DNA from: a virus
Taxonomy: Duplodnaviria > Heunggongvirae > Uroviricota > Caudoviricetes
Length of the DNA stretch: 64,000 nt
IMG/VR virus record: IMGVR_UViG_3300043410_000715
Span: 25,711 to 89,710 of that record
Reading direction: 5' to 3' (one strand)
Made by a program: the position numbers and the translations under genes. This document shows, piece after piece, positions 1-64,000 of this stretch (positions within the stretch are counted from its first letter, which is position 1; every line of letters begins with the position of its first letter). A model generated the notes under the pieces. That model was not told where the DNA came from. It did no database searches and saw only the letters and a program-made list of their open reading frames with translations.

Positions 1-373
1 ACATTTTGTCAGACTCTACAAAGTCGTAATCACTTTTTCCATGATGATATAACTGGTCATAATCATCTTTTAATATTTGTTCAAAAGACCAAATCATTTT
101 ATCTAAAATTTCGTCCCAACGTCCACATGCAACATCAAATGCTTCATTGCGTGTGTCTTTGTAAAAATCAAATGAATCCTGTGCCTCATAATCTTCTCCA
201 CCAACATTGGTTAATTCACTCGGCACACCGTGCTTAGTTTCTTTTAACTGTAATAGTGCTGGGTAAATTATTAGTGCAAGGGTGTGATCCAAACTCCAAG
301 TATCAAACCCGTCGATCTGAACGTCAATTTTTCTACGAGAATGTTTAGGAAATTTTCCTATTTTTGCTTTCAT
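1..373 (-). CDS. hypothetical protein, 5' portion only (gene continues beyond window start)
   Basis: Minus-strand ATG at 373-371 opens a frame with no stop through position 1 (124+ codons, MKAKIGKFPKHSRRK...). Not in the ORF track because it is truncated by the window edge. Confidence 0.45.
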   Translation of the reverse strand, partial: MKAKIGKFPKHSRRKIDVQIDGFDTWSLDHTLALIIYPALLQLKETKHGVPSELTNVGGEDYEAQDSFDFYKDTRNEAFDVACGRWDEILDKMIWSFEQILKDDYDQLYHHGKSDYDFVESDKM

Positions 374-750
374 TGAACTTTGTATTCTTCTGATTGCCCG
401 TCAGTAAAAGTAAACACGCGGTCACCGTCAATCACAACTGCACCGATGATGTTTTTATATTCTTTGGCTAACTTAGCAAGTTCTTGCATTGATGAACCTT
501 GACAAATGAAATCTCTAGTTTCTTTGTCATATAGATATAACATATCATTTACTTTTTCAATTTCAAGTCTGCGAACTTTAAGTATCTTTGTTTCTCTCTG
601 TTCTTGTAACTCTGCTAGGTCTTTGTCTAAATCCATACCCAAACTTTTTGCAATTTGTCGTATATTCTTCCTCACACGCCAAATAGCAACTGATTCACCT
701 AAGTGAAAACCCACTAATAGGGCAATACTGCAAATAATAATAATATCCAT
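370..750 (-). CDS. hypothetical protein with N-terminal transmembrane helix
   Basis: 126-aa ORF with hydrophobic N-terminus (IIIICSIALLVGFHLG) followed by a charged coiled-coil-like region. ATGA overlap with the downstream gene. Confidence 0.5.
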   Translation of the reverse strand: MDIIIICSIALLVGFHLGESVAIWRVRKNIRQIAKSLGMDLDKDLAELQEQRETKILKVRRLEIEKVNDMLYLYDKETRDFICQGSSMQELAKLAKEYKNIIGAVVIDGDRVFTFTDGQSEEYKVQ

Positions 751-754
751 AGAA

Positions 755-1060
755 TTATTTATCGATAGTTAAGTTAGACCATTGTTTGAGTTTTTCAAAC
801 TTCTTCATTTTGGCTTCAAACAAAGCCTGATCGTTGATACCAACTTTCAAGTCAACAAGCAATTCAATCATCGCTTGAACATCTCCAAGCTCTTGCGTAA
901 GGCGATGTAAGTTCGTTGTGTCGGTGTTTGGAACAAGCTGGTCAGGACCGAATCTAAAACACTTGGAAATAACTTGTGCGGCTTCAATAAGCTCCTCTTG
1001 TAATATGATGAGAGTTTCTCGGAGGTCTTCATTCATTGTTGTACTTTCTTTCTGCGTCAT
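755..1060 (-). CDS. hypothetical protein, possibly MazG-like all-alpha NTP pyrophosphatase
   Basis: 101 aa with an EExxE ... ExxD acidic helix pattern (LQEELIEAAQ ... ELLVD) reminiscent of small MazG/HisE-type proteins. Weak call. Confidence 0.35.
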   Translation of the reverse strand: MTQKESTTMNEDLRETLIILQEELIEAAQVISKCFRFGPDQLVPNTDTTNLHRLTQELGDVQAMIELLVDLKVGINDQALFEAKMKKFEKLKQWSNLTIDK

Positions 1061-1151
1061 TGTAACCTAGTCTGTAACCAATTATTAATGCAATATACAT
1101 GCCAATCACTACTGATAGTAGTGTCACAATTACTGGTAATTGTTCAGTCAT
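1029..1151 (-). CDS. small hydrophobic peptide (about 40 aa)
   Basis: Internal Met of the 1029-1238 ORF sits immediately after the stop of 1148-1627 (ATGA-type coupling). Single TM segment LPVIVTLLSVVIGMYIALIIGY. Confidence 0.25.
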   Translation of the reverse strand: MTEQLPVIVTLLSVVIGMYIALIIGYRLGYNDAERKYNNE

Positions 1152-1627
1152 GCGGCTTTCTTTTCTTGTTGTTTTTTTGTCTTGCCTGACAAGTATTCTT
1201 GCCATTGCATCCATGTGTTGCCCTTCAAGAAACCCCAATCACGTTGTTGTGGTCCCATGAAGAAAAGGGTAGTAGCACTCTTGCCTTCTTCAAGTTCAAG
1301 CCAGTGAAACTCATTAGCACTACGCTTGATGATAGAGCCTGGGCCACGCCATTCTTGAAATTCAGCAATCTTTTTTCCTTGTCTATTAAAAACAGGAGTA
1401 TGTTCCCAGTAACCACCCCTGAGAACGATTGTCAAATAAGGCCAAGGGTGATCGTGTAGAATAGGTTCGTCACTCTTTACAATCTTGTGAAGTGTCACGT
1501 TGAAGGGTGCTACTTTGCGATCCTTAAACAATAGATAGTAACGATGCAAATAATCTTCGCCTGTAGTGCGATCGGGTACAAGTTTATATCTACCTAGCTT
1601 GACCATGAGATTGTGAAAGAAACCCAT
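1148..1627 (-). CDS. hypothetical protein
   Basis: 159-aa ORF in the same orientation as neighbours. No recognisable motif. Confidence 0.5.
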   Translation of the reverse strand: MGFFHNLMVKLGRYKLVPDRTTGEDYLHRYYLLFKDRKVAPFNVTLHKIVKSDEPILHDHPWPYLTIVLRGGYWEHTPVFNRQGKKIAEFQEWRGPGSIIKRSANEFHWLELEEGKSATTLFFMGPQQRDWGFLKGNTWMQWQEYLSGKTKKQQEKKAA

Positions 1628-1690
1628 TCATTACTCCTAAAAAATTTTTGATAGAACTATTATAACACAAAATTTATTTGTACATGTAGG

Positions 1691-1715
1691 AAAAGGGCAA
1701 CTCATTGCCCTTTTT
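1691..1715 (-). terminator. intrinsic terminator-like hairpin (AAAAGGGCAA-ctca-TTGCCCTTTT)
   Basis: Perfect 10-bp stem of which 6 are G/C, with A/T-tract arms. The U-tract is present in either orientation. Located between gene 1733-1984 and gene 1148-1627. Confidence 0.55.
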
Positions 1716-1732
1716 GCTCATCTCTCCCGAGA

Positions 1733-1984
1733 TTAGACTTGTGCCAATGCACGGTAGCCTGCGGCTACAACTTTACGGCTTGGACGACCCAATTCGTACT
1801 TAACAGTGATGTTACCTTTTGCATCTTTATGCTCATTAGCATAAACTGCATGGCCACCGCGCAAGCGCAAGTCACTGACAGTGGCAGTTGGGTTAGCAAT
1901 GCCAAAACGTGAAGCAATTTGTTTAGCGGTTAGCTTCTCACCGCTCTTTAGTGCCTCAACTAGGCGTTCGCTCTTTGTCATCAT
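1733..1984 (-). CDS. small basic putative DNA-binding protein (helix-turn-helix-like)
   Basis: ORF 1733-2083 trimmed to Met34 (MMTKSERLVEALKSGEKLTAKQIASRFGI...), which has an AAGGA Shine-Dalgarno 9 nt upstream. The AKQIASRFGI segment resembles the recognition helix of a wHTH. Confidence 0.45.
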   Translation of the reverse strand: MMTKSERLVEALKSGEKLTAKQIASRFGIANPTATVSDLRLRGGHAVYANEHKDAKGNITVKYELGRPSRKVVAAGYRALAQV

Positions 1985-2083
1985 TTTTGATTTCCTTTTG
2001 GTTAATTCGTTGCTCTCACAACGTATATAGATTATACGATAGTATTTTCTACTATACAACACGTATTGGACACCTTGTTTCAC

Positions 2084-2935
2084 TTAGATGTCCAAATACT
2101 TTAACTGAAACAAATCAGCGTGAGGATCCCATCCTGCGTAACCACGAGGATTGCACACAATGCGAGTTTCACCGATCATGTAGTCAAACGGATCATGTGT
2201 ATGACCGTGTGTCCATAACACAATCTCAGGGTGATCCATAATGAATTCACTCAAGTCACTACTATAACCACCGTTCATCAGGTAATCACTCTTGTATTTT
2301 GGATGCGTAGATTCTTTACTAGGAGCATGGTGTCCTACGAAAACAATTTTACGATCCTTCATATCAGGAAGTATTGCGTTTAGATAACCGATAGTTTGCT
2401 GGTGACGATACATTGCATGAGCAGGACGCAACTTAGTGTATCCATGTTCATCATTTTTGATGATACGGAAATCATTCATCATGTCATTGATGGCATGTAG
2501 AGTAAGAGGGTCACCCTTATTCATATCAGTCCACAATGTAGCACCGATGAACGTTACATCATTGATGACCTTTACATCACGTTCTAAAAAGTAAACGTTA
2601 TTGAATTGGGCACAAGTGTCACGTAGGTCTTGCAGACTTGCCTTCCACTTACCGTGATAGAATTCGTGATTACCCGCAACGTAAACAACATGCGGGAATC
2701 GTTCACTGCAACGTTGTAGGAAGCCACGAAATCTCATAGCCGCTTGTTGACGGGCACCTAAATTGATATAAGGTGCGTACGGATTAGTAACAGTTGGTGG
2801 ATCATTTGGATGCTGGTGCAAGTCCTCAGCAATCATAATGTCTCCACTAAGGATCAATACCTCTGCACCTTCTGTATTGTGAAGGTCAAGGTCTTGAAAT
2901 TCTAAGTGTAGGTCTGAACAAACTGCGACTTTCAT
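2084..2935 (-). CDS. calcineurin-like metallophosphoesterase
   Basis: 283 aa with motifs DLHLE (DxH), GDIM (GDxxD), GNHE, GHHA and GHTHD, typical of Ser/Thr phosphatase and phosphodiesterase families. Confidence 0.8.
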   Translation of the reverse strand: MKVAVCSDLHLEFQDLDLHNTEGAEVLILSGDIMIAEDLHQHPNDPPTVTNPYAPYINLGARQQAAMRFRGFLQRCSERFPHVVYVAGNHEFYHGKWKASLQDLRDTCAQFNNVYFLERDVKVINDVTFIGATLWTDMNKGDPLTLHAINDMMNDFRIIKNDEHGYTKLRPAHAMYRHQQTIGYLNAILPDMKDRKIVFVGHHAPSKESTHPKYKSDYLMNGGYSSDLSEFIMDHPEIVLWTHGHTHDPFDYMIGETRIVCNPRGYAGWDPHADLFQLKYLDI

Positions 2936-2938
2936 AAA

Positions 2939-3169
2939 TTACTTTACGTCAAAATGATTTTTTACATGTTCTATTGTTTTGCTAATCGTACACTCTACAA
3001 CACCCAAATCGTGTGTAGTAAATGCACAATGAATTGGTGTGGTCTTGATAGTGTTGATTACTTCTGCTAACAATAGATCGGAATACTTTTGCAAAAGTTC
3101 TCCGCCCACTTCTGGATAATGACTACCGCCCGCTTGTAGTGCTATCTCCTTGAATATTTCTCTTTTCAT
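2939..3169 (-). CDS. hypothetical protein
   Basis: 76-aa ORF tightly packed against the upstream gene. Confidence 0.4.
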   Translation of the reverse strand: MKREIFKEIALQAGGSHYPEVGGELLQKYSDLLLAEVINTIKTTPIHCAFTTHDLGVVECTISKTIEHVKNHFDVK

Positions 3170-3341
3170 TGATTTTTTCCATTCTTAATTTTCTACAACC
3201 CTGTTTTACTTCAATAGGAAAGTCAGGGGAAATTTCTACTAATTCACAATTATACACTATTTCATCCTTACGGGGAAGTGTAACATAGGAAAAAGAATAC
3301 CCAATAGTCAAACCTAAAACTATAATTATGATTTGTCTCAT
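3123..3341 (-). CDS. hypothetical small membrane protein
   Basis: 72 aa with an N-terminal hydrophobic segment (IIIIVLGLTIGYSF). ATGA overlap with 3338-3700. Confidence 0.4.
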   Translation of the reverse strand: MRQIIIIVLGLTIGYSFSYVTLPRKDEIVYNCELVEISPDFPIEVKQGCRKLRMEKINEKRNIQGDSTTSGR

Positions 3342-3700
3342 ATCTTTACTTCATTAATGTGTTTACATGTGTGACGAAATGTAAAACCAGGACACGTACA
3401 TGTATACTTATTGCCTACTTTAGTTAGGTAATACTTCTTTCCATTTGAACCCTGAACCTCGATAGCGTTATTCGGTTCTTCTTTCTTACCGAAATAAACA
3501 CTATCGGGTTCGCCTTTAGTTTTCAATAATTCAAACTTCCGACCGCGCATGTCGATGCGGATAGGATTTTTAAACTTGAATAGCTCTTTAGTACCTTGCT
3601 TGATGTACCCAACCATGAAGGACTTTTCATCATTGAGGTAATAAATGTGATTAGGTGCAGTATCACTACCCCAATTAGTTACCTCTTGATAGTATTTCAT
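3338..3700 (-). CDS. hypothetical protein with C-terminal Cys/His zinc-finger-like motif
   Basis: 120 aa. C-terminal CTCPGFTFRHTCKH resembles a SWIM-type CxC...CxH finger. Confidence 0.5.
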   Translation of the reverse strand: MKYYQEVTNWGSDTAPNHIYYLNDEKSFMVGYIKQGTKELFKFKNPIRIDMRGRKFELLKTKGEPDSVYFGKKEEPNNAIEVQGSNGKKYYLTKVGNKYTCTCPGFTFRHTCKHINEVKI

Positions 3701-3858
3701 CGTTCTTCCTTAACCCAAAACCAGCTGTAAATTAGAATAGCAACAGTTTGATTCCAACCTGTTTCCAACGCTTTCTCATAATTCGGAATATCATGCCATG
3801 ATTCAACTAAGAAGCAAGCCAGTATCATCGTCAATGAACAGATTATAGCACCTTTCAT
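3697..3858 (-). CDS. small membrane protein (53 aa, two predicted TM segments)
   Basis: Not in ORF track (below 60 aa). Its ATG overlaps the stop of 3855-4379 as ATGA. Its TGA overlaps the ATG of 3338-3700 as ATGA. Sequence MKGAIICSLTMILACFLVESW...VAILIYSWFWV. Confidence 0.45.
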   Translation of the reverse strand: MKGAIICSLTMILACFLVESWHDIPNYEKALETGWNQTVAILIYSWFWVKEER

Positions 3859-4379
3859 GCTGACTCCAACATGCCAATGAAACGAGTAACGCTAGGTGCC
3901 TTATAGCCGGGCTCGTCTTCTTCACGAATAGCATCACTCAAAACTTTCCACTCAGTGTCCGCACCTTGTGATACATACCAGACACCGTCTTGCATCAAGT
4001 AAAAGTATTCGCACCAAGGATACTGTTCGTACATTTCTTTGTCAGATTGACACACTTGGAATTCATTACCTTCCTCGTCACGGTCACGCTTATAGAATGT
4101 ACACCAGCCTTTATCTTTAGCGGCATTGTATTCGTCTTGGACACGCTTTTGTTCCAGAGGATCTTTGCTGTCACATTCGTGCGGGCTGAAGGGGTGCTTT
4201 TCACCGAGTTCTTTACCAAGACTAGACAAGCCGCCCATCGCAACCAGATGATTTGCTTTGCTAGAATTATAGTGCTCCAACAGGATGCGACCGTTGTGGT
4301 CAAGATAGCCGTCCCAATGACAGTAGACAGTTTTTGCTTTGTTGCCATGCATCACGCCGATAACTGAACGAGTACCCAT
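3855..4379 (-). CDS. hypothetical protein
   Basis: 174-aa ORF immediately downstream of a consensus sigma70-type promoter (4414-4442). Confidence 0.6.
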   Translation of the reverse strand: MGTRSVIGVMHGNKAKTVYCHWDGYLDHNGRILLEHYNSSKANHLVAMGGLSSLGKELGEKHPFSPHECDSKDPLEQKRVQDEYNAAKDKGWCTFYKRDRDEEGNEFQVCQSDKEMYEQYPWCEYFYLMQDGVWYVSQGADTEWKVLSDAIREEDEPGYKAPSVTRFIGMLESA

Positions 4380-4413
4380 TTTTAACTCCTGTTGTTTGAC
4401 TGTTTAAGATTCT

Positions 4414-4442
4414 ATTATATACCCGAAACGATTTATTGTCAA
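4414..4442 (-). promoter_or_regulatory. sigma70-type promoter TTGACA-N17-TATAAT (member of repeated family)
   Basis: Minus strand reads TTGACAATAAATCGTTTCGGGTATATAAT. The -35 is at 4437-4442 and the -10 at 4414-4419, about 35 nt upstream of the ATG at 4379. Confidence 0.7.
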
Positions 4443-4657
4443 ATTTTGGCGTACTCGGGAACCACAGATTCACGTGCGGACAAGATTATGTCACGGACAC
4501 GTTCACGGTCTATACTATCACCGCAAAATTCTTCGCCTTCAGGCAAGCGGCATTTATAAAGTTGGGTAGCGAGACTGATTTGGGTTGCAGTAAACCCATA
4601 CTCAGGATAGATACCATTTGGACCATAAAATTCAAGCATGTATTGTGTGAAACTCAT
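4439..4657 (-). CDS. hypothetical protein
   Basis: 72-aa ORF preceded by a consensus promoter copy. Confidence 0.5.
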   Translation of the reverse strand: MSFTQYMLEFYGPNGIYPEYGFTATQISLATQLYKCRLPEGEEFCGDSIDRERVRDIILSARESVVPEYAKI

Positions 4658-4685
4658 ACGAACCCTTTCAACTGAATAAGACTAT

Positions 4686-4714
4686 ATTATATGCCCAAAA
4701 TGATTTATTGTCAA
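4686..4714 (-). promoter_or_regulatory. sigma70-type promoter TTGACA-N17-TATAAT (repeat family)
   Basis: Minus strand reads TTGACAATAAATCATTTTGGGCATATAAT, upstream of the ATG at 4657. Confidence 0.7.
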
Positions 4715-4914
4715 CCTTTTCTGAGGATATCAAACACCTCATTCAAATAGATGGATGCTTCGTCATGCTCCAAATAGAAGTCGGTAGTAGGATCGTAGTA
4801 CTTTCCTTCCTTAGGATCGTAATACAAAACTTTACCCGAGGGGTATGCGAACGGGCCCTCAAGACCTTTGCGGGGTTTGTAGTCATGTTTTGGAATGAAA
4901 CTAATGTAACTCAT
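4711..4914 (-). CDS. hypothetical protein
   Basis: ORF 4711-4986 trimmed to internal Met (MSYISFIPKH...) so that it no longer overlaps 4926-5186. Confidence 0.4.
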   Translation of the reverse strand: MSYISFIPKHDYKPRKGLEGPFAYPSGKVLYYDPKEGKYYDPTTDFYLEHDEASIYLNEVFDILRKG

Positions 4915-4925
4915 AAGTATTACCT

Positions 4926-5186
4926 TTAAGCAATGTTGAGTTGAACTTGAAGACCTTCCCAAGTACCTACGAGACCCATAGCACACTGGTCTGCGGCACC
5001 TTTGCCCGAACGGGTGAATTCGAGGGCGTCAAGAGCCTTTTGTATTGCGGCGTTACAGGTCATAAAGTCACCGACACCGCTACGAATCTGTTTAGCAGTT
5101 GCGTAGAATGAGACACCGCTAGTGATAACACCACCACCGATGATAACACGAAAATTTTGGGATTGCTTGAAACGCTTGATAGACAT
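4926..5186 (-). CDS. hypothetical protein
   Basis: 86-aa ORF directly downstream of the promoter copy at 5214-5242. Confidence 0.5.
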   Translation of the reverse strand: MSIKRFKQSQNFRVIIGGGVITSGVSFYATAKQIRSGVGDFMTCNAAIQKALDALEFTRSGKGAADQCAMGLVGTWEGLQVQLNIA

Positions 5187-5213
5187 ACAAACTCCTTTTG
5201 ACTCAATAGAAGA

Positions 5214-5242
5214 ATTATATGCCCAAAACGATTTATTGTCAA
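5214..5242 (-). promoter_or_regulatory. sigma70-type promoter TTGACA-N17-TATAAT (repeat family)
   Basis: Minus strand reads TTGACAATAAATCGTTTTGGGCATATAAT, a perfect consensus -35 and -10 with 17-nt spacer. Confidence 0.7.
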
Positions 5243-5475
5243 CCGTTTTTTAAGATATGGAACGTGAGTTCAGGTCCACCTACAAGACAGCATTGTGTTG
5301 TATACTTTAGCATACCTTCTTCACGCCAGCGCCCTGCACCAATGGGAATGACACGAACCTGCTTAGGTGTCACTTTAATAACTTTCCCAACATATAGGCT
5401 ATTGTGATGACAAAATGCAACATAGTCATCAATTTTGACCTCACGTCCTAGTAAATCATTGTGGTCTGCGTTCAT
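5239..5475 (-). CDS. hypothetical protein
   Basis: 78-aa ORF. Confidence 0.45.
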   Translation of the reverse strand: MNADHNDLLGREVKIDDYVAFCHHNSLYVGKVIKVTPKQVRVIPIGAGRWREEGMLKYTTQCCLVGGPELTFHILKNG

Positions 5476-5476
5476 A

Positions 5477-6148
5477 TTAATATGTGTGTGAATAAACTAA
5501 AAACGGGGTCAATCCCAGACCATTTAAACGAATCTCAAGTCTACGCTTTGCGATATAGATATATGTTTTGCCGTACTCAGCATCAATCATGGGTATTGAA
5601 ATGCTACGCTTACCTTCTACTGTCATTTGAGAAACAAATTCAGCATCAGACAACGTGCTTTGTTCAACCTTCAACAAACAGTAGTAAACTTTTTTCGTTG
5701 TTTTCTCTCTAATGATTGCTAGCAAGTGTAAATTGTTTGTCCCCTTAGTTTTTTCAATCATAGGGTCAACAAACATTTCCTTCAACGCAACGAATTGTTT
5801 GCTCTCAAACAGTTTGCTAAAGCCATCATTTTCTTCTTTATTGTTTTGTAAAAAGCTAGCCTCAGTAGATTGCTTATCAGTAATCTTCCCTATACTAAGA
5901 CCCTTAACATCAAGATCGGCAATCGGGGCTTTAACATCAATCACATTCTTTCCAGCACCCATCCACTCTGCATTAGTGATGCTATCAGTAACAGCATATT
6001 CCCAAGTTTCTTTAGCTACCTGTATATCTCTATTCTTTGACAGAAAAGGAGCATAATACGATTGCATTTCTACGGCAAAGTTTTTGTTGAAGTCTTTACC
6101 GAGAATAGAATCATGGTCAGTGATGGGCACTGGTGTGAATTTAAGCAT
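5477..6148 (-). CDS. hypothetical protein
   Basis: 223-aa ORF. Its start overlaps the clpP stop by 8 nt. Confidence 0.55.
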
Positions 6149-6734
6149 TGCGTTTTGTTACGATTTCATCAATCAATCCGTACTCTAACGCCTCTTGTGC
6201 TGACATGAACTTATCACGATCCATGTCACGTTCAAAGTCCTCGTATGTTTTGCCCTTTGAATTGTGGCTAACATAGATTTCAGTTAGTCGCTTTTTCAAG
6301 TAAGTGATTTCCTTGTAACTGATTTCAATATCACTTTGCATACCACGAGCACCACCCGATGGCTGATGAATCATGTGTCGTGCATTGGGGAGCATAAACC
6401 TTTTGCCTGGCGCTCCCGCTTGTGCGAGGAGAGAACCCATACTACATGCCTGACCCATAACAATCGTCTGTACATCGGGACTAATAAACTGAATACAATC
6501 GTAGATCGCCATGCCTGCGGTAACACTACCACCGGGCGAGTTAATGTACATAGAAATGTCTTTTGTCGCATCTTCACTTTCCAAGAACAATAGTTGGGCA
6601 ACAATTAAGTTTGCCATGTGGTCATGAACTTCACCCTCTAGGAGAATGACACGGTCTTTTAGAAGGCGACTATAAATGTCATAACTACGCTCGCCTTTAC
6701 TTGTTGATTCAACAACGATTGGAACTAAACTCAT
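6141..6734 (-). CDS. clpP: ATP-dependent Clp protease proteolytic subunit ClpP
   Basis: 197 aa with ClpP signature blocks ([30 protein letters not shown]), the Ser/His/Asp triad context and an AAGGAG Shine-Dalgarno. Confidence 0.9.
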
Positions 6735-6760
6735 AACTCTCCTTAATTAGTGATACCTAT

Positions 6761-6790
6761 AGTATAACAGAGAGTTTTTATAACTACAAT
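6761..6790 (-). promoter_or_regulatory. candidate promoter TTGTAG-N18-TATACT upstream of clpP
   Basis: Minus strand reads ...TTGTAGTTATAAAAACTCTCTGTTATACT..., about 25 nt upstream of the clpP Shine-Dalgarno. Weaker match than the repeat family. Confidence 0.3.
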
Positions 6791-6802
6791 AGATTTGGTT
6801 AA

Positions 6803-8329
6803 TTATTTACGTGTGCTACGCATGCCACGTTCAGTGGGTTTATTTTGTGGATTAGTGATTTGTTGTGCGGCTTTTTCTAATCCACGGCGAGTTGATCTGC
6901 CACTTGATTTTGTAGCTTCACCCTTCTCACCTTCATCTTCATCTTTCGGAACTCCCTTACCTTTATCAATTTTGAATGTAAAGTTTCCTTTGATACCTGT
7001 ACTGTAATATGTTTTACCTGCTGATAGGTAAACACCTTTGATTGAGTCACCTGGGTAAACTGTGTCGAATTCACCTAGTGTCCATGAATCTTTATTTTCT
7101 TTTGCCGAAGTGTAAACTTGTACCAACGCACCGTTGTTTAAAATTTCGGCAGCTGCCTTACTAAAGTTTGTATGCTTGTTCACTTCGTCTGCGGCTTTGT
7201 GTGCTACAGCGGCAATCAAGTGATAGAATAAATTAACACTATCTGGGTTATCTGTACCACGCTGGTTAGCAAGTTTTTGTAAGTTCTTGCTTAGACCCAT
7301 AGTAGCAATGTGTGTTAAATTAACTGGACCCACACCTTTTAATTCTTCAATTGATTTTGCATCTTTCTCATCAATGATGCCATAACGCAAACCTAATAAT
7401 AAAGGTGATCCTGCTTGACCTGCATCTTTGATTTGTTGCAACATATCAATAACGTCTTTGTATTTGCTTAACAGTTTCTTGCCCTCTTTTGTTAGTTTCA
7501 ATTCTTCAATTGTATCTAACAAATTTTTAGCACTAGCTGTTGCACCCTTGCCACCTTTGGTACTAATTTTAATAAATTGTCCGCTATCATTAGTCAATAT
7601 ACTATCGCTTAAACCTGCTGTTTTGCTTTCGTCAAAAGAAATTAATGTGTTCTCAAATGAACCACCCATAAATTTCTCAGCGGCTTCACCTGCGTTACCT
7701 GTGTATTGACCTTTTTGTAATGCGATTGGTTGTAAAATTTCACAGAAGTAATCACGGAAAGCAGTAAAGCTATATCCTTCTGGTGTCGGGAACGTTACTG
7801 GTAATGGACTACCTGTCGCTAATCTATGTGCTACAGCGTATAGAGGGTTATCAGTACCCAAGCTCATTGCTAATTGGTTCATAACATCAGCGATAGTTAA
7901 ATCAATTCTATCACCTAATAAATCTTGCGGGCTTAAACCTGATTGAATTTTTTCTGCGGCTTTGCCTGCGTACTTGAAATCACCTACTTTATTTGCAATG
8001 TAATTATCCTTTATGTTTGGATTAATTTCTTGCAAATAACGACCTATAACCATATTACCTTGTGCGCCGGTGAATGTTGCTATACCGAATCCACCTGCTC
8101 GTGCAGTTTTTTGATTCTGCCAATCAATGTCGCCTACTTGTTGTTCAACGTCTGCAATTGCTTGGTCTAATTGTTCAGGCGTATATTTGCCACCACCTTC
8201 GGGGAAAAATTGAATACTCTGGAATACAATTTCATCACCGTGTGAGTTACGGAATAAGTCACCTGGTTTACGTCCTGCTAAACCGGTACTTTCTGTTAAT
8301 AGTTCTAGGTTGTTTAAAATATCACGCAT
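6803..8329 (-). CDS. hypothetical large protein with Lys/Arg-rich C-terminal tail
   Basis: 508 aa. The C-terminal 60 residues are highly basic and disordered (GKGVPKDEDEGEKGEATKSSGRSTRRG...RGMRSTRK). Confidence 0.6.
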   Translation of the reverse strand: MRDILNNLELLTESTGLAGRKPGDLFRNSHGDEIVFQSIQFFPEGGGKYTPEQLDQAIADVEQQVGDIDWQNQKTARAGGFGIATFTGAQGNMVIGRYLQEINPNIKDNYIANKVGDFKYAGKAAEKIQSGLSPQDLLGDRIDLTIADVMNQLAMSLGTDNPLYAVAHRLATGSPLPVTFPTPEGYSFTAFRDYFCEILQPIALQKGQYTGNAGEAAEKFMGGSFENTLISFDESKTAGLSDSILTNDSGQFIKISTKGGKGATASAKNLLDTIEELKLTKEGKKLLSKYKDVIDMLQQIKDAGQAGSPLLLGLRYGIIDEKDAKSIEELKGVGPVNLTHIATMGLSKNLQKLANQRGTDNPDSVNLFYHLIAAVAHKAADEVNKHTNFSKAAAEILNNGALVQVYTSAKENKDSWTLGEFDTVYPGDSIKGVYLSAGKTYYSTGIKGNFTFKIDKGKGVPKDEDEGEKGEATKSSGRSTRRGLEKAAQQITNPQNKPTERGMRSTRK

Positions 8330-8348
8330 AATGTGTATTTATGCGATT

Positions 8349-8840
8349 TTATGTTTTAAACAAATCTTGTGTCTTGAACCATTTGCGTTTACTGTGTGCG
8401 CTTTTTAGTGGAATGCCATGCTTCTTTAATTTTTCTCGGAAAACAAAGAAACTGGGACCATGACTCATAATAGGCTCTTTGCCCTTACTACGTCTTTGAG
8501 CACCCTGTATATCCCACTGATACTGGTGGCACATTTCATGTGCTAATGTTGATATTAACCAATGATGCGAATACCACTTGTCCATCAATCGTATTTTGCA
8601 ATAACTTCTACGACCGGGTAATCTTTCCCATGATGCATAGCACATACCCCAGTATTTCCTACATCTAGGAACTACCTCGATTTCTGGCATTTCTAGTGCA
8701 TTTTTGAAAACAGCTTTGTTTATCAGTCGGTATAGGTATATGACCTCATAGATATCAGTTCGATATCCAAGGCGTTTTTGATAACTAATGCTAGGGGGTT
8801 CTTCCTGCATCAAATCTAAAAGCACGTTTTTTCTGAGCAT
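8349..8840 (-). CDS. SprT-like zinc metallopeptidase domain protein
   Basis: 163 aa. HExxH motif in a SprT-like context (ISTLAHEMCHQYQW). Confidence 0.55.
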   Translation of the reverse strand: MLRKNVLLDLMQEEPPSISYQKRLGYRTDIYEVIYLYRLINKAVFKNALEMPEIEVVPRCRKYWGMCYASWERLPGRRSYCKIRLMDKWYSHHWLISTLAHEMCHQYQWDIQGAQRRSKGKEPIMSHGPSFFVFREKLKKHGIPLKSAHSKRKWFKTQDLFKT

Positions 8841-8907
8841 AATATTTTATTTAAAGATTAAAGTGACGTAATGTATGAGTAGATAAATAAACTGTAAGGA
8901 GAATAAC

Positions 8908-9228
8908 ATGTTAAACTATCTAAAGAAGTTGTTTGGTTTCGGTACATCTGAAACTGCACCTGAAGCACCATATAAAGTAGAAACGCCGGTTCAAGCTGGT
9001 CCTGCTAAATGTGGGTGTGGTCGCAGTCAGACAGGAAACTGTGTAGGTCTACACAAGTTGACCCCAGAAGAATGGGCTGTACACGCAGATAATCCAAACG
9101 CTACTAAAGCACCTGCGGCCGCAATGACAGCTAAGCCAAAGAAAGCTAAAGCACCTGCTAAGCCAAAAGCAGAAAAGACAGCAAAACCAAAGGCGCCTAA
9201 AAAGCCAAAAATGACCGTCGCAAAGTAA
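8908..9228 (+). CDS. Lys/Ala/Pro-rich histone H1-like DNA-binding protein
   Basis: 106 aa. AGGAG Shine-Dalgarno 7 nt upstream. The C-terminal half is AKPKKAKAPAKPKAEKTAKPKAPKKPK repeats. A CGCG motif sits near the N-terminus. Confidence 0.6.
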   Translation: MLNYLKKLFGFGTSETAPEAPYKVETPVQAGPAKCGCGRSQTGNCVGLHKLTPEEWAVHADNPNATKAPAAAMTAKPKKAKAPAKPKAEKTAKPKAPKKPKMTVAK

Positions 9229-9920
9229 TGAAAATAGGGTTTGATGTAATCAGCGATTTGAATCTATCCCCTGAGGATAGTTTCAATTGGGAGGGTAAAG
9301 CTACTAGTCTATACTGCATAATTGCAGGAAACATTAGTGACGAATTAAGAACGATTAGACAAACCCTACTTCATTTGTCAAAATTTTATCAAGGGGTATT
9401 TTATATCTCTGGATCTCTGGAATATAATAATGTAATTGACATAGATAAAAGAACTAGTGAATTACAGAAGATATGTAGAGGAGTAAAGAATACAGCGTAT
9501 CTACACCATCACGTTGTAATCATAGATGGTATAGCAATTGCAGGGGCAAACGGCTGGTACGGAAATACAGTACCTACAGATTTTGATTCTGAACAAGCAA
9601 TTGAAAACGCAAGACATGAGGATTTATCTTACCTCAAATCAACACTAGAAAGATTACAGAAACACTTGGACGTAAAAAGCGTTATCCTAGTTTCTAATAG
9701 TGTTCCAGGTCCAGTTCTGTATTTCGGTGAAGAGCCTGAAACAACAGTAACTCAACTTTCCCTAGACATGGTGTTACCAGTTGATACTGAAAAGAAAGTA
9801 ACACATTGGGTTTACGGGACGTATAGAAAAATAGTTGATACACATATCAACGGTATCAACTATATCAATAACTCTTATTTTGGAAGAAAGCCTTATTGGG
9901 CGAAACGAATAGAAGTTTAA
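9228..9920 (+). CDS. hypothetical protein, degenerate metallophosphoesterase-like
   Basis: 230 aa. TAATG coupling to the upstream gene. N-terminus (MKIGFDVISDLNL...IIAGNISDE) parallels the 2084-2935 phosphoesterase (MKVAVCSDLHLEF...ILSGDIMIAED) but has lost the His of DxH. Confidence 0.5.
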   Translation: MKIGFDVISDLNLSPEDSFNWEGKATSLYCIIAGNISDELRTIRQTLLHLSKFYQGVFYISGSLEYNNVIDIDKRTSELQKICRGVKNTAYLHHHVVIIDGIAIAGANGWYGNTVPTDFDSEQAIENARHEDLSYLKSTLERLQKHLDVKSVILVSNSVPGPVLYFGEEPETTVTQLSLDMVLPVDTEKKVTHWVYGTYRKIVDTHINGINYINNSYFGRKPYWAKRIEV

Positions 9921-10228
9921 CCTTCTGCTTCGATTTTGACTTGTAACGGATATCCCTGGCTACGTGCATCTAACGTAACTTCAATTCCCTTTTGTTCGGC
10001 AATTTCGTATGGTAGTACTGCAACGACCGCAGAACCCTGCTCGTGAATATTTACAGTGATATTCGAGGCTGTGTCTTCGGTGTAGTTGAAATAATCGATT
10101 AAGCTACCCACTACAAATTCCATACTAGTCACATCGTCATTCATATAAATGATTTTGTACAACGGTGGTTCTTGTAACGCTAGATTGGGTTTAATTTTGA
10201 TTTTTGTTTCTGTTTGCGTTTTAGACAT
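9917..10228 (-). CDS. clpS: ClpS-like ATP-dependent Clp protease adaptor
   Basis: 103 aa. The core PPLYKIIYMNDDVTSMEFVV...HEQGSAVVAVLPYEIAEQK aligns with bacterial ClpS ([20 protein letters not shown]...VH..G.A..G.....AE.K). Confidence 0.65.
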   Translation of the reverse strand: MSKTQTETKIKIKPNLALQEPPLYKIIYMNDDVTSMEFVVGSLIDYFNYTEDTASNITVNIHEQGSAVVAVLPYEIAEQKGIEVTLDARSQGYPLQVKIEAEG

Positions 10229-10253
10229 TTTAATATCACTTATCTAATAGTTG

Positions 10254-10282
10254 AAAAAGTGAGTAGCCTAACGACTACTCAC
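10254..10282 (-). terminator. rho-independent terminator downstream of hsp20
   Basis: Minus strand reads GTGAGTAG-tcgttagg-CTACTCAC followed by TTTTTCAA. 8-bp stem, located between 10293 (hsp20 stop) and 10228 (clpS start). Confidence 0.55.
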
Positions 10283-10292
10283 AGCTATTATA

Positions 10293-10730
10293 TTATTTAG
10301 TGTAATTAATAGCAATTGCTTTTGGCTTCTTTTCTTCTGGAACAACACGTTCTAGTTGAATAGTTAGAATGCCGTCTTTTTGTGAAGCATTGATAACTTC
10401 AACGTGCTCTGCTAGCGTAAACTCACGCACGAAATCACGTGTGCTAATACCCTTGTGTAGGTATTCGGCTACCAAGTCTTCCTTCTTCTGACCCTTAACA
10501 GTCAATACTCGGTTGTCAAGATTGACCTCAACTTCACCTTCACTGAAGCCAGATACAGCAATCTCAATATCGAAGGAGTCTTCGGTATTTTTGACGATGT
10601 TGTATGGGGGATAGTTTAGTGATTGTTGACTGTTTAATCGCATCAAATCGTCAAACATGTTATCGAAACCGATACCAAATTTGTGAATTGACGGAATGTC
10701 GAGGGAACGAAGGGATAGTGTTTTTGTCAT
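10293..10730 (-). CDS. small heat shock protein (Hsp20 / alpha-crystallin family, IbpA-like)
   Basis: 145 aa. Alpha-crystallin domain (FDIEIAVSGFSEGEVEVNLDNRVLTVKGQK...GILTIQLERVVPEE). GGAGAAAA Shine-Dalgarno. Confidence 0.85.
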   Translation of the reverse strand: MTKTLSLRSLDIPSIHKFGIGFDNMFDDLMRLNSQQSLNYPPYNIVKNTEDSFDIEIAVSGFSEGEVEVNLDNRVLTVKGQKKEDLVAEYLHKGISTRDFVREFTLAEHVEVINASQKDGILTIQLERVVPEEKKPKAIAINYTK

Positions 10731-10837
10731 TTGTTTTCTCCTTTAATAAGCAAGTATGACATGTTTCAGACCCGACCATCGGCATCTGAATACGTATTTA
10801 TTTTATAAAAAATACGCAAAAAAATCTAATATTTAGG

Positions 10838-11059
10838 TCAATATAGTTTCTTGGGCAAGCTCTGGTCACGCAAGTATTTTTGCCATCTACGCTTGGCTTG
10901 TCCTTTAGCAAGTTTTCGCTTGACAGTGGGTTTGACGAATTCTTGACGGTCGCGGACTTCCTGAATCAATCCTTGTTCAGTAATCTTCTTTTTGAATTTG
11001 CGTAATGCTTTTTCAACATTCCCGTCTTGTACTATTACTCGTCTACCCTTTATACTCAT
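10838..11059 (-). CDS. rpsU: ribosomal protein bS21 homologue
   Basis: 73 aa basic protein. ...VEKALRKFKKK...EVRDRQEFVKPTVKRK aligns with bacterial S21 (ALRRFKR...EVRRREFYEKPTTERKR). Overlaps the clpX stop as ATGA. Confidence 0.8.
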   Translation of the reverse strand: MSIKGRRVIVQDGNVEKALRKFKKKITEQGLIQEVRDRQEFVKPTVKRKLAKGQAKRRWQKYLRDQSLPKKLY

Positions 11060-12258
11060 ATCAATGCTTTTGGTTCTAAAACTTGCTCCTGATTAATATT
11101 TATCTTTTTGATTTTACTTTCACGATATTTCTGCAAATTGAACATATGGGGCATTAGGACCCTCTCGATTTCAGTGTGTAGACCACGGGCACCCGTTTTC
11201 AGTTTCAAGCAATTGTCAACAATCTGGCCAAGTCCGTCATCAGCAAACTCCAACTCAATTTCATCAATGCTGAACAGGTACTTGTATTGCTCAATGTAGT
11301 TGTTTTTCACATTGGTCAGGACATGTTTTAACTCGTCTTTGGACAGTTCTTTAATACTTACAGTAGTCGTGAATCTACCGATAAATTCAGGAATCATTCC
11401 AAATTTAGTTAGGTCGTCGGGGCTTACTTGTGCTAACTCACCCTCTTTGCGCTTATCTCTGATATTTGCCCCAAAGCCAATACTAGTTCCATGTTGTCTA
11501 TTTGTGATGATTTCCTTCAATCCAACGAATGCGCCACCAGCAATGAACAGAATATTCTTTGTGTTGATTTCTAGCATTTCACCACCTGGGTGTTTGCGAC
11601 CACCGCTTGCAGGAATACGACAGACTGTGCCCTCAACTAACTTGAGTAATGCTTGCTGAACGCCCTCACCCGACACGTCACGGGTAACGCTAGTTGATTC
11701 GCCCTTACGTGCAATTTTGTCAATCTCGTCAACAAACACAATTCCACGTTCTGCTAATTTAGCATCACCACCTGCGGCATTGACTAGCATACTAATCATT
11801 GATTCAACGTCATCACCTACATAACCAGCTTCGGTTAAACTTGTTGCGTCTGCTACGACAAAGGGCACCTTGAGATACTTGGCAACTGTCTTAGCAAGTA
11901 ATGTTTTACCACTACCAGTGGGCCCCACAATAAGAACATTACCCTTAGCTATTTCTAAGTCTTTGGGCGGGTGTGTGATTCGCTTATAGTGGTTAGCGAT
12001 AGCAACGCTCAATACAGTTTTAGCACTATCTTGTCCGATAACATGCTGGTCTAAGTACGCCTTGATAGCGATAGGGTCATACTTGACTTCTTCTTTCTTT
12101 TGGTCAGGATCGGCAACGGTAGCGTCATCTTCGATTAATTGTGTGCATAAATCGATACAGTCGCTACAAATAGCAACGTCCTCACCTACTATAAGTTTTT
12201 TAACTTTATCTTTATGATTTCCGCAAAATGAGCAATGGTTTAGTGATTCAAGTGACAT
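11056..12258 (-). CDS. clpX: ATP-dependent Clp protease ATP-binding subunit ClpX
   Basis: 400 aa. N-terminal C4 zinc-binding domain (CSFCGN...CSDC), Walker A GPTGSGKT, Walker B VFVDEIDK, and a ClpX-specific IGFG-type pore-2 loop (IGFGANI). Confidence 0.9.
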   Translation of the reverse strand: MSLESLNHCSFCGNHKDKVKKLIVGEDVAICSDCIDLCTQLIEDDATVADPDQKKEEVKYDPIAIKAYLDQHVIGQDSAKTVLSVAIANHYKRITHPPKDLEIAKGNVLIVGPTGSGKTLLAKTVAKYLKVPFVVADATSLTEAGYVGDDVESMISMLVNAAGGDAKLAERGIVFVDEIDKIARKGESTSVTRDVSGEGVQQALLKLVEGTVCRIPASGGRKHPGGEMLEINTKNILFIAGGAFVGLKEIITNRQHGTSIGFGANIRDKRKEGELAQVSPDDLTKFGMIPEFIGRFTTTVSIKELSKDELKHVLTNVKNNYIEQYKYLFSIDEIELEFADDGLGQIVDNCLKLKTGARGLHTEIERVLMPHMFNLQKYRESKIKKININQEQVLEPKALI

Positions 12259-12296
12259 ATTATTAATTTATCGTTTTTATTTTTTGTCAGTTATTT

Positions 12297-13274
12297 TTAG
12301 CACTTGATGCGTGGAACAACTGACACCTCTATGTTTCTAGATTTCTCTAATACTTGATTATACTCTGAATTGATAACTAATTGCAATATCCCCTCTTCTT
12401 TTGTGTTACCGTAAATCAATAAATTTCTAGGCTCACCCATAACATAAAATGTTGATTGTATCGGCCAGCAACCCTTGTACATAACTCGGTTGTCACTGTC
12501 TCGCAATGTCATCATCAATCTAATTTCACGATTGTCTGTCATCATACTTTTCATGTAGTCAAGTAATGGCACATCGTTGAATTTAAAATGTTTGCGTTCC
12601 CCTAATACAAAATCTTTGGGGTCTTTTGCCATGACGATAACATTACTAGGTGCTGGTTGCAAATAGCCAAATTTATTGTCTTGGATTAAGTTAAGTGCCT
12701 CGTTAAATGCAACGATGTAATCATAGTTCCAAGTTAGTTTATATGGAACTTGTAACACAATATTGCGATAGGCATTAACGCTCACGCTATAGTTTTTCTG
12801 TTGAACTATATAGGCAGACTCAGGATATGTCTTGAGTACTGAATTTAGTAATTTATCGCCACGTTGTTTTTGATCCATGAACGTGCGATAGTTTGTGTTG
12901 GCTCGGTCACCTTCGATTTGATTAGTAACTTTACCTGAGACTAGACGGTTGTTGACCAATTTACTGTCTGCAACCAAAACATCAAGTGTTATTTTGACTT
13001 TTCCATTTGTTCGTTCTACCGAAACAACTTTGTAATCGTCAACATAGCCTGCACTATAAACATTAATGTCATCACGTTCTAACTTACGCAATGAACTCTC
13101 ACGTTCACTAAGAACTACAGAACCTACACGTATCTGTACAGCTTCACGGAAGGCATTTTGTTTTGCTTGTTCTTGTGTTGCACCTTCACCGGTTACACGA
13201 ATATAACTATCGGTTTGTGTGCTTGCACAAGAAGTCAAGATTAAACATGCCACTATTGCTAGTAGCCGTAGCAT
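12297..13274 (-). CDS. lipoprotein (function unknown)
   Basis: 325 aa. Lipobox signal peptide MLRLLAIVACLILTSC. Confidence 0.6.
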   Translation of the reverse strand: MLRLLAIVACLILTSCASTQTDSYIRVTGEGATQEQAKQNAFREAVQIRVGSVVLSERESSLRKLERDDINVYSAGYVDDYKVVSVERTNGKVKITLDVLVADSKLVNNRLVSGKVTNQIEGDRANTNYRTFMDQKQRGDKLLNSVLKTYPESAYIVQQKNYSVSVNAYRNIVLQVPYKLTWNYDYIVAFNEALNLIQDNKFGYLQPAPSNVIVMAKDPKDFVLGERKHFKFNDVPLLDYMKSMMTDNREIRLMMTLRDSDNRVMYKGCWPIQSTFYVMGEPRNLLIYGNTKEEGILQLVINSEYNQVLEKSRNIEVSVVPRIKC

Positions 13275-13276
13275 GT

Positions 13277-13903
13277 TTAATTACCGAAACGTTTACGTAA
13301 TTGACTAGCAGTGCGGTCGCTATCCAAGTCCCAGCGAATAGTCACTGAAACTTCTTGTGGACCTGTTACTTCCTGCTTAATGACTCTAAAGCCACGCAAG
13401 ATACCCACAGCGTTTGCGCGGATAGTTTCTGTTACTTGATGGGCAGTGTCATTACTATTTTCACGGATAGCGTAGTTAGTATCCTTTTTAGCTTCGTCAT
13501 CGCTCATAGAAACACTGTCGCCTTCATTAATTTTAGTCTTAATGCGGTCGTTAGCTTTCTCTACGTTCTTTGCAATGGTGTTTGTAACACGTGAACTAGT
13601 GATTTCTTCTTGTAAGAAGTGACGAATGTTAGCACGTGCCCGCAAATCTGCACGTGTGAATGCAGTTTGACGGTTATTGATAGTGTTACCATTTGTAGGA
13701 GCAGTACCTACTGATTCAATGGAAACAATATTGCAATTTGATTTGTCGATTGTATACCACGCACAATCAGATTCAATTTTAATTCCTTCTGCCACAAATG
13801 AGGTAGAAAGTTTCTGATTGCGAATAGGCTCGTTGTCGTTGGTTTTGACAGTGCCGCAACCAACAAGCATTACCGTAGCAATACATGCGATAAGGGATTT
13901 CAT
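13277..13903 (-). CDS. lipoprotein, LPP20/FlgP-like size and signal (function unknown)
   Basis: 208 aa. Lipobox MKSLIACIATVMLVGC. Stop and start are 2 nt apart from the previous lipoprotein gene. Confidence 0.55.
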   Translation of the reverse strand: MKSLIACIATVMLVGCGTVKTNDNEPIRNQKLSTSFVAEGIKIESDCAWYTIDKSNCNIVSIESVGTAPTNGNTINNRQTAFTRADLRARANIRHFLQEEITSSRVTNTIAKNVEKANDRIKTKINEGDSVSMSDDEAKKDTNYAIRENSNDTAHQVTETIRANAVGILRGFRVIKQEVTGPQEVSVTIRWDLDSDRTASQLRKRFGN

Positions 13904-13957
13904 TTATTTCTCCGTTGAGTTAATGTTTATAGAGTGTAAAGCAAAACGGAAAAAAGA

Positions 13958-15523
13958 TCAACGCTTTTGGGTAAGATGCTGTTCTATTTCCGAACGTTCC
14001 TTGTCGGATAATAGGTCTATGTCGTACTGCCCATTTTCTATCATTTCGATAAGATATTTGATATATTCCTCATCGTGTAAATATGTGTCCGAAACCTGTT
14101 TGTTCACTTCAATCCAGCGTTTGCTGTCAAACTTGTAAACACGGTTTGGTAATACGTCAACACGAACGAAAGTATCACCTTTTTGTGCAACAGCAGGAAA
14201 TGCTGTTCCAAAATTAGTGTTAACTGATCTGCTAGAATCCGCAGTTAATTTGAATAACTCAGGATGCATTCCTTGCAATACATCTTTAGCCATGTGCTTA
14301 CCATCATAGACTACATAGCCGCCTTCTAGTTCTTTAAATGGTTTTTCTTTTGTAACACCTTCAGTTTGTATTTCAGTTGGAGCAGTTAGATAATCACCGG
14401 GACGTTCAATATCATCGATACCTGCGGCAAGTATTTTTTTGCCATCATCAGCTACTACTTCTGGCTCTGGCTCTGGTTCTTCTACGGGGGTTTCAACTAC
14501 ATCATCAATTGGTGTGGGTTCTGGTTGATAAACCATTGGTGTTGTGTTTTTAAAATGTGTGAATGGTTTAGTCAAATACGGATGCTTATCTAATATAGAT
14601 TCTTCTTTTGCGCTTTCTTGTATTTGCTCTAATTGGTCAGTTGTTAGTGGACCATCATCTGGTTCATATTTAGGTTCATCTTCTAATATAGTTTGAACTT
14701 CTTTTTCATGTTGAACTTTTTCACGTAGTTTGTTTTCTTCTTCAACATCATCGTTATCGTCCCAATCCTTACTTTGGTTAGCCGCAAGAACTAACGCAAT
14801 CGCAAGTGGATCGAACACCACAACTAACAAGATAATAACCCAACGAACAGCGGCTTCAAGCATGTTTTGGTCAGCATTGTCTCCATATATAAGAGCCGCA
14901 ATATATTTGATAGGACCTACTTCTGCTTCTACTTTACGATTCTCAGCCGCAATAGGAGCACGTTCTTCGTTTAGTTTACTGATTTCTTTTTGTGCGTTTG
15001 CAATATCATTTTGTAATAGAGTACGTTCTTTTGCTTGTTGTCTACGAATAGCAACAGCACGTTCTGCACCTTTATCATTGTCAGTTCGACCCAACATCTG
15101 GTCAACTTGTGCATCCATTTGTGTTAATGCTTTACGTGCAGTCTCAATGTTATCTTTTTGTGTCTTAATCTTTTCGTCATACAATGCAAGTTTGGCTTGA
15201 CTATCACCCGAAACAATACCTTGATCCATGTGTGCTTTTGATAGGAAACCAAAGATACCCATGCTTGTCAATAACGCAAGCAATACAACAGCGGGTACCA
15301 AGTACATCTTTAGTACCCAGCCACAACGATGCCAGTATTTACGTAACCAAACTGTCGTGGTGATTTTGCCTACTTCGAGGATAGAACCCATGACGATAAT
15401 AGGGATAACAGCTCCTGCAAAGATAGCAGTTAAGCCTATGATACTATAATAGGCAGCTACTGTACTCAATGACAGTGCTACCAATAAGGTAAGATTGGAA
15501 AGATTTATAATTTTTTTAAGCAT
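13958..15523 (-). CDS. integral membrane protein with long coiled-coil and acidic linker
   Basis: 521 aa. Three N-terminal TM helices, then about 120 aa of coiled coil. A fourth TM follows (WVIILLVVVFDPLAIALVLAA). Next comes a DD/EE-rich linker, and then a roughly 220-aa C-terminal domain. Confidence 0.6.
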   Translation of the reverse strand: MLKKIINLSNLTLLVALSLSTVAAYYSIIGLTAIFAGAVIPIIVMGSILEVGKITTTVWLRKYWHRCGWVLKMYLVPAVVLLALLTSMGIFGFLSKAHMDQGIVSGDSQAKLALYDEKIKTQKDNIETARKALTQMDAQVDQMLGRTDNDKGAERAVAIRRQQAKERTLLQNDIANAQKEISKLNEERAPIAAENRKVEAEVGPIKYIAALIYGDNADQNMLEAAVRWVIILLVVVFDPLAIALVLAANQSKDWDDNDDVEEENKLREKVQHEKEVQTILEDEPKYEPDDGPLTTDQLEQIQESAKEESILDKHPYLTKPFTHFKNTTPMVYQPEPTPIDDVVETPVEEPEPEPEVVADDGKKILAAGIDDIERPGDYLTAPTEIQTEGVTKEKPFKELEGGYVVYDGKHMAKDVLQGMHPELFKLTADSSRSVNTNFGTAFPAVAQKGDTFVRVDVLPNRVYKFDSKRWIEVNKQVSDTYLHDEEYIKYLIEMIENGQYDIDLLSDKERSEIEQHLTQKR

Positions 15524-15535
15524 AACATATATTTA

Positions 15536-16189
15536 TTAGGGTAGTAGTCCCTTATTTCTCTGTACATCTCCACGCATTCGGGCCATAAAATCTTGCCAGA
15601 ATTTACTGCTGTAAAACTCATAGAATTCTTTTTTAGCCCTATTTCTCGTATCATACCATTTCTTGTGTAAGATTGCGGCTTCATCATAATGATTTTCAAA
15701 ATCAAAAAAATCAACTATTTGTGTATAAAATTGCTTGTCTAACACCTCATTAAAAAACACATCTGATTTAATCACTAATTTATTTTCATCAATGACAATG
15801 AGTTTTGAAACCTTGCGGTCAAAATCTTTGAGAAAATTATAGTATAGATCATAGCTTCTTTTAGAAGAAAAGCAAGAAGTTAGGCAACTATAGTGTTCAA
15901 ATGGGATATTCCAATCATCATATGACAAGAACACTGACTTATATTCGGGTTTATCGTCTTTAGGTTCGTGTAGTATTTTAATGAATGATTCAAACTTATC
16001 ATCAAATCTCCATGTAGCTTCATACGGCAACCAATTATAAAAGGAACGCTGATCTGAATAGATTTTATTCAATACAAAATCTATTTTTTTATCCATGGAT
16101 AAATCGCTATCGATTGACTTATCTAAGTACAACAACCAACGCAAATGATTACCACCAGCACCACCTGGAAAAATAATGGCTCTACTCAT
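15536..16189 (-). CDS. hypothetical protein, member of a paralogous family with Gly-rich N-terminal loop (possible sulfotransferase-like fold)
   Basis: 217 aa. N-terminus AIIFPGGAGGNHLRWLL resembles a beta-strand / P-loop / helix start. Paralogues are at 16379-17128, 18462-19235 and 60118-60741. Confidence 0.5.
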   Translation of the reverse strand: MSRAIIFPGGAGGNHLRWLLYLDKSIDSDLSMDKKIDFVLNKIYSDQRSFYNWLPYEATWRFDDKFESFIKILHEPKDDKPEYKSVFLSYDDWNIPFEHYSCLTSCFSSKRSYDLYYNFLKDFDRKVSKLIVIDENKLVIKSDVFFNEVLDKQFYTQIVDFFDFENHYDEAAILHKKWYDTRNRAKKEFYEFYSSKFWQDFMARMRGDVQRNKGLLP

Positions 16190-16391
16190 TCTCTATGATT
16201 CCAAATAAATGCCCGAACGAGTTTACAAACTCATCTATGCCCATTACCAATTTACGAGGTAAATTAGGACCCTGTGATATTAAATATGTAACGAGAAACT
16301 TACCTCGGTTTTCATCTGTGAGTTTTATCTGTATGATTTCAATTTTACTGCCATCATCAAATGTGTATGATTTGCCTACTAAGTCGTGCAT
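16182..16391 (-). CDS. hypothetical small protein
   Basis: 69-aa ORF bridging two paralogue genes with short overlaps at both ends. Confidence 0.35.
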   Translation of the reverse strand: MHDLVGKSYTFDDGSKIEIIQIKLTDENRGKFLVTYLISQGPNLPRKLVMGIDEFVNSFGHLFGIIENE

Positions 16392-17128
16392 GTTATATCC
16401 ATTAATTTTTTGGGTAGATTTTGATACTGCAAATAACGGTCATAACTAGCAACTACATTTGCTGTGATGGTTTTACCAGTAATCTCACTTAATATATTTA
16501 AGATTTTTTCTTTGTTGTTTGTTATATCTGAAAAATTTATTCTATGAATTCTGTTTTGATATTGTTCTGGGATTGAACTTACAAAACTATCCCAATAGTC
16601 TGCTGAAAATTTCTTATTGAACTTGTTAATTCCATTATCCGTTTCCCAATATAATTCAATAAACTTTTTTAGTTCTTGGGAATCTAATTCTTTTAAATTA
16701 GCAATTTCTCTACTTAAAATATTTTTATTTTTTAGATAAAAAGCCCAATAGTAATTTGCAATGATTGGCTCGTCTTTGTAAAAGTTTTTGTAGATGTTTA
16801 ACACATCCACTGTTAACTTTTCTTCTGGTTCATATACAATATATAGTGCTTCCCAATCAGGATATACATTTGTAAATTTTTCAAACCCGATCAAATCTAA
16901 TGGAACACCCGAGACTAATCCAAAATTGTTATCAAATTGTAACTTTAAATAATTGTTTGGATATTCTTCATTTGCAATTTCGGTGATATCTAAAAACACT
17001 CGACCAGCAGTACCATATATAGGATCAATTTCTAGAATAGCTGTTGCATCGTCATTGAGCAGTAATCCCAATAAATCTGATATGAATGATCCACGTGACC
17101 CTTCTTGGTAGTTAACAATATAAATCAT
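16379..17128 (-). CDS. hypothetical protein, paralogue family (Gly-rich N-terminal loop)
   Basis: 249 aa. N-terminus IYIVNYQEGSRGSFISDLLGLL parallels the PRSGSTLL-type 5'-phosphosulfate-binding loop of sulfotransferases. Similarity is weak. Confidence 0.5.
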   Translation of the reverse strand: MIYIVNYQEGSRGSFISDLLGLLLNDDATAILEIDPIYGTAGRVFLDITEIANEEYPNNYLKLQFDNNFGLVSGVPLDLIGFEKFTNVYPDWEALYIVYEPEEKLTVDVLNIYKNFYKDEPIIANYYWAFYLKNKNILSREIANLKELDSQELKKFIELYWETDNGINKFNKKFSADYWDSFVSSIPEQYQNRIHRINFSDITNNKEKILNILSEITGKTITANVVASYDRYLQYQNLPKKLMDITCTT

Positions 17129-17850
17129 CTACTAATCGGGTTGAAAAATACTTTAGTAAAGTAATACAACAAATCAATATTGTATTTTGATGCAGAACCA
17201 AAGTTGGGATTACTAGGATCAATGTGATGATTTAAGTGTAAGTTCTCACCTGCAAAAATTGCATAGTTAGTCCATAGTGGCATGTTTACAGGTCCATTAT
17301 CGTCATGTGCATAGTAATTAAAAAATGATGAAAATACTATATCAGACAAGTTAAACAATGCAAAACTTAATAACGCAACTTGATAATCAATGATAAACAA
17401 TATCCCTAGATTGACAAAGTATAACAACCAATAATATTTGTTAACAAACATAACATCTGGTTTGCGTATGATATCTTTGATGGGTACAGTAAGTGAAATT
17501 TCATTATATTGCGATGTTAGCAATCTCCACAGTCCGATAGAGCGTGGATGGGGGTCTTTGTCTGTGTCAGAATATTTGTGGTGTGAACGATGCATCACAA
17601 CATAATCAACTGGCTTTGCTGTTCCCACAAAGACCATGGACCACAATAATACAATACGACCAAATATGTTGGGTTCTAGTTGTTTATGAGATAACCATCG
17701 ATGGTATCCTAAACCCGATAATCTACCTATGAATAAAAAGAAAATGAAATATGAAATGGCTTTTGCTAGTGTACCGTCATACATCAGTAATCCGATAACA
17801 CTAGCAATTGCAAAAAAGTAAAATCTTAACGTATACTTATTAATCCTCAT
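17125..17850 (-). CDS. membrane fatty-acid desaturase / hydroxylase family protein (His-box di-iron enzyme)
   Basis: 241 aa. Multiple TM segments. Three histidine boxes: HRWLSH, HRSHHKY, HLNHH. Confidence 0.6.
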   Translation of the reverse strand: MRINKYTLRFYFFAIASVIGLLMYDGTLAKAISYFIFFLFIGRLSGLGYHRWLSHKQLEPNIFGRIVLLWSMVFVGTAKPVDYVVMHRSHHKYSDTDKDPHPRSIGLWRLLTSQYNEISLTVPIKDIIRKPDVMFVNKYYWLLYFVNLGILFIIDYQVALLSFALFNLSDIVFSSFFNYYAHDDNGPVNMPLWTNYAIFAGENLHLNHHIDPSNPNFGSASKYNIDLLYYFTKVFFNPISR

Positions 17851-18403
17851 CCTCGCCAGCCGCCTCTAACTCAGCATCAAACTCAGCCATCAATTTGTTA
17901 TATCGTGCTTTTTCTTCTTTGCCGTGTTCTGTCATTTCAACATCACTGTCACACATTGGACAAACTTCTTTGTCATGGTGAGATTCTTCGTCACTGCTGT
18001 AATAATCTTCAATCACTGTACCATCTTCTCGGTAATACTGTGTAAGTGTTTCATATTTACCGCCCTGCCAACGACACTTCGTACATTTATGTGTTGGTTC
18101 TGGTTCCTTTTCAGGTTCTACCCAACTATCTTCATCACCCAACTCATAAGTAACATCATAACCGCCCTTGCGGTCAGTCCAGCAATCATCATATTGAAAG
18201 TCCCACTCAAGGTCAACATCATTGTCGTATGCGTCATTGATGACTTCCTCAAAGTCTACTTCACCATCTTCGATTTGTTTAAGCATGGTTGCAATTTCAT
18301 CTTCATCCAAATCAGGATAAATCTCACTCAACAATGCTTCATCAAGTTCAATAGCGTATTGGCGATCATGTTGATGCCATTCATGTTTAACGATTGTAAC
18401 CAT
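17840..18403 (-). CDS. acidic protein with zinc-ribbon (CxxC...CxxC)
   Basis: 187 aa. About 35% Asp/Glu. Motifs CTKCRWQ ... CPMCD. Confidence 0.5.
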   Translation of the reverse strand: MVTIVKHEWHQHDRQYAIELDEALLSEIYPDLDEDEIATMLKQIEDGEVDFEEVINDAYDNDVDLEWDFQYDDCWTDRKGGYDVTYELGDEDSWVEPEKEPEPTHKCTKCRWQGGKYETLTQYYREDGTVIEDYYSSDEESHHDKEVCPMCDSDVEMTEHGKEEKARYNKLMAEFDAELEAAGEDED

Positions 18404-18461
18404 AGTTTAAGCCCTCTGTATATTTAATAAATTGTAACAGTATTAATTCTAATAGCAATGT

Positions 18462-19235
18462 TTATGGGTTTTCTTGTAAAAACCAAGGACAATACTTTTG
18501 AAAAATGTCGTATTTGATATTGTCATAATGTTCAAAAGATTTTTCAACTGTATCGTTATACTCAATTTTTAACCATTTAGCCATCTTTTCCAATGTACGG
18601 TATTTACCGTTTTCTTTAGAAAACAAATGCTTGTATTTTAAATTTAAAATACGTTCACTGTCTTGTAGCGCAGTGCCATAAAATTGTGCATTAATTTTAG
18701 CCCTTAAATACCTATTGGTTAATCCTGTTTTGAGCAGGTATGTGATTCGTTCAGAATCAGATAATAGTTGTTTATCAAAAACTATACCATGAACTGAAAA
18801 CACTCTACGATATGCATATAATAATTGTAGTTCCTCGCTCTCAAGTGGCTTATCATTTACGAATGAATCAATTCTTGGAAAAATGTTTTTTATAATTTGA
18901 TTCAGTAAAATTTCATTGATATCTTCATCATCTACGTTAATAACAATAACTTTGTTATTCTGAAAATAAATATTTTTATCCCAAACAGGAATGTCAGGAA
19001 AGTCATGTGTTATAAATATAGGTACACATTCATACACCATATCAGATTGAGGTTTAAATATCAGTGGATCATCTATTTTTCTAATATATGATTTTTCTTG
19101 GTGAACGTGTGCGGAACCGTACTCAGTGTATTCTATTGGATCATCAATTTTATTGACCATGCCATTTAATACGTTAGCAATCAATCTTCCCCTAGCACCC
19201 GCTGGAAACGATATAGTAAATCCGTTATGATTCAT
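18462..19235 (-). CDS. hypothetical protein, paralogue family (Gly-rich N-terminal loop)
   Basis: 257 aa. N-terminus FTISFPAGARGRLIANVL. Paralogous to 15536-16189 and 16379-17128. Confidence 0.5.
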   Translation of the reverse strand: MNHNGFTISFPAGARGRLIANVLNGMVNKIDDPIEYTEYGSAHVHQEKSYIRKIDDPLIFKPQSDMVYECVPIFITHDFPDIPVWDKNIYFQNNKVIVINVDDEDINEILLNQIIKNIFPRIDSFVNDKPLESEELQLLYAYRRVFSVHGIVFDKQLLSDSERITYLLKTGLTNRYLRAKINAQFYGTALQDSERILNLKYKHLFSKENGKYRTLEKMAKWLKIEYNDTVEKSFEHYDNIKYDIFQKYCPWFLQENP

Positions 19236-19340
19236 TTATCTCTTATTACGCAATATTTGTGTAGGAACCACAAAACATAACCAAAGCCAACTGCGATAAT
19301 TGCCGCACACATATAATTTATAATAGGATCATTTGTCATT
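19232..19340 (-). CDS. small membrane protein (35 aa)
   Basis: Below ORF-track cutoff. Sequence MTNDPIINYMCAAIIAVGFGYVLWFLHKYCVIRDK. AGGAG Shine-Dalgarno 5 nt upstream. Stop overlaps the ATG of 18462-19235. Confidence 0.4.
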
Positions 19341-19348
19341 TTAACTCC

Positions 19349-19807
19349 TTACCAGCACCACCAAAATACAACAGGTTCATCATGGTTAAAATGTTCCGCT
19401 ACAACTTTACGCATAGCATCAACCAAATCATCTGTCCAGTTAGGATCAGTGTGATTGTAATTGCGATAGATATGATTAGCCCATTCACGCAAATGTCCTT
19501 TATACCAATCCCATTCCGTGTCATCAGTCGGGTCATTGAACCACACTGTTTGATAACTATCGTTGTGTAACTTCTCACCCCACAATTCGATGTAAGCATG
19601 CCAATAGTTTCGATAGTCGTTTGATTCTAATACACCTACCCACTTGCCATCTAAGAATGAACCGCCGTGAAGTTGGTCAAGTGGTTCAATACCTTTAGCG
19701 ACAAGTAATTCATTCAAATTGGCACGGAGAACAGGCTCAACATCTTGTTGCCAATCAAATGCTTCAACTGTTTTAGTTTTCATTTTTAACTCCGAAATGT
19801 TCTTCAA
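19349..19807 (-). CDS. hypothetical Trp-rich protein
   Basis: 152-aa ORF. Confidence 0.55.
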   Translation of the reverse strand: MKNISELKMKTKTVEAFDWQQDVEPVLRANLNELLVAKGIEPLDQLHGGSFLDGKWVGVLESNDYRNYWHAYIELWGEKLHNDSYQTVWFNDPTDDTEWDWYKGHLREWANHIYRNYNHTDPNWTDDLVDAMRKVVAEHFNHDEPVVFWWCW

Positions 19808-20003
19808 TCAAACTTGCCGCATAATGATATGGTTCACCTTCACCGGAAAAATAAGTTCCATGTTGAGTCAAAACCCTAGCACATTCCCTAACAATCAATT
19901 CGGCGAACTTTTCATTATAGGTTTCGATCCACTTGTCTACACTAATACCGTGTGGCACACTTTTCTTTGCCTTGTCTGAAAGTTCTTGGATTCGTTCATT
20001 CAT
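19773..20003 (-). CDS. hypothetical protein
   Basis: 76-aa ORF. Confidence 0.45.
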   Translation of the reverse strand: MNERIQELSDKAKKSVPHGISVDKWIETYNEKFAELIVRECARVLTQHGTYFSGEGEPYHYAASLIEEHFGVKNEN

Positions 20004-20093
20004 TTTTTAAATCCAAATAAGTTTCTAAGGTAAATACTGATAATATCAAAATATTTAATATGGCATAACATGTCATAATCACATAGAATAGAA

Positions 20094-21443
20094 TCATTTA
20101 TCGTCCCTAAATCTTACAAAGCGAGGGAATCGCAAACTGTAAGTACCGTCTTGATTCTGTGTAATCACATCGCACAAGATTTCAGCAGTACGACCAATGA
20201 CATAACGGCTATCACGCCAATAAGTATCTCTGTCAGCATCAGAAAAACCACTACCAACATTGACACTAATCTCCTTTCCGTCATCCACACCAGCACAAAC
20301 AAGTGCTCCCAAGCGTCCCTCATTACGTCCAGTACCTTCTTCAACACCGATCACCTCCAAATCTACAGTGATAACAGGCTTCCACTTCATCCAGTCTGTC
20401 GAACGTTTGCACTGATATGGTGCTTCCATTTCTTTAATCATAATGCCTTCAAAGCCTGCTTTGACATTATCTTGTGCATAACGTTCAAGTTGGTCACGAC
20501 CTGCGGCAGTGTCTAAGTCAACCATGATATGTGGCAACAATTCAACGTTGGTTAGATTGTCAACGACTGGTCGCATAGCATCAAGCAATGCAATACGCTT
20601 ACGCAACTGAGCATTCCAATGACCACGACGGAAGTCATCAAGAGGAACAATGTCAAACACATTGAGAACAGAATCCTCAGCTTGAACAGCAGTTTTGCGG
20701 CGTGCTTGTCGCATCAACTCTTGGAAGCTGTTGCCGATCACTTCACCGTCAAGTACGAAACCGTTAACGAGACTGCGACCTTGATCCACACCGTTGCAAG
20801 CACGAACAATCTTCACATAACTTTTCTGGAGTTGTTCTTCAATGTGAGTAAAGTTATCAAACACTTTACCATTGCGACTGAAACAAATTACAGTCACTTC
20901 ACCGTCATCAGCAGGGATGACCATGAACAACGCACGAACACCATCCAACTTAGGCTCAAGTCGTTTAGTGCCCTTCATTTCGGGGCGCCCTTCACTGTTA
21001 GTTGCTAGTTGACAACCAAAGACTGGAATCTCATAGTCAGTCTTTTTACAGATTTTATTGATTGTAGTAGAACTAATACCGCATCGCATGTCACGGCGTA
21101 GTACAGGGGCTAAGAATGTGTTCCATTCTTCACTATCAAACAATTCCATTGTTGCTTGAATAGCATCACGTGCGGCGTGACCTGTCAACTTACGTTGTGA
21201 CAAGTCTAACATTAACTCATTGAATTGATCCCAAGGATTCTCTGCACCAGTGATTCCAATTGATTCAGGGATTTGCTTAACACCAAATGTCACGTAGGGA
21301 TTGTAGCAGGCTTTGAGAAAGCCCAAGAAAATCTTAGCATTGATAGAGCCAAGAACAGTTGCCTCAAGTGCTTGTTTGAGCACATCTTCTTTATGAAGGC
21401 GACTGTCACTTTCATTCAACTTACGAATCCACGATGCCGACAT
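20094..21443 (-). CDS. ATP-dependent DNA ligase
   Basis: 449 aa. Adenylation motif I KLDGVRA (EPKLDGVRALFMV) plus nucleotidyltransferase motifs of the T4 gp30 / T7 ligase family downstream. Confidence 0.85.
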   Translation of the reverse strand: MSASWIRKLNESDSRLHKEDVLKQALEATVLGSINAKIFLGFLKACYNPYVTFGVKQIPESIGITGAENPWDQFNELMLDLSQRKLTGHAARDAIQATMELFDSEEWNTFLAPVLRRDMRCGISSTTINKICKKTDYEIPVFGCQLATNSEGRPEMKGTKRLEPKLDGVRALFMVIPADDGEVTVICFSRNGKVFDNFTHIEEQLQKSYVKIVRACNGVDQGRSLVNGFVLDGEVIGNSFQELMRQARRKTAVQAEDSVLNVFDIVPLDDFRRGHWNAQLRKRIALLDAMRPVVDNLTNVELLPHIMVDLDTAAGRDQLERYAQDNVKAGFEGIMIKEMEAPYQCKRSTDWMKWKPVITVDLEVIGVEEGTGRNEGRLGALVCAGVDDGKEISVNVGSGFSDADRDTYWRDSRYVIGRTAEILCDVITQNQDGTYSLRFPRFVRFRDDK

Positions 21444-21468
21444 TTTTACTCCTGTTAATTTAGCCTAT

Positions 21469-21497
21469 AGTATATCACGTTGAAAATTATTTGTCAA
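21469..21497 (-). promoter_or_regulatory. sigma70-type promoter TTGACA-N17-TATACT upstream of ligase
   Basis: Minus strand reads TTGACAAATAATTTTCAACGTGATATACT. The -35 is at 21492-21497 and the -10 at 21469-21474. Confidence 0.6.
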
Positions 21498-21705
21498 CGT
21501 TTTCCTGTGGTTCATCTTTGTTGCGACTTTTGCATTCCTCGGACACTTCAGGCGGCACGTTGTCGTATGCATCTAGGATAGAACAACGATATTCGATGGT
21601 AACACTATCAGGGTCAAAATCTTCTTCATCACCTTGTAACCAAAAAACAATAATTCCCAAAGTGAGAATAGTAATAATAATATTTTTAAACATATTCATG
21701 TACAT
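21487..21705 (-). CDS. small membrane protein with acidic C-terminal tail
   Basis: 72 aa. One TM helix (IIITILTLGIIVFWL). Confidence 0.45.
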   Translation of the reverse strand: MYMNMFKNIIITILTLGIIVFWLQGDEEDFDPDSVTIEYRCSILDAYDNVPPEVSEECKSRNKDEPQENVDK

Positions 21706-22217
21706 AACTTCTTAAATGTTTTTACTTCATAACCCCAAACTTCTGCGGTCGTTGTGCTACGATGCAATTGAGGCTTTCCCCCGTGCTTACTAAAACGAAT
21801 ACGTAATGCAGTTTCACGGCGCTTTTGAGAAACGCCTATGTAAAATTCGGGCGGAATACGGAAGTAAAAAACTTCACTGGTCATGGGTTCAACTACGACT
21901 ACACGTAATACACCTTTTTTGTTTTTTGTACTAAACCCTGCCCCTCGATTAGGTTTAAGTTTAGTACCTTGATTAACGACAGTGACCTTTTTACTGTCAC
22001 TACCATCTTCAAAATCCATGCCAGTGATATCAACACGTTTAATTTTACCTACACGTGCAATAGCATTTTCTACAAGACTTTCCATAGCAAGGTCACCACG
22101 CCGTACAGCCTTAAGAAGAATAGGTAGTTCATGCTTAGTGTAGCCAGCGTGGCTATAGATATGATTCAATAGAATCTCATCTGCCTTGAATGAATCGACT
22201 GAGAATTTAGATGCCAT
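21696..22217 (-). CDS. hypothetical protein
   Basis: 173-aa ORF. Confidence 0.55.
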   Translation of the reverse strand: MASKFSVDSFKADEILLNHIYSHAGYTKHELPILLKAVRRGDLAMESLVENAIARVGKIKRVDITGMDFEDGSDSKKVTVVNQGTKLKPNRGAGFSTKNKKGVLRVVVVEPMTSEVFYFRIPPEFYIGVSQKRRETALRIRFSKHGGKPQLHRSTTTAEVWGYEVKTFKKLCT

Positions 22218-22218
22218 A

Positions 22219-22689
22219 TTACCAACTTGAGTTATAAAATACTTTGAGTCCTAAAAAGATTTCTGCCTTAGCATCAGCACAGAATTTCAAATCTTCTTCA
22301 AAATAAACATTATCAGCAGGCTTACCAAAGAAAAAACCTTCAGTGAAGGGCAAGTTACCTGAACGTACAGCACGTTCTAAGTTATCAATATCTTCCCAAG
22401 TCAATTCAAGTTCAACACCATTGAACACTTTGTCAGTGCGTGTGTTATCACGATCTAGCCAAAGTTGTTCCATCCAACCATGTAAACTAGGATGCTTACG
22501 CCAGTATGCGATTTCAATAGGCTTACTTACACCACCTGCAGGTATAATCCAATCACCTGTCTTTGAATCATACTGAAGACCATCTTGGTCATAAAATTCA
22601 TCACGTTGACCCGGACGACCAACATAAGCGTACATATCTAAACCCATTTTATCCTCCAATTGCTTTCGTTTGAACTTCACTTGCCGCAC
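22219..22689 (-). CDS. hypothetical protein
   Basis: 156-aa ORF. Confidence 0.55.
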   Translation of the reverse strand: MRQVKFKRKQLEDKMGLDMYAYVGRPGQRDEFYDQDGLQYDSKTGDWIIPAGGVSKPIEIAYWRKHPSLHGWMEQLWLDRDNTRTDKVFNGVELELTWEDIDNLERAVRSGNLPFTEGFFFGKPADNVYFEEDLKFCADAKAEIFLGLKVFYNSSW

Positions 22690-22831
22690 AATTTGATAAT
22701 GTCATCAGCAGGCATACTTGCTTTGATGGCTTCTGTCTTACATGTACCTTTTGCGTTCTCGGACACTATGACAGGTGAGAACATACCTACAACAAGAACC
22801 ATGAGAAAAATCATTGCCCACTTATCCATTA
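22679..22831 (-). CDS. small membrane/secreted protein (50 aa)
   Basis: Below cutoff. Sequence MDKWAMIFLMVLVVGMFSPVIVSENAKGTCK.... AGGAG Shine-Dalgarno 7 nt upstream. Overlaps the downstream gene start. Confidence 0.4.
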
Positions 22832-22958
22832 CTTTGCTCCTTCAACTGCAATAGCTTTTGTTTTCTCTACGCCGTTGTCAAGCATTTTAGCAATACCTGA
22901 GAAGCCTACAGTAGACACAACGATACCAAAGATTGTACCAAGAATAAAATTACGCATT
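22831..22958 (-). CDS. small membrane protein (41 aa)
   Basis: Below cutoff. Sequence MRNFILGTIFGIVVSTVGFSGIAKML.... AAGGAGAT Shine-Dalgarno 6 nt upstream. Its stop overlaps the next ATG as TAATG. Confidence 0.4.
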
Positions 22959-23052
22959 TTCGATCTCCTTTACAGTAAAGCCTTGTTCAGCCAAAATGTC
23001 TGCCTCGTATCGGTCAGAGCAATTGAACAAGAATAAATCACCATCATAGATT

Positions 23053-23823
23053 TCAAACATTTTCAATTACCTTTACACGATTAAGTTGAGTTGCATTATC
23101 TCGGTGAGATTTAACCTTCCCCTCAATTGTAACATACTCTCCGATTTTTAACTCACCTTTGTGAGCAAAAAACAACACCTGATCTTCTTTAGTCAAACCA
23201 GTGTAGTACCAAGTGTTCCATTTCTCTGACCAAATGCGTTTAACAAGTTCGATGGTTTCATTAACCGTGTCACCTTCTGCACCGATTAGTCCACCTTGTG
23301 CCCATTTGATTTTACGTTCAACATTATCACGTTCGGTCATCTTTGCGTATGTTGCAGGTAAACTTGCAATCGTGCCGATGCCTAGATTGTTGGTAATCGT
23401 TTCATTACCCGCAATTTCCATTGTATTACGCAAGAAGGGACTGAGAGTTTGACCTTCAAGTAGTTTAAAAGTAATGCCCTTGAAGTATAAGCGCATCTTG
23501 CGACCTTCTTCAAGGTCAGCTTCAAGTAGTGGAACATTGTCTTGCAACAGTTGTTCCATCAATTGCCTATTAGTGCTTTGATTAGTGCCTGGTGCAATTG
23601 CTTTTACATAACCTTTGTTGGCACGAAACGCAACAACAGCCGCACCCCACACTCGGTCGGCATCATAGCTGAAAGCTGGTTTCTTGGGTGCGGCTCTACG
23701 ATACGCACTTTTGTTACGATAGAGGTAAGTCTTTTTATTAGTTTCCTCGTCATAGTCATCGGCGTGACCAAGACGGCGAACTTCTTCGCTAGTCATGTTT
23801 GATACGTCAATAAAACCAGGCAT
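23053..23823 (-). CDS. hypothetical protein
   Basis: 256-aa ORF. Confidence 0.55.
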   Translation of the reverse strand: MPGFIDVSNMTSEEVRRLGHADDYDEETNKKTYLYRNKSAYRRAAPKKPAFSYDADRVWGAAVVAFRANKGYVKAIAPGTNQSTNRQLMEQLLQDNVPLLEADLEEGRKMRLYFKGITFKLLEGQTLSPFLRNTMEIAGNETITNNLGIGTIASLPATYAKMTERDNVERKIKWAQGGLIGAEGDTVNETIELVKRIWSEKWNTWYYTGLTKEDQVLFFAHKGELKIGEYVTIEGKVKSHRDNATQLNRVKVIENV

Positions 23824-23832
23824 CTTATTTCC

Positions 23833-24048
23833 TTACAGATAGTGTTCGTAAGCCATTTCGTTGACTACATCCGGATTGTCTTCGGTGAGTTGTTCGAGTT
23901 CTTCATCGGACAATTCTTCTAGCGTATCTTTAAAGACAGCATGAGAAAAATATGCATCACAAAAATCTGGGTAATCACGGCTATCAACACCGTCAATCTC
24001 AACATCAACAACAACACGACCTTTTAACAACATATAATTCCTTTTCAT
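23833..24048 (-). CDS. hypothetical acidic protein
   Basis: 71-aa ORF downstream of the promoter copy at 24060-24088. Confidence 0.5.
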   Translation of the reverse strand: MKRNYMLLKGRVVVDVEIDGVDSRDYPDFCDAYFSHAVFKDTLEELSDEELEQLTEDNPDVVNEMAYEHYL

Positions 24049-24059
24049 TCAATACAAGT

Positions 24060-24088
24060 ATTATACGCCCAAAATGATTATTTGTCAA
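24060..24088 (-). promoter_or_regulatory. sigma70-type promoter TTGACA-N17-TATAAT (repeat family)
   Basis: Minus strand reads TTGACAAATAATCATTTTGGGCGTATAAT. Confidence 0.65.
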
Positions 24089-24089
24089 A

Positions 24090-24416
24090 TTATTTTACAC
24101 GATAAATGATAGCATCTTGCTTGGTTTGAACTTTTTCAATACCTTCCAAATGCCAATCTTGCTCAAGCAAACGCAAATTCTTACGGTCACGTATCATTGG
24201 CTTGTGAACTTTCACACGAATCCATTTTTGACAGTTATCAATAGTAACGGCTTCGCAAGCATAGACCATTTCAAGGGCTAGCTTGACACGTTCGGCTTTT
24301 AGTTTTTGACTATCAGTAAAACGACTTGCATTGACTGCGCTTTTCATACTTGCATCACGTGCGGCAAAGAATGCAAAACGACCAGCTGATTTGTGTTCTG
24401 TTTCAGTTACAACCAT
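24090..24416 (-). CDS. hypothetical protein
   Basis: 108-aa ORF. Confidence 0.5.
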   Translation of the reverse strand: MVVTETEHKSAGRFAFFAARDASMKSAVNASRFTDSQKLKAERVKLALEMVYACEAVTIDNCQKWIRVKVHKPMIRDRKNLRLLEQDWHLEGIEKVQTKQDAIIYRVK

Positions 24417-24427
24417 GTGATGCTCCT

Positions 24428-25054
24428 TTAATCAATCAATAAGTCAATTGTATAGCCAAAGTGATTTATTGTCAAGTTTCGGGAATTATTATTTTGTAGT
24501 ACTAAAGTATTCATCCAGGGAGCCATGATTTCCTTCTTGTTTTTCAACGCTGACAGGAAGAAGGAACGTACATCATCGGGTATTTCTTTGTTGAGAATTT
24601 GACTAATCTGTGACAAAACTTTCTCAGGGTCTGTTACGATATCTTCAAGTTTGATTTCATGTCTAGGGCAATTATCATTGTTGATTCGTTTTTCTAATTC
24701 AACAAACAACCCGTTCAATGGTTCTTTTGCACCAATATGTTTATGACTGACTAAAACATGTCTAGCCCAACGTTCGGGCGTGATATCTTCTTTACATGAT
24801 ATGTCACCTTCACCGACCCAATGTCTTTTCCAATCAGTGAAGTTAGAGGGTGTTAATTTACGAACGTGTGAAAGAAAATGTGAGGTCATCGTCCAAGCAA
24901 AACCTCCATGACCATATGAAACAATGATTGCAGTTTGATGGTCAGATAATGGTTTGCTCACGTTGTATGTAGCTGAAACTCCTAGCTTGTGAAATGTTTC
25001 AACTAGAAAAGGATCGACGGCACCACTGATACCTATTATTGAGTACTGTTCCAT
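24428..25054 (-). CDS. hypothetical protein
   Basis: 208-aa ORF. Confidence 0.5.
   Translation of the reverse strand: MEQYSIIGISGAVDPFLVETFHKLGVSATYNVSKPLSDHQTAIIVSYGHGGFAWTMTSHFLSHVRKLTPSNFTDWKRHWVGEGDISCKEDITPERWARHVLVSHKHIGAKEPLNGLFVELEKRINNDNCPRHEIKLEDIVTDPEKVLSQISQILNKEIPDDVRSFFLSALKNKKEIMAPWMNTLVLQNNNSRNLTINHFGYTIDLLID
24437..24465 (-). promoter_or_regulatory. sigma70-type promoter TTGACA-N17-TACAAT (repeat family)
   Basis: Minus strand reads TTGACAATAAATCACTTTGGCTATACAAT. Confidence 0.6.
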
Positions 25055-25057
25055 GCA

Positions 25058-26323
25058 TTATTTAGCGAACCAATATTTAACAATATTCTCAGCAGGCTTT
25101 CCTCTAATGCTTTGTGATAGATTAGGAAATCCCTCTGATCCAGCAGTCAATGTATCAGTATGCCAATATCCTGTACTGAAATTAACTCCATACGTTTTGA
25201 AATATGTTTGTTCTTTGATAGCTTGAAATGCACCTTCAACTGCTAATGCTTGAATACTAAAATCAGTTACGTAAGTATTCTGAATACAATTATTAACACA
25301 AAAGCCATCTTCAACCCAACCTTGACTTAATGCTTTATCTCGGCTTTGAATGTTAAAGTCCCAAATGACAGGGATATTAGCAGGAAGCATATTTGAGTAC
25401 AAACTAAAATCTAAATACTTCCCGATAATCGCATCACGGTATCTATCTTTCAATAGACTAACTGAGATATTACTATCGTCAACAAAACTCCAATTACTAG
25501 GACTCAATGGAATTACAATAGCATCAACTTTTTCAATGATGCGTCTGTCATAGAATCGAGGAGTACCCATGAATAGTTTTCCGTTGAATACTGTGCGAAT
25601 GTCATCAATGATACTGATAAACTCTAATGTAGCTGATTCAGTATATGTGGTGACGATAGGATAATGAAACGCACTCCATTGAATATACAAATTGTCAACA
25701 CTATTCGTATTACTGAATCTAGCCATGTCCATAATGATATTATGCCAGCCACGTAATACTCTGAGCATTTCAGCCTCGGTCGGGTTCGTTGTATTGATTT
25801 GATTACCGAGACTGTCATTCGGCCACAACTGCCATACTAATGTTACTTTAATATTTCTACTGTGAGCCTCTTGAATAAACCAAATCAATTCATTCTTGGG
25901 AATTTGCCAACTAGCTTCATTGCTAGTCCAAACAGCGTCATTGAAATTAGTTACCGGACCATATTGGTAAATCTCTACAGTATCGACATTATCAATTTGA
26001 AGTTTGTCTAGTGTTTTCTTGTAAAGTAAACGTGAATGTTCTGCTACTGTATTACATCCGTTATTATCACCAGGGTAATAATCTTTCACACCTATGCTAC
26101 GCATCACGTTATTAGCAAAACGTTGGGTGGGTGTGGGAATTAAATTTGACCCATTGTAGTCATTGGGATAAGTCGTTGAATATGTTTTAAGTGTGCAACT
26201 TACAACTGATGTTGCAACTGCACCTGAAGTGCCACCACCGCCTCCACCGCATGCTGAAAGTAATAGAGTAGCAATTAAAAATAATGTACGCATAGGAAAA
26301 CCCATAGTGTGTCTGTATTGCAT
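25058..26323 (-). CDS. secreted lipoprotein (function unknown)
   Basis: 421-aa ORF. The true start is probably Met7 or Met11 (MRTLFLIATLLLSACGGGGGG, lipobox LSAC), because a -10 element overlaps the first listed codons. Confidence 0.55.
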   Translation of the reverse strand: MQYRHTMGFPMRTLFLIATLLLSACGGGGGGTSGAVATSVVSCTLKTYSTTYPNDYNGSNLIPTPTQRFANNVMRSIGVKDYYPGDNNGCNTVAEHSRLLYKKTLDKLQIDNVDTVEIYQYGPVTNFNDAVWTSNEASWQIPKNELIWFIQEAHSRNIKVTLVWQLWPNDSLGNQINTTNPTEAEMLRVLRGWHNIIMDMARFSNTNSVDNLYIQWSAFHYPIVTTYTESATLEFISIIDDIRTVFNGKLFMGTPRFYDRRIIEKVDAIVIPLSPSNWSFVDDSNISVSLLKDRYRDAIIGKYLDFSLYSNMLPANIPVIWDFNIQSRDKALSQGWVEDGFCVNNCIQNTYVTDFSIQALAVEGAFQAIKEQTYFKTYGVNFSTGYWHTDTLTAGSEGFPNLSQSIRGKPAENIVKYWFAK

Positions 26324-26351
26324 TATGACACACTATGGGGTTTATTGTCAA
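26322..26351 (-). promoter_or_regulatory. sigma70-type promoter TTGACA-N18-CATAAT (repeat family)
   Basis: Minus strand reads TTGACAATAAACCCCATAGTGTGTCATAAT. Confidence 0.5.
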
Positions 26352-26364
26352 ATAATAAAAAGTA

Positions 26365-26634
26365 TTACTTTTTACTTTGTCCTTGGTTTACAAATGTATA
26401 CATTTTTTCAGCAGTTTCTAGGATCTTATCTAGACCAGGAAACTCTGGCATTGCAACTGTATTAACAATTTGACCTGTCTTTTCGTCACGTGTAGCAGTC
26501 ATTTCCCAACCTTGATACTTCATAGAGTATTCTGATTGAACCATGTCTTTAGCCATTGCTAGAATGTCTGTGCGGATTTCATATCCGTTTTTGTTGAATT
26601 TTACTTCTGGTAGTTTTGGTGTTAAGTCTGACAT
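26365..26634 (-). CDS. hypothetical protein
   Basis: 89-aa ORF. Confidence 0.5.
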   Translation of the reverse strand: MSDLTPKLPEVKFNKNGYEIRTDILAMAKDMVQSEYSMKYQGWEMTATRDEKTGQIVNTVAMPEFPGLDKILETAEKMYTFVNQGQSKK

Positions 26635-26651
26635 TTTTTTCTCCTGTGTGT

Positions 26652-26680
26652 AATTATGTCTGTTTTACGATTTTTAATCA
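26652..26680 (-). promoter_or_regulatory. sigma70-type promoter TTGATT-N17-CATAAT (diverged repeat family member)
   Basis: Minus strand reads TTGATTAAAAATCGTAAAACAGACATAAT. It shares the AAATCGT spacer core with the consensus family. Confidence 0.45.
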
Positions 26681-27256
26681 ATCGAAATGGTGAGAAGGAT
26701 TGATCCACAAACTTGCGAGTTTACCTCGTAGTCTATTAATCTCACTTACTATCTCAGCCTGCTCTTTGAACAACTGTGTGTTCACTTCTACAAAGTTAGG
26801 CTCTGGAACTTCAATAGCTGCCGTTCTTTCACCATCACCTTTGTCTCTAGTTTTCAACTCATGCTTTTGAGCAAGGTGTTGAATAACTCTGTTGTTCTCA
26901 ATACAGTGCATGTAAACTTCTGGTATTGAATGAAACTTAGACCATACAAGCATTTCTTTCATCAACATGTTTGCAACGCCTTGACGTTGATATTCAACAT
27001 CAACTGACACTGCAAGTTCCCATGAACCATCTTGATTCTTTGCCATGTGACCCCAGCCAACACGACTATCATCATTTCTAGCAAACCACAATTCGTGGTC
27101 TTTAGGATGATAACACATCTGTAAGATAAATTGGTCTATGTTATAGTCACTTGCGTGATAACCAAAGCGAGAATAACGATCCTCTTCACTAAGGTTCTTC
27201 AAGTGTCTAGCATAGTCACTAATCTTATAGATGTTGCCGTGCTGAACAGTAATCAT
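26678..27256 (-). CDS. GNAT family N-acetyltransferase
   Basis: 192 aa. Acetyl-CoA binding motif A (QRQGVANMLMKEM, Q/RxxGxG/A pattern). Confidence 0.6.
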   Translation of the reverse strand: MITVQHGNIYKISDYARHLKNLSEEDRYSRFGYHASDYNIDQFILQMCYHPKDHELWFARNDDSRVGWGHMAKNQDGSWELAVSVDVEYQRQGVANMLMKEMLVWSKFHSIPEVYMHCIENNRVIQHLAQKHELKTRDKGDGERTAAIEVPEPNFVEVNTQLFKEQAEIVSEINRLRGKLASLWINPSHHFD

Positions 27257-27514
27257 TTAAATTTCACCTCTAGAAACTTTGAGGTTGTATTCAGCAGTCA
27301 AACGGTCAACATCACCTGAATGTTGTGGATTGTTATCTGCGATATATTGCTCAAGGCTAGAACCATAAGAACTAGCCTTAGCAGACTTTGCCACATACAC
27401 CCCGGCTACTGCTAAGACTAGCATTAGTAGGATGATGAACATATTACTTAGCCTTCTTACTTGTTGGCTTAGCGCAAGCGGCTGTAGGGAAGTATGATTG
27501 CAATGTCTCAGCAA
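27257..27514 (-). CDS. small membrane protein
   Basis: 85 aa. One TM helix (FIILLMLVLAVAGVYVA). Confidence 0.45.
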   Translation of the reverse strand: MLRHCNHTSLQPLALSQQVRRLSNMFIILLMLVLAVAGVYVAKSAKASSYGSSLEQYIADNNPQHSGDVDRLTAEYNLKVSRGEI

Positions 27515-27728
27515 ACTTTACATAAGGTGTGCGGTCTGTGAAAACTTCAGTTACTTTAGTGAAAGCAACAGAGCCAGCAGTGATAGCGTCTTTTGTGTAT
27601 TGAGTTTGTGCGTCAACGAAACTGTTCAAAGCACTTTTGATTTGCTCTTGTGGAACGAAAGTGGAAACGAATTGCTTTTTAGCAGATTGAACGCCGTCTA
27701 CGGCTTGGAATGCGAATGAATTAAACAT
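27444..27728 (-). CDS. hypothetical protein
   Basis: 94-aa ORF. Its C-terminus overlaps 27257-27514 by 71 nt, so one of the two starts may be wrong. Confidence 0.4.
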   Translation of the reverse strand: MFNSFAFQAVDGVQSAKKQFVSTFVPQEQIKSALNSFVDAQTQYTKDAITAGSVAFTKVTEVFTDRTPYVKFAETLQSYFPTAACAKPTSKKAK

Positions 27729-28020
27729 AATTTTCTCCTGTGTTAATGTGTGTTTAAAAATCAGTTTTTACAGAACTGTAACTGACATAGTATTTAGTGC
27801 CTATGTAACTCTATTATAATATATTTCTTTATATTTTTTTAGAGCTTTGACTCTAGCCAAAAATAGTCGAAATTTAATCTCATCTGAGAGTTCCATATCG
27901 TCTATCTCATCTTCCAATTCATTGAATCGGTGTTCTCTGCGATAGAACGTTATTAGATCCTCGTCATCAATAGTGCTGTTTGGGTCAGCACCACTGATGA
28001 TTAGAGATTTTCTAAGAGGA

Positions 28021-28278
28021 TTACTTCTTAGGAGTTTCGGCTTGGGGACTTTTGGTAGCGTCTGCTTTAGTGGCAGACTTGTCCTCTTTCTTCTTAGCCA
28101 ATTTCATTTCTGTCTTTGGTGCTTCTGCTTTAGCGGGTGCTGGTGCAGTTGCTGGTGCGGCCGCAGGGGCAGTAACAGCAGGTTTGGCTTCTACTTTCTT
28201 TTCTTCCTTTTTAGCAGGTTCTGCGGCGAACGCTGATACTGCAACTAAAGAAGCGATTAGAGTAACGATTGATTTCAT
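28021..28278 (-). CDS. secreted Ala/Pro/Lys-rich low-complexity protein
   Basis: 85 aa. Signal peptide MKSIVTLIASLVAVSAFA. The remainder is EKKVEAKPAVTAPAAAPATAPAPAKAEAPK... repeats. Confidence 0.5.
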   Translation of the reverse strand: MKSIVTLIASLVAVSAFAAEPAKKEEKKVEAKPAVTAPAAAPATAPAPAKAEAPKTEMKLAKKKEDKSATKADATKSPQAETPKK

Positions 28279-28362
28279 GGTAATTTCCTTTTAAAAATAC
28301 TACAATTATCTGTAGTATATATTTAACGCTACAGGTATCGTTAGCGTTGACATAAATACTAG

Positions 28363-28845
28363 ATGTTATACATTTCTTATCAAGGTATTTTCGATGGTAC
28401 AAACTATGAAGATGCGAACACACCAAACCAAATCGGCAAAGCGTTCAATTCGGGTTATTCCTGCATGGTTGACGTATGGCGTGTAGATAATAAAGTGTAC
28501 TTAGGTTCTTATGAACCAACCATAGAGGTTACCGAACACTACATTCAAGGTAATAGATTTTGGTTAAACGCTAGAAACACTGACATGCAAGAATGGTTAT
28601 CTACACAACCTGCAAAATTATATCCACATTACTTTTGGTTCACTACACCAAATGAACCTACTACAGTTAGTAGTGGTCAGTTATGGACACCAGGTACGGT
28701 AGCAATTAACGAATCAAGTATTGTAGTATTACCAGAAATTGAAGACCGTGGAATGCTAAGTACAGTTCATTTACGATGCTATGGTGTTTGTAGTACATAC
28801 TTGAATTTCATCAAACGTATGCGTAATGAAGGTGCCTGGTATTAA
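28363..28845 (+). CDS. hypothetical protein
   Basis: 160-aa plus-strand ORF, divergent from 28021-28278. Confidence 0.5.
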   Translation: MLYISYQGIFDGTNYEDANTPNQIGKAFNSGYSCMVDVWRVDNKVYLGSYEPTIEVTEHYIQGNRFWLNARNTDMQEWLSTQPAKLYPHYFWFTTPNEPTTVSSGQLWTPGTVAINESSIVVLPEIEDRGMLSTVHLRCYGVCSTYLNFIKRMRNEGAWY

Positions 28846-29252
28846 TTCCTAGATTTTACTGATTCTAAGTAACTGTGAATGTCTCCGTAAATTTGCATTA
28901 GCATTGCAATTTTACTATCGTAAAGTCTAATGTATGCTTTACTCTTTTTTAGTTCGTCTTTGTTCACACCTATATAATATGGACATTTTATTTTCTTACT
29001 ACAGTCCATAATAAACTTGTGCCAGTTTGATTGAGTTACTGTGATTGGTAAATCAAAGTATTCTATCTCTGCTTGACGAAAACACAAGTCGCCCAATGGA
29101 CTTAACCTAAGCCCTTCGCTTGACTTAGTGAACCACCACTCGTTTATTATTCTTTCAATAGGCTCGTTTGTAGGCACTAGCTGTGCTAATACTGCCTCGG
29201 TAATAGTCTGTTTGACTGATTTTTTACTCATCTGGGTACACGACTGTACCAT
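28842..29252 (-). CDS. hypothetical protein
   Basis: 136-aa ORF. Confidence 0.5.
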   Translation of the reverse strand: MVQSCTQMSKKSVKQTITEAVLAQLVPTNEPIERIINEWWFTKSSEGLRLSPLGDLCFRQAEIEYFDLPITVTQSNWHKFIMDCSKKIKCPYYIGVNKDELKKSKAYIRLYDSKIAMLMQIYGDIHSYLESVKSRN

Positions 29253-29517
29253 TATTCATAAACACAACAGTGAACTTGTCTGTTTTAAACTGTCTGTTTA
29301 ATTTTCTACAGAGGTTTCTAGCATGACCTGGATTACTGAAACTTGTTTTCTTATACTTAGGTGTTGCTTCACTATCTAAGTAATGTTGGCTTTTTAGATT
29401 GATTGGTTGACCGTCATAGAACACTGCCCAAATACCTGACGCTTCAACAATTTGGTCACATTTGTATGTTTGCTTATCTACTATTTCTAGTAATACTTTT
29501 GGTTGTGTTCTACTCAT
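29224..29517 (-). CDS. hypothetical protein
   Basis: 97-aa ORF. Confidence 0.5.
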   Translation of the reverse strand: MSRTQPKVLLEIVDKQTYKCDQIVEASGIWAVFYDGQPINLKSQHYLDSEATPKYKKTSFSNPGHARNLCRKLNRQFKTDKFTVVFMNNGTVVYPDE

Positions 29518-29711
29518 TTAAACGTTCCCCCTGATACTGATATTTGTATTACCTCCTCAGGGGCATCTTTCATTGATTCTAACTGGTCTGCTAACAACTT
29601 AGCCAGTTCATCACGTAAGCCACGGGCATCAGACATAGGTATCACAACATCCTTACCTTGTCTAGTCTCAATATAGCTAACTTTATCGATGAACTTCTTT
29701 ATTTGAATCAT
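29514..29711 (-). CDS. hypothetical protein
   Basis: 65-aa ORF with ATGA overlaps at both ends. Confidence 0.45.
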   Translation of the reverse strand: MIQIKKFIDKVSYIETRQGKDVVIPMSDARGLRDELAKLLADQLESMKDAPEEVIQISVSGGTFK

Positions 29712-30169
29712 TACTTATTTATGCTATTTTTTGCTTCATTTTCGGTTTTAAAAGGCCCCTCGTATGGATAACGCTGGATAAAAATGTATTTTGGGCAAAA
29801 AACTACAGAAGGTTCAGTACCTTGTTGTAAAGAATACCAACCTGCCGCATGATAACATTTTGATTTGGGTGTTTTAGTGAATAAATGTATTTTGCGTTTA
29901 ATATCCAACACTGAGTTATAAACTTTCTTAGTTGTTGGAAATTCACTGAAAGGCGTGGCAGGAGTTACCTTTTCTTTCTTAGCTGTTTGAAATTCAATAT
30001 GAACTTGCTTTTGGATAGCGGATGTGTTCTTGTAATGAGACTTATTGCCGTTCAGTTTTACTTCAAAACCTGATCCATCAGCAATAACATTACCTACTTT
30101 TTCTTTTCCGTTTGTTACTATCCAAAACTGGTTTTTTACTACTGGTTTTGCTATTAGTGTGTTTGTCAT
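29711..30169 (-). CDS. hypothetical protein
   Basis: 152-aa ORF. Confidence 0.5.
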   Translation of the reverse strand: MTNTLIAKPVVKNQFWIVTNGKEKVGNVIADGSGFEVKLNGNKSHYKNTSAIQKQVHIEFQTAKKEKVTPATPFSEFPTTKKVYNSVLDIKRKIHLFTKTPKSKCYHAAGWYSLQQGTEPSVVFCPKYIFIQRYPYEGPFKTENEAKNSINK

Positions 30170-30425
30170 CTATTTCCTCTTTGTCGTATGACGTTAGTTT
30201 TTTAACGTCTTTGTGCTTTACAATTATAACTGTACGCACTTCATTTTCATACATGATTGGTAAATCCAAATGTATGCTGAGTCTAGGACCCTCCAATTCA
30301 CTTACAAGTGTGTCGTTGCCAACACTACCTATAAATGGAATTTTATTCCAATGACCAAATACTCTTTCACCGAATTCATATTTAGCATGGTATCTATTTT
30401 GGGCAAAATATTCTGTAAGTGTCAT
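30090..30425 (-). CDS. hypothetical protein with Lys/Arg-rich C-terminus
   Basis: 111-aa ORF. Confidence 0.45.
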   Translation of the reverse strand: MTLTEYFAQNRYHAKYEFGERVFGHWNKIPFIGSVGNDTLVSELEGPRLSIHLDLPIMYENEVRTVIIVKHKDVKKLTSYDKEEIDDKHTNSKTSSKKPVLDSNKRKRKSR

Positions 30426-30426
30426 G

Positions 30427-30732
30427 TTACATCCAGTTGTGGCAGGTATACTTGTTAAGGTATCTCATACTTGCATTGTCCGTACCAAAATGACGTTTGT
30501 AAAACATCTTATAGGCATTTGCCCATTGTTTTCTTATTGGGGCAGGAGCATGGCATGCAAGATAATGCAATCTAGTAAAACGTTTAGAAAGTTGTTGCTG
30601 GTGAGTAGACCAAATTGCCGGATACCATTCTACCCGTGTTTGCCAATTGTAGTTTTCTGAGCGCCCGGTCTTAAGGCGTTGCTTCATAACATACGTTTTT
30701 GACAAATCTTGTGGTCTAAATTTATTCAACAT
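30427..30732 (-). CDS. hypothetical protein
   Basis: 101-aa ORF. Confidence 0.5.
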   Translation of the reverse strand: MLNKFRPQDLSKTYVMKQRLKTGRSENYNWQTRVEWYPAIWSTHQQQLSKRFTRLHYLACHAPAPIRKQWANAYKMFYKRHFGTDNASMRYLNKYTCHNWM

Positions 30733-31009
30733 TTAATTTCTCTAGTTCAGATTTTAAGCGGTTGCGAAAAGAATCTTCTCCGTCATCTCCTGATACAAGC
30801 CAGTCAATGCGTTGAGCATAGATATGTGCTTGTCTTAAGATAAGTAAACCTTGCTTGAATTCTTTTATTGTTTCTGGAGAAAAATGACAGCCCTTAATAT
30901 CACCGTAACGGTCTTTTTCATCATTGTCATTATCAATGATTAACTGTTCAACTTCGTCAGCAATGTAACCTATTTCCCATTGCTTGTATTGAAAATGTCC
31001 ACCACTCAT
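30722..31009 (-). CDS. hypothetical protein
   Basis: 95-aa ORF. Confidence 0.5.
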   Translation of the reverse strand: MSGGHFQYKQWEIGYIADEVEQLIIDNDNDEKDRYGDIKGCHFSPETIKEFKQGLLILRQAHIYAQRIDWLVSGDDGEDSFRNRLKSELEKLNVE

Positions 31010-31380
31010 ACAACCATCCGTGCGATTAATAGATATGTTAAGTAATGTGCAAGTTGGTCAAGACCTAAATGATTCCAAAAAGCAGGGGTCTTAATATCAC
31101 GATTACCGTAATTCATTTTGATCCAATCAACATGATAATGAATAGTGAAATCTAAGAATCCTAGAGCCATTGCGTATGCAAAGTAGTTATAAGCAGAACC
31201 ACCAGTGATTGCGAGAATACACATAACAGTAGCAATACCATGTTTTGCTGAATGTCCGATTCCGATAGGATCACCATAAATGCCTTTGCTTGCTACTTCT
31301 TCGTTGGTTTGATCCACAAAGTCAATATACCAATGTTTAATAAAAAGCAGTGCTAGCAAAAACAAGATTGAATCAATCAT
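31006..31380 (-). CDS. integral membrane protein with His-rich motifs
   Basis: 124 aa. Three to four TM helices. HxxxH-type clusters (HSAKHG, HYHVDW). Confidence 0.5.
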   Translation of the reverse strand: MIDSILFLLALLFIKHWYIDFVDQTNEEVASKGIYGDPIGIGHSAKHGIATVMCILAITGGSAYNYFAYAMALGFLDFTIHYHVDWIKMNYGNRDIKTPAFWNHLGLDQLAHYLTYLLIARMVV

Positions 31381-31555
31381 TACTTTCTCCGAAAATATAC
31401 GCTTTCATTTTGCGTTCTGTTGTTTCTTCGTCCTTCATGGCGCAATCAAAACAAATTTCTTCGTTGTTTGGGCCATACGGACGACATTCTTCAATCACCC
31501 CACACATTTCACAACGTTGCGGGGATTCCTCTTGAATAATGCCTAGTCCGCTCAT
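31373..31555 (-). CDS. zinc-ribbon protein
   Basis: 60 aa. Motifs CEMC ... CFDC. Confidence 0.45.
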   Translation of the reverse strand: MSGLGIIQEESPQRCEMCGVIEECRPYGPNNEEICFDCAMKDEETTERKMKAYIFGESND

Positions 31556-31556
31556 T

Positions 31557-32408
31557 TTACTTACCTACGTTGAGCATCATACCTTGACTACCATTGACCA
31601 CTGTGTTGGGCATTTTGCCGTCCCACTTTTCGATCCATTGTAGTTGCACGTATTGTTGACCACCTTGACTTTGAATAGCACTTGCTTGAATTGCAATAGC
31701 TTTGGCTTCACCTTCAGCTTGTGCGATACGACTTGCGGCTTCAACTTTAATACGTTCCAAGTCTTGTTCAGCCTTTTGTTTTTGCTGTGTTGCAATAACT
31801 TTTTGCTCAATAGCTTCTTGGTAACTCTTACTAAAGCCAAAGTTAACTAGACTTACGTTATCAATTTGAATGTCAAACTGTGCAACCTTCACACGAACAT
31901 GTTCAAGGATTTTCTGTGATACTTCATCACGTTTTGTAATCAATTCCTCACTTGTATAGTGACCAGTGATAGACTTGAATGCTTCGTTCAAGCTAGGTGC
32001 AAGAACCTTGTCAACTACGTTAAGACCAAAGTCACGATAGATAACAGCTACCTTCTCTGGACTCAAGTGATAGTTGGTTGTGATATCAGTGTGAACTTGT
32101 TGCAAGTCTTTAGTACCTGCCGCCGCACCTTCATACGTTGCACGTTGAATTTGTACGTTCACGTTTTTAACACTTGAGATAGGGTTAACAAACTGCCAAC
32201 CACTTTCTAAAACAACTGGGTTAACAGTACCCATTGTTACTTGAACACCACGATGACCGGCTGGAACAACAGTGATTGATTCAAACGCAATTACAACAAT
32301 CATAAACAAAAGACCACCTGCAAAGCCAGGGCTCGCTTTTTGTAAAAACAATTTACTTGCTACTGTTGCGGCAATCAATACAAGAATGCTGATAAAAATT
32401 AAAAACAT
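31557..32408 (-). CDS. SPFH/band-7 (prohibitin/HflK/C-like) membrane protein
   Basis: 283 aa. N-terminal TM anchor, SPFH core and a C-terminal Ala/Gln/Glu-rich coiled coil (EQKVIATQQKQKAEQDLERIKVEAASRIAQAEGEAKA). Confidence 0.8.
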   Translation of the reverse strand: MFLIFISILVLIAATVASKLFLQKASPGFAGGLLFMIVVIAFESITVVPAGHRGVQVTMGTVNPVVLESGWQFVNPISSVKNVNVQIQRATYEGAAAGTKDLQQVHTDITTNYHLSPEKVAVIYRDFGLNVVDKVLAPSLNEAFKSITGHYTSEELITKRDEVSQKILEHVRVKVAQFDIQIDNVSLVNFGFSKSYQEAIEQKVIATQQKQKAEQDLERIKVEAASRIAQAEGEAKAIAIQASAIQSQGGQQYVQLQWIEKWDGKMPNTVVNGSQGMMLNVGK

Positions 32409-32434
32409 GAAAAATCCTTTTAAAGGTTGATAAT

Positions 32435-32463
32435 AAAGAAACTACAGTATACAACGGGGTGCG
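32435..32463 (-). promoter_or_regulatory. sigma70-type promoter TTGACA-N17-TATACT (repeat family)
   Basis: Minus strand reads TTGACAAATGCCGCACCCCGTTGTATACT, upstream of the SPFH gene. Confidence 0.6.
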
Positions 32464-32470
32464 GCATTTG

Positions 32471-32704
32471 TCAACCGCTTAGTTTTTCCCAAACGTAATC
32501 TTTTTCTTTGACACACGCTACTGTTTTAAGGTAACCATCAGTCATTGCTCTCTGAATAGCTAATTTAAGATTAGCAGGACACACATCTGAGATTTCAATG
32601 TATGCACGAGGTGACAACTTAGTACCGTCGGTTATGTAGAAGTCATAATCACCTTGACGAATCGCTCTAATCTTAGTGTCGTTTTCAACAAAGGTCATTA
32701 CCAA
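32471..32704 (-). CDS. hypothetical protein
   Basis: 77-aa ORF. Confidence 0.45.
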   Translation of the reverse strand: MVMTFVENDTKIRAIRQGDYDFYITDGTKLSPRAYIEISDVCPANLKLAIQRAMTDGYLKTVACVKEKDYVWEKLSG

Positions 32705-32904
32705 CTCTCCACATCAGTGATATCCACAGTTGTGGGCTTATTAAGCAATTCACATTTTACTTTGATGATAGGGCCGATACCACTTGAGTTATCTTGCTCA
32801 ATGGTAAATTCTTCCACTTCTTTAAAATGTAGAACAATATCAATTAAGTCTTGAACTTGTTTGCGATTAAGTGTGATTGATTTCATTTTTTTAATTCGTC
32901 CCAC
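32698..32904 (-). CDS. hypothetical protein
   Basis: 68-aa ORF. Confidence 0.45.
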   Translation of the reverse strand: MGRIKKMKSITLNRKQVQDLIDIVLHFKEVEEFTIEQDNSSGIGPIIKVKCELLNKPTTVDITDVESW

Positions 32905-33188
32905 ATTAACTTTTTAGCACGAGCATCTAACTCTTTTTTCTCAAGGTCAAGCATTTCCCATGCCATGACGTTCATCCATTTTGCTAATGCTTCTTTGCCT
33001 TTATCAGTTAAGTGGCTATAATCTCTACCAACAGCACTGTGATAGTACATTTCTCGGTCTTTGATAATCTCAAATAGCCCTGCGTAGATTTGTTTATGTA
33101 GTATGTGATTCATGTAATGCGCCTTCGTATGTGCAATTGAGCCACTTACTATAAGTTTGAGCATTTTCAGCAATTTTATTAAGGTCAT
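32883..33188 (-). CDS. hypothetical protein
   Basis: 101-aa ORF. Its start lies inside the RNase H ORF, so the true start may be further downstream. Confidence 0.4.
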   Translation of the reverse strand: MTLIKLLKMLKLIVSGSIAHTKAHYMNHILHKQIYAGLFEIIKDREMYYHSAVGRDYSHLTDKGKEALAKWMNVMAWEMLDLEKKELDARAKKLMWDELKK

Positions 33189-34110
33189 ATTTTCCGCAGA
33201 ATTTCATAAAGTGAATGCCTACTTGTGGTGTATTTTGTGTTCTAACAGAATCACGAATACGTTGGTCAACTTCAGCCTTAATGTCATCAGGCTGTGCAGT
33301 CAAATCAATTAACATTCTGTTGCGTTTGTAATCATCAAGAACCTTGTGTTGAACATTATTGTGGTCAACCCAAGTTTGCAACATGAAGTTATTCCAATTA
33401 AAACCTTGTTTGTTACGATCCTCAAATGCTTCTTTGATGCCAATTTTGTTTTTAGTACCAACCTCACGCACACCTGGATATGCACTGAATACGTTGTCGC
33501 CACCGTCGCCTCGAATAATCTTTTTAAACAAGAGATATTCAGGACTGTCTTCTAATAGTTTAGGATTCTTTTGTTTGTCTAATGCTGGTTTGCCGTTATC
33601 TTTGAAATATCCATTGAGCGTGATAAGTTCATTTGTGACTCCATTGTATTGGAACACCTTATCACTAACAAGCTGAACATAATCGGAATCAGTAGAAATA
33701 ATGTAATGCGTGTCATTTGGGTGTAAGTGAATAAAACGGGCAATCAAGTCATCTGCCTCAGCACGTTCGTGCCGAAGAACAGAAACGTTGGTTTTTTCTT
33801 TGAGAAAGGTAGTAAAAGCCTCGTATGTTTCCCAGAACATTTCATTTTCTTCTTTTTCAGCCTGGGTAACAGACATAGCATCAACGATACGATTTTTCTT
33901 GTAAGGTTCGTACACATCCTTACGCCATGAGCGACCCTCAAGACAGAATACAACGTGATCGATTCCATAGTTACGCACAGCCATGTTAACTGATGCGAAC
34001 GTTAGATGTAGTGCCATGCCAATCTTTTCCCAAGTATCACTGTTACGTGATGCAACGTGACGGGCACGAAAGAAAGTATTAGCAGTATCAATGAGAGCGT
34101 ATTTTTTCAT
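33094..34110 (-). CDS. rnh: RNase H / 5'-3' flap exonuclease (T4 rnh-like, FEN family)
   Basis: 338 aa. N-terminal segment ...VVFCLEGRSWRKDVYEPYKKNR... parallels T4 RNase H (...IVLCIDNAKSGYWRRDFAYYYKKNRG). Acidic metal-site clusters are typical of FEN enzymes. Confidence 0.75.
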   Translation of the reverse strand: MKKYALIDTANTFFRARHVASRNSDTWEKIGMALHLTFASVNMAVRNYGIDHVVFCLEGRSWRKDVYEPYKKNRIVDAMSVTQAEKEENEMFWETYEAFTTFLKEKTNVSVLRHERAEADDLIARFIHLHPNDTHYIISTDSDYVQLVSDKVFQYNGVTNELITLNGYFKDNGKPALDKQKNPKLLEDSPEYLLFKKIIRGDGGDNVFSAYPGVREVGTKNKIGIKEAFEDRNKQGFNWNNFMLQTWVDHNNVQHKVLDDYKRNRMLIDLTAQPDDIKAEVDQRIRDSVRTQNTPQVGIHFMKFCGKYDLNKIAENAQTYSKWLNCTYEGALHESHTT

Positions 34111-34116
34111 GCGTTA

Positions 34117-34145
34117 AGTATACTACTATTTTGATTTATTGTCAA
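34117..34145 (-). promoter_or_regulatory. sigma70-type promoter TTGACA-N17-TATACT (repeat family)
   Basis: Minus strand reads TTGACAATAAATCAAAATAGTAGTATACT. Confidence 0.65.
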
Positions 34146-34164
34146 ATGATTTTTGGGCAATAGA

Positions 34165-34575
34165 TTAGCTCACTTCCGTCCTACCATCGCCTATGTCTCT
34201 AGTCTGAACCACTCTCATTTCAGCACGATAACGGTTCTCTGGATCCGCTTGCTGTTGTTCATACATTTCAAGTGCAACATTGCGACATACCTGAGTCCAC
34301 CAGCGGTCTACTATCTCAGCATCCGTATCTTCCTTTTTCATCATGTAGCCTGCTTTAACCAATCGTGCTACAAAAATTTCATTGAAGTCAAGTTCAAACG
34401 CTCCTGAGTTAATATCACTAGGATCAATATCCATACTCACTACAGTGACGTATGGTTCACCTGCTTGTGTCGCTAACTCTTTAGGAGAAAGTTTCTTTTC
34501 TTTCTTGGGCGCTGGTGGGGTCTTCTGAGGATCAGGTAATGCCTTCTTTTTAAATAGTCTGTCAAATAATCCCAT
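34165..34575 (-). CDS. hypothetical protein with Lys/Pro-rich N-terminal segment
   Basis: ORF 34165-34644 trimmed to Met24 (MGLFDRLFKKKALPDPQKTPPAPKKEKK...) to limit overlap with uvdE. Confidence 0.45.
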   Translation of the reverse strand: MGLFDRLFKKKALPDPQKTPPAPKKEKKLSPKELATQAGEPYVTVVSMDIDPSDINSGAFELDFNEIFVARLVKAGYMMKKEDTDAEIVDRWWTQVCRNVALEMYEQQQADPENRYRAEMRVVQTRDIGDGRTEVS

Positions 34576-35596
34576 TTTGTTTTGCTCTTTCGTATACTTT
34601 ATAACTTGCAAGGTTCTTAGCCTTTGATTCGCACATGATATCAAAGTTATCTAAGAATGTCAAAGCCCAATCGTTAACACTGTCGTTCCAATAGTAATCA
34701 CTATGGGCACGTAGTTTTTGTTTGCTAAAACCTTCTAGAAGCAAAGACTCCATGACTGGGCTAGTGTTAGTGGCATGACCGACAAGTACATCTTCACGAC
34801 TAACACTATAATGGAGAGTAGGCCTAATACCGCGCCAACTATCCACCACACGCTGAACACTGTCATCAGATGATTGTATGTATGACCCTTCACGCACCCA
34901 AAAGTGATGTATGTCCAACACAGTAGGGACCAAGTCAGAAAGGCTAAGGCAATCATCGAGACCATATGTATATTCCTCGTTTTCTAGTGTCAATGAGTTT
35001 CGTGCTTCAGGCGATAAACGTCCAAATACATCTCTAATGCCTTGGGGGCCTTTACGACCTGAGATATGGACATTGATTTTAATATCCTGAAATTCTCTGC
35101 CGTATCCCATCCACTTAGCCATATCGACATGGTACTCAAACTCCTCAATACTCTTATTTACTACCTCAGGACGGTCGCTTGCAAGAACTACAAATTGGTC
35201 AGGGTGAAAGGACAAACGCACATTGTTTTGTCGTGCAGTCTCACCTAGCGGTGCAAACCAACGAGCTAGCATATCCTGTGTATTTTGACTTTGCCAGAAG
35301 TCAGTGTAATCTTCGTGTGTGTAAAAACTAAGCATATCACTAGTGATACGCAACATGCGTAGTTCGGTCGGTAGTGTTGCAACTTTTTTGATTAAGTTGT
35401 GTGTGTTGACAATGTTAGTTTTAGCAACATCGATAATTTTTTCTTCTACTACATTGTGATTGTTGCGCTTTGCCCATGCCATAGTAGTACCGCCAGTGTT
35501 GAGACCCTCAGTACTAGCGATTTCGCCCTTTTTGTTGATTTCGGCCCACTTGCAAGCGAAACCAATACGTTTGTGTGCAATGTCAAAAGAGTGCAT
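34562..35596 (-). CDS. uvdE: UV damage endonuclease (UvdE/UvsE family)
   Basis: Block-by-block match to Bacillus UvsE: RIGFACK ~ RFGFVSN, SFHPDQF ~ SFHPNQF, INVHISG ~ INIHIGG, LTLENEEYTYG ~ MTLENDDKTYT, DIHHFW ~ DFHHFY. Start set at Met14 (35596). Confidence 0.8.
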   Translation of the reverse strand: MHSFDIAHKRIGFACKWAEINKKGEIASTEGLNTGGTTMAWAKRNNHNVVEEKIIDVAKTNIVNTHNLIKKVATLPTELRMLRITSDMLSFYTHEDYTDFWQSQNTQDMLARWFAPLGETARQNNVRLSFHPDQFVVLASDRPEVVNKSIEEFEYHVDMAKWMGYGREFQDIKINVHISGRKGPQGIRDVFGRLSPEARNSLTLENEEYTYGLDDCLSLSDLVPTVLDIHHFWVREGSYIQSSDDSVQRVVDSWRGIRPTLHYSVSREDVLVGHATNTSPVMESLLLEGFSKQKLRAHSDYYWNDSVNDWALTFLDNFDIMCESKAKNLASYKVYERAKQNGII

Positions 35597-35625
35597 AAGA
35601 TAATGGAATGATAAATAATAGATAT

Positions 35626-35654
35626 AGTGTATCACAATTACGCAATAAAGTCAA
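35626..35654 (-). promoter_or_regulatory. sigma70-type promoter TTGACT-N17-TACACT upstream of uvdE
   Basis: Minus strand reads TTGACTTTATTGCGTAATTGTGATACACT, in the divergent intergenic region. Confidence 0.5.
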
Positions 35655-35673
35655 CTATTTACGGATTAACGAT

Positions 35674-37245
35674 ATGAAAATCAGACAATTAATGGAAGGC
35701 ACTGAGCCAAACATGCCAGGAGCCCCAAAAGGCATCCAAATTATGACACCTCAGCAATTCGTTGCTAAAGCTGGTGATATGCCCGGAGAAGAAAAGATAG
35801 ACGAATTTGCACCTCCTGGTGGCGATGACCGTGAACCTGACGAGGAAGAAGTATTACGCAAATTAGCCGCACAGTGGTGGAACGGTACCGAACAACAAAT
35901 GGATAAAGCCCAAAAAACATTAGAAGTAATGGGTTGGGAAATTGGCCCTGATGAGTCCGGTGATGATGATGCCGGAGTATATGTATATCGTATTGGGGAC
36001 GATGACGGTAGAGATACAATAGCATTTAGACATAGTGAATTAGATTTAGATGAAGGTCAACAACATCTATTAAGAATCCGCGAACTATCTGGCTTAGATG
36101 AAGCAACTAAACTACCAGCACAAAGTCGTGAATTTGGTGGTGATGAATTTCAAGACTACATGAAACGTATCGTTGGTACACCTGATCTTGACAAAGAAGG
36201 TAACGTTAAAGTAGATAAGAAGGGCATTGAAAAATATAAATCTGGTAAAACAAAATCAGACAGATATAAAATGCCTTATATCCATCGTTCAAGCGTAATT
36301 GAATACTTAGGACCAGATGGAAAGACATACAGTGAAGATAAAATCAAACAAGCATTAGCAGAACGTCCAAAGAAGTTACTAAAACAAAACGAAAAGATGA
36401 AGCACAGTAATGGAGAGTTTGAACAATTCTTCAACGTTGGCTTTGCGGCATTAACAGGTATTGCATTAGATGAAGATACAAACAAACTAATCATTGTTAA
36501 TACATGTCCTGGAGCTGGTTCATGTAAAGTTGATTGTTTCGCTATGAAGGGCGGTAAAGTTCAATTCAAAGCCGCTTGGTTAAGTGATGGTCGTATCTTA
36601 ACATATCTATTGAATGACCCAGACGGTTTCTTCAATCAATTAAGTAATGAGATTTCCGCGGAAGAAGCCGCAGGTAAAAAGGGTGATAAAAAGTTTCCTA
36701 ATGGTTGGCAAACAACAATTCGTTGGCATGACGCCGGTGACTTCTTTAGTCCAGAATATTTAGACTTAGCATTAAAGATGGCCGCAAAGCACCCTGATAC
36801 TAAGTTCTATGCGTACACAAAGATGGCCGGTGCCGCATTAGCTAAGAAGCCAGCCAACTTCATTATCAACTGGAGTGAAGGTGCCCACACTTCACAAGAG
36901 AAACAAGTTAAGGCACAAGATCCATCATTAGATACAACAAAGAACAGTCGCATCGTTCCAGATGAATTGTTCCAAGATTTATTAGTTAAGGACGCAAAGA
37001 AGAACTTGGTTAAGGGGCCAGAAGGCCAATGGCAAGTGCAACCTGACAAGTTACCTGAACTAAAACAACGTCTTGCTAAACAGTATGGATTGAGTGCTAA
37101 CTCTATATTGAGTTATGATGAGTACATGGCTAAACGTAAGTCAATACCTGCTGGTATGAAATACAACGTAATCGTAGCACCAGGTGAAGGTGATATCAGT
37201 GCTAACGATCCTAACATCATTGCGACACTATTATTGAAACACTAA
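35674..37245 (+). CDS. hypothetical large protein (acidic N-terminal region)
   Basis: ORF 35608-37245, 523 aa from Met at 35674. No recognisable catalytic motif. Confidence 0.55.
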   Translation: MKIRQLMEGTEPNMPGAPKGIQIMTPQQFVAKAGDMPGEEKIDEFAPPGGDDREPDEEEVLRKLAAQWWNGTEQQMDKAQKTLEVMGWEIGPDESGDDDAGVYVYRIGDDDGRDTIAFRHSELDLDEGQQHLLRIRELSGLDEATKLPAQSREFGGDEFQDYMKRIVGTPDLDKEGNVKVDKKGIEKYKSGKTKSDRYKMPYIHRSSVIEYLGPDGKTYSEDKIKQALAERPKKLLKQNEKMKHSNGEFEQFFNVGFAALTGIALDEDTNKLIIVNTCPGAGSCKVDCFAMKGGKVQFKAAWLSDGRILTYLLNDPDGFFNQLSNEISAEEAAGKKGDKKFPNGWQTTIRWHDAGDFFSPEYLDLALKMAAKHPDTKFYAYTKMAGAALAKKPANFIINWSEGAHTSQEKQVKAQDPSLDTTKNSRIVPDELFQDLLVKDAKKNLVKGPEGQWQVQPDKLPELKQRLAKQYGLSANSILSYDEYMAKRKSIPAGMKYNVIVAPGEGDISANDPNIIATLLLKH

Positions 37246-37799
37246 TGCGTGATATTATTCAGTTACTTGAGGATAAAAGTAAACCTCAAGATATAGAAAT
37301 CATTGCTCTGAACTTTGAGCCAAAAGAAGTAAGTCCGGTTATGTCTAAAGACACACTTGATTTGCACTATGGCAAGTTAGCGCATGGTTATGCTGAACGA
37401 TATAACAAAAAAGAAGGCGACAGAGAATTTAATTATGCAGGAGCATTCTTACATAATACATTGTTCCCTCAATTCCGCGAGTTAAGAAACAACAACAAAC
37501 CAAACGGTCCTATCGAAGGATTTATTAAAAGACATTTTGGTTCATGGGAAGATTTCAAAGACAAATTTGAAGAAGAAGCAATGAAAATTGAAGGTAGTGG
37601 TTGGGTCTACTTAGCATACGACGGTTCAATCAAGACCATTAAAAACCATGAAGTTCGCAACGACATACTACTTTTAGTTGATTGGTGGGAACATGCTTGG
37701 ATACTTGATTATGGCTCAGACAAGAAAAAGTATCTGAAAGAACAGTGGAAGATTATTAACTGGAACGTTGTCAACACACGATGGGGTAAGAGTTTATAA
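37245..37799 (+). CDS. Fe/Mn superoxide dismutase-like protein
   Basis: 184 aa. C-terminal LLLVDWWEHAWILDYGSDKKKYLKEQWKIINWNVVNTRW matches the SOD signature DxWEHAYY...NWdeVakR. N-terminal His ligands (LHYGK..H, AFLHNTLF) are conserved. Confidence 0.7.
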   Translation: MRDIIQLLEDKSKPQDIEIIALNFEPKEVSPVMSKDTLDLHYGKLAHGYAERYNKKEGDREFNYAGAFLHNTLFPQFRELRNNNKPNGPIEGFIKRHFGSWEDFKDKFEEEAMKIEGSGWVYLAYDGSIKTIKNHEVRNDILLLVDWWEHAWILDYGSDKKKYLKEQWKIINWNVVNTRWGKSL

Positions 37800-37829
37800 A
37801 ATAGTAATTTATCCGCAATAAATAATTTT

Positions 37830-39125
37830 ATGAATAAATTATCAATTTCGGAAGATGACTGTAATTTAATAACCAATAGCGAATATTTCTGCCCAGCCCC
37901 GTTCTCAAATAAACACATAAACACAGATGGCACTGTTAGCCCATGTTGTGTAATAAATAGAACCCAACCTCTACTACATTATTCAGACCCGAATTCTTAT
38001 AATTCTAATCAGATAAAACAGATGAGGGAAAATATAATTAACATCAAACCATCTGTAGAGTGCAAAAGATGCTACGAAACAGAACGCACTGGAATTAGGT
38101 CTTACCGTCAAGGTATGGTAGAACAATTCAAAAAAGATTTTATAAAAAATACCAAAGATAATATCAACCTTGATTATTCTTTAGACAATCCAAAAATATT
38201 ATATTTGGATTTAATGATTGATAATACATGTAATCTCAGATGTAGATACTGTAGCAGTGTGTTTAGTTCTAGTTGGAGTAATGAGACAGCATCACTATTC
38301 AAAGAAATACCTGTTTTTAAAAAAATAATGCGTAGACCTATTCATATGAAAAGGTTAACTGGTTTAGAAAATATTGAATCAATCAAAAACGACTTACGAA
38401 CTGTTGAAAAAATATACTTTGCAGGTGGTGAACCGCTTGTAAATGACGTTCATTATCAAATTTTGGAATATTTAATTGACAACGGAAAAACTGATGTAGA
38501 AATAAACTATTCTACAAATTTTACAAATATCAAAAGAGTAATAAATTATTGGAGTAAATTTACAAATTTACGTGTGGGTGCTAGTTTAGATGCTAATTAC
38601 AAGCGAGGAGAATACATACGAAAAAATCTAGTATGGAATGATATTGTAAAAAACAGAGAACTTATGATTGAAAAACTACCTAATGTAAAATTTTCAATAA
38701 ATTCTACTATAAACATATTCAACGCATATAACATAGTTGATTTCCATCGTGAATGGATAGATAAAAAATTAATAGGACCTTATGATTTTTTCATATATTC
38801 TATTGTGTCTAACCCTGAACATTACGATATTAAAAATCTACCAAAACATCATAAAGATAATTTGTCTAAAATATACAAAGACCATATTGAATACTTACGT
38901 ACATTACCCAGTGCCAATACTAATTGGTATTTTCCTGAATTTAATAGTAATACACACCCGGACTTTACGATACAGTCATTTAATGGTATTTTAGGTAGAT
39001 TGAACCTTGATGCAGAAGATTTTACTAGTTACTGGGAAGTAGATAAATGGCTCGATGCGAATAGGAACGAGTCCTTCGTTGAAATTTTTCCTGAATATTC
39101 GGACTTTGAAACGTTTTTTAGATAA
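37830..39125 (+). CDS. radical SAM domain protein
   Basis: 431 aa. CxxxCxxC motif (DNTCNLRCRYC). An additional N-terminal Cys cluster (CPAPF...SPCC...CKRC) suggests an auxiliary Fe-S cluster. Confidence 0.65.
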   Translation: MNKLSISEDDCNLITNSEYFCPAPFSNKHINTDGTVSPCCVINRTQPLLHYSDPNSYNSNQIKQMRENIINIKPSVECKRCYETERTGIRSYRQGMVEQFKKDFIKNTKDNINLDYSLDNPKILYLDLMIDNTCNLRCRYCSSVFSSSWSNETASLFKEIPVFKKIMRRPIHMKRLTGLENIESIKNDLRTVEKIYFAGGEPLVNDVHYQILEYLIDNGKTDVEINYSTNFTNIKRVINYWSKFTNLRVGASLDANYKRGEYIRKNLVWNDIVKNRELMIEKLPNVKFSINSTINIFNAYNIVDFHREWIDKKLIGPYDFFIYSIVSNPEHYDIKNLPKHHKDNLSKIYKDHIEYLRTLPSANTNWYFPEFNSNTHPDFTIQSFNGILGRLNLDAEDFTSYWEVDKWLDANRNESFVEIFPEYSDFETFFR

Positions 39126-39132
39126 ATACTAG

Positions 39133-39825
39133 ATGAGAGCAAGTGAGTTTATCAAAGAAGAAGCTAGAATTATCGATGAGATGCCGCTACCTGCGGATTG
39201 GGATCCTGCATCAATGCGTCAGCAAGCTACTACGTTCAAAAGTCGTTTAGCCTATGCGTTAGAACGTGCTAAAAAATTAGGCACCGGATCAAGTCGTGTT
39301 GCTACTGTTATTGAGTATGAAGGTCGTCCTACTGTATTAAAGATTGCTAAGAATCAAAAAGGTCTAGCACAGAACAGTGTTGAGGCAGATATTCTTAGTG
39401 ATGGATATGCAAAACAGTTAGGTATACTAATACCAATCATTGACTATGATGAAGAAAATCGTGAACCTAGTTGGATTCACACTGAAATGGCCACTAAAGC
39501 TAGTGAGAAACAATTGTGTAACATAATGAAATGTTATGGTCTTGTTGATTTAGTTATGGCCGCACAAGCTCAATTAAATGAATATGGACAACGTTCACGT
39601 AGTGTACTGGACGACATTCTTGAAAAAAATCAGTTCTATGGTAACAGTGAAGATGACAATGAAATCTTCCTGCAATATGTTAACGACTTCGCTGACTTGA
39701 AGAATTCGTTTGATGTTGAATTGGGTGATTTTAACAGAGCCGCTAATTGGGGCATGTATCAAGGTAAACCAGTTGTAGTTGATGTGGGATTCAACAGCAA
39801 TGTTATGAATCAATATTATCGTTAA
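39133..39825 (+). CDS. hypothetical protein
   Basis: 230-aa ORF, last gene of the plus-strand island. Confidence 0.5.
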   Translation: MRASEFIKEEARIIDEMPLPADWDPASMRQQATTFKSRLAYALERAKKLGTGSSRVATVIEYEGRPTVLKIAKNQKGLAQNSVEADILSDGYAKQLGILIPIIDYDEENREPSWIHTEMATKASEKQLCNIMKCYGLVDLVMAAQAQLNEYGQRSRSVLDDILEKNQFYGNSEDDNEIFLQYVNDFADLKNSFDVELGDFNRAANWGMYQGKPVVVDVGFNSNVMNQYYR

Positions 39826-40646
39826 ACTTTTAACAACTCTTCCATCGTATACAAGTTACGCATATAAGGTGAAACATCTTCTAATACAGAAACAGCAAGA
39901 TCACCTTTTCTTCTAGGTCCATACTTTACATCAAAGTCACAATCGTTTACTTCCATAAATTTATTGACAATTTCACGAACAGTATATCCAACACCATGTC
40001 CCAATGATTCAACACTATTACTTGGTTTCTCTATTGCTTGCTTTAATGCATCACAAATCTCATTGACATGTACATAGTCACGAATACAAGTTCCATCAGG
40101 ACTTGCATCATAGTCCTTACCGAAAATAGTGAATTCTCCTGTTTCTCGGGCCTTCATTAAATTGTACATTAATCCATCGGGGTTAGTGGGAGCCACGACG
40201 GTGCTTCCAATAACATTATAAAATCTAAAGATTGTATATGGTGTCGGGCGATGGGTTGTACAATATTCTCCAACTACATCTTCTGCGGCTCTTTTGCTAA
40301 TACCGTATGCACTCTCACATCCAACTGCGGCACCTGTACTAGCAAAGATAAAGTTCTTTGTCTTGATTTTGTTAATCACATTCATTGTACCATTCAAGTT
40401 TGTGATGTAATACTGAATGGGTATTTGTTCGCTCTCACCCACATTAACTAATGCGGCTAAGTGAATAACGGCATCATATTCTTCTTCAATATTAAACAAT
40501 TTACGAATGTCAATCGTGTGATGCGTCTTGGGGAGTAGTTGCGGTGGATTAATGTCAAGCCCATGAACTTCATATTCATCTTGTAACATCTTAGTCAGAT
40601 GACTACCGATATATCCCGAGTTGCCTGTAATTAAAATCTTTTTCAT
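39822..40646 (-). CDS. NAD-dependent epimerase/dehydratase (short SDR-type sugar-nucleotide epimerase)
   Basis: 274 aa. N-terminal Rossmann motif ILITGNSGYIGSHL. Catalytic YxxxK (YGISKRA). Confidence 0.75.
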   Translation of the reverse strand: MKKILITGNSGYIGSHLTKMLQDEYEVHGLDINPPQLLPKTHHTIDIRKLFNIEEEYDAVIHLAALVNVGESEQIPIQYYITNLNGTMNVINKIKTKNFIFASTGAAVGCESAYGISKRAAEDVVGEYCTTHRPTPYTIFRFYNVIGSTVVAPTNPDGLMYNLMKARETGEFTIFGKDYDASPDGTCIRDYVHVNEICDALKQAIEKPSNSVESLGHGVGYTVREIVNKFMEVNDCDFDVKYGPRRKGDLAVSVLEDVSPYMRNLYTMEELLKV

Positions 40647-41998
40647 AGTCCCTCAAATAAGTTAGTTTCTTCTTCGTCTGGTACAAAGGTAGCATCTTTT
40701 GATAGATAAGTGTGATTGTCCGTATAAATGACGTTGAATTTATGTCTATTGGTTAACACACTTTCAAAATCTTCTCTCGCTAAATGTTTACGATTTAACT
40801 CTTTGATATAGTCAGCGTATTTCACTGTTTCGTATTCATTGATTTTAGCTTGATTAGATTTTGCTTTTCTACCTTCATACCCGTCAATAAAATCAATCCA
40901 AGACTGAACAGTATCAGTGTCAATAGACTTGACATATTCTAACGCTCCTGTTTTGTAATATTTTTCTGGATTAGATGTGTCGTGTAATCTTTTTAACGTG
41001 TCAGAAACTTCATCCATGTTAGTTCTATAATAGTAGATGTGTAGGAAATTCTCAGACCAATCTTGTGTGTCTAACACTACGCTAGGCATGTGTCCTAAAC
41101 ATTCATAGAATGCGAACGGAAAGTTTTCACGCAAGCTAGGCATAAAAAATACTGCACAACTTTTAATAAAGTCTACTTTCTCTTGTCCAGTAATCCCTGC
41201 TTTGATTTCGTAGTCAGTGATACCATTCTCTGCAAAAGCCTTCTCGAACTTCTTTTGTCCGTTACTGTTAGTCATAACTTTGCAGGGTAATCCTGATTCT
41301 TTCATCGCTTTGATATATGCTTCTGGGTTCTTACCTTCTTCCCATCGACCAATAAACAATACACCCCTGCGTTTCTTATAACTAGGCTCTAGTAACCCAC
41401 GCTCACTCAATGGCATCTGTAAAATACTTACATATTTTGAACCATGACTTTCTAATTCTATTTTGTTTTTCAGTGATTGAGTGCCGATAAAGATATCAGG
41501 AAATTCCATATGTTTGTTGTAGAAGTTGTGATAACTATCTAAGAACACATCACTACCTTGACCTGAACGGAAAATCATACTGTGTAAATGAGTATAGAAA
41601 ATCACAGGGATATCTTTATTCAAAGTCATCGCATAAGCCGCACTCATTGCTTCCTGCGTGTTGCACAAAATCATGTCATAGAGATTTTCTTCAAATGCTT
41701 CTAAGATGCTGTTACGGAAATTAATAATCTTTTCAAAGTTGATTGTATCACTAAACGCAAATGTAGCAGTGTGGTCACTATAACGTAGTGGTTCTAGTGG
41801 CCAAATAATGTTGGCACCAGCAGCCTCAATCACTTTATCAAACCCACCTGTAGGAGCCTTGTCTAAAAGAATATCTACTTTCCAACCAATCCGACCACAC
41901 ATTTCTGTAAAACTCTTACAGAAACTACCAATGCCACCATGCGGGATAAAATGTTGGTCACTAATTAAAAACGCAATTCTTTTCTTATATGTTTTCAT
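40643..41998 (-). CDS. glycosyltransferase (GT-B fold, GT4-like)
   Basis: 451 aa. Start overlaps the epimerase stop. Confidence 0.6.
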   Translation of the reverse strand: MKTYKKRIAFLISDQHFIPHGGIGSFCKSFTEMCGRIGWKVDILLDKAPTGGFDKVIEAAGANIIWPLEPLRYSDHTATFAFSDTINFEKIINFRNSILEAFEENLYDMILCNTQEAMSAAYAMTLNKDIPVIFYTHLHSMIFRSGQGSDVFLDSYHNFYNKHMEFPDIFIGTQSLKNKIELESHGSKYVSILQMPLSERGLLEPSYKKRRGVLFIGRWEEGKNPEAYIKAMKESGLPCKVMTNSNGQKKFEKAFAENGITDYEIKAGITGQEKVDFIKSCAVFFMPSLRENFPFAFYECLGHMPSVVLDTQDWSENFLHIYYYRTNMDEVSDTLKRLHDTSNPEKYYKTGALEYVKSIDTDTVQSWIDFIDGYEGRKAKSNQAKINEYETVKYADYIKELNRKHLAREDFESVLTNRHKFNVIYTDNHTYLSKDATFVPDEEETNLFEGL

Positions 41999-42234
41999 AC
42001 CTCACCTTTTAATCTCAAAATAATAAATTCTTCTTTGCACATCCATTTATACGAATCGATAATTTGCGTATCATATCTACGAGCCTTATAACCACGATAA
42101 GCAAACTGTAGCCACATAACCTGCATTGTTTCAATACAACGTTGTGGTAACCAACAGAACTTCAGTTCCCAAGCACGAGTTTTGCGTTCGTACTCATTAA
42201 GGTCGATTTCTTGATATTCTGGAACATCGATCAT
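41995..42234 (-). CDS. hypothetical protein
   Basis: 79-aa ORF. Confidence 0.45.
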   Translation of the reverse strand: MIDVPEYQEIDLNEYERKTRAWELKFCWLPQRCIETMQVMWLQFAYRGYKARRYDTQIIDSYKWMCKEEFIILRLKGEV

Positions 42235-42449
42235 TCAATTTTACCCCATTTAACTTTGAGCCATATGCGTTCGTGTATATAGTAATCTATACTTAGAAGT
42301 ATGTGAATCAGAACTGAACTCCCGATTGATTCTTCTAAGTTACCAGTAAGCCAATACATTATTGGTATTGTGAGTAACCACGCTGATAAGCGATAGGTAA
42401 TCATTCTAACTACTGTTCGTTTGTGTGTCTCTGCCATCATGTTCCCCAT
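42231..42449 (-). CDS. small membrane protein
   Basis: 72 aa with two TM helices. Confidence 0.45.
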   Translation of the reverse strand: MGNMMAETHKRTVVRMITYRLSAWLLTIPIMYWLTGNLEESIGSSVLIHILLSIDYYIHERIWLKVKWGKIE

Positions 42450-43279
42450 TCATTTTTAAATAATGGCACTTGCAATCTATCACTATAACGCCAGCCACGT
42501 TTCATTGCTGCCAATGCTACATTCTTTGCGTTCATTTCGTAAACACTTTCAACACCACCAACGGGCATCAAGTAGACTGGACCTTTGAATCCGCAGTTTT
42601 TGTATTCTTGTGTAGCTTTTTCAGCTTCCAATACATCTTCTTCTGAAGCCACCACGAACTTAAGGTATACAAAACCCACATCTTGGTATTGACGTATAAC
42701 ATTAGGCAAAATTGCTTCATTATACTTTTCTCCACTTACTGATAATTTAGGACTTACACTAAAAGTTAGTGCATTCTTTTCTCTATTTCTTTTCCAAAGT
42801 TGCAAGAATTCTTTAAATTCTTCACTCAAATGTTGTGTTCCGTTAGTCTCAAATGTTAACTCTTTGAGAGCCCTCATTTTTTCGTTCGAAAGTAATTCAG
42901 GATAGCTTCTTTGCCATCCAAGAAGTGGCTCACCCCCAGTAATAACCAAGTGTTCATCCATCCAACGACCATGAGGAAGTAAATCAATAATGCTATCGGC
43001 AATAGTATTAACATTGAGCATAGGACTAAGATGCTTGAAACGAGGGTCCCATGAAGCATATGAATCACAGCCCGTAGACACCAACGGTAAATTTTTATAC
43101 TCTGTAATACTATCTGCATCAATTGTAAACCTTTCATTACTAGTTTGACCTCTAGGCATACCGAAGCCTTCACATTTGAAGTTGCACCCAAATGTTCTCA
43201 AAAACACAGAAGGAACGCCCATATAACGTCCTTCACCTTGAATGCTATAAAATAATTCAGCTATTTTTAACTCTGCCAT
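42437..43279 (-). CDS. queE: 7-carboxy-7-deazaguanine synthase QueE (radical SAM)
   Basis: 280 aa. N-terminus FYSIQGEGRYMGVPSVFLRTFGCNFKC matches QueE (FQTLQGEGYFTGVPAIFIRLQGCPVGC). Confidence 0.85.
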   Translation of the reverse strand: MAELKIAELFYSIQGEGRYMGVPSVFLRTFGCNFKCEGFGMPRGQTSNERFTIDADSITEYKNLPLVSTGCDSYASWDPRFKHLSPMLNVNTIADSIIDLLPHGRWMDEHLVITGGEPLLGWQRSYPELLSNEKMRALKELTFETNGTQHLSEEFKEFLQLWKRNREKNALTFSVSPKLSVSGEKYNEAILPNVIRQYQDVGFVYLKFVVASEEDVLEAEKATQEYKNCGFKGPVYLMPVGGVESVYEMNAKNVALAAMKRGWRYSDRLQVPLFKNEWGT

Positions 43280-43298
43280 TTCTTTCTTTCATAATTCT

Positions 43299-43853
43299 TT
43301 ATGATAAATCAATAACCATTTCTTGTAAATAGAACTCGGAAAAATCTTCAATATATGGTACTATTGTTTTTACCAGTGTACTTACTTTCATTCTATCAGT
43401 TGGATTTTCGCCAGACGTATCTGCGGCTTTTGTATCAATCCATCCTGGAAAAACTGACATTATCAATGGTGTCTTTTTGGTGTTAGCATGTTGTCTAGCG
43501 AAAACCATTTGATTCATTTTTTCCGTATAATATTTTGATTCTTGTGTGCCCGGAACAATCAATGAAGGATCCTTTAACACCTTTTTACTATTCATGTTTA
43601 CTATTAACTTTTTAAAACCCAACCAAGATGCTGTTGCCTTCTTTAATAATTCAAGTTGTGATTCACCATAAACATTATTAATAAACACATCGCACGATTT
43701 TAACTGTTCAAGTATTAAATCTTGCGTGTGACTGTCAACTACATTATAGCCATTTAGCAAATCATAACCATGTATCACATGACCTGCATTTCTTAACTGA
43801 GTGGCAAATTCTAAACCAATACCACCCATATGCCCTGTAATTACTATATTCAT
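43299..43853 (-). CDS. short-chain dehydrogenase/reductase-like protein (truncated SDR)
   Basis: 184 aa. TGxxGGIG dinucleotide motif (ITGHMGGIG), YxxxK (YYTEK) and PGxIxT (PGWIDT). Confidence 0.6.
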   Translation of the reverse strand: MNIVITGHMGGIGLEFATQLRNAGHVIHGYDLLNGYNVVDSHTQDLILEQLKSCDVFINNVYGESQLELLKKATASWLGFKKLIVNMNSKKVLKDPSLIVPGTQESKYYTEKMNQMVFARQHANTKKTPLIMSVFPGWIDTKAADTSGENPTDRMKVSTLVKTIVPYIEDFSEFYLQEMVIDLS

Positions 43854-44002
43854 TTACCAATGCCTTATAACGCCTGCAACAATAAAAATATTTGTGACTA
43901 TATATGTTAGCACAATGCAGGTTCTAATCAAAGCGATACGGTCAGCTTCCTGATCCGTATCACCTGATTTTTCGCCAAGGGCTTTCGCCCATAAACGCCA
44001 AA
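43854..44002 (-). CDS. small membrane protein (49 aa)
   Basis: Below cutoff. MKNIWRLWAKALGEKSGDTDQEADRIALIRTCIVLTYIVTNIFIVAGVIRHW. Stop overlaps the ATG of the SDR gene as TAAATG. Confidence 0.3.
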
Positions 44003-44011
44003 TGTTCTTCA

Positions 44012-44632
44012 TTATCCTTGGTCAGTATCGTGTATACGCTTCTTTAAGAAGTTCAATAGAACACCATATGCTGGTAAGAACACAATAATACCTACTGCAA
44101 TCTTTAGGATAGTTTGACTCAATGCAATTTCACTCCAGTTAGCCGCCATGTATTCGTCTGCACTTTGATAGAATGCAACACTGAAGAATGTGTAACTATC
44201 AATAAAGTTTGCGGCAATCATTGATAATGCAGGAGCCGCCCACCATTGCTTAGTGAACTTCTCACGGACATATTGGAATACATATACATCAAGTAGTGTA
44301 CCTACTAAGTATGCTGTTGCACTAGCAAAACCAATACGCAATGCTACTGATTGAGGTGCTCCCTCTAACAATACAACTGCAATACTACCTAAGATAGCAA
44401 ATGGATATGCTGCCGCAATAGTTGCCCGTGCAATACCTTTACCTAGTAAACGGACTGTCAAGTCTGTTGCCAAAATAACTAATGGGAAGGTAAATGCCGC
44501 CCAAGTTAATTTAACACCTAAGATTTCAACTGGGATTGAAACCAATGCGTTTGAAATTATAATAACAATAACGTGCAATACTGCAAGCATTGCCATCATT
44601 TTCTTATCTACGTCTTTAAATAATGAAAACAT
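44012..44632 (-). CDS. yhhQ: queuosine-precursor (preQ0/preQ1) transporter, YhhQ/Vut (DUF165) family
   Basis: 206 aa, six TM helices. Size and topology match YhhQ. Sits within the que gene cluster. Confidence 0.7.
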   Translation of the reverse strand: MFSLFKDVDKKMMAMLAVLHVIVIIISNALVSIPVEILGVKLTWAAFTFPLVILATDLTVRLLGKGIARATIAAAYPFAILGSIAVVLLEGAPQSVALRIGFASATAYLVGTLLDVYVFQYVREKFTKQWWAAPALSMIAANFIDSYTFFSVAFYQSADEYMAANWSEIALSQTILKIAVGIIVFLPAYGVLLNFLKKRIHDTDQG

Positions 44633-44634
44633 TT

Positions 44635-45138
44635 TTACTCCTTAAATAAATCTTCATTCCACTCTCTATGACCTTCTCTGAAAGCCATATTGCTTTGAGT
44701 CTCCCGTACTTCTACACGGTAGCACCAAAGTCTTTTTGCTTCTCCCTCACCCCACATCTCAGGAATGTAAACACCATTGACATACTTGTATAGCATATCA
44801 CTTAGTGCTTCACAACCTAACGCAGGCAAGACGATGATTTTAGCCATCTTCTTTTCTTGTAATAGTTTGAATGTTTCCATTTCTGGATCATCTTGTGCTA
44901 CGATAAGTGTGTGGTCGAATTGATCTTCCAAGAACTTCTTCAATTCTTTTAGACCACCATAGTCGGCAGCCCAGTTACGGGCATCTAAATCGTTTGTACC
45001 GAAATAGAATTTCATACTGAAACTGTAACCATGAATTGTGTTGCAATGGCTGTCTGCACGCCATTGACGATAAGCACACGGAAACGCATCGTGGTATTCT
45101 TTTGTGCTTGTGTATTTGTATGTAATTGGATTATGCAT
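44635..45138 (-). CDS. queD: 6-carboxy-5,6,7,8-tetrahydropterin synthase QueD / PTPS-like
   Basis: Start moved to Met21 (AGGAGAAAAT Shine-Dalgarno). CNTIHGYSF matches the QueD zinc motif CGRLHGHSF. T-fold size. Confidence 0.75.
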   Translation of the reverse strand: MHNPITYKYTSTKEYHDAFPCAYRQWRADSHCNTIHGYSFSMKFYFGTNDLDARNWAADYGGLKELKKFLEDQFDHTLIVAQDDPEMETFKLLQEKKMAKIIVLPALGCEALSDMLYKYVNGVYIPEMWGEGEAKRLWCYRVEVRETQSNMAFREGHREWNEDLFKE

Positions 45139-45212
45139 ATTTTCTCCTATGTTAATTTTAGCATAGGACGCAGAATTTATATACCGGGGTGAGCCCATAA
45201 GACCGGTTTATG

Positions 45213-45674
45213 TTATTTACCATTTTCAGATTCAGCTACTCTTTTTCTCAAACTAGAACTTGAGAAACTATGGTCACGAGAGTTAAACACGTGTTCTATA
45301 CCTTTTTCGGTCCCTTCTTTTCTACCAGTAAAGTCCTGACTTTGATATTCGACACCGAGTATTCTAACGTCAACTGGAAGGATGAGGAGAAGGTCGATGA
45401 GGTCTTGTTCGGTTGAGTATACAACAACTTCATCAACAAAACGACACGATGCCAATTGTATTTGTCGCTCCACAATTGACTGTACAGGTTTATTCTTCGT
45501 ATCTGGTCTGTCGATAGTGGGGTCAGTTTGGAGTCCTGCAATAAGGTAGTCACAATGATTTTTAGCCTCAGCCAACATAGCAATGTGCCCTGCGTGAAGT
45601 AAGTCAAAAGTTGAGAATGTAATGCCAATCTTTTTGCCTGCTTCTTTAAGTTGTTTTATCTTGTTGAATATCAT
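45213..45674 (-). CDS. nucleotidyltransferase (cytidylyl/adenylyltransferase, TagD / RfaE domain II-like)
   Basis: 153 aa. HxGH motif (FDLLHAGH). Confidence 0.75.
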   Translation of the reverse strand: MIFNKIKQLKEAGKKIGITFSTFDLLHAGHIAMLAEAKNHCDYLIAGLQTDPTIDRPDTKNKPVQSIVERQIQLASCRFVDEVVVYSTEQDLIDLLLILPVDVRILGVEYQSQDFTGRKEGTEKGIEHVFNSRDHSFSSSSLRKRVAESENGK

Positions 45675-45969
45675 CTGGTAGTATTTCTTCTATTTCTGTT
45701 TCATCTTCAAAGTAATGAACATGATAAGTTTTACCTGCATGTTCATATACATCTGTCCATGATCTTTGATTGTTACTTGATTCAATTGGTTCTACTAAAG
45801 CAAATACAGTTAACATGTGGTCATGTTCTTGACCTGTGATTTTCCTACGATTAGGACCTAGAATATGTCGCATGAACTTTTTAAGTTCTACTGGATCATT
45901 TATGATTCTTTCAGCAGCCTCTTGTATTAGTTCAACGCTTGTTTTAGTCATAACTTTAAAGTCTTCCAC
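45646..45969 (-). CDS. hypothetical protein
   Basis: 107-aa ORF. Confidence 0.45.
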   Translation of the reverse strand: MEDFKVMTKTSVELIQEAAERIINDPVELKKFMRHILGPNRRKITGQEHDHMLTVFALVEPIESSNNQRSWTDVYEHAGKTYHVHYFEDETEIEEILPDDIQQDKTT

Positions 45970-46241
45970 ATTACACGCTGTTCATTCTCTTTTAAGAATT
46001 GTTCTTCATCAGCGAATGTAGGACTATCTTTCATAATCTGATCCAACATCCATTTGAGTTTATACAAATCTTTTTTGATTTCCCATTGAGTGAAACCGTC
46101 ATTGTATTTGCTACTCATTTCTACACCTGCCATATAGATTTGATGATGCACTTGATTGTAGTCCATTGGTTTACGAAATCCCATCTTTCTTCTCCTTGCA
46201 GTTACAGTTACGACCTTGATTGCAGTTACCTGTACAAGCAC
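45948..46241 (-). CDS. hypothetical protein
   Basis: 97-aa ORF. Confidence 0.45.
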   Translation of the reverse strand: MLVQVTAIKVVTVTARRRKMGFRKPMDYNQVHHQIYMAGVEMSSKYNDGFTQWEIKKDLYKLKWMLDQIMKDSPTFADEEQFLKENEQRVMWKTLKL

Positions 46242-46371
46242 TATCTGGTGTGTTCTTTATAGTATAAAACATGAACAAGCCCGCCACACAAAATAAAAAT
46301 ATGTAAACTGCTTGTTCAATAATCATTCCAAGTAATAAACTCATGTTTGAAAGAAATTCAATCATTTGCAT
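46171..46371 (-). CDS. small membrane protein with Cys-rich C-terminus
   Basis: 66 aa. One TM helix. CTGNCNQGRNCNCKEKK tail. Confidence 0.4.
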   Translation of the reverse strand: MQMIEFLSNMSLLLGMIIEQAVYIFLFCVAGLFMFYTIKNTPDSACTGNCNQGRNCNCKEKKDGIS

Positions 46372-47042
46372 CCTTTGTTAGCAATTTGTAAGAACTCACC
46401 ACGTGCAGATGGATCTGTTTTGAAACCGCCACCCAATCGGCATGTAACTGTGCTGGATCCCGTATCTTCAACACCTCTTGATTTAACACAATAGTGTTGT
46501 GCGTCAATGAGGACTGCAACATCTTCAGTTTCAAGAATGAACTGAAGTGTGTGGAAGATTTGCTCGGTAAGACGTTCTTGGATCTGAGGTCGTTTACTAA
46601 AATACTCGACAATTCGATTAATCTTCGATAAGCCAAGGACTTTCTGCTTAGGAACATAAGCAACTGTAGCCAAGCCATCAATAACGACAAAGTGATGTTC
46701 GCAGTTACTTTGGACTGAAACGTTTCGTTCAACGACCATTTCGTTGTAGTGCATTTTGTTATCAACTGTAGTACACTTTGGAAATGCTTCATAATCTAGA
46801 CCCCAGAAAATTTCATTAACATACATTTTAGCAACACGCTTAGGTGTTTCAGTTAAACTATCATCAGTTAAGTCTAATCCTAAGATACGCATGATTTCAG
46901 TGAAGTGACCTTCGATGCCTGCAATTTGATCCTTGCGGTCGATGTTGCGTTTGTTGATTGGTGTTTCTACACCCATTTTGACTAAGTGCTCATGCACTTG
47001 TTGACCCAACTCAGGGTCGGTTTTTGTTTTGTTATAACTCAT
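46362..47042 (-). CDS. folE: GTP cyclohydrolase I FolE
   Basis: Start moved to MSYNKTKT (AAGGAAGGA Shine-Dalgarno). Aligns along its full length to E. coli FolE, including the CEHH zinc motif and the SKINR block. Confidence 0.9.
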   Translation of the reverse strand: MSYNKTKTDPELGQQVHEHLVKMGVETPINKRNIDRKDQIAGIEGHFTEIMRILGLDLTDDSLTETPKRVAKMYVNEIFWGLDYEAFPKCTTVDNKMHYNEMVVERNVSVQSNCEHHFVVIDGLATVAYVPKQKVLGLSKINRIVEYFSKRPQIQERLTEQIFHTLQFILETEDVAVLIDAQHYCVKSRGVEDTGSSTVTCRLGGGFKTDPSARGEFLQIANKGCK

Positions 47043-47077
47043 AGAATCCTTCCTTACGCGGATATGAAAATTGAAAT

Positions 47078-47097
47078 GTGCTACCGTTGTGTAGCAC
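47078..47097 (-). terminator. hairpin GTGCTAC-n6-GTAGCAC upstream of folE (possible terminator or attenuator)
   Basis: 7-bp perfect inverted repeat followed on the minus strand by ATTTCAATTTTCA. Confidence 0.3.
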
Positions 47098-47109
47098 ATG
47101 TATTTATAC

Positions 47110-47352
47110 TCAGTTGTCGAGTTCTTTAGAATTCCACTCTTTGATTACGGCGATCATTTCTTCTTCCGTGTTGCAAAGAATTTTACAATTCTTCCAATCT
47201 GAATCTGAATCACGACCTCCGATTTCTACCATAAAACCGTTATCATACCGATTGACACTGATAGATTCATTTACTTTTGCGAGTTTGTTTAGTTTTGACA
47301 TTTTATTTTGCCTTTGCTTCAGCACGTTCGTTTTTAGTTGCTGTAATTTCAT
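47110..47352 (-). CDS. hypothetical protein
   Basis: 80-aa ORF. Confidence 0.45.
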   Translation of the reverse strand: MKLQQLKTNVLKQRQNKMSKLNKLAKVNESISVNRYDNGFMVEIGGRDSDSDWKNCKILCNTEEEMIAVIKEWNSKELDN

Positions 47353-47494
47353 TACGGCGAGCCTTAACTGCCTTCGCTAATTCTGCTAGTGCTTTACGGG
47401 CACGTGTGCCTGCGGCATTGTTGCCCTTTTCAAATTTTTCACTCTCTGCTAAATATGCTTCCAAGTGTGTGTTGATATCGTTATGTGCGCTCAT
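47303..47494 (-). CDS. small basic histone-like DNA-binding protein
   Basis: 63 aa. KGNNAAGTRARKALAELAKAVKARRNEITATKNERAEAKAK. Confidence 0.45.
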   Translation of the reverse strand: MSAHNDINTHLEAYLAESEKFEKGNNAAGTRARKALAELAKAVKARRNEITATKNERAEAKAK

Positions 47495-47718
47495 TTTTTC
47501 TCCTTTGATTTACGCTTTGGTTTTGGTTTTGCTTTCGCTTCTTCTGTTTCTACAGAGGCAATTGCTTCTCTTACTGCTTCCAATAATGCTTCATCGTCCC
47601 AAACAAGTTCAGTTGAACCATCTTCAAAAGTCTTTACGGTCAGGTGTTGACCTTGACTAATTACGGGCCAACCACCTGATGGTTCGTTAGCCAATACTTC
47701 TTTTTTCTTTCGTGCCAT
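47491..47718 (-). CDS. hypothetical protein with Lys-rich C-terminal tail
   Basis: 75 aa. Ends in EEAKAKPKPKRKSKEKK. Confidence 0.45.
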   Translation of the reverse strand: MARKKKEVLANEPSGGWPVISQGQHLTVKTFEDGSTELVWDDEALLEAVREAIASVETEEAKAKPKPKRKSKEKK

Positions 47719-48224
47719 TATTCTTCCTCCTTAGTGCCTTCTTGTGGTCTAGTGAAGGGCCATTTTGCTCTTTCTTCTACAATAGGTGCAAGTTCAGGTA
47801 AGACTTCTTCTTCTGGTTGACCAGTGTGAATAATTTGTTCTTCGTCACCGTCGATGCGTTCAATGATTAAGTCGCAATCAATAATCATTTCAGTATCATT
47901 GCTATACCAACCGTGTTCTTCCAAATCAAATACAGAATTTTCTTCTAGGAATTCTTCTAGCCACGCTTGTGTTTCTTCATCACAACCGTCGAAATCATAA
48001 TCGTCCCAGCATCCATCAAATGTTTCTACAAGTTCAGTTTCATAGTCACAGTTATAGATATCTACACCTGCTTCAATGTCTGGGGGATTGTCATCATCTG
48101 TGTATACAGTAAACTCACCACCGCGCCAACCTGTTTCATAGATGAATGATTGTCCATCTTTAGTCCATTCTTGGCGCTCAATAATTGATTTCTTCCACTG
48201 GGGTTTTACGCTCCACTCAGCCAT
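47718..48224 (-). CDS. hypothetical highly acidic protein
   Basis: 168-aa ORF. Confidence 0.5.
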   Translation of the reverse strand: MAEWSVKPQWKKSIIERQEWTKDGQSFIYETGWRGGEFTVYTDDDNPPDIEAGVDIYNCDYETELVETFDGCWDDYDFDGCDEETQAWLEEFLEENSVFDLEEHGWYSNDTEMIIDCDLIIERIDGDEEQIIHTGQPEEEVLPELAPIVEERAKWPFTRPQEGTKEEE

Positions 48225-49134
48225 TTGTTGTCTCCTCTAAATCTGGATCGATACTAATTCCCTGCCACTCTTTAATTTTCACTTCTTCATCATTCCATGT
48301 CTTGATCCACTTATCACCAGTCCACTTTGCTTGATATGTATAACTATTCTTACCAGCAGTCTTTACATTATATATACCTTCACGGACTGGTTTGATTTTT
48401 TTAGGGAACCAGTCAGTCAATGGATAAACAATGTCATCCATGTTTGAATACTTCTCGTATCCCTTACCATCGTGCTTGTTAGAGCCTGCAATGTAGAAAC
48501 CAAAGTCTGAACTCTTGCCACTAGTGTCACCACCGTAGTTGTCAATTTGTTCATCGTTATAGTACACACCGGTGATGATTTCGTTACAATCAATCTCTGA
48601 ATATTCGAGTGAAAGTTTAGTGATATCGAAAGGAGATTTTAGTTCTAAGTGACCTTCATAGAACGTACCTTTCTCACTGCTTACTCCTAAGAATACAACA
48701 GTGCCTGGATCTTTCATGTCAATCCATATCTCGTCACCACCACGCCATTCAGGGCTATCTTCACTGTAACCATCAATGTTATCAGTACTGGCTTCATAAA
48801 CTACATTGTCGTTTTCGTCTAAGATTTGCAACGTGCCTGCGCCTCTGTCAACACCCCAGTGATGACCCATATCATCACAGTCATGCCATTGACCTGGATA
48901 GAATGGTTGCATATCTTCAGGAATTTGATTGTCATTAGCATAGTCACTATCCCAGGCATAGTCACTTATGTCAAGACGGCGTCTTTTGAAATAGTCGTAT
49001 ATTTTGCGGTCTACTGTACCCATCACATATTCACCACCATATCCCCACAATTGAATCTTGTAAGTACACGGAGTGAACTTTAAAATCTCAATGAGTTTTT
49101 CATGCTCAGGGTTTTTAACTACTTCTGTTGACAT
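48217..49134 (-). CDS. hypothetical protein
   Basis: ORF 48217-49230 trimmed to Met33, which sits 1 nt after the stop of the upstream glycosyltransferase (TAA-T-ATG). Confidence 0.5.
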   Translation of the reverse strand: MSTEVVKNPEHEKLIEILKFTPCTYKIQLWGYGGEYVMGTVDRKIYDYFKRRRLDISDYAWDSDYANDNQIPEDMQPFYPGQWHDCDDMGHHWGVDRGAGTLQILDENDNVVYEASTDNIDGYSEDSPEWRGGDEIWIDMKDPGTVVFLGVSSEKGTFYEGHLELKSPFDITKLSLEYSEIDCNEIITGVYYNDEQIDNYGGDTSGKSSDFGFYIAGSNKHDGKGYEKYSNMDDIVYPLTDWFPKKIKPVREGIYNVKTAGKNSYTYQAKWTGDKWIKTWNDEEVKIKEWQGISIDPDLEETTNG

Positions 49135-49135
49135 A

Positions 49136-50323
49136 TTAGTATTTGCTTTCTCTAGAATGTTTACGATAATCGGTTGACATACGAAGGTATTGTTCACCCT
49201 TCCCCTCAATGATATCACAGATACGGTCAATAGTCAAGTCAGTCCAGTCACTGATTTTACCCATGTTATCACTGGGCTTCTTCAATAACTTTTCAAGTTT
49301 GTCCAAAGCATCATCAATAGACCATGGTACGTAAAGTCTGGTATAATCATTTGCAAAAGTTTCTGGGAAACTCCTATAAGCAGGATACAACACATTGCAA
49401 CCAAGAGCGTCCGCTTCGGAAACTGTGTTACTAACCCAATCTTGTAAAGCACAGTTAAAAACAACACGACTATCATTGACAATATTATAGTAATCATTTT
49501 TGTTTAAATCCTCATGTAAAGTTAAGGTTCCTGCAGCCTGCATATTTCGGGTGCGTTGCATATAACTATCGTTGTTACTTTTTAATTTTGCACCTGAACA
49601 AATTGCAAACTCTACACCACTTCCAGGATGACGTTTGTGCCAAGCATCAATTAAATCCATATAGAAGTCTGGTTGTTTTTCTTGATCCCATCGTGCTGAG
49701 AACACGACACGATGTTTGCGTTCATTGAATGGTTTGATTGTACCAACTCGTTCAATTACTTCTTGTTTACCAAATGCTAGACCACTGATATTGTAGATTG
49801 GAACTTCCCAACCTGCAATCTTCATGTTCATGACCATTTCTTCGTTAGACGCAAGGATAGCACCCCCACTTTGACTGACAGCCTCACACACCATCTGTTC
49901 ATATAGCCCCATCCACTTGGACATCCCCCATACATGCACAAAGTCATCAGGGTCGATTGACTGAGCCAAGCATCTAACAAAAATCTTTGGACGATGCGAC
50001 TGAGGGACCTGATTAAGAATATAAGGCAAACTCTCAAAGCCTGGTTGAAACATATCTTCAAAGTAGATAACATCTTCACTTGTAACAATTCCTTCTTTCA
50101 TCCACTTGACCAATGTCATTAATTGACTCATGCCAAAATAACTACGACCATGTGCATCTAATACTTGACCTGTTACGATTTGTTGGTCTGTAGATAATGT
50201 TTCACCGGGTACTACTACATAGTCAATACCTCTACGCTTAAAGACACGCTCATTCCACTCTGTGAGTTGTAGAGTGTATCTTGCTTTGTAGGGTTCTAGA
50301 CCCATGTAATATAGTGTTCTCAT
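49136..50323 (-). CDS. glycosyltransferase (GT-B fold)
   Basis: 395 aa with two Rossmann-like halves. Overlaps the upstream nucleotidyltransferase by ATGA. Confidence 0.6.
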   Translation of the reverse strand: MRTLYYMGLEPYKARYTLQLTEWNERVFKRRGIDYVVVPGETLSTDQQIVTGQVLDAHGRSYFGMSQLMTLVKWMKEGIVTSEDVIYFEDMFQPGFESLPYILNQVPQSHRPKIFVRCLAQSIDPDDFVHVWGMSKWMGLYEQMVCEAVSQSGGAILASNEEMVMNMKIAGWEVPIYNISGLAFGKQEVIERVGTIKPFNERKHRVVFSARWDQEKQPDFYMDLIDAWHKRHPGSGVEFAICSGAKLKSNNDSYMQRTRNMQAAGTLTLHEDLNKNDYYNIVNDSRVVFNCALQDWVSNTVSEADALGCNVLYPAYRSFPETFANDYTRLYVPWSIDDALDKLEKLLKKPSDNMGKISDWTDLTIDRICDIIEGKGEQYLRMSTDYRKHSRESKY

Positions 50324-51096
50324 TCTTTTCTCTCAATATCTTCTTCTACACATTCTTCACCGTATTGTATTTCTACAATACGACAAGGAATTTCATATGG
50401 GTTAATTAACTGATGCCAATCACCTTTAGGAATATGTTTACTATGATGTTCATTTAATAACGTTACTGGCAAAACATAACCATTTGGCATCATGCTATTG
50501 ACATGACACATACCATGTGTAACTAGCCAATATTCATTACGCTTAAAATGTTTTTGCATACTAAGACGTTGACCAGGTTCAATTGTTAGTTCTTTAACTT
50601 TGCATCCTGATACTTCGTGTAGTATACGATAATATCCCCATGGTCGCATTATTTTAGGTTGCTTCCATTCTTGCAATATCCAAGAACTGGAATTCATTTT
50701 GTTTTCACCACCGACGCCGAAAACAAAATTAACATCATCAAATACCATTTCTGGAATGTTGTTTTTATTTCTATCGCCACCGTTAGCAAAAATGATTTCA
50801 TCATTTGGATACATCATTTTTACATTACGAATAGCTTCGATGCTAGAACCATCGTCATCGTTATAGATAACACAATGATCTACCATTTTTAAATTCTCAA
50901 TGATTGACATACGTTCAGCAATAGGCATAAAAGGTTGGCCCTTTTTACGAGCCAACCATGCGTCACTGTTTACGCCAACAACTAACTTGTCGCCTAACTG
51001 TTTTGCGGCTTTGAAATATTCAATATGACCGCTATGTAGTGGATCAAATCCACCAGTGACTAAAACTATTTTCATGGACGTGCGTGTTCCACCCAT
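50320..51096 (-). CDS. sugar-phosphate nucleotidyltransferase (RfaE domain II-like) fused to C-terminal cupin
   Basis: 258 aa. N-terminal TGGFDPLHSGHIEYFKAAKQLGDKLVVGVNSDAWLARKKG matches the RfaE II motif [40 protein letters not shown]. C-terminal cupin motifs (QKHFKRNEYWLVTHG). Confidence 0.7.
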   Translation of the reverse strand: MGGTRTSMKIVLVTGGFDPLHSGHIEYFKAAKQLGDKLVVGVNSDAWLARKKGQPFMPIAERMSIIENLKMVDHCVIYNDDDGSSIEAIRNVKMMYPNDEIIFANGGDRNKNNIPEMVFDDVNFVFGVGGENKMNSSSWILQEWKQPKIMRPWGYYRILHEVSGCKVKELTIEPGQRLSMQKHFKRNEYWLVTHGMCHVNSMMPNGYVLPVTLLNEHHSKHIPKGDWHQLINPYEIPCRIVEIQYGEECVEEDIERKE

Positions 51097-51278
51097 TGAT
51101 TTTTTACTGGTCTGCTAGTAGCAAACTTAGTAAATTGACGATACACATAACTCCGCTGATTGTATAAATCTGCTTCGTCATACTTATAACCATACTCTTG
51201 GCAAAAATCTAAATATTTGTCTAAATCGTCAAAGATTTGATTGACTTTTGCGTTGGGTTTGATTTGCGGTTTTGCCAT
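51072..51278 (-). CDS. hypothetical protein
   Basis: 68-aa ORF. Confidence 0.45.
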   Translation of the reverse strand: MAKPQIKPNAKVNQIFDDLDKYLDFCQEYGYKYDEADLYNQRSYVYRQFTKFATSRPVKNQWVEHARP

Positions 51279-51289
51279 TTTATTTTCCT

Positions 51290-51745
51290 TTAAATAGCGA
51301 GTTGTTGATAAGGTTTAGTTCTATTGTAATAAATCGTAGCGCCGTTCTCACCATCTTCGGAGACAGTAATCTCAATGTCACGATCGGGATATCGTTGTGC
51401 GATTTGATTGTATAAATCATCGCTCAACATTTCACAACTTTTGTAATCCAACTCTAGTGTGCCTTGAGAATATAACTTCTCTAGCCAACGCTTGAATTGA
51501 ATAAACTCAATATCCCTGTCGTTGTGAAATACTTCAATCGCTACATTAAAATGAAAGATGTGACGATGTGGAGTTCCTAAAAAGCTAACATCATATTCAT
51601 CACCTGTTGCAAGTGCTGGATCTGTTGCTGCCGCTGGGTACTTATGAATACCCTCTTTTTGAAATGTTACAAAAATCATACGTTTAGCCTGATGACTAAT
51701 GCGTTGCATTTGTTCAAATAATGCTTGTTCTCTTTGAATGTCCAT
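51290..51745 (-). CDS. hypothetical protein
   Basis: 151-aa ORF. Confidence 0.5.
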   Translation of the reverse strand: MDIQREQALFEQMQRISHQAKRMIFVTFQKEGIHKYPAAATDPALATGDEYDVSFLGTPHRHIFHFNVAIEVFHNDRDIEFIQFKRWLEKLYSQGTLELDYKSCEMLSDDLYNQIAQRYPDRDIEITVSEDGENGATIYYNRTKPYQQLAI

Positions 51746-51987
51746 TAATAATTCCTATTAAGTGTTGCCCATGTTAACCACTGATGAAATGCATTATACA
51801 CTCTTTCAGCTTCTTTTTCATCTTGAGGTACCTTAATACCTCTTACATAAAATCCGTCTTTATCAATACGCAGTTGTTCACCGGTACCCATATGAAACGT
51901 AATATTACTTTCGGAATCTACTGATAAAGCTCTGTCAATCATATTCATTTCCAATAAGGTCCCCATGCCCAACCAATTAATGACCAA
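51745..51987 (-). CDS. hypothetical protein
   Basis: 80-aa ORF. Confidence 0.45.
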   Translation of the reverse strand: MVINWLGMGTLLEMNMIDRALSVDSESNITFHMGTGEQLRIDKDGFYVRGIKVPQDEKEAERVYNAFHQWLTWATLNRNY

Positions 51988-52511
51988 CGTGTGCCTGACA
52001 CAATCGGTGTAATTTCGTGTGGGAAAAAAGTAGGAAATGAAATTACACTACCCTTTTTCAATTTATGTTTTATTCCCAAAACGTTAAATTCTCCACCTTC
52101 GTATTCGTCATCGTTCGTTAATTGTACACTTAACGTAATCTTCCTGTCTATACTTCCGGTTAAACTGTAATAATTATCTGTATGTCTACCGAAATAATCA
52201 CCTGATGTATAACGTTTTAATTCATATGGCTCAACAAAATCAATATCAACTTCAAAATGATTTCTTATTTCTTGCCAAACATCTTGTAAATTCTTATGCG
52301 CTTCGTTTTCTAACGGTAGCAAACAGGTATGAAAACTTACATCAAATAACTGAGTATACTTGTTTATGCCTTGTTTAACATTATCAGTGCCGAATTTAAT
52401 GATATCATCACACAGTGATGCATCAATCACATTTTCTTTAACAAAGATGCGTTTTTCTATATCCCAACTTATGTCAGGTTTAGGACTGTTTGGTATATTA
52501 TCTGTCATCAA
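51945..52511 (-). CDS. 2OG-Fe(II) oxygenase (prolyl-4-hydroxylase-like)
   Basis: 188 aa. HxD...H facial triad (HTDNYY ... FPHEITP). RxS-type 2OG contact (RWS). Confidence 0.6.
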   Translation of the reverse strand: MMTDNIPNSPKPDISWDIEKRIFVKENVIDASLCDDIIKFGTDNVKQGINKYTQLFDVSFHTCLLPLENEAHKNLQDVWQEIRNHFEVDIDFVEPYELKRYTSGDYFGRHTDNYYSLTGSIDRKITLSVQLTNDDEYEGGEFNVLGIKHKLKKGSVISFPTFFPHEITPIVSGTRWSLIGWAWGPYWK

Positions 52512-52707
52512 AATCTACTGTTTGGCTATCTTCATACTGCGCCCTACGTAGCAAACGCAATTGGTCAAGGTACTTATCTCTTGCTTCTAGTAATTTAGAT
52601 AATTTCTTAGTATCAACATCATCTGCTTTTTCTAGATTTGCAATTTGAATTTCAACTAAACGATATGATTCTTCTAACGTTTTAATTCGATTTTCATACA
52701 TAATCAA
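52498..52707 (-). CDS. hypothetical coiled-coil protein
   Basis: 69-aa ORF. Confidence 0.45.
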   Translation of the reverse strand: MIMYENRIKTLEESYRLVEIQIANLEKADDVDTKKLSKLLEARDKYLDQLRLLRRAQYEDSQTVDFDDR

Positions 52708-54275
52708 TTCTCCAATACATTTGCCATTTCATCATCACTATCTTCAATGATTTCATCTATCTCTGGATCATTGTTTTCAACTTCAAACAATTTATCAAAC
52801 ATAGTCATAGCATTGATAGTTTTCTTACCGCTGAACCCTTGACTACCTGATTGCATTTGTGTCCAGAAGTTAGTATGTTTCTCAATAATTGCAATACTAT
52901 CTTGTTTTGTTTTTTGTGAGAAGATTTCGTCTACGAGTTGACCAAATGTTTCGCCTGTGAATTTATCACGAACCATCTTAGGAACAATTCCTTGTTCATA
53001 TCTACGATTAGCTTCTTGCACTGCATTCATATGCATCCACACATTGTGAGATTGAATCAATGTGTAGCTTAATGTATCCCAGCTTGTTTTAGTTTCTTTA
53101 CCATGTTGACCAATAAAGCCTTTACCACGATAACACAAGTCCTTCATAACCATCATATCAGTGACTGGACTATCAGTAAACATTGTGTGGATGTTATCAG
53201 CTAAACATGCATCACGGTATTTACGCATGTCACCTGCATATGTTGTTGTCACGCCATAGTTTTTGTTTTCTGCTGTCTTTTCCATACTATATGACCACTT
53301 TTTATCGTGCTCAATGCTAGTGTTAAAATAAGCAAGACCTTTAGCCGCACTAAAGAAAGGACTAGCACAGTCAAATGTAATTTGTAATTTGGGATTGTGA
53401 TATTTACGAATTGCTTTTTGAATATCAGTAAACAACACAGCATACTCTAAAATTGACACACCCAAACAGTGAATCAAGTCATGTTTACCTTCTTGTAACA
53501 AGCCGTCATAAATGATATCTACTAGTCTAGTTAGCATCAAGTGAACGTCAATCTTATTTTGACCACCGAATGCCCAGCCATTAAAATGAGTATCAGGATA
53601 GATGTTTGGATCACAATACTTCTTCATCTCTGCATACCAATCTTCTGATTGTGTATGACTGCGACCTTGTAACACATTTAAGAACTTGCATTTACCATTG
53701 CGATTATTGATAAAATATTCATTGTTGATATGTGTAGCTTTAACAGCATCTTCAATAAATTGAATGCCGTGTGCTGATTTACCTGTCTTAGGATCCTTGA
53801 TATGATAAGTTGTCAATGATTGCGAAGGGATATCTAAACACATACCATAGTCCATGTATGTATCCATCCATGTTAACACTTCCTTGCGCTTTTTCATAGC
53901 ACGAGGGCAGTTGGGGTCTTTCCAATCAGCGGGCCATTGACATTTTAAAATTTGAAATCCACCTGAGTCTCCCAACATGAAAGTACCTTCTTCACGTTCT
54001 CTAATGATAGATTCATTGGGATCGTCTTTGGTAACATCTAAGTTAGCGTGACCAGCAGAATACAAGCCCCACTTGTATGTGTACAATCCTTCTTTGCTGT
54101 TTAAGAAGTTAAGTTTCTCAACGTCACCATTGAAACTGGCGGGAATACGTTCTTTAGGAAAATATTCCTCACCTTTACGTTGTTTACCTAAGCCAGCAAT
54201 ATAAAAACTACTGACTGCTGGTAAGAATAATGCCCAATCTGGATTTTGTTTTGCTGATAAATTATCTTGATTCAT
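52704..54275 (-). CDS. dpdA: DpdA-like DNA/tRNA-guanine transglycosylase family protein (oversized)
   Basis: 523 aa. Contains the TGT catalytic signature DSGGFQ (FMLGDSGGFQILKC). Lies in the cluster with folE, queD, queE and yhhQ. About 150-200 aa longer than typical DpdA. Confidence 0.65.
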   Translation of the reverse strand: MNQDNLSAKQNPDWALFLPAVSSFYIAGLGKQRKGEEYFPKERIPASFNGDVEKLNFLNSKEGLYTYKWGLYSAGHANLDVTKDDPNESIIREREEGTFMLGDSGGFQILKCQWPADWKDPNCPRAMKKRKEVLTWMDTYMDYGMCLDIPSQSLTTYHIKDPKTGKSAHGIQFIEDAVKATHINNEYFINNRNGKCKFLNVLQGRSHTQSEDWYAEMKKYCDPNIYPDTHFNGWAFGGQNKIDVHLMLTRLVDIIYDGLLQEGKHDLIHCLGVSILEYAVLFTDIQKAIRKYHNPKLQITFDCASPFFSAAKGLAYFNTSIEHDKKWSYSMEKTAENKNYGVTTTYAGDMRKYRDACLADNIHTMFTDSPVTDMMVMKDLCYRGKGFIGQHGKETKTSWDTLSYTLIQSHNVWMHMNAVQEANRRYEQGIVPKMVRDKFTGETFGQLVDEIFSQKTKQDSIAIIEKHTNFWTQMQSGSQGFSGKKTINAMTMFDKLFEVENNDPEIDEIIEDSDDEMANVLEN

Positions 54276-54673
54276 TAAGGTACCATTGATGGTTTATATT
54301 GCTCACCTTCGTTACCAGAACTTTTCAACAGAGTTGTTACCATTTTGATTTGGTCTTCTTTCTGCTTAATTTGTTCTACTAAGTCTTTGATAGCAGGATT
54401 CTTTTCGGCAAGTTGCTCACGTTCTATTTCTTCATTACGTTTCTGGCGAGCCCAGTTTAATAGTGATTCAACTTCCGGAGATAGACCAATGCTCATTGAA
54501 CCCATGTTTAATTGAATCCAAGTAGTACCATCAAATACTTCAGTCCTTTGACTTGTAGTATTGTATCTCATATTACCTACACCCTGAGCACCACTGTACC
54601 CATTCACATAAGTACTACCTGGGGCACCAGATACAACGACTGAGCTAGAAGATGAAAAGATATTACCTATCAT
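54275..54673 (-). CDS. hypothetical protein
   Basis: 132-aa ORF. Confidence 0.5.
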   Translation of the reverse strand: MIGNIFSSSSSVVVSGAPGSTYVNGYSGAQGVGNMRYNTTSQRTEVFDGTTWIQLNMGSMSIGLSPEVESLLNWARQKRNEEIEREQLAEKNPAIKDLVEQIKQKEDQIKMVTTLLKSSGNEGEQYKPSMVP

Positions 54674-55401
54674 TTTGCCTGTGCAGGGAGTAAGTAACGA
54701 TATGTTGCAATACCGCTGTTAACTGTGATTTCTGTAGCGCCAGCATCGCTAATGCGAACAGTTTTATCACCGACTAAGTCCATAATACTAATAAACTGTT
54801 TAACAGGCCACATCCATGCTTTGTTTAATGTTCCAGTAACACCTGGTTGAAACACAAAATTACCACTGTGTGTGCTTGGATCTCCGAAATAAATCTTTAA
54901 GTCAGAACCATCAGTTTTTGTAGTGAAGTGCGCTTCTTCGCTGTTTGCACTTGCTTGTTTCTTTAGACGCTGAATACCTGCAACAGTTGGTTCAAACTCA
55001 ACGTTCCATGCGGCACCTTTAAATACAACAACCTTCACTTTTTCTTCAACGATGTTTTTGTTCATCAATCGATAGTCGTTAACGAAACTACCGTCTTTAG
55101 TTTCAAAGTGAATTGTAGTTGGTACGTCTTCATTATCACGTTTTGTTTTAACAACATTAACAATAGATGTATCGTCATAATCATCAAAGCTGATGATAGT
55201 CTTAAGTTTGCTCAAGTTGGGCATACCGAAGGTACCTTCAAAGTCAATGATGGGAGTACTAAATGTACCAGAAACGATTACAGATTTATCTTCTGCAATT
55301 GCGTTGATGGTTGTTTCAGTTTGTGTACCAGTAACCTTGATTAGTTCGATACAGCCTAGACCAAATGTATGGTCGATTAAATCTTTTAAATAGTCTTTCA
55401 T
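54670..55401 (-). CDS. putative sliding clamp (gp45-like)
   Basis: 243-aa ORF immediately downstream of the DNA polymerase gene. Call rests on T4-type synteny and protein size. No strong motif. Confidence 0.4.
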   Translation of the reverse strand: MKDYLKDLIDHTFGLGCIELIKVTGTQTETTINAIAEDKSVIVSGTFSTPIIDFEGTFGMPNLSKLKTIISFDDYDDTSIVNVVKTKRDNEDVPTTIHFETKDGSFVNDYRLMNKNIVEEKVKVVVFKGAAWNVEFEPTVAGIQRLKKQASANSEEAHFTTKTDGSDLKIYFGDPSTHSGNFVFQPGVTGTLNKAWMWPVKQFISIMDLVGDKTVRISDAGATEITVNSGIATYRYLLPAQAK

Positions 55402-55432
55402 GTTTGTCCTTTGTGTTAAGTATTTAGGAAAG

Positions 55433-55461
55433 TATAGTGTGTATTATGATGGAATATATTG
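55433..55461 (-). promoter_or_regulatory. sigma70-type promoter TTGACT-N17-CATAAT
   Basis: Minus strand reads TTGACTTTCGCAATATATTCCATCATAAT, upstream of the clamp gene. Confidence 0.5.
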
Positions 55462-55479
55462 CGAAAGTCAACAGTTCAT

Positions 55480-58194
55480 TTAACCGAATGAGAATAAATC
55501 ATCAAATGTTGACTTAACATCAATGTTGTTTTTGATTTCCCAATCAAGTACACCTAATAAGTTTTCAATTTTTTCATCTACTAATGTTTGTTCCATTGCT
55601 TCGTCATCGAATGGCAAATCAATGAACCATTGTGGTAGTCGTAATTCGTCAGTTGGATATGCGATACTAGTAAATCCTAACGCATTGTTCTTCAACTTAC
55701 ATACAACTACCTTCATACCGTCAACGATTTTTTGACTGTATTGATCTCCGTTTACTCTGCGTAAATAGTTGTAATTCAATGCCGCACGAACGTGCCCGGG
55801 CATGTTCTCACGACCTTTTTTACTATTGGCTTCTAAGTCACCATAGTATGTAAGTTTGTTAACTGACTTGGGTGAACCTTTAGTCCAACTGTCTTGTGCT
55901 GATAATACTCGCTTAAAGTCTTTAACGACCTCAATGACCTCGTCACGTCCTTTACCTTCTTGTATTACCATACCCAATACTTGCATTAAGAAATCTTGTA
56001 CTTGTTTTGGAGTATCAGCACGTTTCAAGTCAAGACCCATAGCCTTGATATCACCGGCTTTACCGTCTTTGTCTTTACGCTTACCTTCTTTGTCAAAGAT
56101 GTTAATTGCATAACGCTTCTTTGTGATGAAGATACTGCGATCACCGATCAATTCACGACCAGCTTTAATAATCTCACCATTCCTGCGAGGAGCATGAAAT
56201 GCTTTCTCCATGAATGCTGGGAAACTATTGTTTGCTTCATCAGCAATTGAATCATACAAGCCGATGCAAGTTTCTTTATCCCATGCCATTTCACCATTTT
56301 GTATTTGTGTTCTGAGAGCAGGATATGCAGAGAAATAACACGAGTCAGTGTCACCATATACAATTGCTTCACCTTCGTGTGTATACTCTCCGGTAACTAC
56401 ACTATTGATTTGGCTCATCATGTGTCTAACAATTTGACGACCTGACAATGTAACTGACTGACCAATACGCTTGTCATAGAAACGACAGTGTTCGTTCAAC
56501 AATGCACCATAAGCACTGTTCAATAAAATCTTACGAACCAATTGACGCTTATCGTAATATTCACGATCCTGATCGGTTGTCGCTTCCTTCACTTGTTTCT
56601 GAATAGATTTACGTTCAGTGTACCAACGTGAAAGCAGTCCAGGAATGACACCTTCTTTTTCATAAGTAAAGATTGTGCCGTTTGCTGACAGCATCCATGG
56701 GCGATGACTATCAAATACCATCTTCCATATTTCTGCCGCAGACATTTCTTCACTATGACCATCTTCATAGTCAACATAAAGCATAGTGCCACGCTCTTGG
56801 TTCATAATTGCTGTGTACTCTAAAGCACCAAACAAGTTTTCCCATAGAATCGCACCCCACACTTCATCACCTTCTTTAGCACGTTTCTTTGCGGCACCTA
56901 ATCGTTGTGCCTTTTCTTTCATGTACTTGTCGGTGAGTGTTTGTCTGACTTGGGCAACAATAGTTTCGCCCGCCATGTTGAGCGCCCGGATGACTGAGGG
57001 GTAGAGTGAGTTAATATCGACTGCCCCGACCCATTCGTGCATTCCTCTTTTCGGCGTAGCAACATAGGCACCTGCCGCTTGTTGTTCATCATCGTCATTT
57101 TCAACCTTTCTTTTCTTATCAGGAACTACTAAACCTCTTGCATGTGCTTCGTTGTAGATTGCCATTTCAATCATAGCAACAGAGCCCATAACTGTTGGCA
57201 AGAGAACTGTGTTCTCATGCGCCAATGCGTTTGCTAAATCTAAGAATTTAAGTTTGTTGTGAATTTTAACCAACAACATCGTATCTTGTCTGTTATACTC
57301 TAAGAACTTGAGCCAGTCCTTGTTGTATAGTTGATCCAACGTACCTTCGTATTGTGTCTTGTTCTCACCGACTTCCATTTCACCAATGAAGTCTAGTTTA
57401 TAACTATGGCGTGATTCATAGTTGTACTTTTTATACAACTGTAAATAGTCCATGTGAATGCGACCAACCAAATCGTATGTTTGTTCTTCTTTACCGAAAC
57501 GTTCATACATTCTTGGTTTAGGAAGTTGACCCATTAAACAAAATCTGCGTGTGTCATCTTTGCTCATTACTCGTGTAACACGATTGACCATGTATGGAAT
57601 ATCATAGCCTTCTGAGTTCCAACCCGTCAACACATCTGCATCTTCAATCAGCATAAAGAATGTATCAAACATATCTTTTTCAGTATCAAAGATTAAACAA
57701 TTTTCAAACTGACTTGCAATTTCTTGTGCTGTTTCTTTACTCATGTGCTTAGGTGGAATACACAATGTTACCAATGTGTCTTGCCAATCCAAATACAATG
57801 AGATAGCAGTTACTGGGTTGAATGGGTCGTTCGTAGGACTAAAGCCTTTATCAGGGTCAAAGTCTACCTCAATGTCAAAGAAGCATGTGTGTAACTTAGG
57901 TGGTTCAACACCTAAATAGTTATCACTTAAGCAACGAAATACTACGTTAATGTCACTCTCATAAAGAGGTTTACTATTGTAGATACGTCTTTCTTTTTCA
58001 AATTCACTACGCTTGCGTGTACTGAAACGAGAAACAGGTTCGCCGTAGATACTACGTTGCTTACCCTTTGAATCGGGATAATAAAAAACATAATTAGCAG
58101 GGTAATCTTTATATTGTCGTTTACCATTAGGATCACGTTCGACTACGTATACACGATCCTCGTCCCTGCTGTGAACAGCATCAACGTAACTCAT
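55480..58194 (-). CDS. family B DNA polymerase (T4 gp43-like) with 3'-5' exonuclease domain
   Basis: 904 aa. Exo motifs FDIE (Exo I) and YNRQD (Exo III). Pol motifs DINSLYPS (motif A), KILLNSAYG (motif B) and YGDTDS (motif C). Confidence 0.9.
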   Translation of the reverse strand: MSYVDAVHSRDEDRVYVVERDPNGKRQYKDYPANYVFYYPDSKGKQRSIYGEPVSRFSTRKRSEFEKERRIYNSKPLYESDINVVFRCLSDNYLGVEPPKLHTCFFDIEVDFDPDKGFSPTNDPFNPVTAISLYLDWQDTLVTLCIPPKHMSKETAQEIASQFENCLIFDTEKDMFDTFFMLIEDADVLTGWNSEGYDIPYMVNRVTRVMSKDDTRRFCLMGQLPKPRMYERFGKEEQTYDLVGRIHMDYLQLYKKYNYESRHSYKLDFIGEMEVGENKTQYEGTLDQLYNKDWLKFLEYNRQDTMLLVKIHNKLKFLDLANALAHENTVLLPTVMGSVAMIEMAIYNEAHARGLVVPDKKRKVENDDDEQQAAGAYVATPKRGMHEWVGAVDINSLYPSVIRALNMAGETIVAQVRQTLTDKYMKEKAQRLGAAKKRAKEGDEVWGAILWENLFGALEYTAIMNQERGTMLYVDYEDGHSEEMSAAEIWKMVFDSHRPWMLSANGTIFTYEKEGVIPGLLSRWYTERKSIQKQVKEATTDQDREYYDKRQLVRKILLNSAYGALLNEHCRFYDKRIGQSVTLSGRQIVRHMMSQINSVVTGEYTHEGEAIVYGDTDSCYFSAYPALRTQIQNGEMAWDKETCIGLYDSIADEANNSFPAFMEKAFHAPRRNGEIIKAGRELIGDRSIFITKKRYAINIFDKEGKRKDKDGKAGDIKAMGLDLKRADTPKQVQDFLMQVLGMVIQEGKGRDEVIEVVKDFKRVLSAQDSWTKGSPKSVNKLTYYGDLEANSKKGRENMPGHVRAALNYNYLRRVNGDQYSQKIVDGMKVVVCKLKNNALGFTSIAYPTDELRLPQWFIDLPFDDEAMEQTLVDEKIENLLGVLDWEIKNNIDVKSTFDDLFSFG

Positions 58195-58454
58195 TAAACA
58201 GTTTTACCAACGGTTTCTAAAATTGTGTTAAGTTCTTCGTTTTCTGCGTTTGTTTGTGTTAGGCTTGCTTTGTGTGCAACACGAATAGCCTTTTTGAGTA
58301 CAGAAGGTTTGACTTCTAGTTCTTCTGCGATTGCTTTAATTGTATCGTTTAGACCTTCATTCAACGTATCAATCTCATGTAATACGGTCATGCCTTCATT
58401 AACAAGTTGTGTTAATTTGATTTTCTGGTCACCACTAAACATTTTTGCTGTCAT
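58194..58454 (-). CDS. hypothetical protein
   Basis: 86-aa ORF. ATGA overlap with the polymerase start. Confidence 0.5.
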   Translation of the reverse strand: MTAKMFSGDQKIKLTQLVNEGMTVLHEIDTLNEGLNDTIKAIAEELEVKPSVLKKAIRVAHKASLTQTNAENEELNTILETVGKTV

Positions 58455-58476
58455 AAATATCTCCTAAAGAAGTAGT

Positions 58477-58506
58477 TAGTATATATGAGCAACGCAACAA
58501 AGTCAA
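58477..58506 (-). promoter_or_regulatory. sigma70-type promoter TTGACT-N18-TATACT
   Basis: Minus strand reads TTGACTTTGTTGCGTTGCTCATATATACT, upstream of 58194-58454 and the polymerase gene. Confidence 0.45.
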
Positions 58507-58530
58507 ACTTTTTACGTAAGTTATTTGACC

Positions 58531-59109
58531 TTATTGAAAGATTTCTGGGTGTTCTTTACCAAATATTTTCATGTACTTGCCTGCCATCATGTCGGCTTCG
58601 GCTTCAATGGGTGAGCCAGGATAGCTGTCACCATGTTGAATCATATTCAATTCACCTTGACGAACGTGTACTAGTTCGTGGAATACGGTACGCATGATAT
58701 CTACCATATTTCGGTTCTTTGCGTAAACCCAAACTTTGTTATCCCCATCAGTATGACGACCAGTGTGGTGTCCTTCTTGTGCTTCTTCTGTGTCGTAGCT
58801 GAATTCAATTTCGGGATTAGTTTTTAAATGTAGAATGCTTGATGACCATTTAATGAATTTCTGCATTAGTGGGTCATTGTTTAAATCTTTTTCACCTGCT
58901 TCATCTAATTTAGATTTAATCCATGAATCTGGATTTGTACCATACTTACGAACAAATATATCATGTAATGCTTTACCCGTGATGCGATGTTTTTTAGCAA
59001 TCTGTTGCATCAACTTATCAATGGTATTATAGTCGTGTTTAGTAAGCGAAGGTAATTTTTTCGCTAATTCACTGGCTGCAGATTCGGGTACAAAATTTTC
59101 AGATAGCAT
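58531..59109 (-). CDS. putative zinc metallopeptidase (HExxH)
   Basis: 192 aa. VFHELVHVRQ motif. Confidence 0.5.
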   Translation of the reverse strand: MLSENFVPESAASELAKKLPSLTKHDYNTIDKLMQQIAKKHRITGKALHDIFVRKYGTNPDSWIKSKLDEAGEKDLNNDPLMQKFIKWSSSILHLKTNPEIEFSYDTEEAQEGHHTGRHTDGDNKVWVYAKNRNMVDIMRTVFHELVHVRQGELNMIQHGDSYPGSPIEAEADMMAGKYMKIFGKEHPEIFQ

Positions 59110-59330
59110 TAGAATGTTTCCGTAAAAATTTCAACACCATCTTCCAGATAAGTGCGTGAGGTGATTTGTTCTTCTACGATCCAGCGTGAATACAATTCTA
59201 GTTTTTCAGGAGTCAATTCTTCAACCATATAAATGTCTAATTCTTCTTCAGATAATTTGGTCATGGCCCAATCATGCCATGATAAAAAATTCTCTGCGTT
59301 TGATGTATAGATGTGTTCTTTTGTTTCCAT
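59109..59330 (-). CDS. hypothetical protein
   Basis: 73-aa ORF. Confidence 0.45.
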   Translation of the reverse strand: METKEHIYTSNAENFLSWHDWAMTKLSEEELDIYMVEELTPEKLELYSRWIVEEQITSRTYLEDGVEIFTETF

Positions 59331-59434
59331 AAATAGTCTCCGATAGAGTATTTATCAGAAATGCTCACTTTGGCAACATGGGTAGCGAATCCTGTTACTC
59401 CGCCAGCAGCCGGCGACACGGCCCTAAGGTGTGT

Positions 59435-60121
59435 TCAGAACCAAGATTTCTCAGTCAACTCAAGCTCGTGACTGCCAAATCTTTTCAATCTATTTAAAAA
59501 CTCTGTAGTTTTAGGAGTAATTACACCCGTCATTTGAAACGTAACTCTAGGATTGTGTCCTGCGTTTGCAGTACTATGTGGTAGATTTTGCCAATCAAAT
59601 GTTGTCAAATCACCAGCATGCCACTGCTGATGTAGATAATTACCATAACTCCAGAAATGCCCTGGCTCCCAGTCAGTCAATGCTAATTGAATTCGCATAA
59701 CTGTGTACGGCGCCTCAGGTGCCCACTTTTCTAACTTATCTAAATGTAAGTTCCATACTTCGCCAGGCATCTGAACGTGGATACGATTCATACAATCTTG
59801 CAATCCAAACAAGTCACTAATCTTTTGTAATTTTTCAGGTATAGTCCAATTTAAATGAGTGATTGTATAATCTTTACCATAACCCGAACGTTCTAAGTCA
59901 TAATCTTCTGCGGCTAGTTCTTCTTCAGGTCTAACTTTGCCTACAGCACCTCTAGTACGCCACGTTGCTGGTTTTGCATTTTCAATGATTGCTTCTAGTT
60001 CAGGTTTAAAGTCTGCAATAATCTTACCTAACTTAATAACCTTGTCTTGTTCAGGATCATTTTTGAAACTATCAAAGTGATAGTTGCTACGAATTTTAGT
60101 AGAGTCCCAACTTGATTTCAT
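59435..60121 (-). CDS. hypothetical protein, possible cupin/2OG-oxygenase-like (HxD ... HxxR)
   Basis: 228 aa. NLHLDK and AGHNPRVTF spaced like an AspH-type facial triad. Weak. Confidence 0.45.
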   Translation of the reverse strand: MKSSWDSTKIRSNYHFDSFKNDPEQDKVIKLGKIIADFKPELEAIIENAKPATWRTRGAVGKVRPEEELAAEDYDLERSGYGKDYTITHLNWTIPEKLQKISDLFGLQDCMNRIHVQMPGEVWNLHLDKLEKWAPEAPYTVMRIQLALTDWEPGHFWSYGNYLHQQWHAGDLTTFDWQNLPHSTANAGHNPRVTFQMTGVITPKTTEFLNRLKRFGSHELELTEKSWF

Positions 60122-60741
60122 ATTACTTTTACCTCTATATCTTGTTCTGTGTAATTTTGATTATATTCGACTGGCGGACTACTGATCCCTAGATTCAATG
60201 CAAGTCTTTGGTTTGAATAAACAATGAAGCCATCATGTTTTTCCCATGCTGTTTCGATACCTGCATTTTGTCTAGCGATGATTTTAGCCATCATTTTCAA
60301 ATCAATATAGTACTTATCATAACTGGGATATGTAATGTTAAAATGACCGCACTTAACCCACCAGCCAAGGCATGAATCATCACTGCGATGAACTAATACT
60401 ATAGGACATTCAGGCCACAACTCTTTTAGATATTGAATGTTTTCATAATAACTAAAGATGTGGCTCTTAATGATACGAACACCCTCACCTGAGAATGGTT
60501 TATCAAAAAGTTCTTCTGCTTGTTTTTTAGTCAATGTAGACATTGATTCAGGCAAATCAAATTCCATGCCTGGATCAAAGTATGCACCTAAATGCATTAA
60601 CTGCATAGTACCACTAGCATCATGGTAGTATGTGCGCTCGTCACTATAATCACTACGGTCGATGCTAGGGCTGTAGTAAATGTTCTTTACTACACTTGAC
60701 CACTTACTACCCGGGGCACCTGCTACAAATATGTATTTCAT
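60118..60741 (-). CDS. P-loop-like protein, paralogue family (possible sulfotransferase fold)
   Basis: 207 aa. N-terminus IFVAGAPGSKWSSVVKNI. Confidence 0.5.
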   Translation of the reverse strand: MKYIFVAGAPGSKWSSVVKNIYYSPSIDRSDYSDERTYYHDASGTMQLMHLGAYFDPGMEFDLPESMSTLTKKQAEELFDKPFSGEGVRIIKSHIFSYYENIQYLKELWPECPIVLVHRSDDSCLGWWVKCGHFNITYPSYDKYYIDLKMMAKIIARQNAGIETAWEKHDGFIVYSNQRLALNLGISSPPVEYNQNYTEQDIEVKVI

Positions 60742-61313
60742 AAGTCCTCAATTAAGTCTAATATGTATTGTCGTGTATGTATGTTGACTTCACGTTCTGG
60801 ATGCCAACCGATACCCAACATTCTATTTGACTTATTTAACGCCAATTCTACGATACCATTTTTATCTTGCTGTAATATTTCAAATCCAGGAGCAACTGTA
60901 TCAAGTTGAATAGTATGATGACAAGTAACTTCAAACTGTGGTAACTCTACTTTAACATTGTCGTATGGATTATCCATTAACTTATGTGTGCCACCCATAA
61001 CATGATTAATGAAATGAGCACCACGACAGATACCCATAACAGGAGTATTAGTCAATAAACATTGTTGAATCAAGCTATGTTCATAGTGGTCACGCAATGG
61101 GTAATGATTGTCACGCCATGTTTTAATGCCGGGCATATCATTACCACCTGCTAATATGATTAAGTCAAACTCATCTGTTTGTGGCACAACACCATGACAG
61201 CATAACGGAACAATTTCATGTCCTGCTAGAAAGTCATACCATTCGTAATTAATAGCCGCATGCCACGTATCACGTAACTTGCGGGTCATTTCCATTGATA
61301 AACCTATTTTCAT
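60738..61313 (-). CDS. class I glutamine amidotransferase-like / gamma-glutamyl hydrolase family protein
   Basis: 191 aa. Nucleophile elbow GICRGAH. His (CHHT) and Glu (WHPE) follow downstream in the arrangement of peptidase C26 / PuuD-type enzymes. Confidence 0.65.
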   Translation of the reverse strand: MKIGLSMEMTRKLRDTWHAAINYEWYDFLAGHEIVPLCCHGVVPQTDEFDLIILAGGNDMPGIKTWRDNHYPLRDHYEHSLIQQCLLTNTPVMGICRGAHFINHVMGGTHKLMDNPYDNVKVELPQFEVTCHHTIQLDTVAPGFEILQQDKNGIVELALNKSNRMLGIGWHPEREVNIHTRQYILDLIEDL

Positions 61314-62269
61314 TCTGGTTTAATCTTTCGTGCAAATGGTTGCCATTGTTGACGCAATCGTGTCATACTAGCACGAATACCTTCAGGGCTATGTTCATCT
61401 GGGCTAATAAAAATAAAGTTCTTATCAAATTGTTCTTTAACTTCTTTACTGCGTATGGCAGGGACAAAGTTATTACGATACCAATCTTGTATTTCTTGTG
61501 GTGTACCTTTTGGTAGCATCAAGTTCCAGCAAGCATAAACATTTAAACCCGGAACATAATCTTTCATTAGTGGTGTCTTTTCGAATCCCGCAATAGGCAC
61601 TTCGCTTGCTAATCCTATTAGTTTTAGTTTACCTGCTTGTACCATTGGTGCACCCACAGCAATTGGAAACACCCCAAACTCCATATGCCCAGCTAACACA
61701 TCGGTCATCGCTTGTGCTGGACCTTTGTACAAGCTGGTTTCTACTGTGTCTTTAACGGGCTTTACACCTGCTACAAAGTATTCAACTGCTAGTTTGTGTG
61801 CCGCGCCACCTACAGCAAATGTAATTGGACGCTTGCCTGCACGAACCTCATCAATCAGTTTCTTTGGTGTATCAATGTCACTTTTAATTCTAGCGTAGAA
61901 TGCTAGTGGTGCTTTACCAATGTTAGCTACACCTTCCCAAGCCATAGCATCAAATTTAACACTATCAGCATACCAAATCTCTGCTGTTACAAACGTTGAT
62001 TGACAGCTTGGCATAGCAACATGATGACCATCTGCCGGCAGTGTGTTAAAATAATTCATGCCGATATTGCCGTCAGCTCCAGGTTTGTATTCCGGTGCCC
62101 ATTTAAATGATGGGTTTTTTTCTTCTACAATTTTTGCTACGATACGATAACTGATTTCGTTACCTGCTCCCGGTCCATTTGGAAATACAACTGTTACGGG
62201 TTTTGTTGGTTGCCATGCGAATGATGACAGAGTGAATAGTGTGAGTAGTGTGCCTAATATTTTTTTCAT
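61310..62269 (-). CDS. tctC: TctC/Bug-family periplasmic substrate-binding protein (tripartite tricarboxylate transporter component)
   Basis: 319 aa with signal peptide. Bug-family blocks (PNGPGAGNEI...VAKIVEE, GAAHKLAVEYF, GKLKLIG). Confidence 0.7.
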   Translation of the reverse strand: MKKILGTLLTLFTLSSFAWQPTKPVTVVFPNGPGAGNEISYRIVAKIVEEKNPSFKWAPEYKPGADGNIGMNYFNTLPADGHHVAMPSCQSTFVTAEIWYADSVKFDAMAWEGVANIGKAPLAFYARIKSDIDTPKKLIDEVRAGKRPITFAVGGAAHKLAVEYFVAGVKPVKDTVETSLYKGPAQAMTDVLAGHMEFGVFPIAVGAPMVQAGKLKLIGLASEVPIAGFEKTPLMKDYVPGLNVYACWNLMLPKGTPQEIQDWYRNNFVPAIRSKEVKEQFDKNFIFISPDEHSPEGIRASMTRLRQQWQPFARKIKPE

Positions 62270-62282
62270 TTGTTCCTCGTTT

Positions 62283-62306
62283 AAAAAGGGGAGTGATTAG
62301 CTCCCC
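62283..62306 (-). terminator. rho-independent terminator (GGGGAG-n7-CTCCCC followed by U-tract on the minus strand)
   Basis: Minus strand reads GGGGAGCTAATCACTCCCCTTTTT, between the ferritin-like gene stop and the tctC start. Confidence 0.5.
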
Positions 62307-62314
62307 AAATAATA

Positions 62315-63013
62315 TTACCAACCGTATGCTTCGGTTACTAATTTCTTACCTTCTGCGTTTGCAGAAGTGTTCTTGCATGAAATCTCATACAAATCTTTAC
62401 GCATGTTAGCAACTAGTGCCTCAATACGTGCCTGTGTCTCAGCATCGCCAACAAACTTCTCTAGTGAGCGAGCACCGATGTTAGCGTGGAAACCTTCATC
62501 TTTGGCAATCTTACGATATGCACTACTGATGAAACTATCTTCAATGCAATCAGCCATTTGATTCCAAACTGCTTCAGCACGACCTTCAGCAACTAACTGA
62601 TATGCGGCTAATGCGGCTGCATCTGTTTCTGCTTCGTACTTAGCTAATAGTGATGCACCCTTCGCTGTATTAGCTTTTGCTTCGTCAGCAATTGCTTTTT
62701 CAACGTCTAGTTTTTCACCACTGATGTGCTCAATAACTTCCTTAACTAAACGGAAGTGTACAGCTTCATCGTGTGCTTGTTGTGTCAACAACTGTAGTTC
62801 TACTGGGTCTGTGTCTGCTGGTAAATTTGCGATTGTTTGGCTGATTTCAACCATGTTCATACGCTCGTTAACCATACGACCAACGAAGTGGTCTACCAAT
62901 TCTTGTTGGCTTGGCTTGCTGTCAAAGTAGTCTTTAACGTTAAGTTGTGAAGCCTTGAATAGAGCTTGGTTGTCGTCAACAATCTTCTGAACGAATTGTT
63001 TTGATGTTAGCAT
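62315..63013 (-). CDS. ferritin-like / heme-oxygenase-like di-iron protein (function unknown)
   Basis: 232 aa, all-alpha. Paired E...H motifs (DEAVHF, DEGFHA) are spaced like di-iron carboxylate sites. Confidence 0.5.
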   Translation of the reverse strand: MLTSKQFVQKIVDDNQALFKASQLNVKDYFDSKPSQQELVDHFVGRMVNERMNMVEISQTIANLPADTDPVELQLLTQQAHDEAVHFRLVKEVIEHISGEKLDVEKAIADEAKANTAKGASLLAKYEAETDAAALAAYQLVAEGRAEAVWNQMADCIEDSFISSAYRKIAKDEGFHANIGARSLEKFVGDAETQARIEALVANMRKDLYEISCKNTSANAEGKKLVTEAYGW

Positions 63014-63113
63014 CGGGATCTCCTTTTATTTTAATGCTGTTAAGTAGAGATAAGTATATTTATAAAAATTTGTTATCCATACAAATTATTTATCAAAATA
63101 ATGAAATTTTTCT

Positions 63114-63833
63114 ATGAACACTAAAATTTTTAACCTACTAGTGAAAAATTTGCAACAGTCGTTTAATTTACCAAAGTATGCAAGTATTTCAATTGACGAA
63201 AACACCGTGGTAGATCAACTACCATGGACTCCTGCACGTTATCGCAAGTTCAAAGATGCTGTAGAAGCTGAATTGAGCTTACCATGTGATTATGTGGGAA
63301 CTATAAAAGAGATTACACACGATTTAAGTGAACGATACATTAATCGCTTTTTCGGGGAAATCTGGAAACCTAGGACTAATGATTATGATTACACTGGCTG
63401 GCAACTTGCTGAAGAAATTAATGCGCTTTCTCCGAGGTCCGTCCTCGATGTGGGATGCGGATACCATCCATTTAAGGGCAGAATACACAATTTGGTCGGC
63501 ATCGATCCTTATAACAACTGTGCTGACTACATGGTGGATATTCTTGATTACGTGGGAAGTCACGATGTTGTGGTGGCACTCGGATCTATCAACTTTAATT
63601 CACGTGATGAAATCGAATCTCGCTTCGCAAGGTGTGTAGAATTACTAGACAAAGGTGGAAAGTTCTATCTACGTGCTAATCCTGGAATCACACATAAAAC
63701 AGGACCATACGTTGATATCTTCCCGTGGTCGTTTGAAGTTGTAAAAGAGTTTGCTGACAAGTACAATCTAAAACTAGAAACGTTTAAGAAAGACGCTAAC
63801 GATAGATTATACTTTGTCTACACTAAACTTTAA
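63114..63833 (+). CDS. class I SAM-dependent methyltransferase
   Basis: 239 aa. Motif I VLDVGCGYHPF. Acidic residue after beta-2 (GIDPY). Rossmann-fold MTase topology. Confidence 0.65.
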   Translation: MNTKIFNLLVKNLQQSFNLPKYASISIDENTVVDQLPWTPARYRKFKDAVEAELSLPCDYVGTIKEITHDLSERYINRFFGEIWKPRTNDYDYTGWQLAEEINALSPRSVLDVGCGYHPFKGRIHNLVGIDPYNNCADYMVDILDYVGSHDVVVALGSINFNSRDEIESRFARCVELLDKGGKFYLRANPGITHKTGPYVDIFPWSFEVVKEFADKYNLKLETFKKDANDRLYFVYTKL

Positions 63834-64000
63834 TCTTGTGCGTTTGCACCGCACTTAGCACGTTTTGCTTTTGTGAGTGCGCCATAGTCAACGGGCCATT
63901 CTTGGCCCGGTCCTATTTCTTTTGCATTAGCAGGGTATGCAAACTTAACTCCTGCATATTCTTGTATCTGTTGAATAGGTGCTCTGAACTTTGTTAAGTC
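63830..64000 (-). CDS. hypothetical protein, 3' portion only (gene continues beyond window end)
   Basis: Open minus-strand frame from the window edge to a TAA at 63830-63832. It is convergent with the methyltransferase and shares its stop (TTAA). Confidence 0.4.
   Translation of the reverse strand, partial: DLTKFRAPIQQIQEYAGVKFAYPANAKEIGPGQEWPVDYGALTKAKRAKCGANAQD

Follow-up and report, generated by a model that had tools for sequence, protein, structure and literature searches.

The window analysed here, a stretch of 64,000 nucleotides, derives from an uncultured giant T4-related phage (a T4-superfamily jumbo phage). It contains nine matches to TTGACA-N17-TATAAT with at most one mismatch, all on the minus strand (1.28 expected from shuffled sequences), and three copies of the full 29-mer with up to three mismatches (0.00 expected). 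A position weight matrix trained on 216 relatives and then run over the window picked exactly five minus-strand sites (4414-4442, 4686-4714, 5214-5242, 24060-24088 and 24447-24475) at 40.8-61 bits; the gap from 8 to 40 bits was empty, and 20 shuffles scanned with the same matrix gave zero matches. A preliminary description of this DNA had listed at least 13 promoters with a conserved spacer. A five-copy minus-strand family stands, while its 13-member list does not: the matrix did not retain the remaining eight as full members, and the listed sites divide into five members (class-A cassettes), two partial members, five generic promoters and one poor match. These features are as follows.

5184..5248, minus strand: class-A cassette (53.6 bits) with AAACGG, -35 TTGACA at 5242-5237, spacer ATAAATCGTTTTGGGCA, -10 TATAAT at 5219-5214, a 27-nt leader with AAAGGAG, and ATG at 5186; TGA 5241-5239 within the -35 hexamer is the stop codon of ORF 5239-5475.
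4655..4720, minus strand: class-A cassette (61.0 bits) with -35 at 4714-4709, spacer ATAAATCATTTTGGGCA, -10 at 4691-4686, a 28-nt leader and ATG at 4657; ORF 4711-4914 stops at TGA 4713-4711.
4377..4448, minus strand: class-A cassette (57.0 bits) with -35 at 4442-4437, spacer ATAAATCGTTTCGGGTA, -10 at 4419-4414, a 34-nt leader with CAGGAG, and ATG at 4379; ORF 4439-4657 stops at TGA 4441-4439.
24031..24094, minus strand: variant class-A cassette (46.1 bits), TTGACA-AATAATCATTTTGGGCG-TATAAT at 24088-24060, leader acttgtattgaatgaaaaggaattat, ATG at 24033; the TAA of upstream ORF 24090-24416 lies directly 5' of the -35 hexamer.
24414..24481, minus strand: degenerate class-A cassette (40.8 bits), TTGACA-ATAAATCACTTTGGCTA-TACAAT at 24475-24447, leader TGACTTATTGATTGATTAAAGGAG, ATG at 24416; upstream ORF 24428-25054 crosses the promoter and terminates in the TTGATTGATTAA stretch.
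34108..34145, minus strand: partial member, TTGACA-ATAAATCAAAATAGTAG-TATACT, left block only, before a 5'-3' exonuclease gene (33094-34110).
26290..26351, minus strand: partial member, TTGACA-ATAAACCCCATAGTGTGT-CATAAT with an 18-nt spacer, before a lipoprotein-like gene; a perfect 13-bp inverted repeat, CCCATAGTGTGTC / GACACACTATGGG, extends across spacer, -10 and leader (-22.1 kcal/mol, z = -5.05).
21469..21497, minus strand: generic sigma70-like promoter, TTGACA-17-TATACT plus TGn; the ATG of the DNA ligase gene (21443) follows after 25 nt.
32446..32474, minus strand: generic promoter, TTGACA-17-TATACT; the ATG (32408) of an SPFH/Band 7 gene follows after 37 nt.
35626..35654, minus strand: generic promoter with TGn, TTGACT-17-TACACT, in a divergent intergenic region, with a UvdE-like gene downstream.
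55443..55471, minus strand: generic promoter, TTGACT-17-CATAAT, 41 nt upstream of the start of ORF 54670-55401.
58478..58506, minus strand: generic promoter, TTGACT-17-TATACT, 23 nt before an 86-aa ORF (58194-58454).

The 86-aa ORF precedes the DNA polymerase gene. Most of the coordinates given earlier hold; 24437-24465 becomes 24447-24475, 32435-32463 becomes 32446-32474, 55433-55461 becomes 55443-55471, and 58477 becomes 58478. The partial members at 34117-34145 and 26322-26351 share only the left block, TTGACAATAAAyC. The sites at 21469, 32446, 35626, 55443 and 58478 are good sigma70-like promoters with spacers unrelated to the family (10-14 mismatches in 17 for the three generic sites scored), and at 26652-26680 the best fit, TTGATT-17-CATAAT, agrees at only 9 of 12 positions and is not credible as a family member (by eye, TGATTA matches TTGACA at 2 of 6). 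All listed sites outside the five cassettes are ordinary phage sigma70 promoters that have the ATAAAT block or nothing in common, and they often carry an extended -10 TGn where the cassettes have TTTGGG. Full members are clustered, three copies within 830 bp and two within 420 bp, and the promoters, with their perfect hexamers at 17-nt spacing, are all co-directional with the genes, as assigned from crude ORF calls.

The cassette is a nearly invariant unit of about 55-60 bp, promoter plus leader, that heads many small early genes. A weak AAAAGG is followed by TTGACA, ATAAAT, three variable bases, TTTGGGYA, TATAAT and a conserved A/T-rich leader that reaches about 25 nt into the transcribed region and ends in the ribosome-binding site AAGGAG; the edges of the conserved block are sharp. 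The conserved spacer bases are therefore ATAAAT and TTTGGGYA around three variable positions and not AAATCG and TTTGGGC, as first proposed, and the leader conservation goes beyond what was then described. The ORFs behind class-A cassettes are small (median 82 aa), the cassettes form arrays in which the median distance is 336 nt, and a PHROGs search found no known function for the window genes downstream of them.

Among 233 unique cassettes from relatives, the start codon lies 26-34 nt past the -10 or, in 19 cases, exactly 6 nt past it (leaderless); four start codons were found at 11 nt and none at 5, 7 or 8 nt, and an independent set repeats this pattern. In the window, the ATG of the exonuclease gene behind 34117-34145 is exactly 6 nt past the -10, so a leaderless mRNA is predicted, and orthologues of this gene retain the 6-nt layout behind different promoters. 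The range of 25-40 nt previously given for the distance to the start codon, when counted from the end of the -10, is correct at 34, 28, 27, 25, 26, 30, 28 and 37 nt and fails at 58478 (23 nt), 55443 (41 nt) and the leaderless 34117 (6 nt).

Next to TATAAT, GGG/TTTGGG occurs 185 times and TGn 14 times; next to the weaker -10 sequences TATACT and TACAAT, the counts are 40 for TGn and 11 for GGG; in the independent set, TTTGGG is accompanied by TATAAT in 89 of 91 cases. This pairing indicates a design logic that fits sigma70. Class-A cassettes have no TGn and no clear UP element, and nearly every promoter of the clade contains ATAAAT. Neither ATAAAT nor TTTGGGYA equals a described sigma70 contact, so optimisation for RNA polymerase fails to explain their invariance. 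The spacer is not palindromic. Its core lies inside an intact promoter at 163 of 165 occurrences, which gives no sign of free-standing operators or of the origin suggested earlier.

More than 117 IMG/VR stretches carry the exact 29-mer, and their coding DNA matches that of the window at 65-82% identity. The motif was absent from 185,579 bacterial species genomes and from the cultured phages searched, and no report of the 29-mer was found in the literature searched. The distance of the spacer to its consensus is bimodal in the motif-selected set; the class-A sets of the main comparisons were defined by similarity cut-offs (at most 4 mismatches for the family), which inflates the apparent conservation, and the same bimodality in 80 loci chosen by ligase homology alone lessens this concern without removing it. 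For orthologous cassettes within the family cut-off, spacer identity is 0.85-0.88 irrespective of gene divergence, as compared with 0.52-0.73 at third codon positions and 0.27-0.35 (unrelated) in the upstream flanks of the same pairs. The middle three spacer bases vary even inside one contig while the flanking blocks are constant. Mean mismatches within and between contigs are 2.39 and 2.62 for the spacer and 8.98 and 10.64 for the leader, and spacer polymorphisms are unlinked (position 13 versus 21, p = 0.5). Judging from these alignments, the two spacer blocks and the leader are evidently under position-specific selection; the earlier view that spacer conservation exceeds the needs of sigma70 and is not due to chance is borne out by the motif-blind sample and the orthologous spacers.

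The cassettes also coincide with gene boundaries. The TGA of TTGACA is the stop codon of the upstream gene in about 34-46% of copies: the upstream ORF ends there in 107 of the 233 cassettes, with read-through in another frame in only 12, and in the independent set 31 upstream ORFs stop at this TGA and nine read through. The proposal that the elements bound the small genes at 3.8-5.5 kb holds more tightly than was stated, as this TGA is the stop in all three copies there. All three reading frames meet a stop in TTGATTGATTAA, the commonest type of leader. In relatives, 113 cassettes lie behind an intergenic gap, and a terminator hairpin directly precedes about 25-30 of these.

Synteny is interrupted at the cassettes. 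Among pairs whose downstream proteins are 80-95% identical, 7% have upstream neighbours of one family when a cassette lies between the genes, versus 68.5% when none does; for genes that have a cassette only on their downstream side, 60% of pairs share the upstream neighbour and 6.5% share the one beyond the cassette. Furthermore, of 101 homology endpoints, 31 fall at the -35 edge of the five cassettes, in a 17-nt zone that makes up 1.5% of the bases in the regions examined. Downstream neighbours of genes with a cassette upstream are also poorly conserved (12.8%), and the synteny breaks could reflect the location of cassettes in generally plastic regions rather than exchange caused by them. We infer that recombination is the mechanism behind the breakpoints. 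Among the functions originally suggested for the spacer, a recombination motif is the best supported, as both synteny and homology blocks break at the cassettes in the manner described for the promoter-early stem-loop (PeSL) cassettes discussed below.

The five class-A cassettes are probably early promoters for host sigma70 that double as recombination junctions. As far as can be read from the sequence, host sigma70 RNA polymerase would bind the perfect hexamers at their optimal 17-bp spacing and begin transcription about 7 nt past the -10, each cassette driving one small gene of no assigned function; this agrees with the original assignment to sigma70-type promoters of phage early-type genes, and activity, start sites and timing are to be understood as predictions. 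The spacer blocks and leader may tune polymerase binding and promoter escape, or may be read by a phage factor. Because the same cassette heads many unrelated genes, it would serve as a junction for swapping modules of promoter plus gene between related phages by recombination, a role also put forward for the PeSLs, and the TGA in TTGACA together with the three-frame stops of the leader would keep these modules translationally insulated.

A phage-encoded or virion-delivered protein might bind ATAAAT, TTTGGGYA or both at a site overlapping the promoter, acting as an immediate-early repressor or as a polymerase modifier or activator like T4 Alt or MotA, which would set the class-A cassettes apart as a temporal class with regulation of its own. 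The sharp block structure and an invariance beyond the known needs of sigma70 point this way, as do the two discrete designs (TTTGGG with TATAAT, TGn with a weaker -10) with different gene classes behind them and the restriction of the motif to one phage clade, missing from bacterial species genomes and cultured phages; T4 Alt-dependent stimulation, too, depends on promoter features beyond the hexamers (PMC2988021). We nevertheless consider such a factor unlikely, given a non-palindromic spacer whose core is never free-standing and the absence of any DNA-binding regulator, sigma or anti-sigma factor, one sub-threshold DsbA-like match excepted, among the approximately 70 proteins scanned (Pfam or PHROGs) from the window, itself part of the genome; ATAAAT, near-universal in the promoters of the clade, cannot alone define a class. 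The same block, as AATAAAT by the -35, could be taken for an embedded T4-type late promoter (TATAAATA, used by a gp55-like sigma), so that the cassettes would serve as promoters both early and late, with late starts in the TTTGGG region. AATAAATS fits TATAAATA at 6 of 8 positions, the block occurs in nearly all promoters of the clade, and many T4 early genes carry late promoters too. Yet the block ends in C or G where the late consensus has A (position 12: A 28, C 69, G 83, T 27), TATAAATA is unenriched in the window (3 found versus 5.9 expected), and small early ORFans have no reason for late expression, all of which makes this reading very improbable.

The junctions themselves might be targets of dedicated mobility, either site-specific recombination or nuclease-stimulated homing, resembling integron cassettes with a junction at or near T|TGACA instead of a passive substrate for homologous recombination. 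The first T of TTGACA is very often the exact end of a homology block, the TGA of the -35 terminates upstream ORFs far above frame chance (107 against 12), and in relatives leaderless class-A cassettes repeatedly head a small GIY-YIG-like nuclease gene. However, a conserved cassette abutting unrelated DNA gives endpoints at its edge in any case, selection against C-terminal tails added by read-through can account for the frame bias, the surroundings of the cassettes showed no recombinase, and the GIY-YIG gene is absent from the window. The experimentally mapped crossovers of RB49 are scattered inside the PeSLs, which fits homologous recombination (PMC2839356), and we view dedicated mobility as improbable. 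Finally, the likeness of the spacers might be a by-product of recent duplication or gene conversion, their bases being functionless, as T4-type phages recombine intensely, the copies are clustered, and the cassette signature differs by T4-type lineage (RB49, T4 and the clade of the window). This idea, to which we give almost no weight, is largely refuted by the identity of orthologous spacers, with blocks retained across relatives at 65-82% coding identity, by cassettes that are little more alike within than between contigs, by the ligase-selected loci, and by middle bases that are free even in one contig between fixed flanks; the spacer polymorphisms are also unlinked.

Several known systems resemble parts of this arrangement. 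The promoter of the T4 lysozyme gene e reportedly lies in a hairpin; in read-through transcripts this structure hides the ribosome-binding site. The likeness is limited to the partial member at 26290-26351, which is of the sigma70 type whereas that of gene e is late-type, and does not extend to the five class-A cassettes. Since the 5' arm of its repeat is in the spacer, its own transcripts would lack the hairpin and read-through transcripts would form it; relatives have similar spacer-leader repeats too, and several of these precede genes whose products begin like signal peptides. In the strong early promoters of coliphage T5, the first 20 or so transcribed bases are said to be conserved and to aid strength, so that conservation outside the hexamers is shared with the cassettes, but T5 belongs to an unrelated phage group, its conserved sequences differ, and to our knowledge no gene-shuffling role has been described for them. 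T4 early promoters, like the cassettes, are strong host-sigma70 promoters before prereplicative genes with extra conserved positions: their consensus reaches beyond the sigma70 elements (Hinton 2010, PMC2988021) and includes a GT-rich stretch 5' of -12 (Nolan et al. 2006, PMC1524935), which appeared as rTGG 5' of the -10 in our T4 scan. They differ in having GTTTAC/TTTACW as the -35, an UP element and TGn, as against TTGACA with neither an UP element nor TGn in the cassettes, where GGG occupies -17 to -15, unlike in T4; the ATAAAT block adjoining the -35 was absent from T4 and RB49 in the scans.

The closest counterparts of the early promoter cassettes proposed here are the PeSLs of RB49/phi1, PST/T4 and nt-1/KVP40 (Arbiol et al. 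2010, PMC2839356; Comeau et al. 2014, PMC4122927). The TTGACA-GGGGATCnnnGATCCCC-TATAMT cassettes with a conserved leader, acacacatc...ggagaatcaaaATG, that we found on scanning RB49 are the PeSLs of those reports. The phages are only distantly related, with the window DNA polymerase 42-48% identical to its best matches, and the window copies lack a stem-loop in the spacer or upstream, have a spacer of two non-palindromic blocks, have no extended AT-rich upstream region, and frequently supply the stop codon of the upstream gene from the -35. In both cases, dispersed and highly similar sigma70-type early promoters with near-perfect TTGACA-N17-TATAAT, conserved between and after the hexamers as far as the Shine-Dalgarno sequence and ATG, lie in plastic regions with small ORFans on either side, at places where relatives differ by insertions, deletions and replacements. 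Portable promoter cassettes are already known from T4-type phages, and the element in the window is of that known kind.

Five early promoter-leader cassettes in the window belong to a genuine family under strong constraint, which is specific to the clade of this phage and counts hundreds of copies in its relatives (the IMG/VR loci compared with the window). Each unit, here called a class-A cassette, spans about 55 bases and consists of TTGACA, ATAAAT, three free bases, TTTGGGYA, TATAAT and a leader. The preliminary description had reported recurrence of the two hexamers on the minus strand, which was borne out: TTGACA-N17-TATAAT with at most one mismatch occurs at nine sites, all on that strand, against 1.28 expected, and the full 29-mer proposed there, with up to three mismatches, at three sites against 0.00 expected. 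The number of copies, put at no fewer than 13, was too high. A repeat finder returned a single tight family of five, and a weight matrix derived from 216 relatives and scanned over the window gave the same five sites at 40.8–61 bits, but no other site above 8 bits and none in shuffled sequence; the remaining eight listed sites are not full members. Three coordinates were corrected, namely those of the sites starting at 24447 (10 nt off), 32446 (11 nt off) and 55443 (10 nt off), and the site at 26652-26680 was rejected for want of any credible match. The hexamers, separated by 17 nt, are perfect TTGACA and TATAAT in four of the family copies, with TACAAT in one.

Promoter sites in the window
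4414-4442, minus strand: family member (matrix and repeat finder)
4686-4714, minus strand: family member (matrix and repeat finder)
5214-5242, minus strand: family member (matrix and repeat finder)
24060-24088, minus strand: family member (matrix and repeat finder)
24447-24475, minus strand: family member (matrix and repeat finder)
34117-34145, minus strand: partial site, common part TTGACAATAAAyC only
26322-26351, minus strand: partial site, common part TTGACAATAAAyC only
21469, minus strand: promoter-like site with unrelated spacer
32446, minus strand: promoter-like site with unrelated spacer
35626, minus strand: promoter-like site with unrelated spacer
55443, minus strand: promoter-like site with unrelated spacer
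58478, minus strand: promoter-like site with unrelated spacer

Each of the five cassettes, clustered at 4.4–5.2 kb and 24.0–24.5 kb, directly precedes one small gene (66–174 aa) for which PHROGs offered no function, with 26–34 nt between the end of the -10 hexamer and the ATG. The copies stay similar past the -10 and into the leader; across the family, the conserved leader ends in the Shine-Dalgarno sequence AAGGAG, with the start codon 26–34 nt after the -10. Leaders occur as discrete types, for example ACWTGTATTGATTGATTAAAGG and AGAATCTTAGACAGT, whose positions are strongly linked to each other and weakly linked to spacer variants. The preceding ORF ends in or beside the cassette: in three window copies its last codon is the TGA within TTGACA (ORFs 5239-5475, 4711-4914 and 4439-4657), a fourth copy has TAA immediately 5' of the -35, and in the fifth the upstream ORF runs through the promoter and ends in the leader TTGATTGATTAA, which has stops in all three frames. 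In relatives, the -35 TGA supplies the upstream stop in 107 of 233 cassettes, with read-through in another frame in 12; the corresponding counts in a set of loci chosen independently of the motif are 31 and 9. ORFs behind class-A cassettes are short (median 82 aa vs 125 aa for other promoters, p = 2e-5), and the cassettes stand in arrays, at a median distance of 336 nt from one another.

The exact pattern TTGACAATAAATCRTTTYGGGYRTATAAT is present in at least 117 IMG/VR stretches, the coding DNA of which is 65–82% identical to that of the window. It has no match in 185,579 bacterial and archaeal species genomes, and the cassette is therefore not a host promoter or prophage element. A distant search of cultured phages with a 60-nt cassette yielded chance matches only, and in the searched literature the motif string matched only two mouse-biology papers, both unrelated.

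The preliminary description had considered that a spacer varying freely in additional copies would reduce its conservation to chance. Among sites picked by their hexamers alone, distance to the spacer consensus was bimodal, with 281 sites at 0–3 mismatches and a second peak at 8–13; random 17-mers peak at 12. These sites were themselves drawn from motif-selected stretches, so we analysed an independent set of 80 loci, taken from 315 relatives by ligase homology alone (78–91% amino-acid identity). Bimodality persisted there (86 sites at 0–3 mismatches, a trough at 5–6 and a broad second peak at 7–14), class A being present in 33 of the 48 loci of at least 8 kb. Conservation of the spacer goes beyond chance.

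The profile of information content over 216 cassettes that differ in their flanks climbs steeply 2 nt ahead of TTGACA, remains high across spacer and -10, and then runs on, at a reduced level, over some 25 nt as far as the Shine-Dalgarno sequence; no conservation was found more than 8 nt upstream of the -35 hexamer. Directly upstream of it lies a short, weak AAAAGG (0.2–0.9 bits per position), beyond which the cassettes of relatives have no UP-like conservation. In the independent set, the spacer comprises wTAAAT beside the -35, TTTGGGYA beside the -10 and, between them, a variable triplet that reads CRT or GGN, both forms occurring within single contigs. ATAAAT occupies approximately -29 to -24 and is also carried by most non-family promoters of the clade; TTTGGGYA covers approximately -20 to -13, where an extended -10 TGn would be.

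In orthologous cassette-gene pairs, third codon positions are 52–73% identical, spacers 85–88% and hexamers 99%, and spacer identity is independent of gene divergence. The 33 nt upstream of the cassette are only 27–35% identical, that is, unrelated, even where the downstream proteins are 85–97% identical. Uniformity of the copies might in principle reflect recent copying, gene conversion or concerted evolution alone. Concerted evolution alone was rejected, and the patterns speak against recent copying or gene conversion alone: cassettes differ nearly as much within a contig as between contigs, no linkage exists between the two common spacer polymorphisms, and invariant blocks flank a free middle. 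Together with the orthologue identities, these patterns argue for position-specific constraint on the spacer.

The case that the cassettes are promoters is built on sequence logic. Their hexamers and spacing fit the sigma70 consensus, and all copies are co-directional with genes. Class A has no extended -10 TGn, positions -15/-14 being G and Y, not T and G, and TGn is mostly confined to the other promoter class of the clade. TTTGGG occurs with a perfect TATAAT in 185 cases vs 14 with TGn, and the weaker TATACT or TACAAT with TGn in 40 vs 11; in the independent set, TTTGGG is paired with TATAAT in 89 of 91 cases. Such a trade-off between TGn and the quality of the -10 fits recognition by sigma70. 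Start codons stand at a narrow distance from the -10 (26–34 nt). Indirect support for the position of the start site comes from cassettes in which the distance from the -10 to the ATG is exactly 6 nt (19 in the first, motif-selected set and 9 in the independent set), while distances of 5, 7 or 8 nt never occur in either. Since the first base of a leaderless mRNA has to be the A of its ATG, transcription would start on base seven past the -10, as is canonical. T4-type early promoters are characterised by a start about 7 nt past the -10, used right after infection by unmodified or Alt-modified host polymerase. One gene of the window, behind a partial site, has this layout:

34108-34145 region, ATG at 34110, minus strand: 5'-3' exonuclease (RNase H/FEN-like) gene with its ATG exactly 6 nt after the -10 of the site at 34117-34145

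Its mRNA is predicted to be leaderless, and the 6-nt arrangement is kept in several diverged exonuclease orthologues behind different promoters (relatives L004, L044, L061, L066 and L105). In relatives (for example L029:4211-4581, L006:3850-4220, L049:1962-2332) a 109–113-aa GIY-YIG-like protein (VIYYIQD...YYIGLT...R...E...N) is found repeatedly behind a leaderless class-A cassette, as is a 74-aa membrane protein; neither has a homologue in the window. Any part of this small nuclease in the mobility of cassettes would be speculative.

The cassettes also appear to mark joints between gene modules. ORFs of the window and 117 loci were called crudely and grouped into protein families, and we asked whether homologous genes share their upstream neighbour. 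At 80–95% protein identity the neighbour is the same in 6 of 83 cases (7%) across a cassette vs 438 of 639 (68.5%) where there is none; other bins below 95% are alike, and at 95% or more the gap is almost gone (87% vs 95%). Genes with a cassette only downstream share their upstream neighbour in 60% of cases and the neighbour across the cassette in 6.5%. Among 101 blastn homology endpoints in two window cassette regions, 31 fall inside a 17-nt zone at the -35 edge that makes up 1.5% of the bases, an enrichment of about 20-fold, and many lie exactly at the first T of TTGACA. For example, the 78-aa gene upstream of cassette 5214 (named by its start) is followed by a different gene in relative L034, where the window's pair 4711-5186 is located elsewhere. 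The neighbour and endpoint results are an association, not a mechanism, and plastic regions may simply be where cassettes live; downstream neighbours of genes with a cassette upstream are also poorly conserved (12.8%). The most likely reading, drawn from these sequence patterns, is that the cassettes drive host-sigma70 transcription of small early genes and act as junctions for modular gene exchange.

A second function for the spacer, as an operator or an origin-like motif, had been proposed at the outset. ATAAAT and TTTGGGYA adjoin the hexamers, suggesting contact with the polymerase or a polymerase-bound factor, and neither matches any described sigma70 element. An operator for a dimeric repressor does not agree with the data: the spacer shows no self-complementarity and is not palindromic, and its core lies within an intact promoter in 163 of 165 occurrences. 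A monomeric or polymerase-associated factor is possible. No sigma, anti-sigma or repressor domain was detected in the approximately 70 window proteins scanned, which represent part of a genome that exceeds 200 kb, and no IHF boxes, DnaA boxes or Dam sites were seen in the spacer by eye. It is conceivable, if rather unlikely, that the two invariant non-palindromic blocks form a clade-specific promoter code, whose reader is not the free sigma70 holoenzyme of the host and separates immediate-early mini-genes from other sigma70 promoters, and that the 55-bp unit is also a gene-exchange connector across an abundant population of uncultured jumbo phages. Such a reader could be a polymerase modified by the phage, or a phage protein that rides on the polymerase and is delivered by the virion or made early. 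A T4 late promoter embedded in the cassette was considered unlikely. A sequence resembling such a promoter occurs elsewhere in the window:

35610-35617, plus strand: T4-late-promoter-like GATAAATA, 7/8 match to the consensus TATAAATA; likely ATG (35674) about 57 nt downstream

It lies in a divergent intergenic region (35596-35680) between a minus-strand UvdE-like gene and the sole sizeable plus-strand block (35.6–39.8 kb).

A hairpin or cruciform was rejected for class A by folding of the cassettes and their upstream flanks. The 55 nt before the five window cassettes fold no better than shuffled sequence (z from -1.9 to +1.1), and the cassettes themselves reach z of -1.6 to +1.2 vs -2.4 for a stem-loop cassette of phage RB49; pairing of an upstream AAAACGG with TCGTTTT of the spacer is confined to copy 5214 and is not general. 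In relatives, 113 cassettes come after an intergenic gap, and roughly 25–30 of them have a GC hairpin with a T-run upstream. Just upstream of GC-rich terminators preceding class-A cassettes, an AT-rich inverted repeat, GTAATACTTAGTATTAC or AAAGTAGTACTTT-n-AGTACTACTTT, recurs in relatives (for example L079:~9040-9090, L016, L082, L013), with one weak copy, AAAAAGTAATACTTTTT, at 26360-26370 of the window. The core of the recurring hairpin motif found upstream of terminators in relatives, AAGTAATACTT, is not enriched in the window (5 vs 2.6 expected). A hairpin is predicted at one of the partial sites:

26290-26351, minus strand: perfect 13-bp inverted repeat CCCATAGTGTGTC ... GACACACTATGGG, -22.1 kcal/mol, z = -5.05

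Its 5' arm lies in the spacer and its 3' arm just before the TTTTCC-ATG of a lipoprotein-like gene (25058-26323). The hairpin would form in read-through transcripts, not in transcripts from its own promoter, a layout that resembles the arrangement at T4 lysozyme. Similar spacer-leader repeats occur in 5–8 of 100 non-family promoters of relatives vs 0–1 in shuffles, several of them upstream of genes with signal-peptide-like product starts.

The window derives from an uncultured T4-superfamily jumbo phage, of whose genome (above 200 kb) it covers a part. It has a G+C content of about 38%, nearly all of its genes on the minus strand, no tRNA genes and no Rfam matches. Its family-B DNA polymerase is 42–48% identical to those of jumbo phages Phosso, Atu_ph07, XaC1 and RaK2; an ATP-dependent DNA ligase, the 5'-3' exonuclease, UvdE and superoxide dismutase are also encoded. 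Cultured phages gave no near-identity DNA match to the window, and a 40-mer of the polymerase gene had no match in IMG/VR. Further genes and groups are as follows:

6141-6734, 10293-10730, 11056-12258, minus strand: ClpP (E = 1e-80), ClpX-like ATPase with zinc finger, Hsp20 small heat-shock protein
37830-39125 (plus), 44012-45198, 46362-47099, 39822-41998, 45213-45674 and 49136-51096 (all minus): GTP cyclohydrolase I, QueD-like 6-pyruvoyl-tetrahydropterin synthase, YhhQ/Vut_1 transporter and radical-SAM protein, near sugar genes
58194-58454, minus strand: 86-aa ORF directly upstream of the DNA polymerase gene, with a sub-threshold match to the T4 DsbA transcription regulator (PF11126; 23.6 bits, cut-off 25)
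61310-62269, minus strand: homologue of TctC/'Bug'-family periplasmic receptors

With the adjacent epimerase, cytidylyltransferase, mannose-6-phosphate isomerase and glycosyltransferase genes, the GTP cyclohydrolase I/QueD group resembles a modification module, based on 7-deazaguanine and/or sugars, whose target is possibly the phage DNA. The TctC/'Bug' family is greatly expanded in Betaproteobacteria, and its homologue here is a weak hint of a Betaproteobacteria-type host; the phage ClpX singled out no host lineage, being about 50% identical to proteins of many phyla, with its best match (60%) on a contig of a Haliscomenobacter MAG, the origin of which is unclear. With 315 ligase relatives in IMG/VR, the clade is common in metagenomes. 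Two of these, with ligases 82–84% identical, lie on contigs of 524,565 bp (L211, IMGVR_UViG_3300027749_002876) and 364,247 bp (L219, IMGVR_UViG_3300043418_000114), and unless concatemers or misassemblies account for their length, some genomes of the clade may be very large.

For this abundant uncultured clade, the cassette provides a precise, searchable marker of early genes and gene-swap joints. Its invariant spacer blocks, which have no known sigma70 contact, offer a testable case of promoter information outside the canonical elements, and a compact, apparently very strong promoter-leader with built-in stops could find use in synthetic biology, provided that it functions in tractable hosts.

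The closest known systems are the promoter-early stem-loop cassettes (PeSLs) of T4-type phages, composite early-promoter/stem-loop motifs that occur between ORFans and at indels distinguishing close relatives, and that recombine into excised mini-circles, detected by inverse PCR in infected cells (PMC2839356, PMC4122927). PeSLs of RB49 and phi1 have near-perfect TTGACA-N17-TATAAT; the stem-loops are of the form GN-loop-CN in RB49 and terminator-like and upstream in PST and nt-1 (PMC2839356, PMC4122927). In 100 kb of RB49, our scan recognised TTGACA-GGGGATCnnnGATCCCC-TATAMT about ten times, preceded by a conserved AAAAAGTTG and followed by a leader that is likewise conserved, so consensus promoters that recur as a dispersed family and keep their spacer are already on record. 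Class-A cassettes share with PeSLs the sigma70-like hexamers about 17 bp apart, dispersed copies between small ORFans, a conserved leader running to the Shine-Dalgarno sequence and start codon, and association with insertions, deletions and replacements. PeSLs have an AT-rich region upstream of the -35; class-A cassettes carry the short, weak AAAAGG there. In RB49, however, the spacer is the stem-loop, whereas the window cassettes have no stem-loop in the spacer or upstream, and an upstream terminator is found in only a minority of their relatives. By sequence, then, the cassette would appear to work like a PeSL while lacking its stem-loop. T4 early promoters have a consensus extending beyond UP, -35, TGn and -10 (PMC2988021), including a GT-rich stretch 5' of -12 (PMC1524935), recognisable as rTGG in our scan; they carry UP and TGn, unlike the window family, which has no TGn and no clear UP element. 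The ATAAAT block is absent from T4 and RB49, and use of the -35 TGA as a stop codon is the family's own trait relative to both PeSLs and T4. The family is sound and previously undescribed for this clade; its concept was anticipated by T4 early promoters and PeSLs, and it elaborates known T4 biology without adding a new principle, extending the idea of a portable promoter cassette that doubles as a recombination junction well past the classical T4-like phages and to units for which a stem-loop is not required.

Follow-up and report, generated by a model that had tools for sequence, protein, structure and literature searches.

We observed that a 64-kb stretch of viral DNA (hereafter the window) is jumbo-phage DNA, kin of Atu_ph07, Phosso and the Rak2-like phages, and that it carries a block of genes whose order is conserved. 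On the sequence evidence, we consider it probable that this block is a conserved auxiliary set that supplies the phage with protein-quality-control and proteolytic machinery of its own, together with one ribosomal protein. The component genes are already known from related cultured giant phages, which weakens a claim of novelty made in an earlier note on this DNA. The tight coupling of clpX to bS21 and a bacterial-type RNA thermometer candidate in front of a phage heat-shock gene appear new.

Gene content and conservation of the block

The phage origin proposed in the earlier note is supported by the T4-type PolB of the window, which is 42-48% identical to those of Phosso, Atu_ph07 and Rak2-like jumbo phages, and by its IMG/VR viral lineage, with contigs of up to 367 kb. 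This lineage is a very widespread and abundant group of uncultivated giant phages, and ClpS was found on at least 572 of its contigs. The block is flanked by phage genes (T4-type PolB, ligase, exonuclease and 7-deazaguanine genes), and no structural genes were found in its neighbourhood. It comprises the following genes:

6141-6734, minus strand: clpP (PF00574, E=1e-80; PRK00277, 310.8 bits, cutoff 249)
6803-8329, minus strand: 508-aa lineage-specific protein with a disordered basic C-terminal tail; ends 69 nt upstream of clpP
8349-8840, minus strand: SprT-like zinc metallopeptidase (PF10263, E=8.5e-10, 38.9 bits, cutoff 25.6)
8908-9228, plus strand: small basic protein, Lys/Ala/Pro-rich at its tail; translation coupled to that of the phosphoesterase-like gene
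9228-9920, plus strand: degenerate calcineurin-like phosphoesterase homologue (phrog_1649 only, E=1e-5)
9917-10228, minus strand: clpS, N-degron adaptor (PF02617, E=2e-24, 85.5 bits, cutoff 23)
10293-10730, minus strand: hsp20, IbpA-like small heat-shock protein (PF00011, E=5.7e-19; phrog_432, E=2e-40)
10838-11059, minus strand: rpsU-like gene for full-length bS21, 73 aa, ending ...KKLY (PF01165, E=1.2e-15; TIGR00030; phrog_21469)
11056-12258, minus strand: clpX, AAA+ unfoldase (NF003745, 517 bits, cutoff 359)

Five of these genes (clpP, clpS, hsp20, bS21 and clpX) had been described as a single Clp proteolysis cassette. All five are open reading frames lying exactly where the earlier note placed them, and their families and active sites were confirmed. 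As a whole, that interpretation stood in part. The genes are phage-borne and look functional, being intact, with catalytic and interaction motifs kept across dozens of diverged relatives, but the novelty of ClpS did not hold and the unity of the cassette was overstated. Although the five genes are present, the Clp genes are not contiguous, with the SprT-like and 508-aa genes lying between clpS and clpP. Their shared orientation carries no information as a signal, because the minus strand encodes 70 of the window's 83 genes. The SprT-like and 508-aa genes were absent from the earlier account of the block.

The block was syntenic in all 80 related IMG/VR loci examined, with ClpS and Hsp20 present in 80, the phosphoesterase-like protein in 78, ClpX in 72, ClpP in 64, S21 in 60 and SprT in 50. 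Gene order is kept above chance, in 80/80 related loci and in phage Phosso. No cooperation between ClpS and ClpXP is known, so their genes may lie together because of shared regulation or history and not because they form a single machine. Within the lineage, proteins share 76-90% identity, and the best 120 database matches listed for ClpX were all at least 79% identical. Compared with cultured-phage records, some of them bacterial-type sequences, identity was ~50% for ClpX, ~41% for ClpS and 35-43% for Hsp20. The gap between 76-90% within the lineage and ~35-50% outside it suggests long-term residence of the block rather than recent capture, which we count in favour of the proposed set.

ClpP, ClpX and the overlapping bS21 gene

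ClpP is a 197-aa protein that lacks a propeptide and is preceded by a strong Shine-Dalgarno (SD) sequence (AAGGAG). In an alignment to E. coli ClpP (3mt6), S98/H123/D174 match the E. coli triad S111/H136/D185, which settles the question of the catalytic triad in favour of the earlier claim. Its closest relatives are the ClpP proteins of Phosso (69% identity) and Atu_ph07 (67%). ClpX has an N-terminal C4 zinc finger, Walker A/B, a GYVG pore loop, an RKH loop, the IGF ClpP-docking loop and the sensor-2 GARGL. Every loop was present in an alignment to E. coli ClpX (8e91), and the motifs are kept in 56 lineage sequences.

Among ribosomal proteins, bS21 is the one reported most often from phages, including huge phages. 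The window's copy scored 57.2 bits against TIGR00030 (cutoff 28.95). In 14 loci the gene is missing and clpX lies directly against the hsp20 leader; bS21 is therefore dispensable for the block. Its overlap with clpX, reported in the earlier note, is visible in the sequence:

11056-11059, minus strand: ATGA overlap of the clpX stop (TGA) and the bS21 start (ATG); candidate termination-reinitiation coupling

No SD is present upstream of the bS21 start at this overlap. Of 34 distinct junctions in the lineage, 32 retain the 4-nt ATGA between flanking bases that vary. In Phosso and Atu_ph07, IF-3 (infC) directly follows clpX in the slot of bS21, which points to a link of clpX with translation-initiation genes. 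The idea that S21 is coupled to clpX gains support from the conserved overlap and from this clpX-IF3 adjacency; the coordinated takeover of translation initiation and proteostasis that the earlier note suggested is conjectural. This context for bS21 is not described in the literature searched.

ClpS and the neighbouring genes

The identification of ClpS was upheld by its PF02617 match (85.5 bits against 23), and the protein scored below every NCBIfam equivalog cutoff (77.9 vs 149). It has a 22-residue N-terminal extension. Alignment to the ClpS structures 3dnj, 4yjm and 1mbu placed the pocket residues at N30, D31, T34, M36 and H62 and the ClpA-contact helix at E75/E78/K80, all of which are invariant in 56 lineage sequences. 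In 55 of these 56, T58 replaces M62 of E. coli. We know of no system in which ClpS works with ClpX, and the ClpA-contact residues are kept in the lineage, so a "cassette" uniting ClpS with ClpXP overstates their functional unity. No clpA was found in the 64-kb window, and IMG/VR scans with phage ClpA gave no contig of its lineage. The cultured jumbo phages examined that carry ClpS (Phosso and the PA5oct group) also encode ClpA. ClpS had been called unusual in a phage; it is indeed rare (17 of 50,697 cultured-phage records), but it is not new. PHROG families for phage ClpS exist, a 2018 paper lists ClpS, ClpX, ClpA, ClpB and ClpP in Atu_ph07 (PMC6102473), and a 2021 paper considers, for jumbo phages, the delivery of substrates to ClpAP by ClpS, along with ClpP, SprT-like peptidases and Hsp20 (PMC7824862). 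In this literature ClpS works via ClpAP, and chaperones are linked to aggregate handling (PMC6102473, PMC7824862).

The phosphoesterase-like gene converges on clpS, their 3' ends overlapping by 4 nt, and lies on the opposite strand in 78/80 loci. Its product has no Pfam match, and its GSLEY aligns with GNHEF of the window's intact enzyme. The substituted motifs are themselves conserved in the lineage, and the protein is probably a pseudoenzyme. The small basic protein has no family match in Pfam, PHROG or NCBIfam, and the window copy carries an unusual CGCGRSQTGNCVGLH insert. Equivalents by position and composition were present in 54/54 distinct loci (62-145 aa, with an N-terminal TM or amphipathic helix, an APYKVE motif and a KAP-rich tail). 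The pair had been taken for a plus-strand insert; being conserved in 78/80 related loci, it is a component of the block and no insertion, and the likeness of the small protein to histone H1 is compositional only. The SprT-like peptidase, present in 50 of 80 loci, carries an invariant HEMCHQYQW (HExxH).

The hsp20 leader and the hsp20-clpS spacer

The best NCBIfam match of Hsp20 is IbpA (E=1.3e-33, below the equivalog cutoff), and its C-terminal IXI motif is IAI. The following elements surround the gene:

10795-10801, minus strand: ATAAATA box, T4 late promoter-like (TATAAATA), just upstream of hairpin I
10728-10791, minus strand: hsp20 5' leader, ROSE-type RNA thermometer candidate (Rfam ROSE_3, RF02523)
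~10765-10790, minus strand: hairpin I of the leader, core GAUGCCGA-ug-GUCGGGUC
10748-10754 with 10738-10743, minus strand: hairpin II of the leader, CUU-G-CUU (bulged G) with SD AAGGAG
10259-10292, minus strand: hsp20-clpS spacer elements (consensus scan)

The leader aligned with the full ROSE_3 model (positions 1-69) at 30.4 bits, below the gathering threshold of 43 (E=1.5e-4). When 10 lineage loci were scanned, 7 gave ROSE_3 as the top match at the equivalent place (27.7-34.2 bits), and one of the remaining three starts inside hsp20; lineage scores are thus below the Rfam gathering threshold (28-34 vs 43). Hairpin I was 94% paired, with 8 of 10 pairs compensatory, and 0/500 shuffles attained equal values. 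Its core is shared with leaders of Pseudomonas-type sHsp genes in 79 of the 120 bacterial matches listed. Downstream, CTTGCT...AGGAG was found in 54/54 distinct leaders, with the invariant UUGCU facing the SD and the AUG at 10728-10730. Hairpin II yields no covariation evidence because its sequence never varies, and thermodynamic folding of the leader gave no SD-specific sequestration beyond shuffled controls. By ROSE family criteria (PMC3669281), we regard the leader as a candidate ROSE-type RNA thermometer.

The ATAAATA box is a candidate -10 element of an hsp20 promoter. TAAATA is invariant across 42 aligned hsp20 leaders, and ATAAATA is enriched in the intergenic DNA of the window, where 10 of its 20 occurrences fall within 13% of the sequence. 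No sigma-32 consensus was found before hsp20; the T4-late-like box stands there instead. At the other end of the gene, the spacer holds TATAAT at 10287-10292, with TTGCTA 17 nt upstream, inside hsp20. It also holds a terminator-like hairpin at 10282-10259(-) with a 10-bp GC-rich stem followed by TTTTTC, compatible with the earlier claim that hsp20 has its own terminator. Of the 54 distinct spacers, 50 have a hairpin of at least 7 bp (28 different stem arms in all) and 42 have TATAAT; only 21 have a T-rich tail. The hairpin could be the hsp20 terminator, a 5' stem-loop of the clpS transcript, or both.

Proposed function and alternatives

In the explanation that we favour, ClpX hexamers would dock on ClpP via their IGF loops to form a phage ClpXP, and may mix with host ClpP or ClpX. 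Ribosomes ending at the clpX stop could reinitiate at the overlapping ATG, and the output of bS21 would thereby be tied to clpX translation. bS21 would enter host 30S subunits and bias initiation toward phage mRNAs. hsp20 would be transcribed from its own T4-late-like promoter, and its ROSE-type leader of two hairpins would hide the SD, so that Hsp20 would be made mainly when the hairpin structure melts, through heat or another opening condition, and could hold proteins prone to aggregate under the heavy protein load of the late phase. ClpS may bind N-degron substrates (N-terminal Leu, Phe, Tyr or Trp) and hand them to a ClpA-type unfoldase, not to ClpX, thereby redirecting ClpAP specificity; this unfoldase would be the host's, or a phage one encoded outside the window as in Phosso, Atu_ph07 and PA5oct. 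The SprT-like metallopeptidase may act as a further protease. The net effect would be phage-controlled proteostasis while a virion is made from a genome of >300 kb; host proteins might also be removed selectively.

The earlier note had put its emphasis on host takeover or counter-defence, with the block mainly destroying specific host proteins. Host ClpAP would then be retargeted to N-degrons, perhaps exposed by SprT-like cutting of host proteins, while ClpXP removes host regulators or defence proteins and bS21 reprograms ribosomes. The invariant pocket and ClpA-contact residues of ClpS are consistent with this, the lineage-specific M62 to T58 change (55/56) could shift specificity, and an HExxH peptidase co-occurs in 50/80 loci; according to a proposal by Iyer et al., host proteins are the targets of the patchily distributed peptidases and the ClpS of jumbo phages (PMC7824862). 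However, SprT is missing in 30/80 loci, an sHsp with a stress-type leader suits quality control better than targeted degradation, and the equivalent gene set of Atu_ph07 is accompanied by the disaggregation partners ClpB and DnaJ (PMC6102473). We regard takeover as the main role as possible but doubtful.

A morphogenetic block, with ClpP as the prohead (capsid maturation) protease and ClpX as an assembly chaperone, is improbable. ClpP does match PHROG head-maturation-protease families (phrog_94, E=1.5e-50) and NCBIfam Clp_rel_HeadMat (E=2e-29), and its Atu_ph07 orthologue is labelled "head maturation protease" in RefSeq, but these matches are far weaker than that to cellular ClpP (PRK00277, E=4e-93, above cutoff; Clp_rel_HeadMat 102.5, below its cutoff of 120). 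Over its full length ClpP is 63% identical to E. coli-type ClpP, its 197 aa include no scaffold or capsid fusion, the neighbourhood lacks structural genes, and ClpX retains the IGF loop for ClpP docking. Least credible, to the point of being very improbable, is that the region is bacterial DNA, through host contamination or a mis-binned contig, or that it is a host operon captured recently and lacking a role specific to the phage. In its favour, the five proteins are all of families typical of cells, the hsp20 leader is similar to those of Pseudomonas ibpA, and clpS-clpA or ibpA also turns up in some "phage" records that are plainly bacterial. Yet the order clpX-rpsU-hsp20-clpS ... clpP is unlike tig-clpP-clpX-lon or clpS-clpA, the block sits between phage genes within viral contigs of 100-367 kb, and the candidate hsp20 promoter is T4-late-like, not sigma-32. 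The bacterial-type ClpX, ClpS and sHsp sequences found were only 35-50% identical, against 76-90% among thousands of lineage copies.

Comparison with known systems

Bacteria arrange their genes as tig-clpP-clpX-lon and clpS-clpA; the window, unlike them, clusters clpS with clpX and has no clpA nearby. Relative to bacterial ClpXP and ClpAPS (E. coli, Caulobacter), the phage proteins retain the ClpP triad, the ClpX zinc finger, GYVG, RKH and IGF elements, and the ClpS pocket and ClpA contacts. They differ from those of E. coli in the Thr at M62 of ClpS and the missing ClpP propeptide.

Atu_ph07 and Phosso (Rak2-like, "group 2.2" jumbo phages) belong to the same phage group by PolB (45-48% identity) and share ClpX, ClpP, ClpS, sHsp and S21 with the window; SprT-like peptidases are also reported in their group (PMC7824862). 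The Phosso order, clpX ... S21 ... sHsp ... ClpS on one strand, matches that of the window, but its genes span ~17 kb with ClpP ~120 kb off, compared to 6 kb here. Both phages have IF-3 after clpX where the window has the overlapping S21, and the Phosso sHsp leader gave no ROSE match. Both encode ClpA, and Atu_ph07 also ClpB and DnaJ, none of which is in the window.

The short ROSE-like ibpA thermometers of Pseudomonas (Krajewski et al. 2013, PMC3669281) likewise have a ~60-nt two-hairpin leader before an IbpA-like sHsp gene, and the 3' hairpin pairs U(U/C)GCU imperfectly with the SD, as in the window. The hairpin-I core of the window, GAUGCCGA...GUCGGGUC, is identical to the Pseudomonas consensus. 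However, its outer stem is AU-rich rather than GC-rich, its ATAAATA box takes the place of the sigma-32 promoter of Pseudomonas ibpA, and its Hsp20 is only 35-43% identical to bacterial sHsps; the window element is viral, and its thermometer role is a candidate one, judged from sequence. The same layout was found in Melnitz, a cultured T4-like Methylophilales phage (MZ577097), whose hsp20 module has the exact TATAAATA box at the equivalent place, hairpin I, CUUGCUUA-loop-AAGGAG and ATG. Its leader scored 34.1 bits against ROSE_3, and its Hsp20 is the closest from a cultured phage (50% identity). Melnitz is a 141-kb Kyanoviridae phage, unlike the jumbo lineage of the window, and the 854-bp region examined holds no Clp genes beside hsp20; the paper describing it never mentions "heat shock".

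Phage bS21 of PHROG 21469 ("moron, auxiliary metabolic gene and host takeover") is a full-length homologue like that of the window, in which, by comparison, the gene is joined to clpX by the conserved ATGA overlap.

A conserved, phage-borne block of Clp, chaperone and ribosomal protein genes

The earlier note had proposed a phage Clp proteolysis cassette of five genes, clpP, clpS, hsp20, bS21 and clpX. A six-frame ORF list reproduced the coordinates of all five, and profile searches confirmed every family assignment. Two further genes that had been left out, encoding an SprT-like metallopeptidase and a 508-aa protein (u508), lie in the same block. The co-directionality that the note had read as a signal is uninformative, since 70 of the 83 window genes share the minus strand.

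Genes of the block (window positions, strand, description)
6141-6734, minus: clpP; PF00574, E=1e-80; NCBIfam PRK00277, 310.8 bits against a cutoff of 249
6803-8329, minus: u508, 508-aa protein without a family match
8349-8840, minus: SprT-like HExxH metallopeptidase; PF10263 above cutoff
8908-9228, plus: small basic protein; position and composition conserved in 54/54 distinct loci
9228-9920, plus: phosphoesterase-like (PE-like) gene; converges on clpS, the 3' ends overlapping at 9917-9920
9917-10228, minus: clpS; PF02617, 85.5 bits against a cutoff of 23
10293-10730, minus: hsp20; PF00011, E=6e-19; top NCBIfam model IbpA
10838-11059, minus: bS21; TIGR00030, 57.2 bits against a cutoff of 28.95
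11056-12258, minus: clpX; NF003745, 517 bits against a cutoff of 359

Synteny was assessed by tblastn of the window proteins against 80 related IMG/VR loci (L006-L085), many of which end at contig ends. The conserved order is u521 - (two lipoproteins) - clpX - S21 - hsp20 - clpS - PE-like gene on the opposite strand - (SprT) - (u508) - clpP. ClpS and Hsp20 were found in all 80 loci, the PE-like gene in 78, ClpX in 72, ClpP in 64, S21 in 60 and SprT in 50; in 14 loci S21 is missing and the hsp20 leader comes straight after clpX. The cultured Sinorhizobium jumbo phage Phosso carries the same order on one strand over 17 kb (clpX, (IF-3), S21, sHsp, (tk), ClpS), with ClpP elsewhere. Because a cultured relative shares this order, the gene set appears to be ancestral to the wider phage group, and the window to hold a compacted form of it. 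Upstream of clpX, 38 nt away, the segment 12297-15523 (minus strand) encodes two predicted lipoproteins (lipobox-like LTSCAS and LVGCGT; 44-45 of the 80 loci) and a 521-aa membrane protein (u521; weak DUF4407 match; 67 of the 80 loci). The clpX start has no Shine-Dalgarno (SD) sequence and is preceded by a conserved GATAAATTAATA motif.

That the block is phage-borne is well supported by the PolB and other phage genes of the window and by the occurrence of ClpS relatives on large IMG/VR contigs. The window PolB is T4-type (phrog_262, E=1e-196) and shares 42-48% identity with those of Phosso, the Agrobacterium phage Atu_ph07, XaC1 and Rak2-like jumbo phages. An ATP-dependent ligase, an exonuclease, and FolE and QueE-like 7-deazaguanine genes are also encoded; there are no tRNA genes in the window. 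ClpS relatives occur on at least 572 IMG/VR contigs, the best 80 showing 76-86% identity on contigs of up to 367 kb, and the ClpX and ClpS of the lineage form thousands of clusters (90% identity) in a large metagenomic protein collection. When the block was compared with 50,697 phage records by megablast, no match resulted, and the lineage is absent from cultured and INPHARED phages. The contig from which the window comes is a JGI contig of 105 kb. Exact-protein look-ups of the window-end genes returned only short Logan contigs or nothing. The lineage is one of abundant, uncultivated jumbo phages. A radical-SAM gene at 37830-39125 (plus), a QueE-like radical-SAM gene at 42437-43279 (minus) and a FolE-like GTP cyclohydrolase gene at 46362-47099 (minus) together suggest that the phage modifies nucleotides or DNA by a pathway of the 7-deazaguanine type.

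Lineage copies of the block proteins share 76-90% identity, and the 120 best ClpX database matches listed are all at or above 79%. Cultured-phage records, including the bacterial-type sequences among them, are far more distant, at ~50% identity for ClpX and ~41% for ClpS, and Hsp20 shares 35-43% identity with bacterial sHsps and 50% with that of phage Melnitz. ClpP is 69% identical to that of Phosso, 67% to that of Atu_ph07 and 63% to E. coli-type ClpP. Since lineage copies are close to each other and outside sequences remote, these identities argue for long residence in phages rather than recent capture. Some 'phage' records in the collection look bacterial, carrying ibpA with canonical ROSE_3 or ROSE_2 leaders (69 and 100 bits) or clpS-clpA operons. 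They include Pseudomonas phage Y7 (OQ572409, L491), Campylobacter phage A11a (MG065691, L492), Acinetobacter phage MD-2021a and Ralstonia phage YO084_1, and they raise the apparent numbers of phage ClpS and Hsp20.

ClpP, ClpX and the SprT-like protein retain their catalytic motifs

Residue conservation was assessed on 40-59 distinct lineage sequences per protein. ClpP scores 270 bits against PF00574 (cutoff 20.2) and 293.6 bits against the TIGR00493 equivalog, just under its cutoff of 308.6. Its catalytic triad, on which the earlier note had made the cassette depend, is intact: S98, H123 and D174 align with E. coli S111, H136 and D185 and are invariant in 51 lineage sequences. ClpX exceeds the cutoffs of both NF003745 (516.9 bits against 359) and TIGR00382 (487.4 against 370.75) and has the PF06689 zinc finger (E=1.9e-13). 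An alignment with E. coli ClpX (8e91) shows the C4 zinc finger, Walker A and B, GYVG, IGF, RKH and the sensor-2 Arg. Across the lineage the zinc-finger Cys residues, Walker A/B, GYVG, RKH, (I)GF and GARGL are kept, in a register confirmed with E. coli ClpX. The SprT-like protein scores 38.9 bits against PF10263 (cutoff 25.6), and its H101-E102-x-x-H105 motif is invariant in 41 sequences.

A divergent ClpS without a ClpA gene nearby

HMM detection of ClpS, the other point on which the earlier note had staked its reading, is firm: the PF02617 match spans 79 of 80 profile positions, and phrog_27368 matches with E=1.4e-21. Scores fall under the cutoffs of all nine NCBIfam equivalog models (top score 77.9 bits against 149), which marks the protein, by profile, as a divergent ClpS. 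We take E. coli ClpS N34, D35, T38, M40 and H66 to be the N-degron pocket residues and E79, E82 and K84 to be the contacts with the ClpA N-domain. The lineage pocket residues N30, D31, T34 and H62 are invariant and M36 is found in 53 of 56 sequences; in the ClpA-contact helix E75 and E78 are invariant and K80 is kept in 55 of 56. Nearly all lineage sequences (55 of 56) have Thr at residue 58, the pocket-lining position equivalent to E. coli M62, and the equivalent of D36 varies between D, N and E. N-degron specificity may be altered by these pocket changes.

To our knowledge, ClpS acts solely through the N-domains of ClpA or ClpC. No clpA is present in the 64-kb window, which has no other ORF of such length, and tblastn with E. 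coli ClpA against the window and the 80 lineage loci gave ClpX matches only. Two IMG/VR scans for phage ClpA, one with an alignment of the Phosso, Atu_ph07 and 121Q proteins and one with the ClpA of locus L102, placed none of the best 80 loci of each (160 in all) on a contig of the ClpS list; among the loci listed, flanking PolB identity to the window reached at best 52-53%. Phosso, the PA5oct group and most Rak2-like phages have a ClpA of their own, and the cultured jumbo phages examined that have ClpS (Phosso and the PA5oct group; Atu_ph07 according to its paper) also carry ClpA. In a related clade whose PolB is 52-53% identical (L169-L171, e.g. L169 6001-11824), clpA lies immediately upstream of PolB; the same site in the window (55480-63013) holds small unrelated ORFs instead. 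By this comparison, clpA appears to have been lost from, or moved out of, this site. With or without a phage ClpA, ClpS is not expected to cooperate directly with ClpX; the cassette of the earlier note stands for a co-location of genes and not for one machine.

The opposite-strand pair is a conserved part of the block

The two plus-strand genes had been described as an insert of a histone-H1-like protein and a degenerate phosphoesterase. They are not an insert: the PE-like gene is found in 78/80 loci, and the coupled small ORF in 54/54 distinct loci. The histone-H1 likeness proved to be compositional only, with no Pfam, PHROG or NCBIfam match. In the lineage, the small ORF is translationally coupled to the PE-like gene and encodes a protein with a TM or amphipathic helix at its N-terminus, an APYKVE motif and a tail rich in Lys, Ala and Pro (KAP). 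The window copy instead has a Cys-x-Cys...Cys...His insert (CGCGRSQTGNCVGLH), found elsewhere in just 1 of the 54 distinct ORFs (L082).

The PE-like protein has no Pfam match at E<=0.01 (PF00149) and matches solely phrog_1649 (E=1e-5). The metal-binding motifs of calcineurin-like metallophosphoesterases, DxH, GD and GNH(E/D), are replaced by SDLNL, AGNIS and GSLEY, the last aligning with GNHEF of an intact paralogue at 2084-2935. Since the metal ligands are lost and the substituted motifs are themselves conserved across the lineage, the protein, a conserved homologue of these enzymes, is probably a catalytically inactive pseudoenzyme.

clpX and bS21 are joined by a conserved ATGA overlap

The bS21 protein scores 57.4 bits against PF01165 (cutoff 27), residues 7-62 covering profile positions 2-58 of 58. 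The ATGA overlap with clpX that the note had described is present at 11056-11059, and the same 4-nt overlap occurs in 32 of 34 distinct lineage junctions despite varying neighbouring bases. Because the overlap is kept while its flanks vary and no SD lies upstream of the bS21 start, there is good comparative evidence for what would be selected translational coupling of the two genes. In Phosso (L001 8974-10820) and Atu_ph07 (L002 8974-10796), an IF-3 gene directly follows clpX, in the slot held by bS21 in the window. This recurring adjacency of clpX to a translation-initiation gene, of which a literature search found no description, is in our reading of these loci a modest new observation.

bS21 has a special role in Bacteroidota-type, SD-less hosts. 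Such a host was considered and rejected, because SD-like motifs precede 31 of the 83 window genes against a background of 5-8%, which indicates a host that uses SD.

The hsp20 leader resembles a ROSE-type RNA thermometer

Hsp20 scores 68.5 bits against PF00011 (cutoff 20.8) and ends in ...KAIAINYTK with an IXI motif. As its score against the IbpA equivalog NF008013 (116 bits) lies under the cutoff of 212, it is best classed as IbpA-like and not as an IbpA orthologue. Within the lineage, Hsp20 identity to the window is bimodal (~52-63% versus 73-93%), and that of the adjacent ClpS stays at 76-86%, which suggests allelic replacement or faster evolution of hsp20.

The S21-hsp20 spacer of ~105 nt is unusually conserved and holds a leader element that the first reading of the sequence did not see. 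The Rfam family ROSE_3 (RF02523) of RNA thermometers matches 10725-10791 (minus strand) over the full model, with its AUG on the hsp20 start (30.4 bits, E=1.5e-4), under the gathering score of 43; no Rfam family matches the window at gathering thresholds. Of 10 lineage loci scanned, 7 likewise had ROSE_3 as their top match in this position (27.7-34.2 bits, all full-length and all under 43), and one of the other three (L022) starts inside hsp20 and hence has no leader. Short ROSE-like ibpA thermometers lie in sHsp 5' UTRs, form two hairpins and pair U(U/C)GCU imperfectly with the SD in the 3' hairpin (PMC3669281). All three features are found in the hsp20 leader: CTTGCT...AGGAG occurs in 54/54 distinct lineage leaders, and in the cmscan structure CUU-G-CUU pairs with AAGGAG, leaving the G bulged.

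Covariation strongly supports the first of the two hairpins. Hairpin I has 94.3% of cells paired and compensatory changes at 8 of 10 pairs, a result that none of 500 shuffles matched; in slid registers pairing fell to 15-48%. Hairpin II is uninformative in this respect, as it never varies. In ViennaRNA, which does not model the non-canonical ROSE pairs, the probability of an unpaired SD was 0.45-0.60 at 4-50 °C, the same as with shuffled upstream sequence. By its full-length model match, its covarying hairpin I and its invariant UUGCU opposite the SD, the hsp20 leader with its upstream box, at 10728-10801 (minus), looks like a ROSE-type RNA thermometer and is put forward as a candidate.

Two other structures were set aside. 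A further helix, GUCAU/AUGAC, would mask the AUG; its pairing reaches 82%, a result equalled by 139 of 500 shuffles, and it is not claimed. The Rfam freshwater-2 match at 10728-10811 (minus; 22.5 bits, E=0.22) rests mainly on the SD/AUG end (AAAGGAGAAAACAAAUG), misfits at the first hairpin and is probably due to chance; its 3' consensus is identical to the SD-AUG segment of the hsp20 leader.

Similar leaders occur in other phages and in Pseudomonas

In bacteria, the exact hairpin-I core followed by UUGCU is nearly confined to DNA ahead of sHsp genes in Pseudomonas and its allies (79 of 120 hits), whose products share 35-43% identity with the phage Hsp20. Pseudomonas ibpA leaders (GTDB loci L250-L369, e.g. 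L250 2444-2479) have a hairpin-I core, GAUGCCGA...GUCGGGUC, identical to that of the phage leaders. A constraint on the sequence of the hairpin-I stem could reflect a binding site.

The core with UUGCU was found on at least 119 IMG/VR contigs. Among the 117 analysed, 108 adjoin an hsp20 homologue, 77 of these with ClpS and ~29 with a distant hsp20 that has no Clp genes as neighbours. The hsp20 of these ~29 contigs (L376, L378, L381, L382, L418, L431, L432, L441 and ~20 more) is 38-46% identical. It may be that several phage groups share the ROSE-like element, or that some of the contigs are bacterial. The cultured Methylophilales T4-like phage Melnitz (MZ577097, L487 148-217) has the same module of late-promoter-like box, leader and hsp20, with an exact TATAAATA and a ROSE_3 match of 34.1 bits; in the paper on Melnitz, heat shock goes unmentioned. 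Phage C48C1 (OQ984149, L488 147-214) has the same module with a weaker ROSE_3 match of 26.8 bits. No ROSE match was found in the hsp20 leaders of Phosso, Pelagibacter phage Mosig or cyanophage S-PM2, and the strong matches in two 'UNVERIFIED' phage records seem to lie in ibpA DNA of bacteria. A literature search found no report of a ROSE element in a phage. Besides lambda cIII, we know of no phage RNA thermometer comparable to the ROSE-type leader.

A candidate phage-type promoter box precedes the leader

Upstream of the hsp20 leader we found no sigma-32 promoter of the form CTTGAA-N13-18-CNCCATAT. In place of the sigma-32 promoter of bacterial ibpA, lineage leaders are preceded by an invariant, T4-late-promoter-like (T)ATAAATA box. 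ATAAATA, the T4 late promoter core, is concentrated between genes: intergenic DNA makes up 13% of the sequence and has 10 of the 20 occurrences. Boxes lie ahead of u508, the gene for the small basic protein, hsp20 and other genes. We regard them as candidate late promoters.

ATAAATA boxes (first base of the motif)
8342, 8883, 10801, 28352, 37818, 47107, 63063

On the other side of hsp20, an explicit stem search of the spacer to clpS detected a GC-rich hairpin (7 bp or longer) in 50 of the 54 distinct spacers, with 28 different stem arms; a stricter automated terminator criterion gave 4/54. The hsp20 terminator proposed in the earlier note is plausible in the window, where a hairpin and T-run lie at 10282-10259; it is not general, a T-rich tail being present in just 21 of the 54 spacers. 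Furthermore, 42 of the 54 spacers begin with TATAAT, with TTGCTA or TTGCAA 17 nt upstream within the C-terminal codons of hsp20. The spacer hairpin may be a terminator of hsp20, a 5' stem-loop of the clpS transcript, or both.

Discussion

Phage Clp proteases, ClpS, sHsps and bS21 have been catalogued and are functionally unexplored, and a conserved block in an abundant lineage is a compact unit for synthesis and testing. In its most far-reaching interpretation, the block would be one integrated, phage-programmed module to cleave, tag and degrade host proteins and to retranslate. The SprT-like peptidase would cut host proteins and expose destabilising N-termini; the divergent ClpS, with Thr in place of M62, would read these and feed a Clp unfoldase; ClpXP would be made in constant proportion to a phage bS21 that refits the ribosomes of the host; and the ROSE leader would sense temperature or the translational or RNA-folding state of the host and time sHsp deployment. 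We consider this interpretation improbable.

A narrower interpretation concerns the leader, which would be an RNA thermometer domesticated by phages and rewired to a late promoter. It would be common to unrelated phage groups, namely the jumbo lineage, Melnitz-like T4-like phages and the ~29 other viral contigs. If so, lytic phages of aquatic bacteria would carry a cis-acting temperature sensor, and phage protein production would be temperature-aware in natural waters, which would bear on how infection outcome varies with water temperature. If instead the leader does not respond to heat, and ClpS simply works with a ClpA that the phage encodes at another site, the block would be an ordinary member of the jumbo-phage proteostasis repertoire. 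The parts worth experiment are the thermometer candidate and the clpX-bS21 coupling; the ATGA overlap, together with clpX-IF3 in relatives, points to a selected link of proteolysis with the takeover of translation initiation.

The gene content itself is already known for this phage group. Attai et al. (2018; PMC6102473) described ClpX, ClpA, ClpB, ClpP and ClpS in Atu_ph07 and proposed aggregate handling and regulation of replication, and Iyer et al. (2021; PMC7824862) described group 2.2 jumbo phages with ClpP, ClpS acting via host ClpAP, SprT-like peptidases, Hsp20 and ClpA/ClpX. New in comparison are the compactness and strong conservation of the arrangement in a lineage that is very abundant and uncultivated, the preserved overlap of clpX and bS21, with IF-3 as a parallel in the cultured relatives, the ROSE-type leader and its phage-type promoter box, and the substitution in the ClpS pocket.
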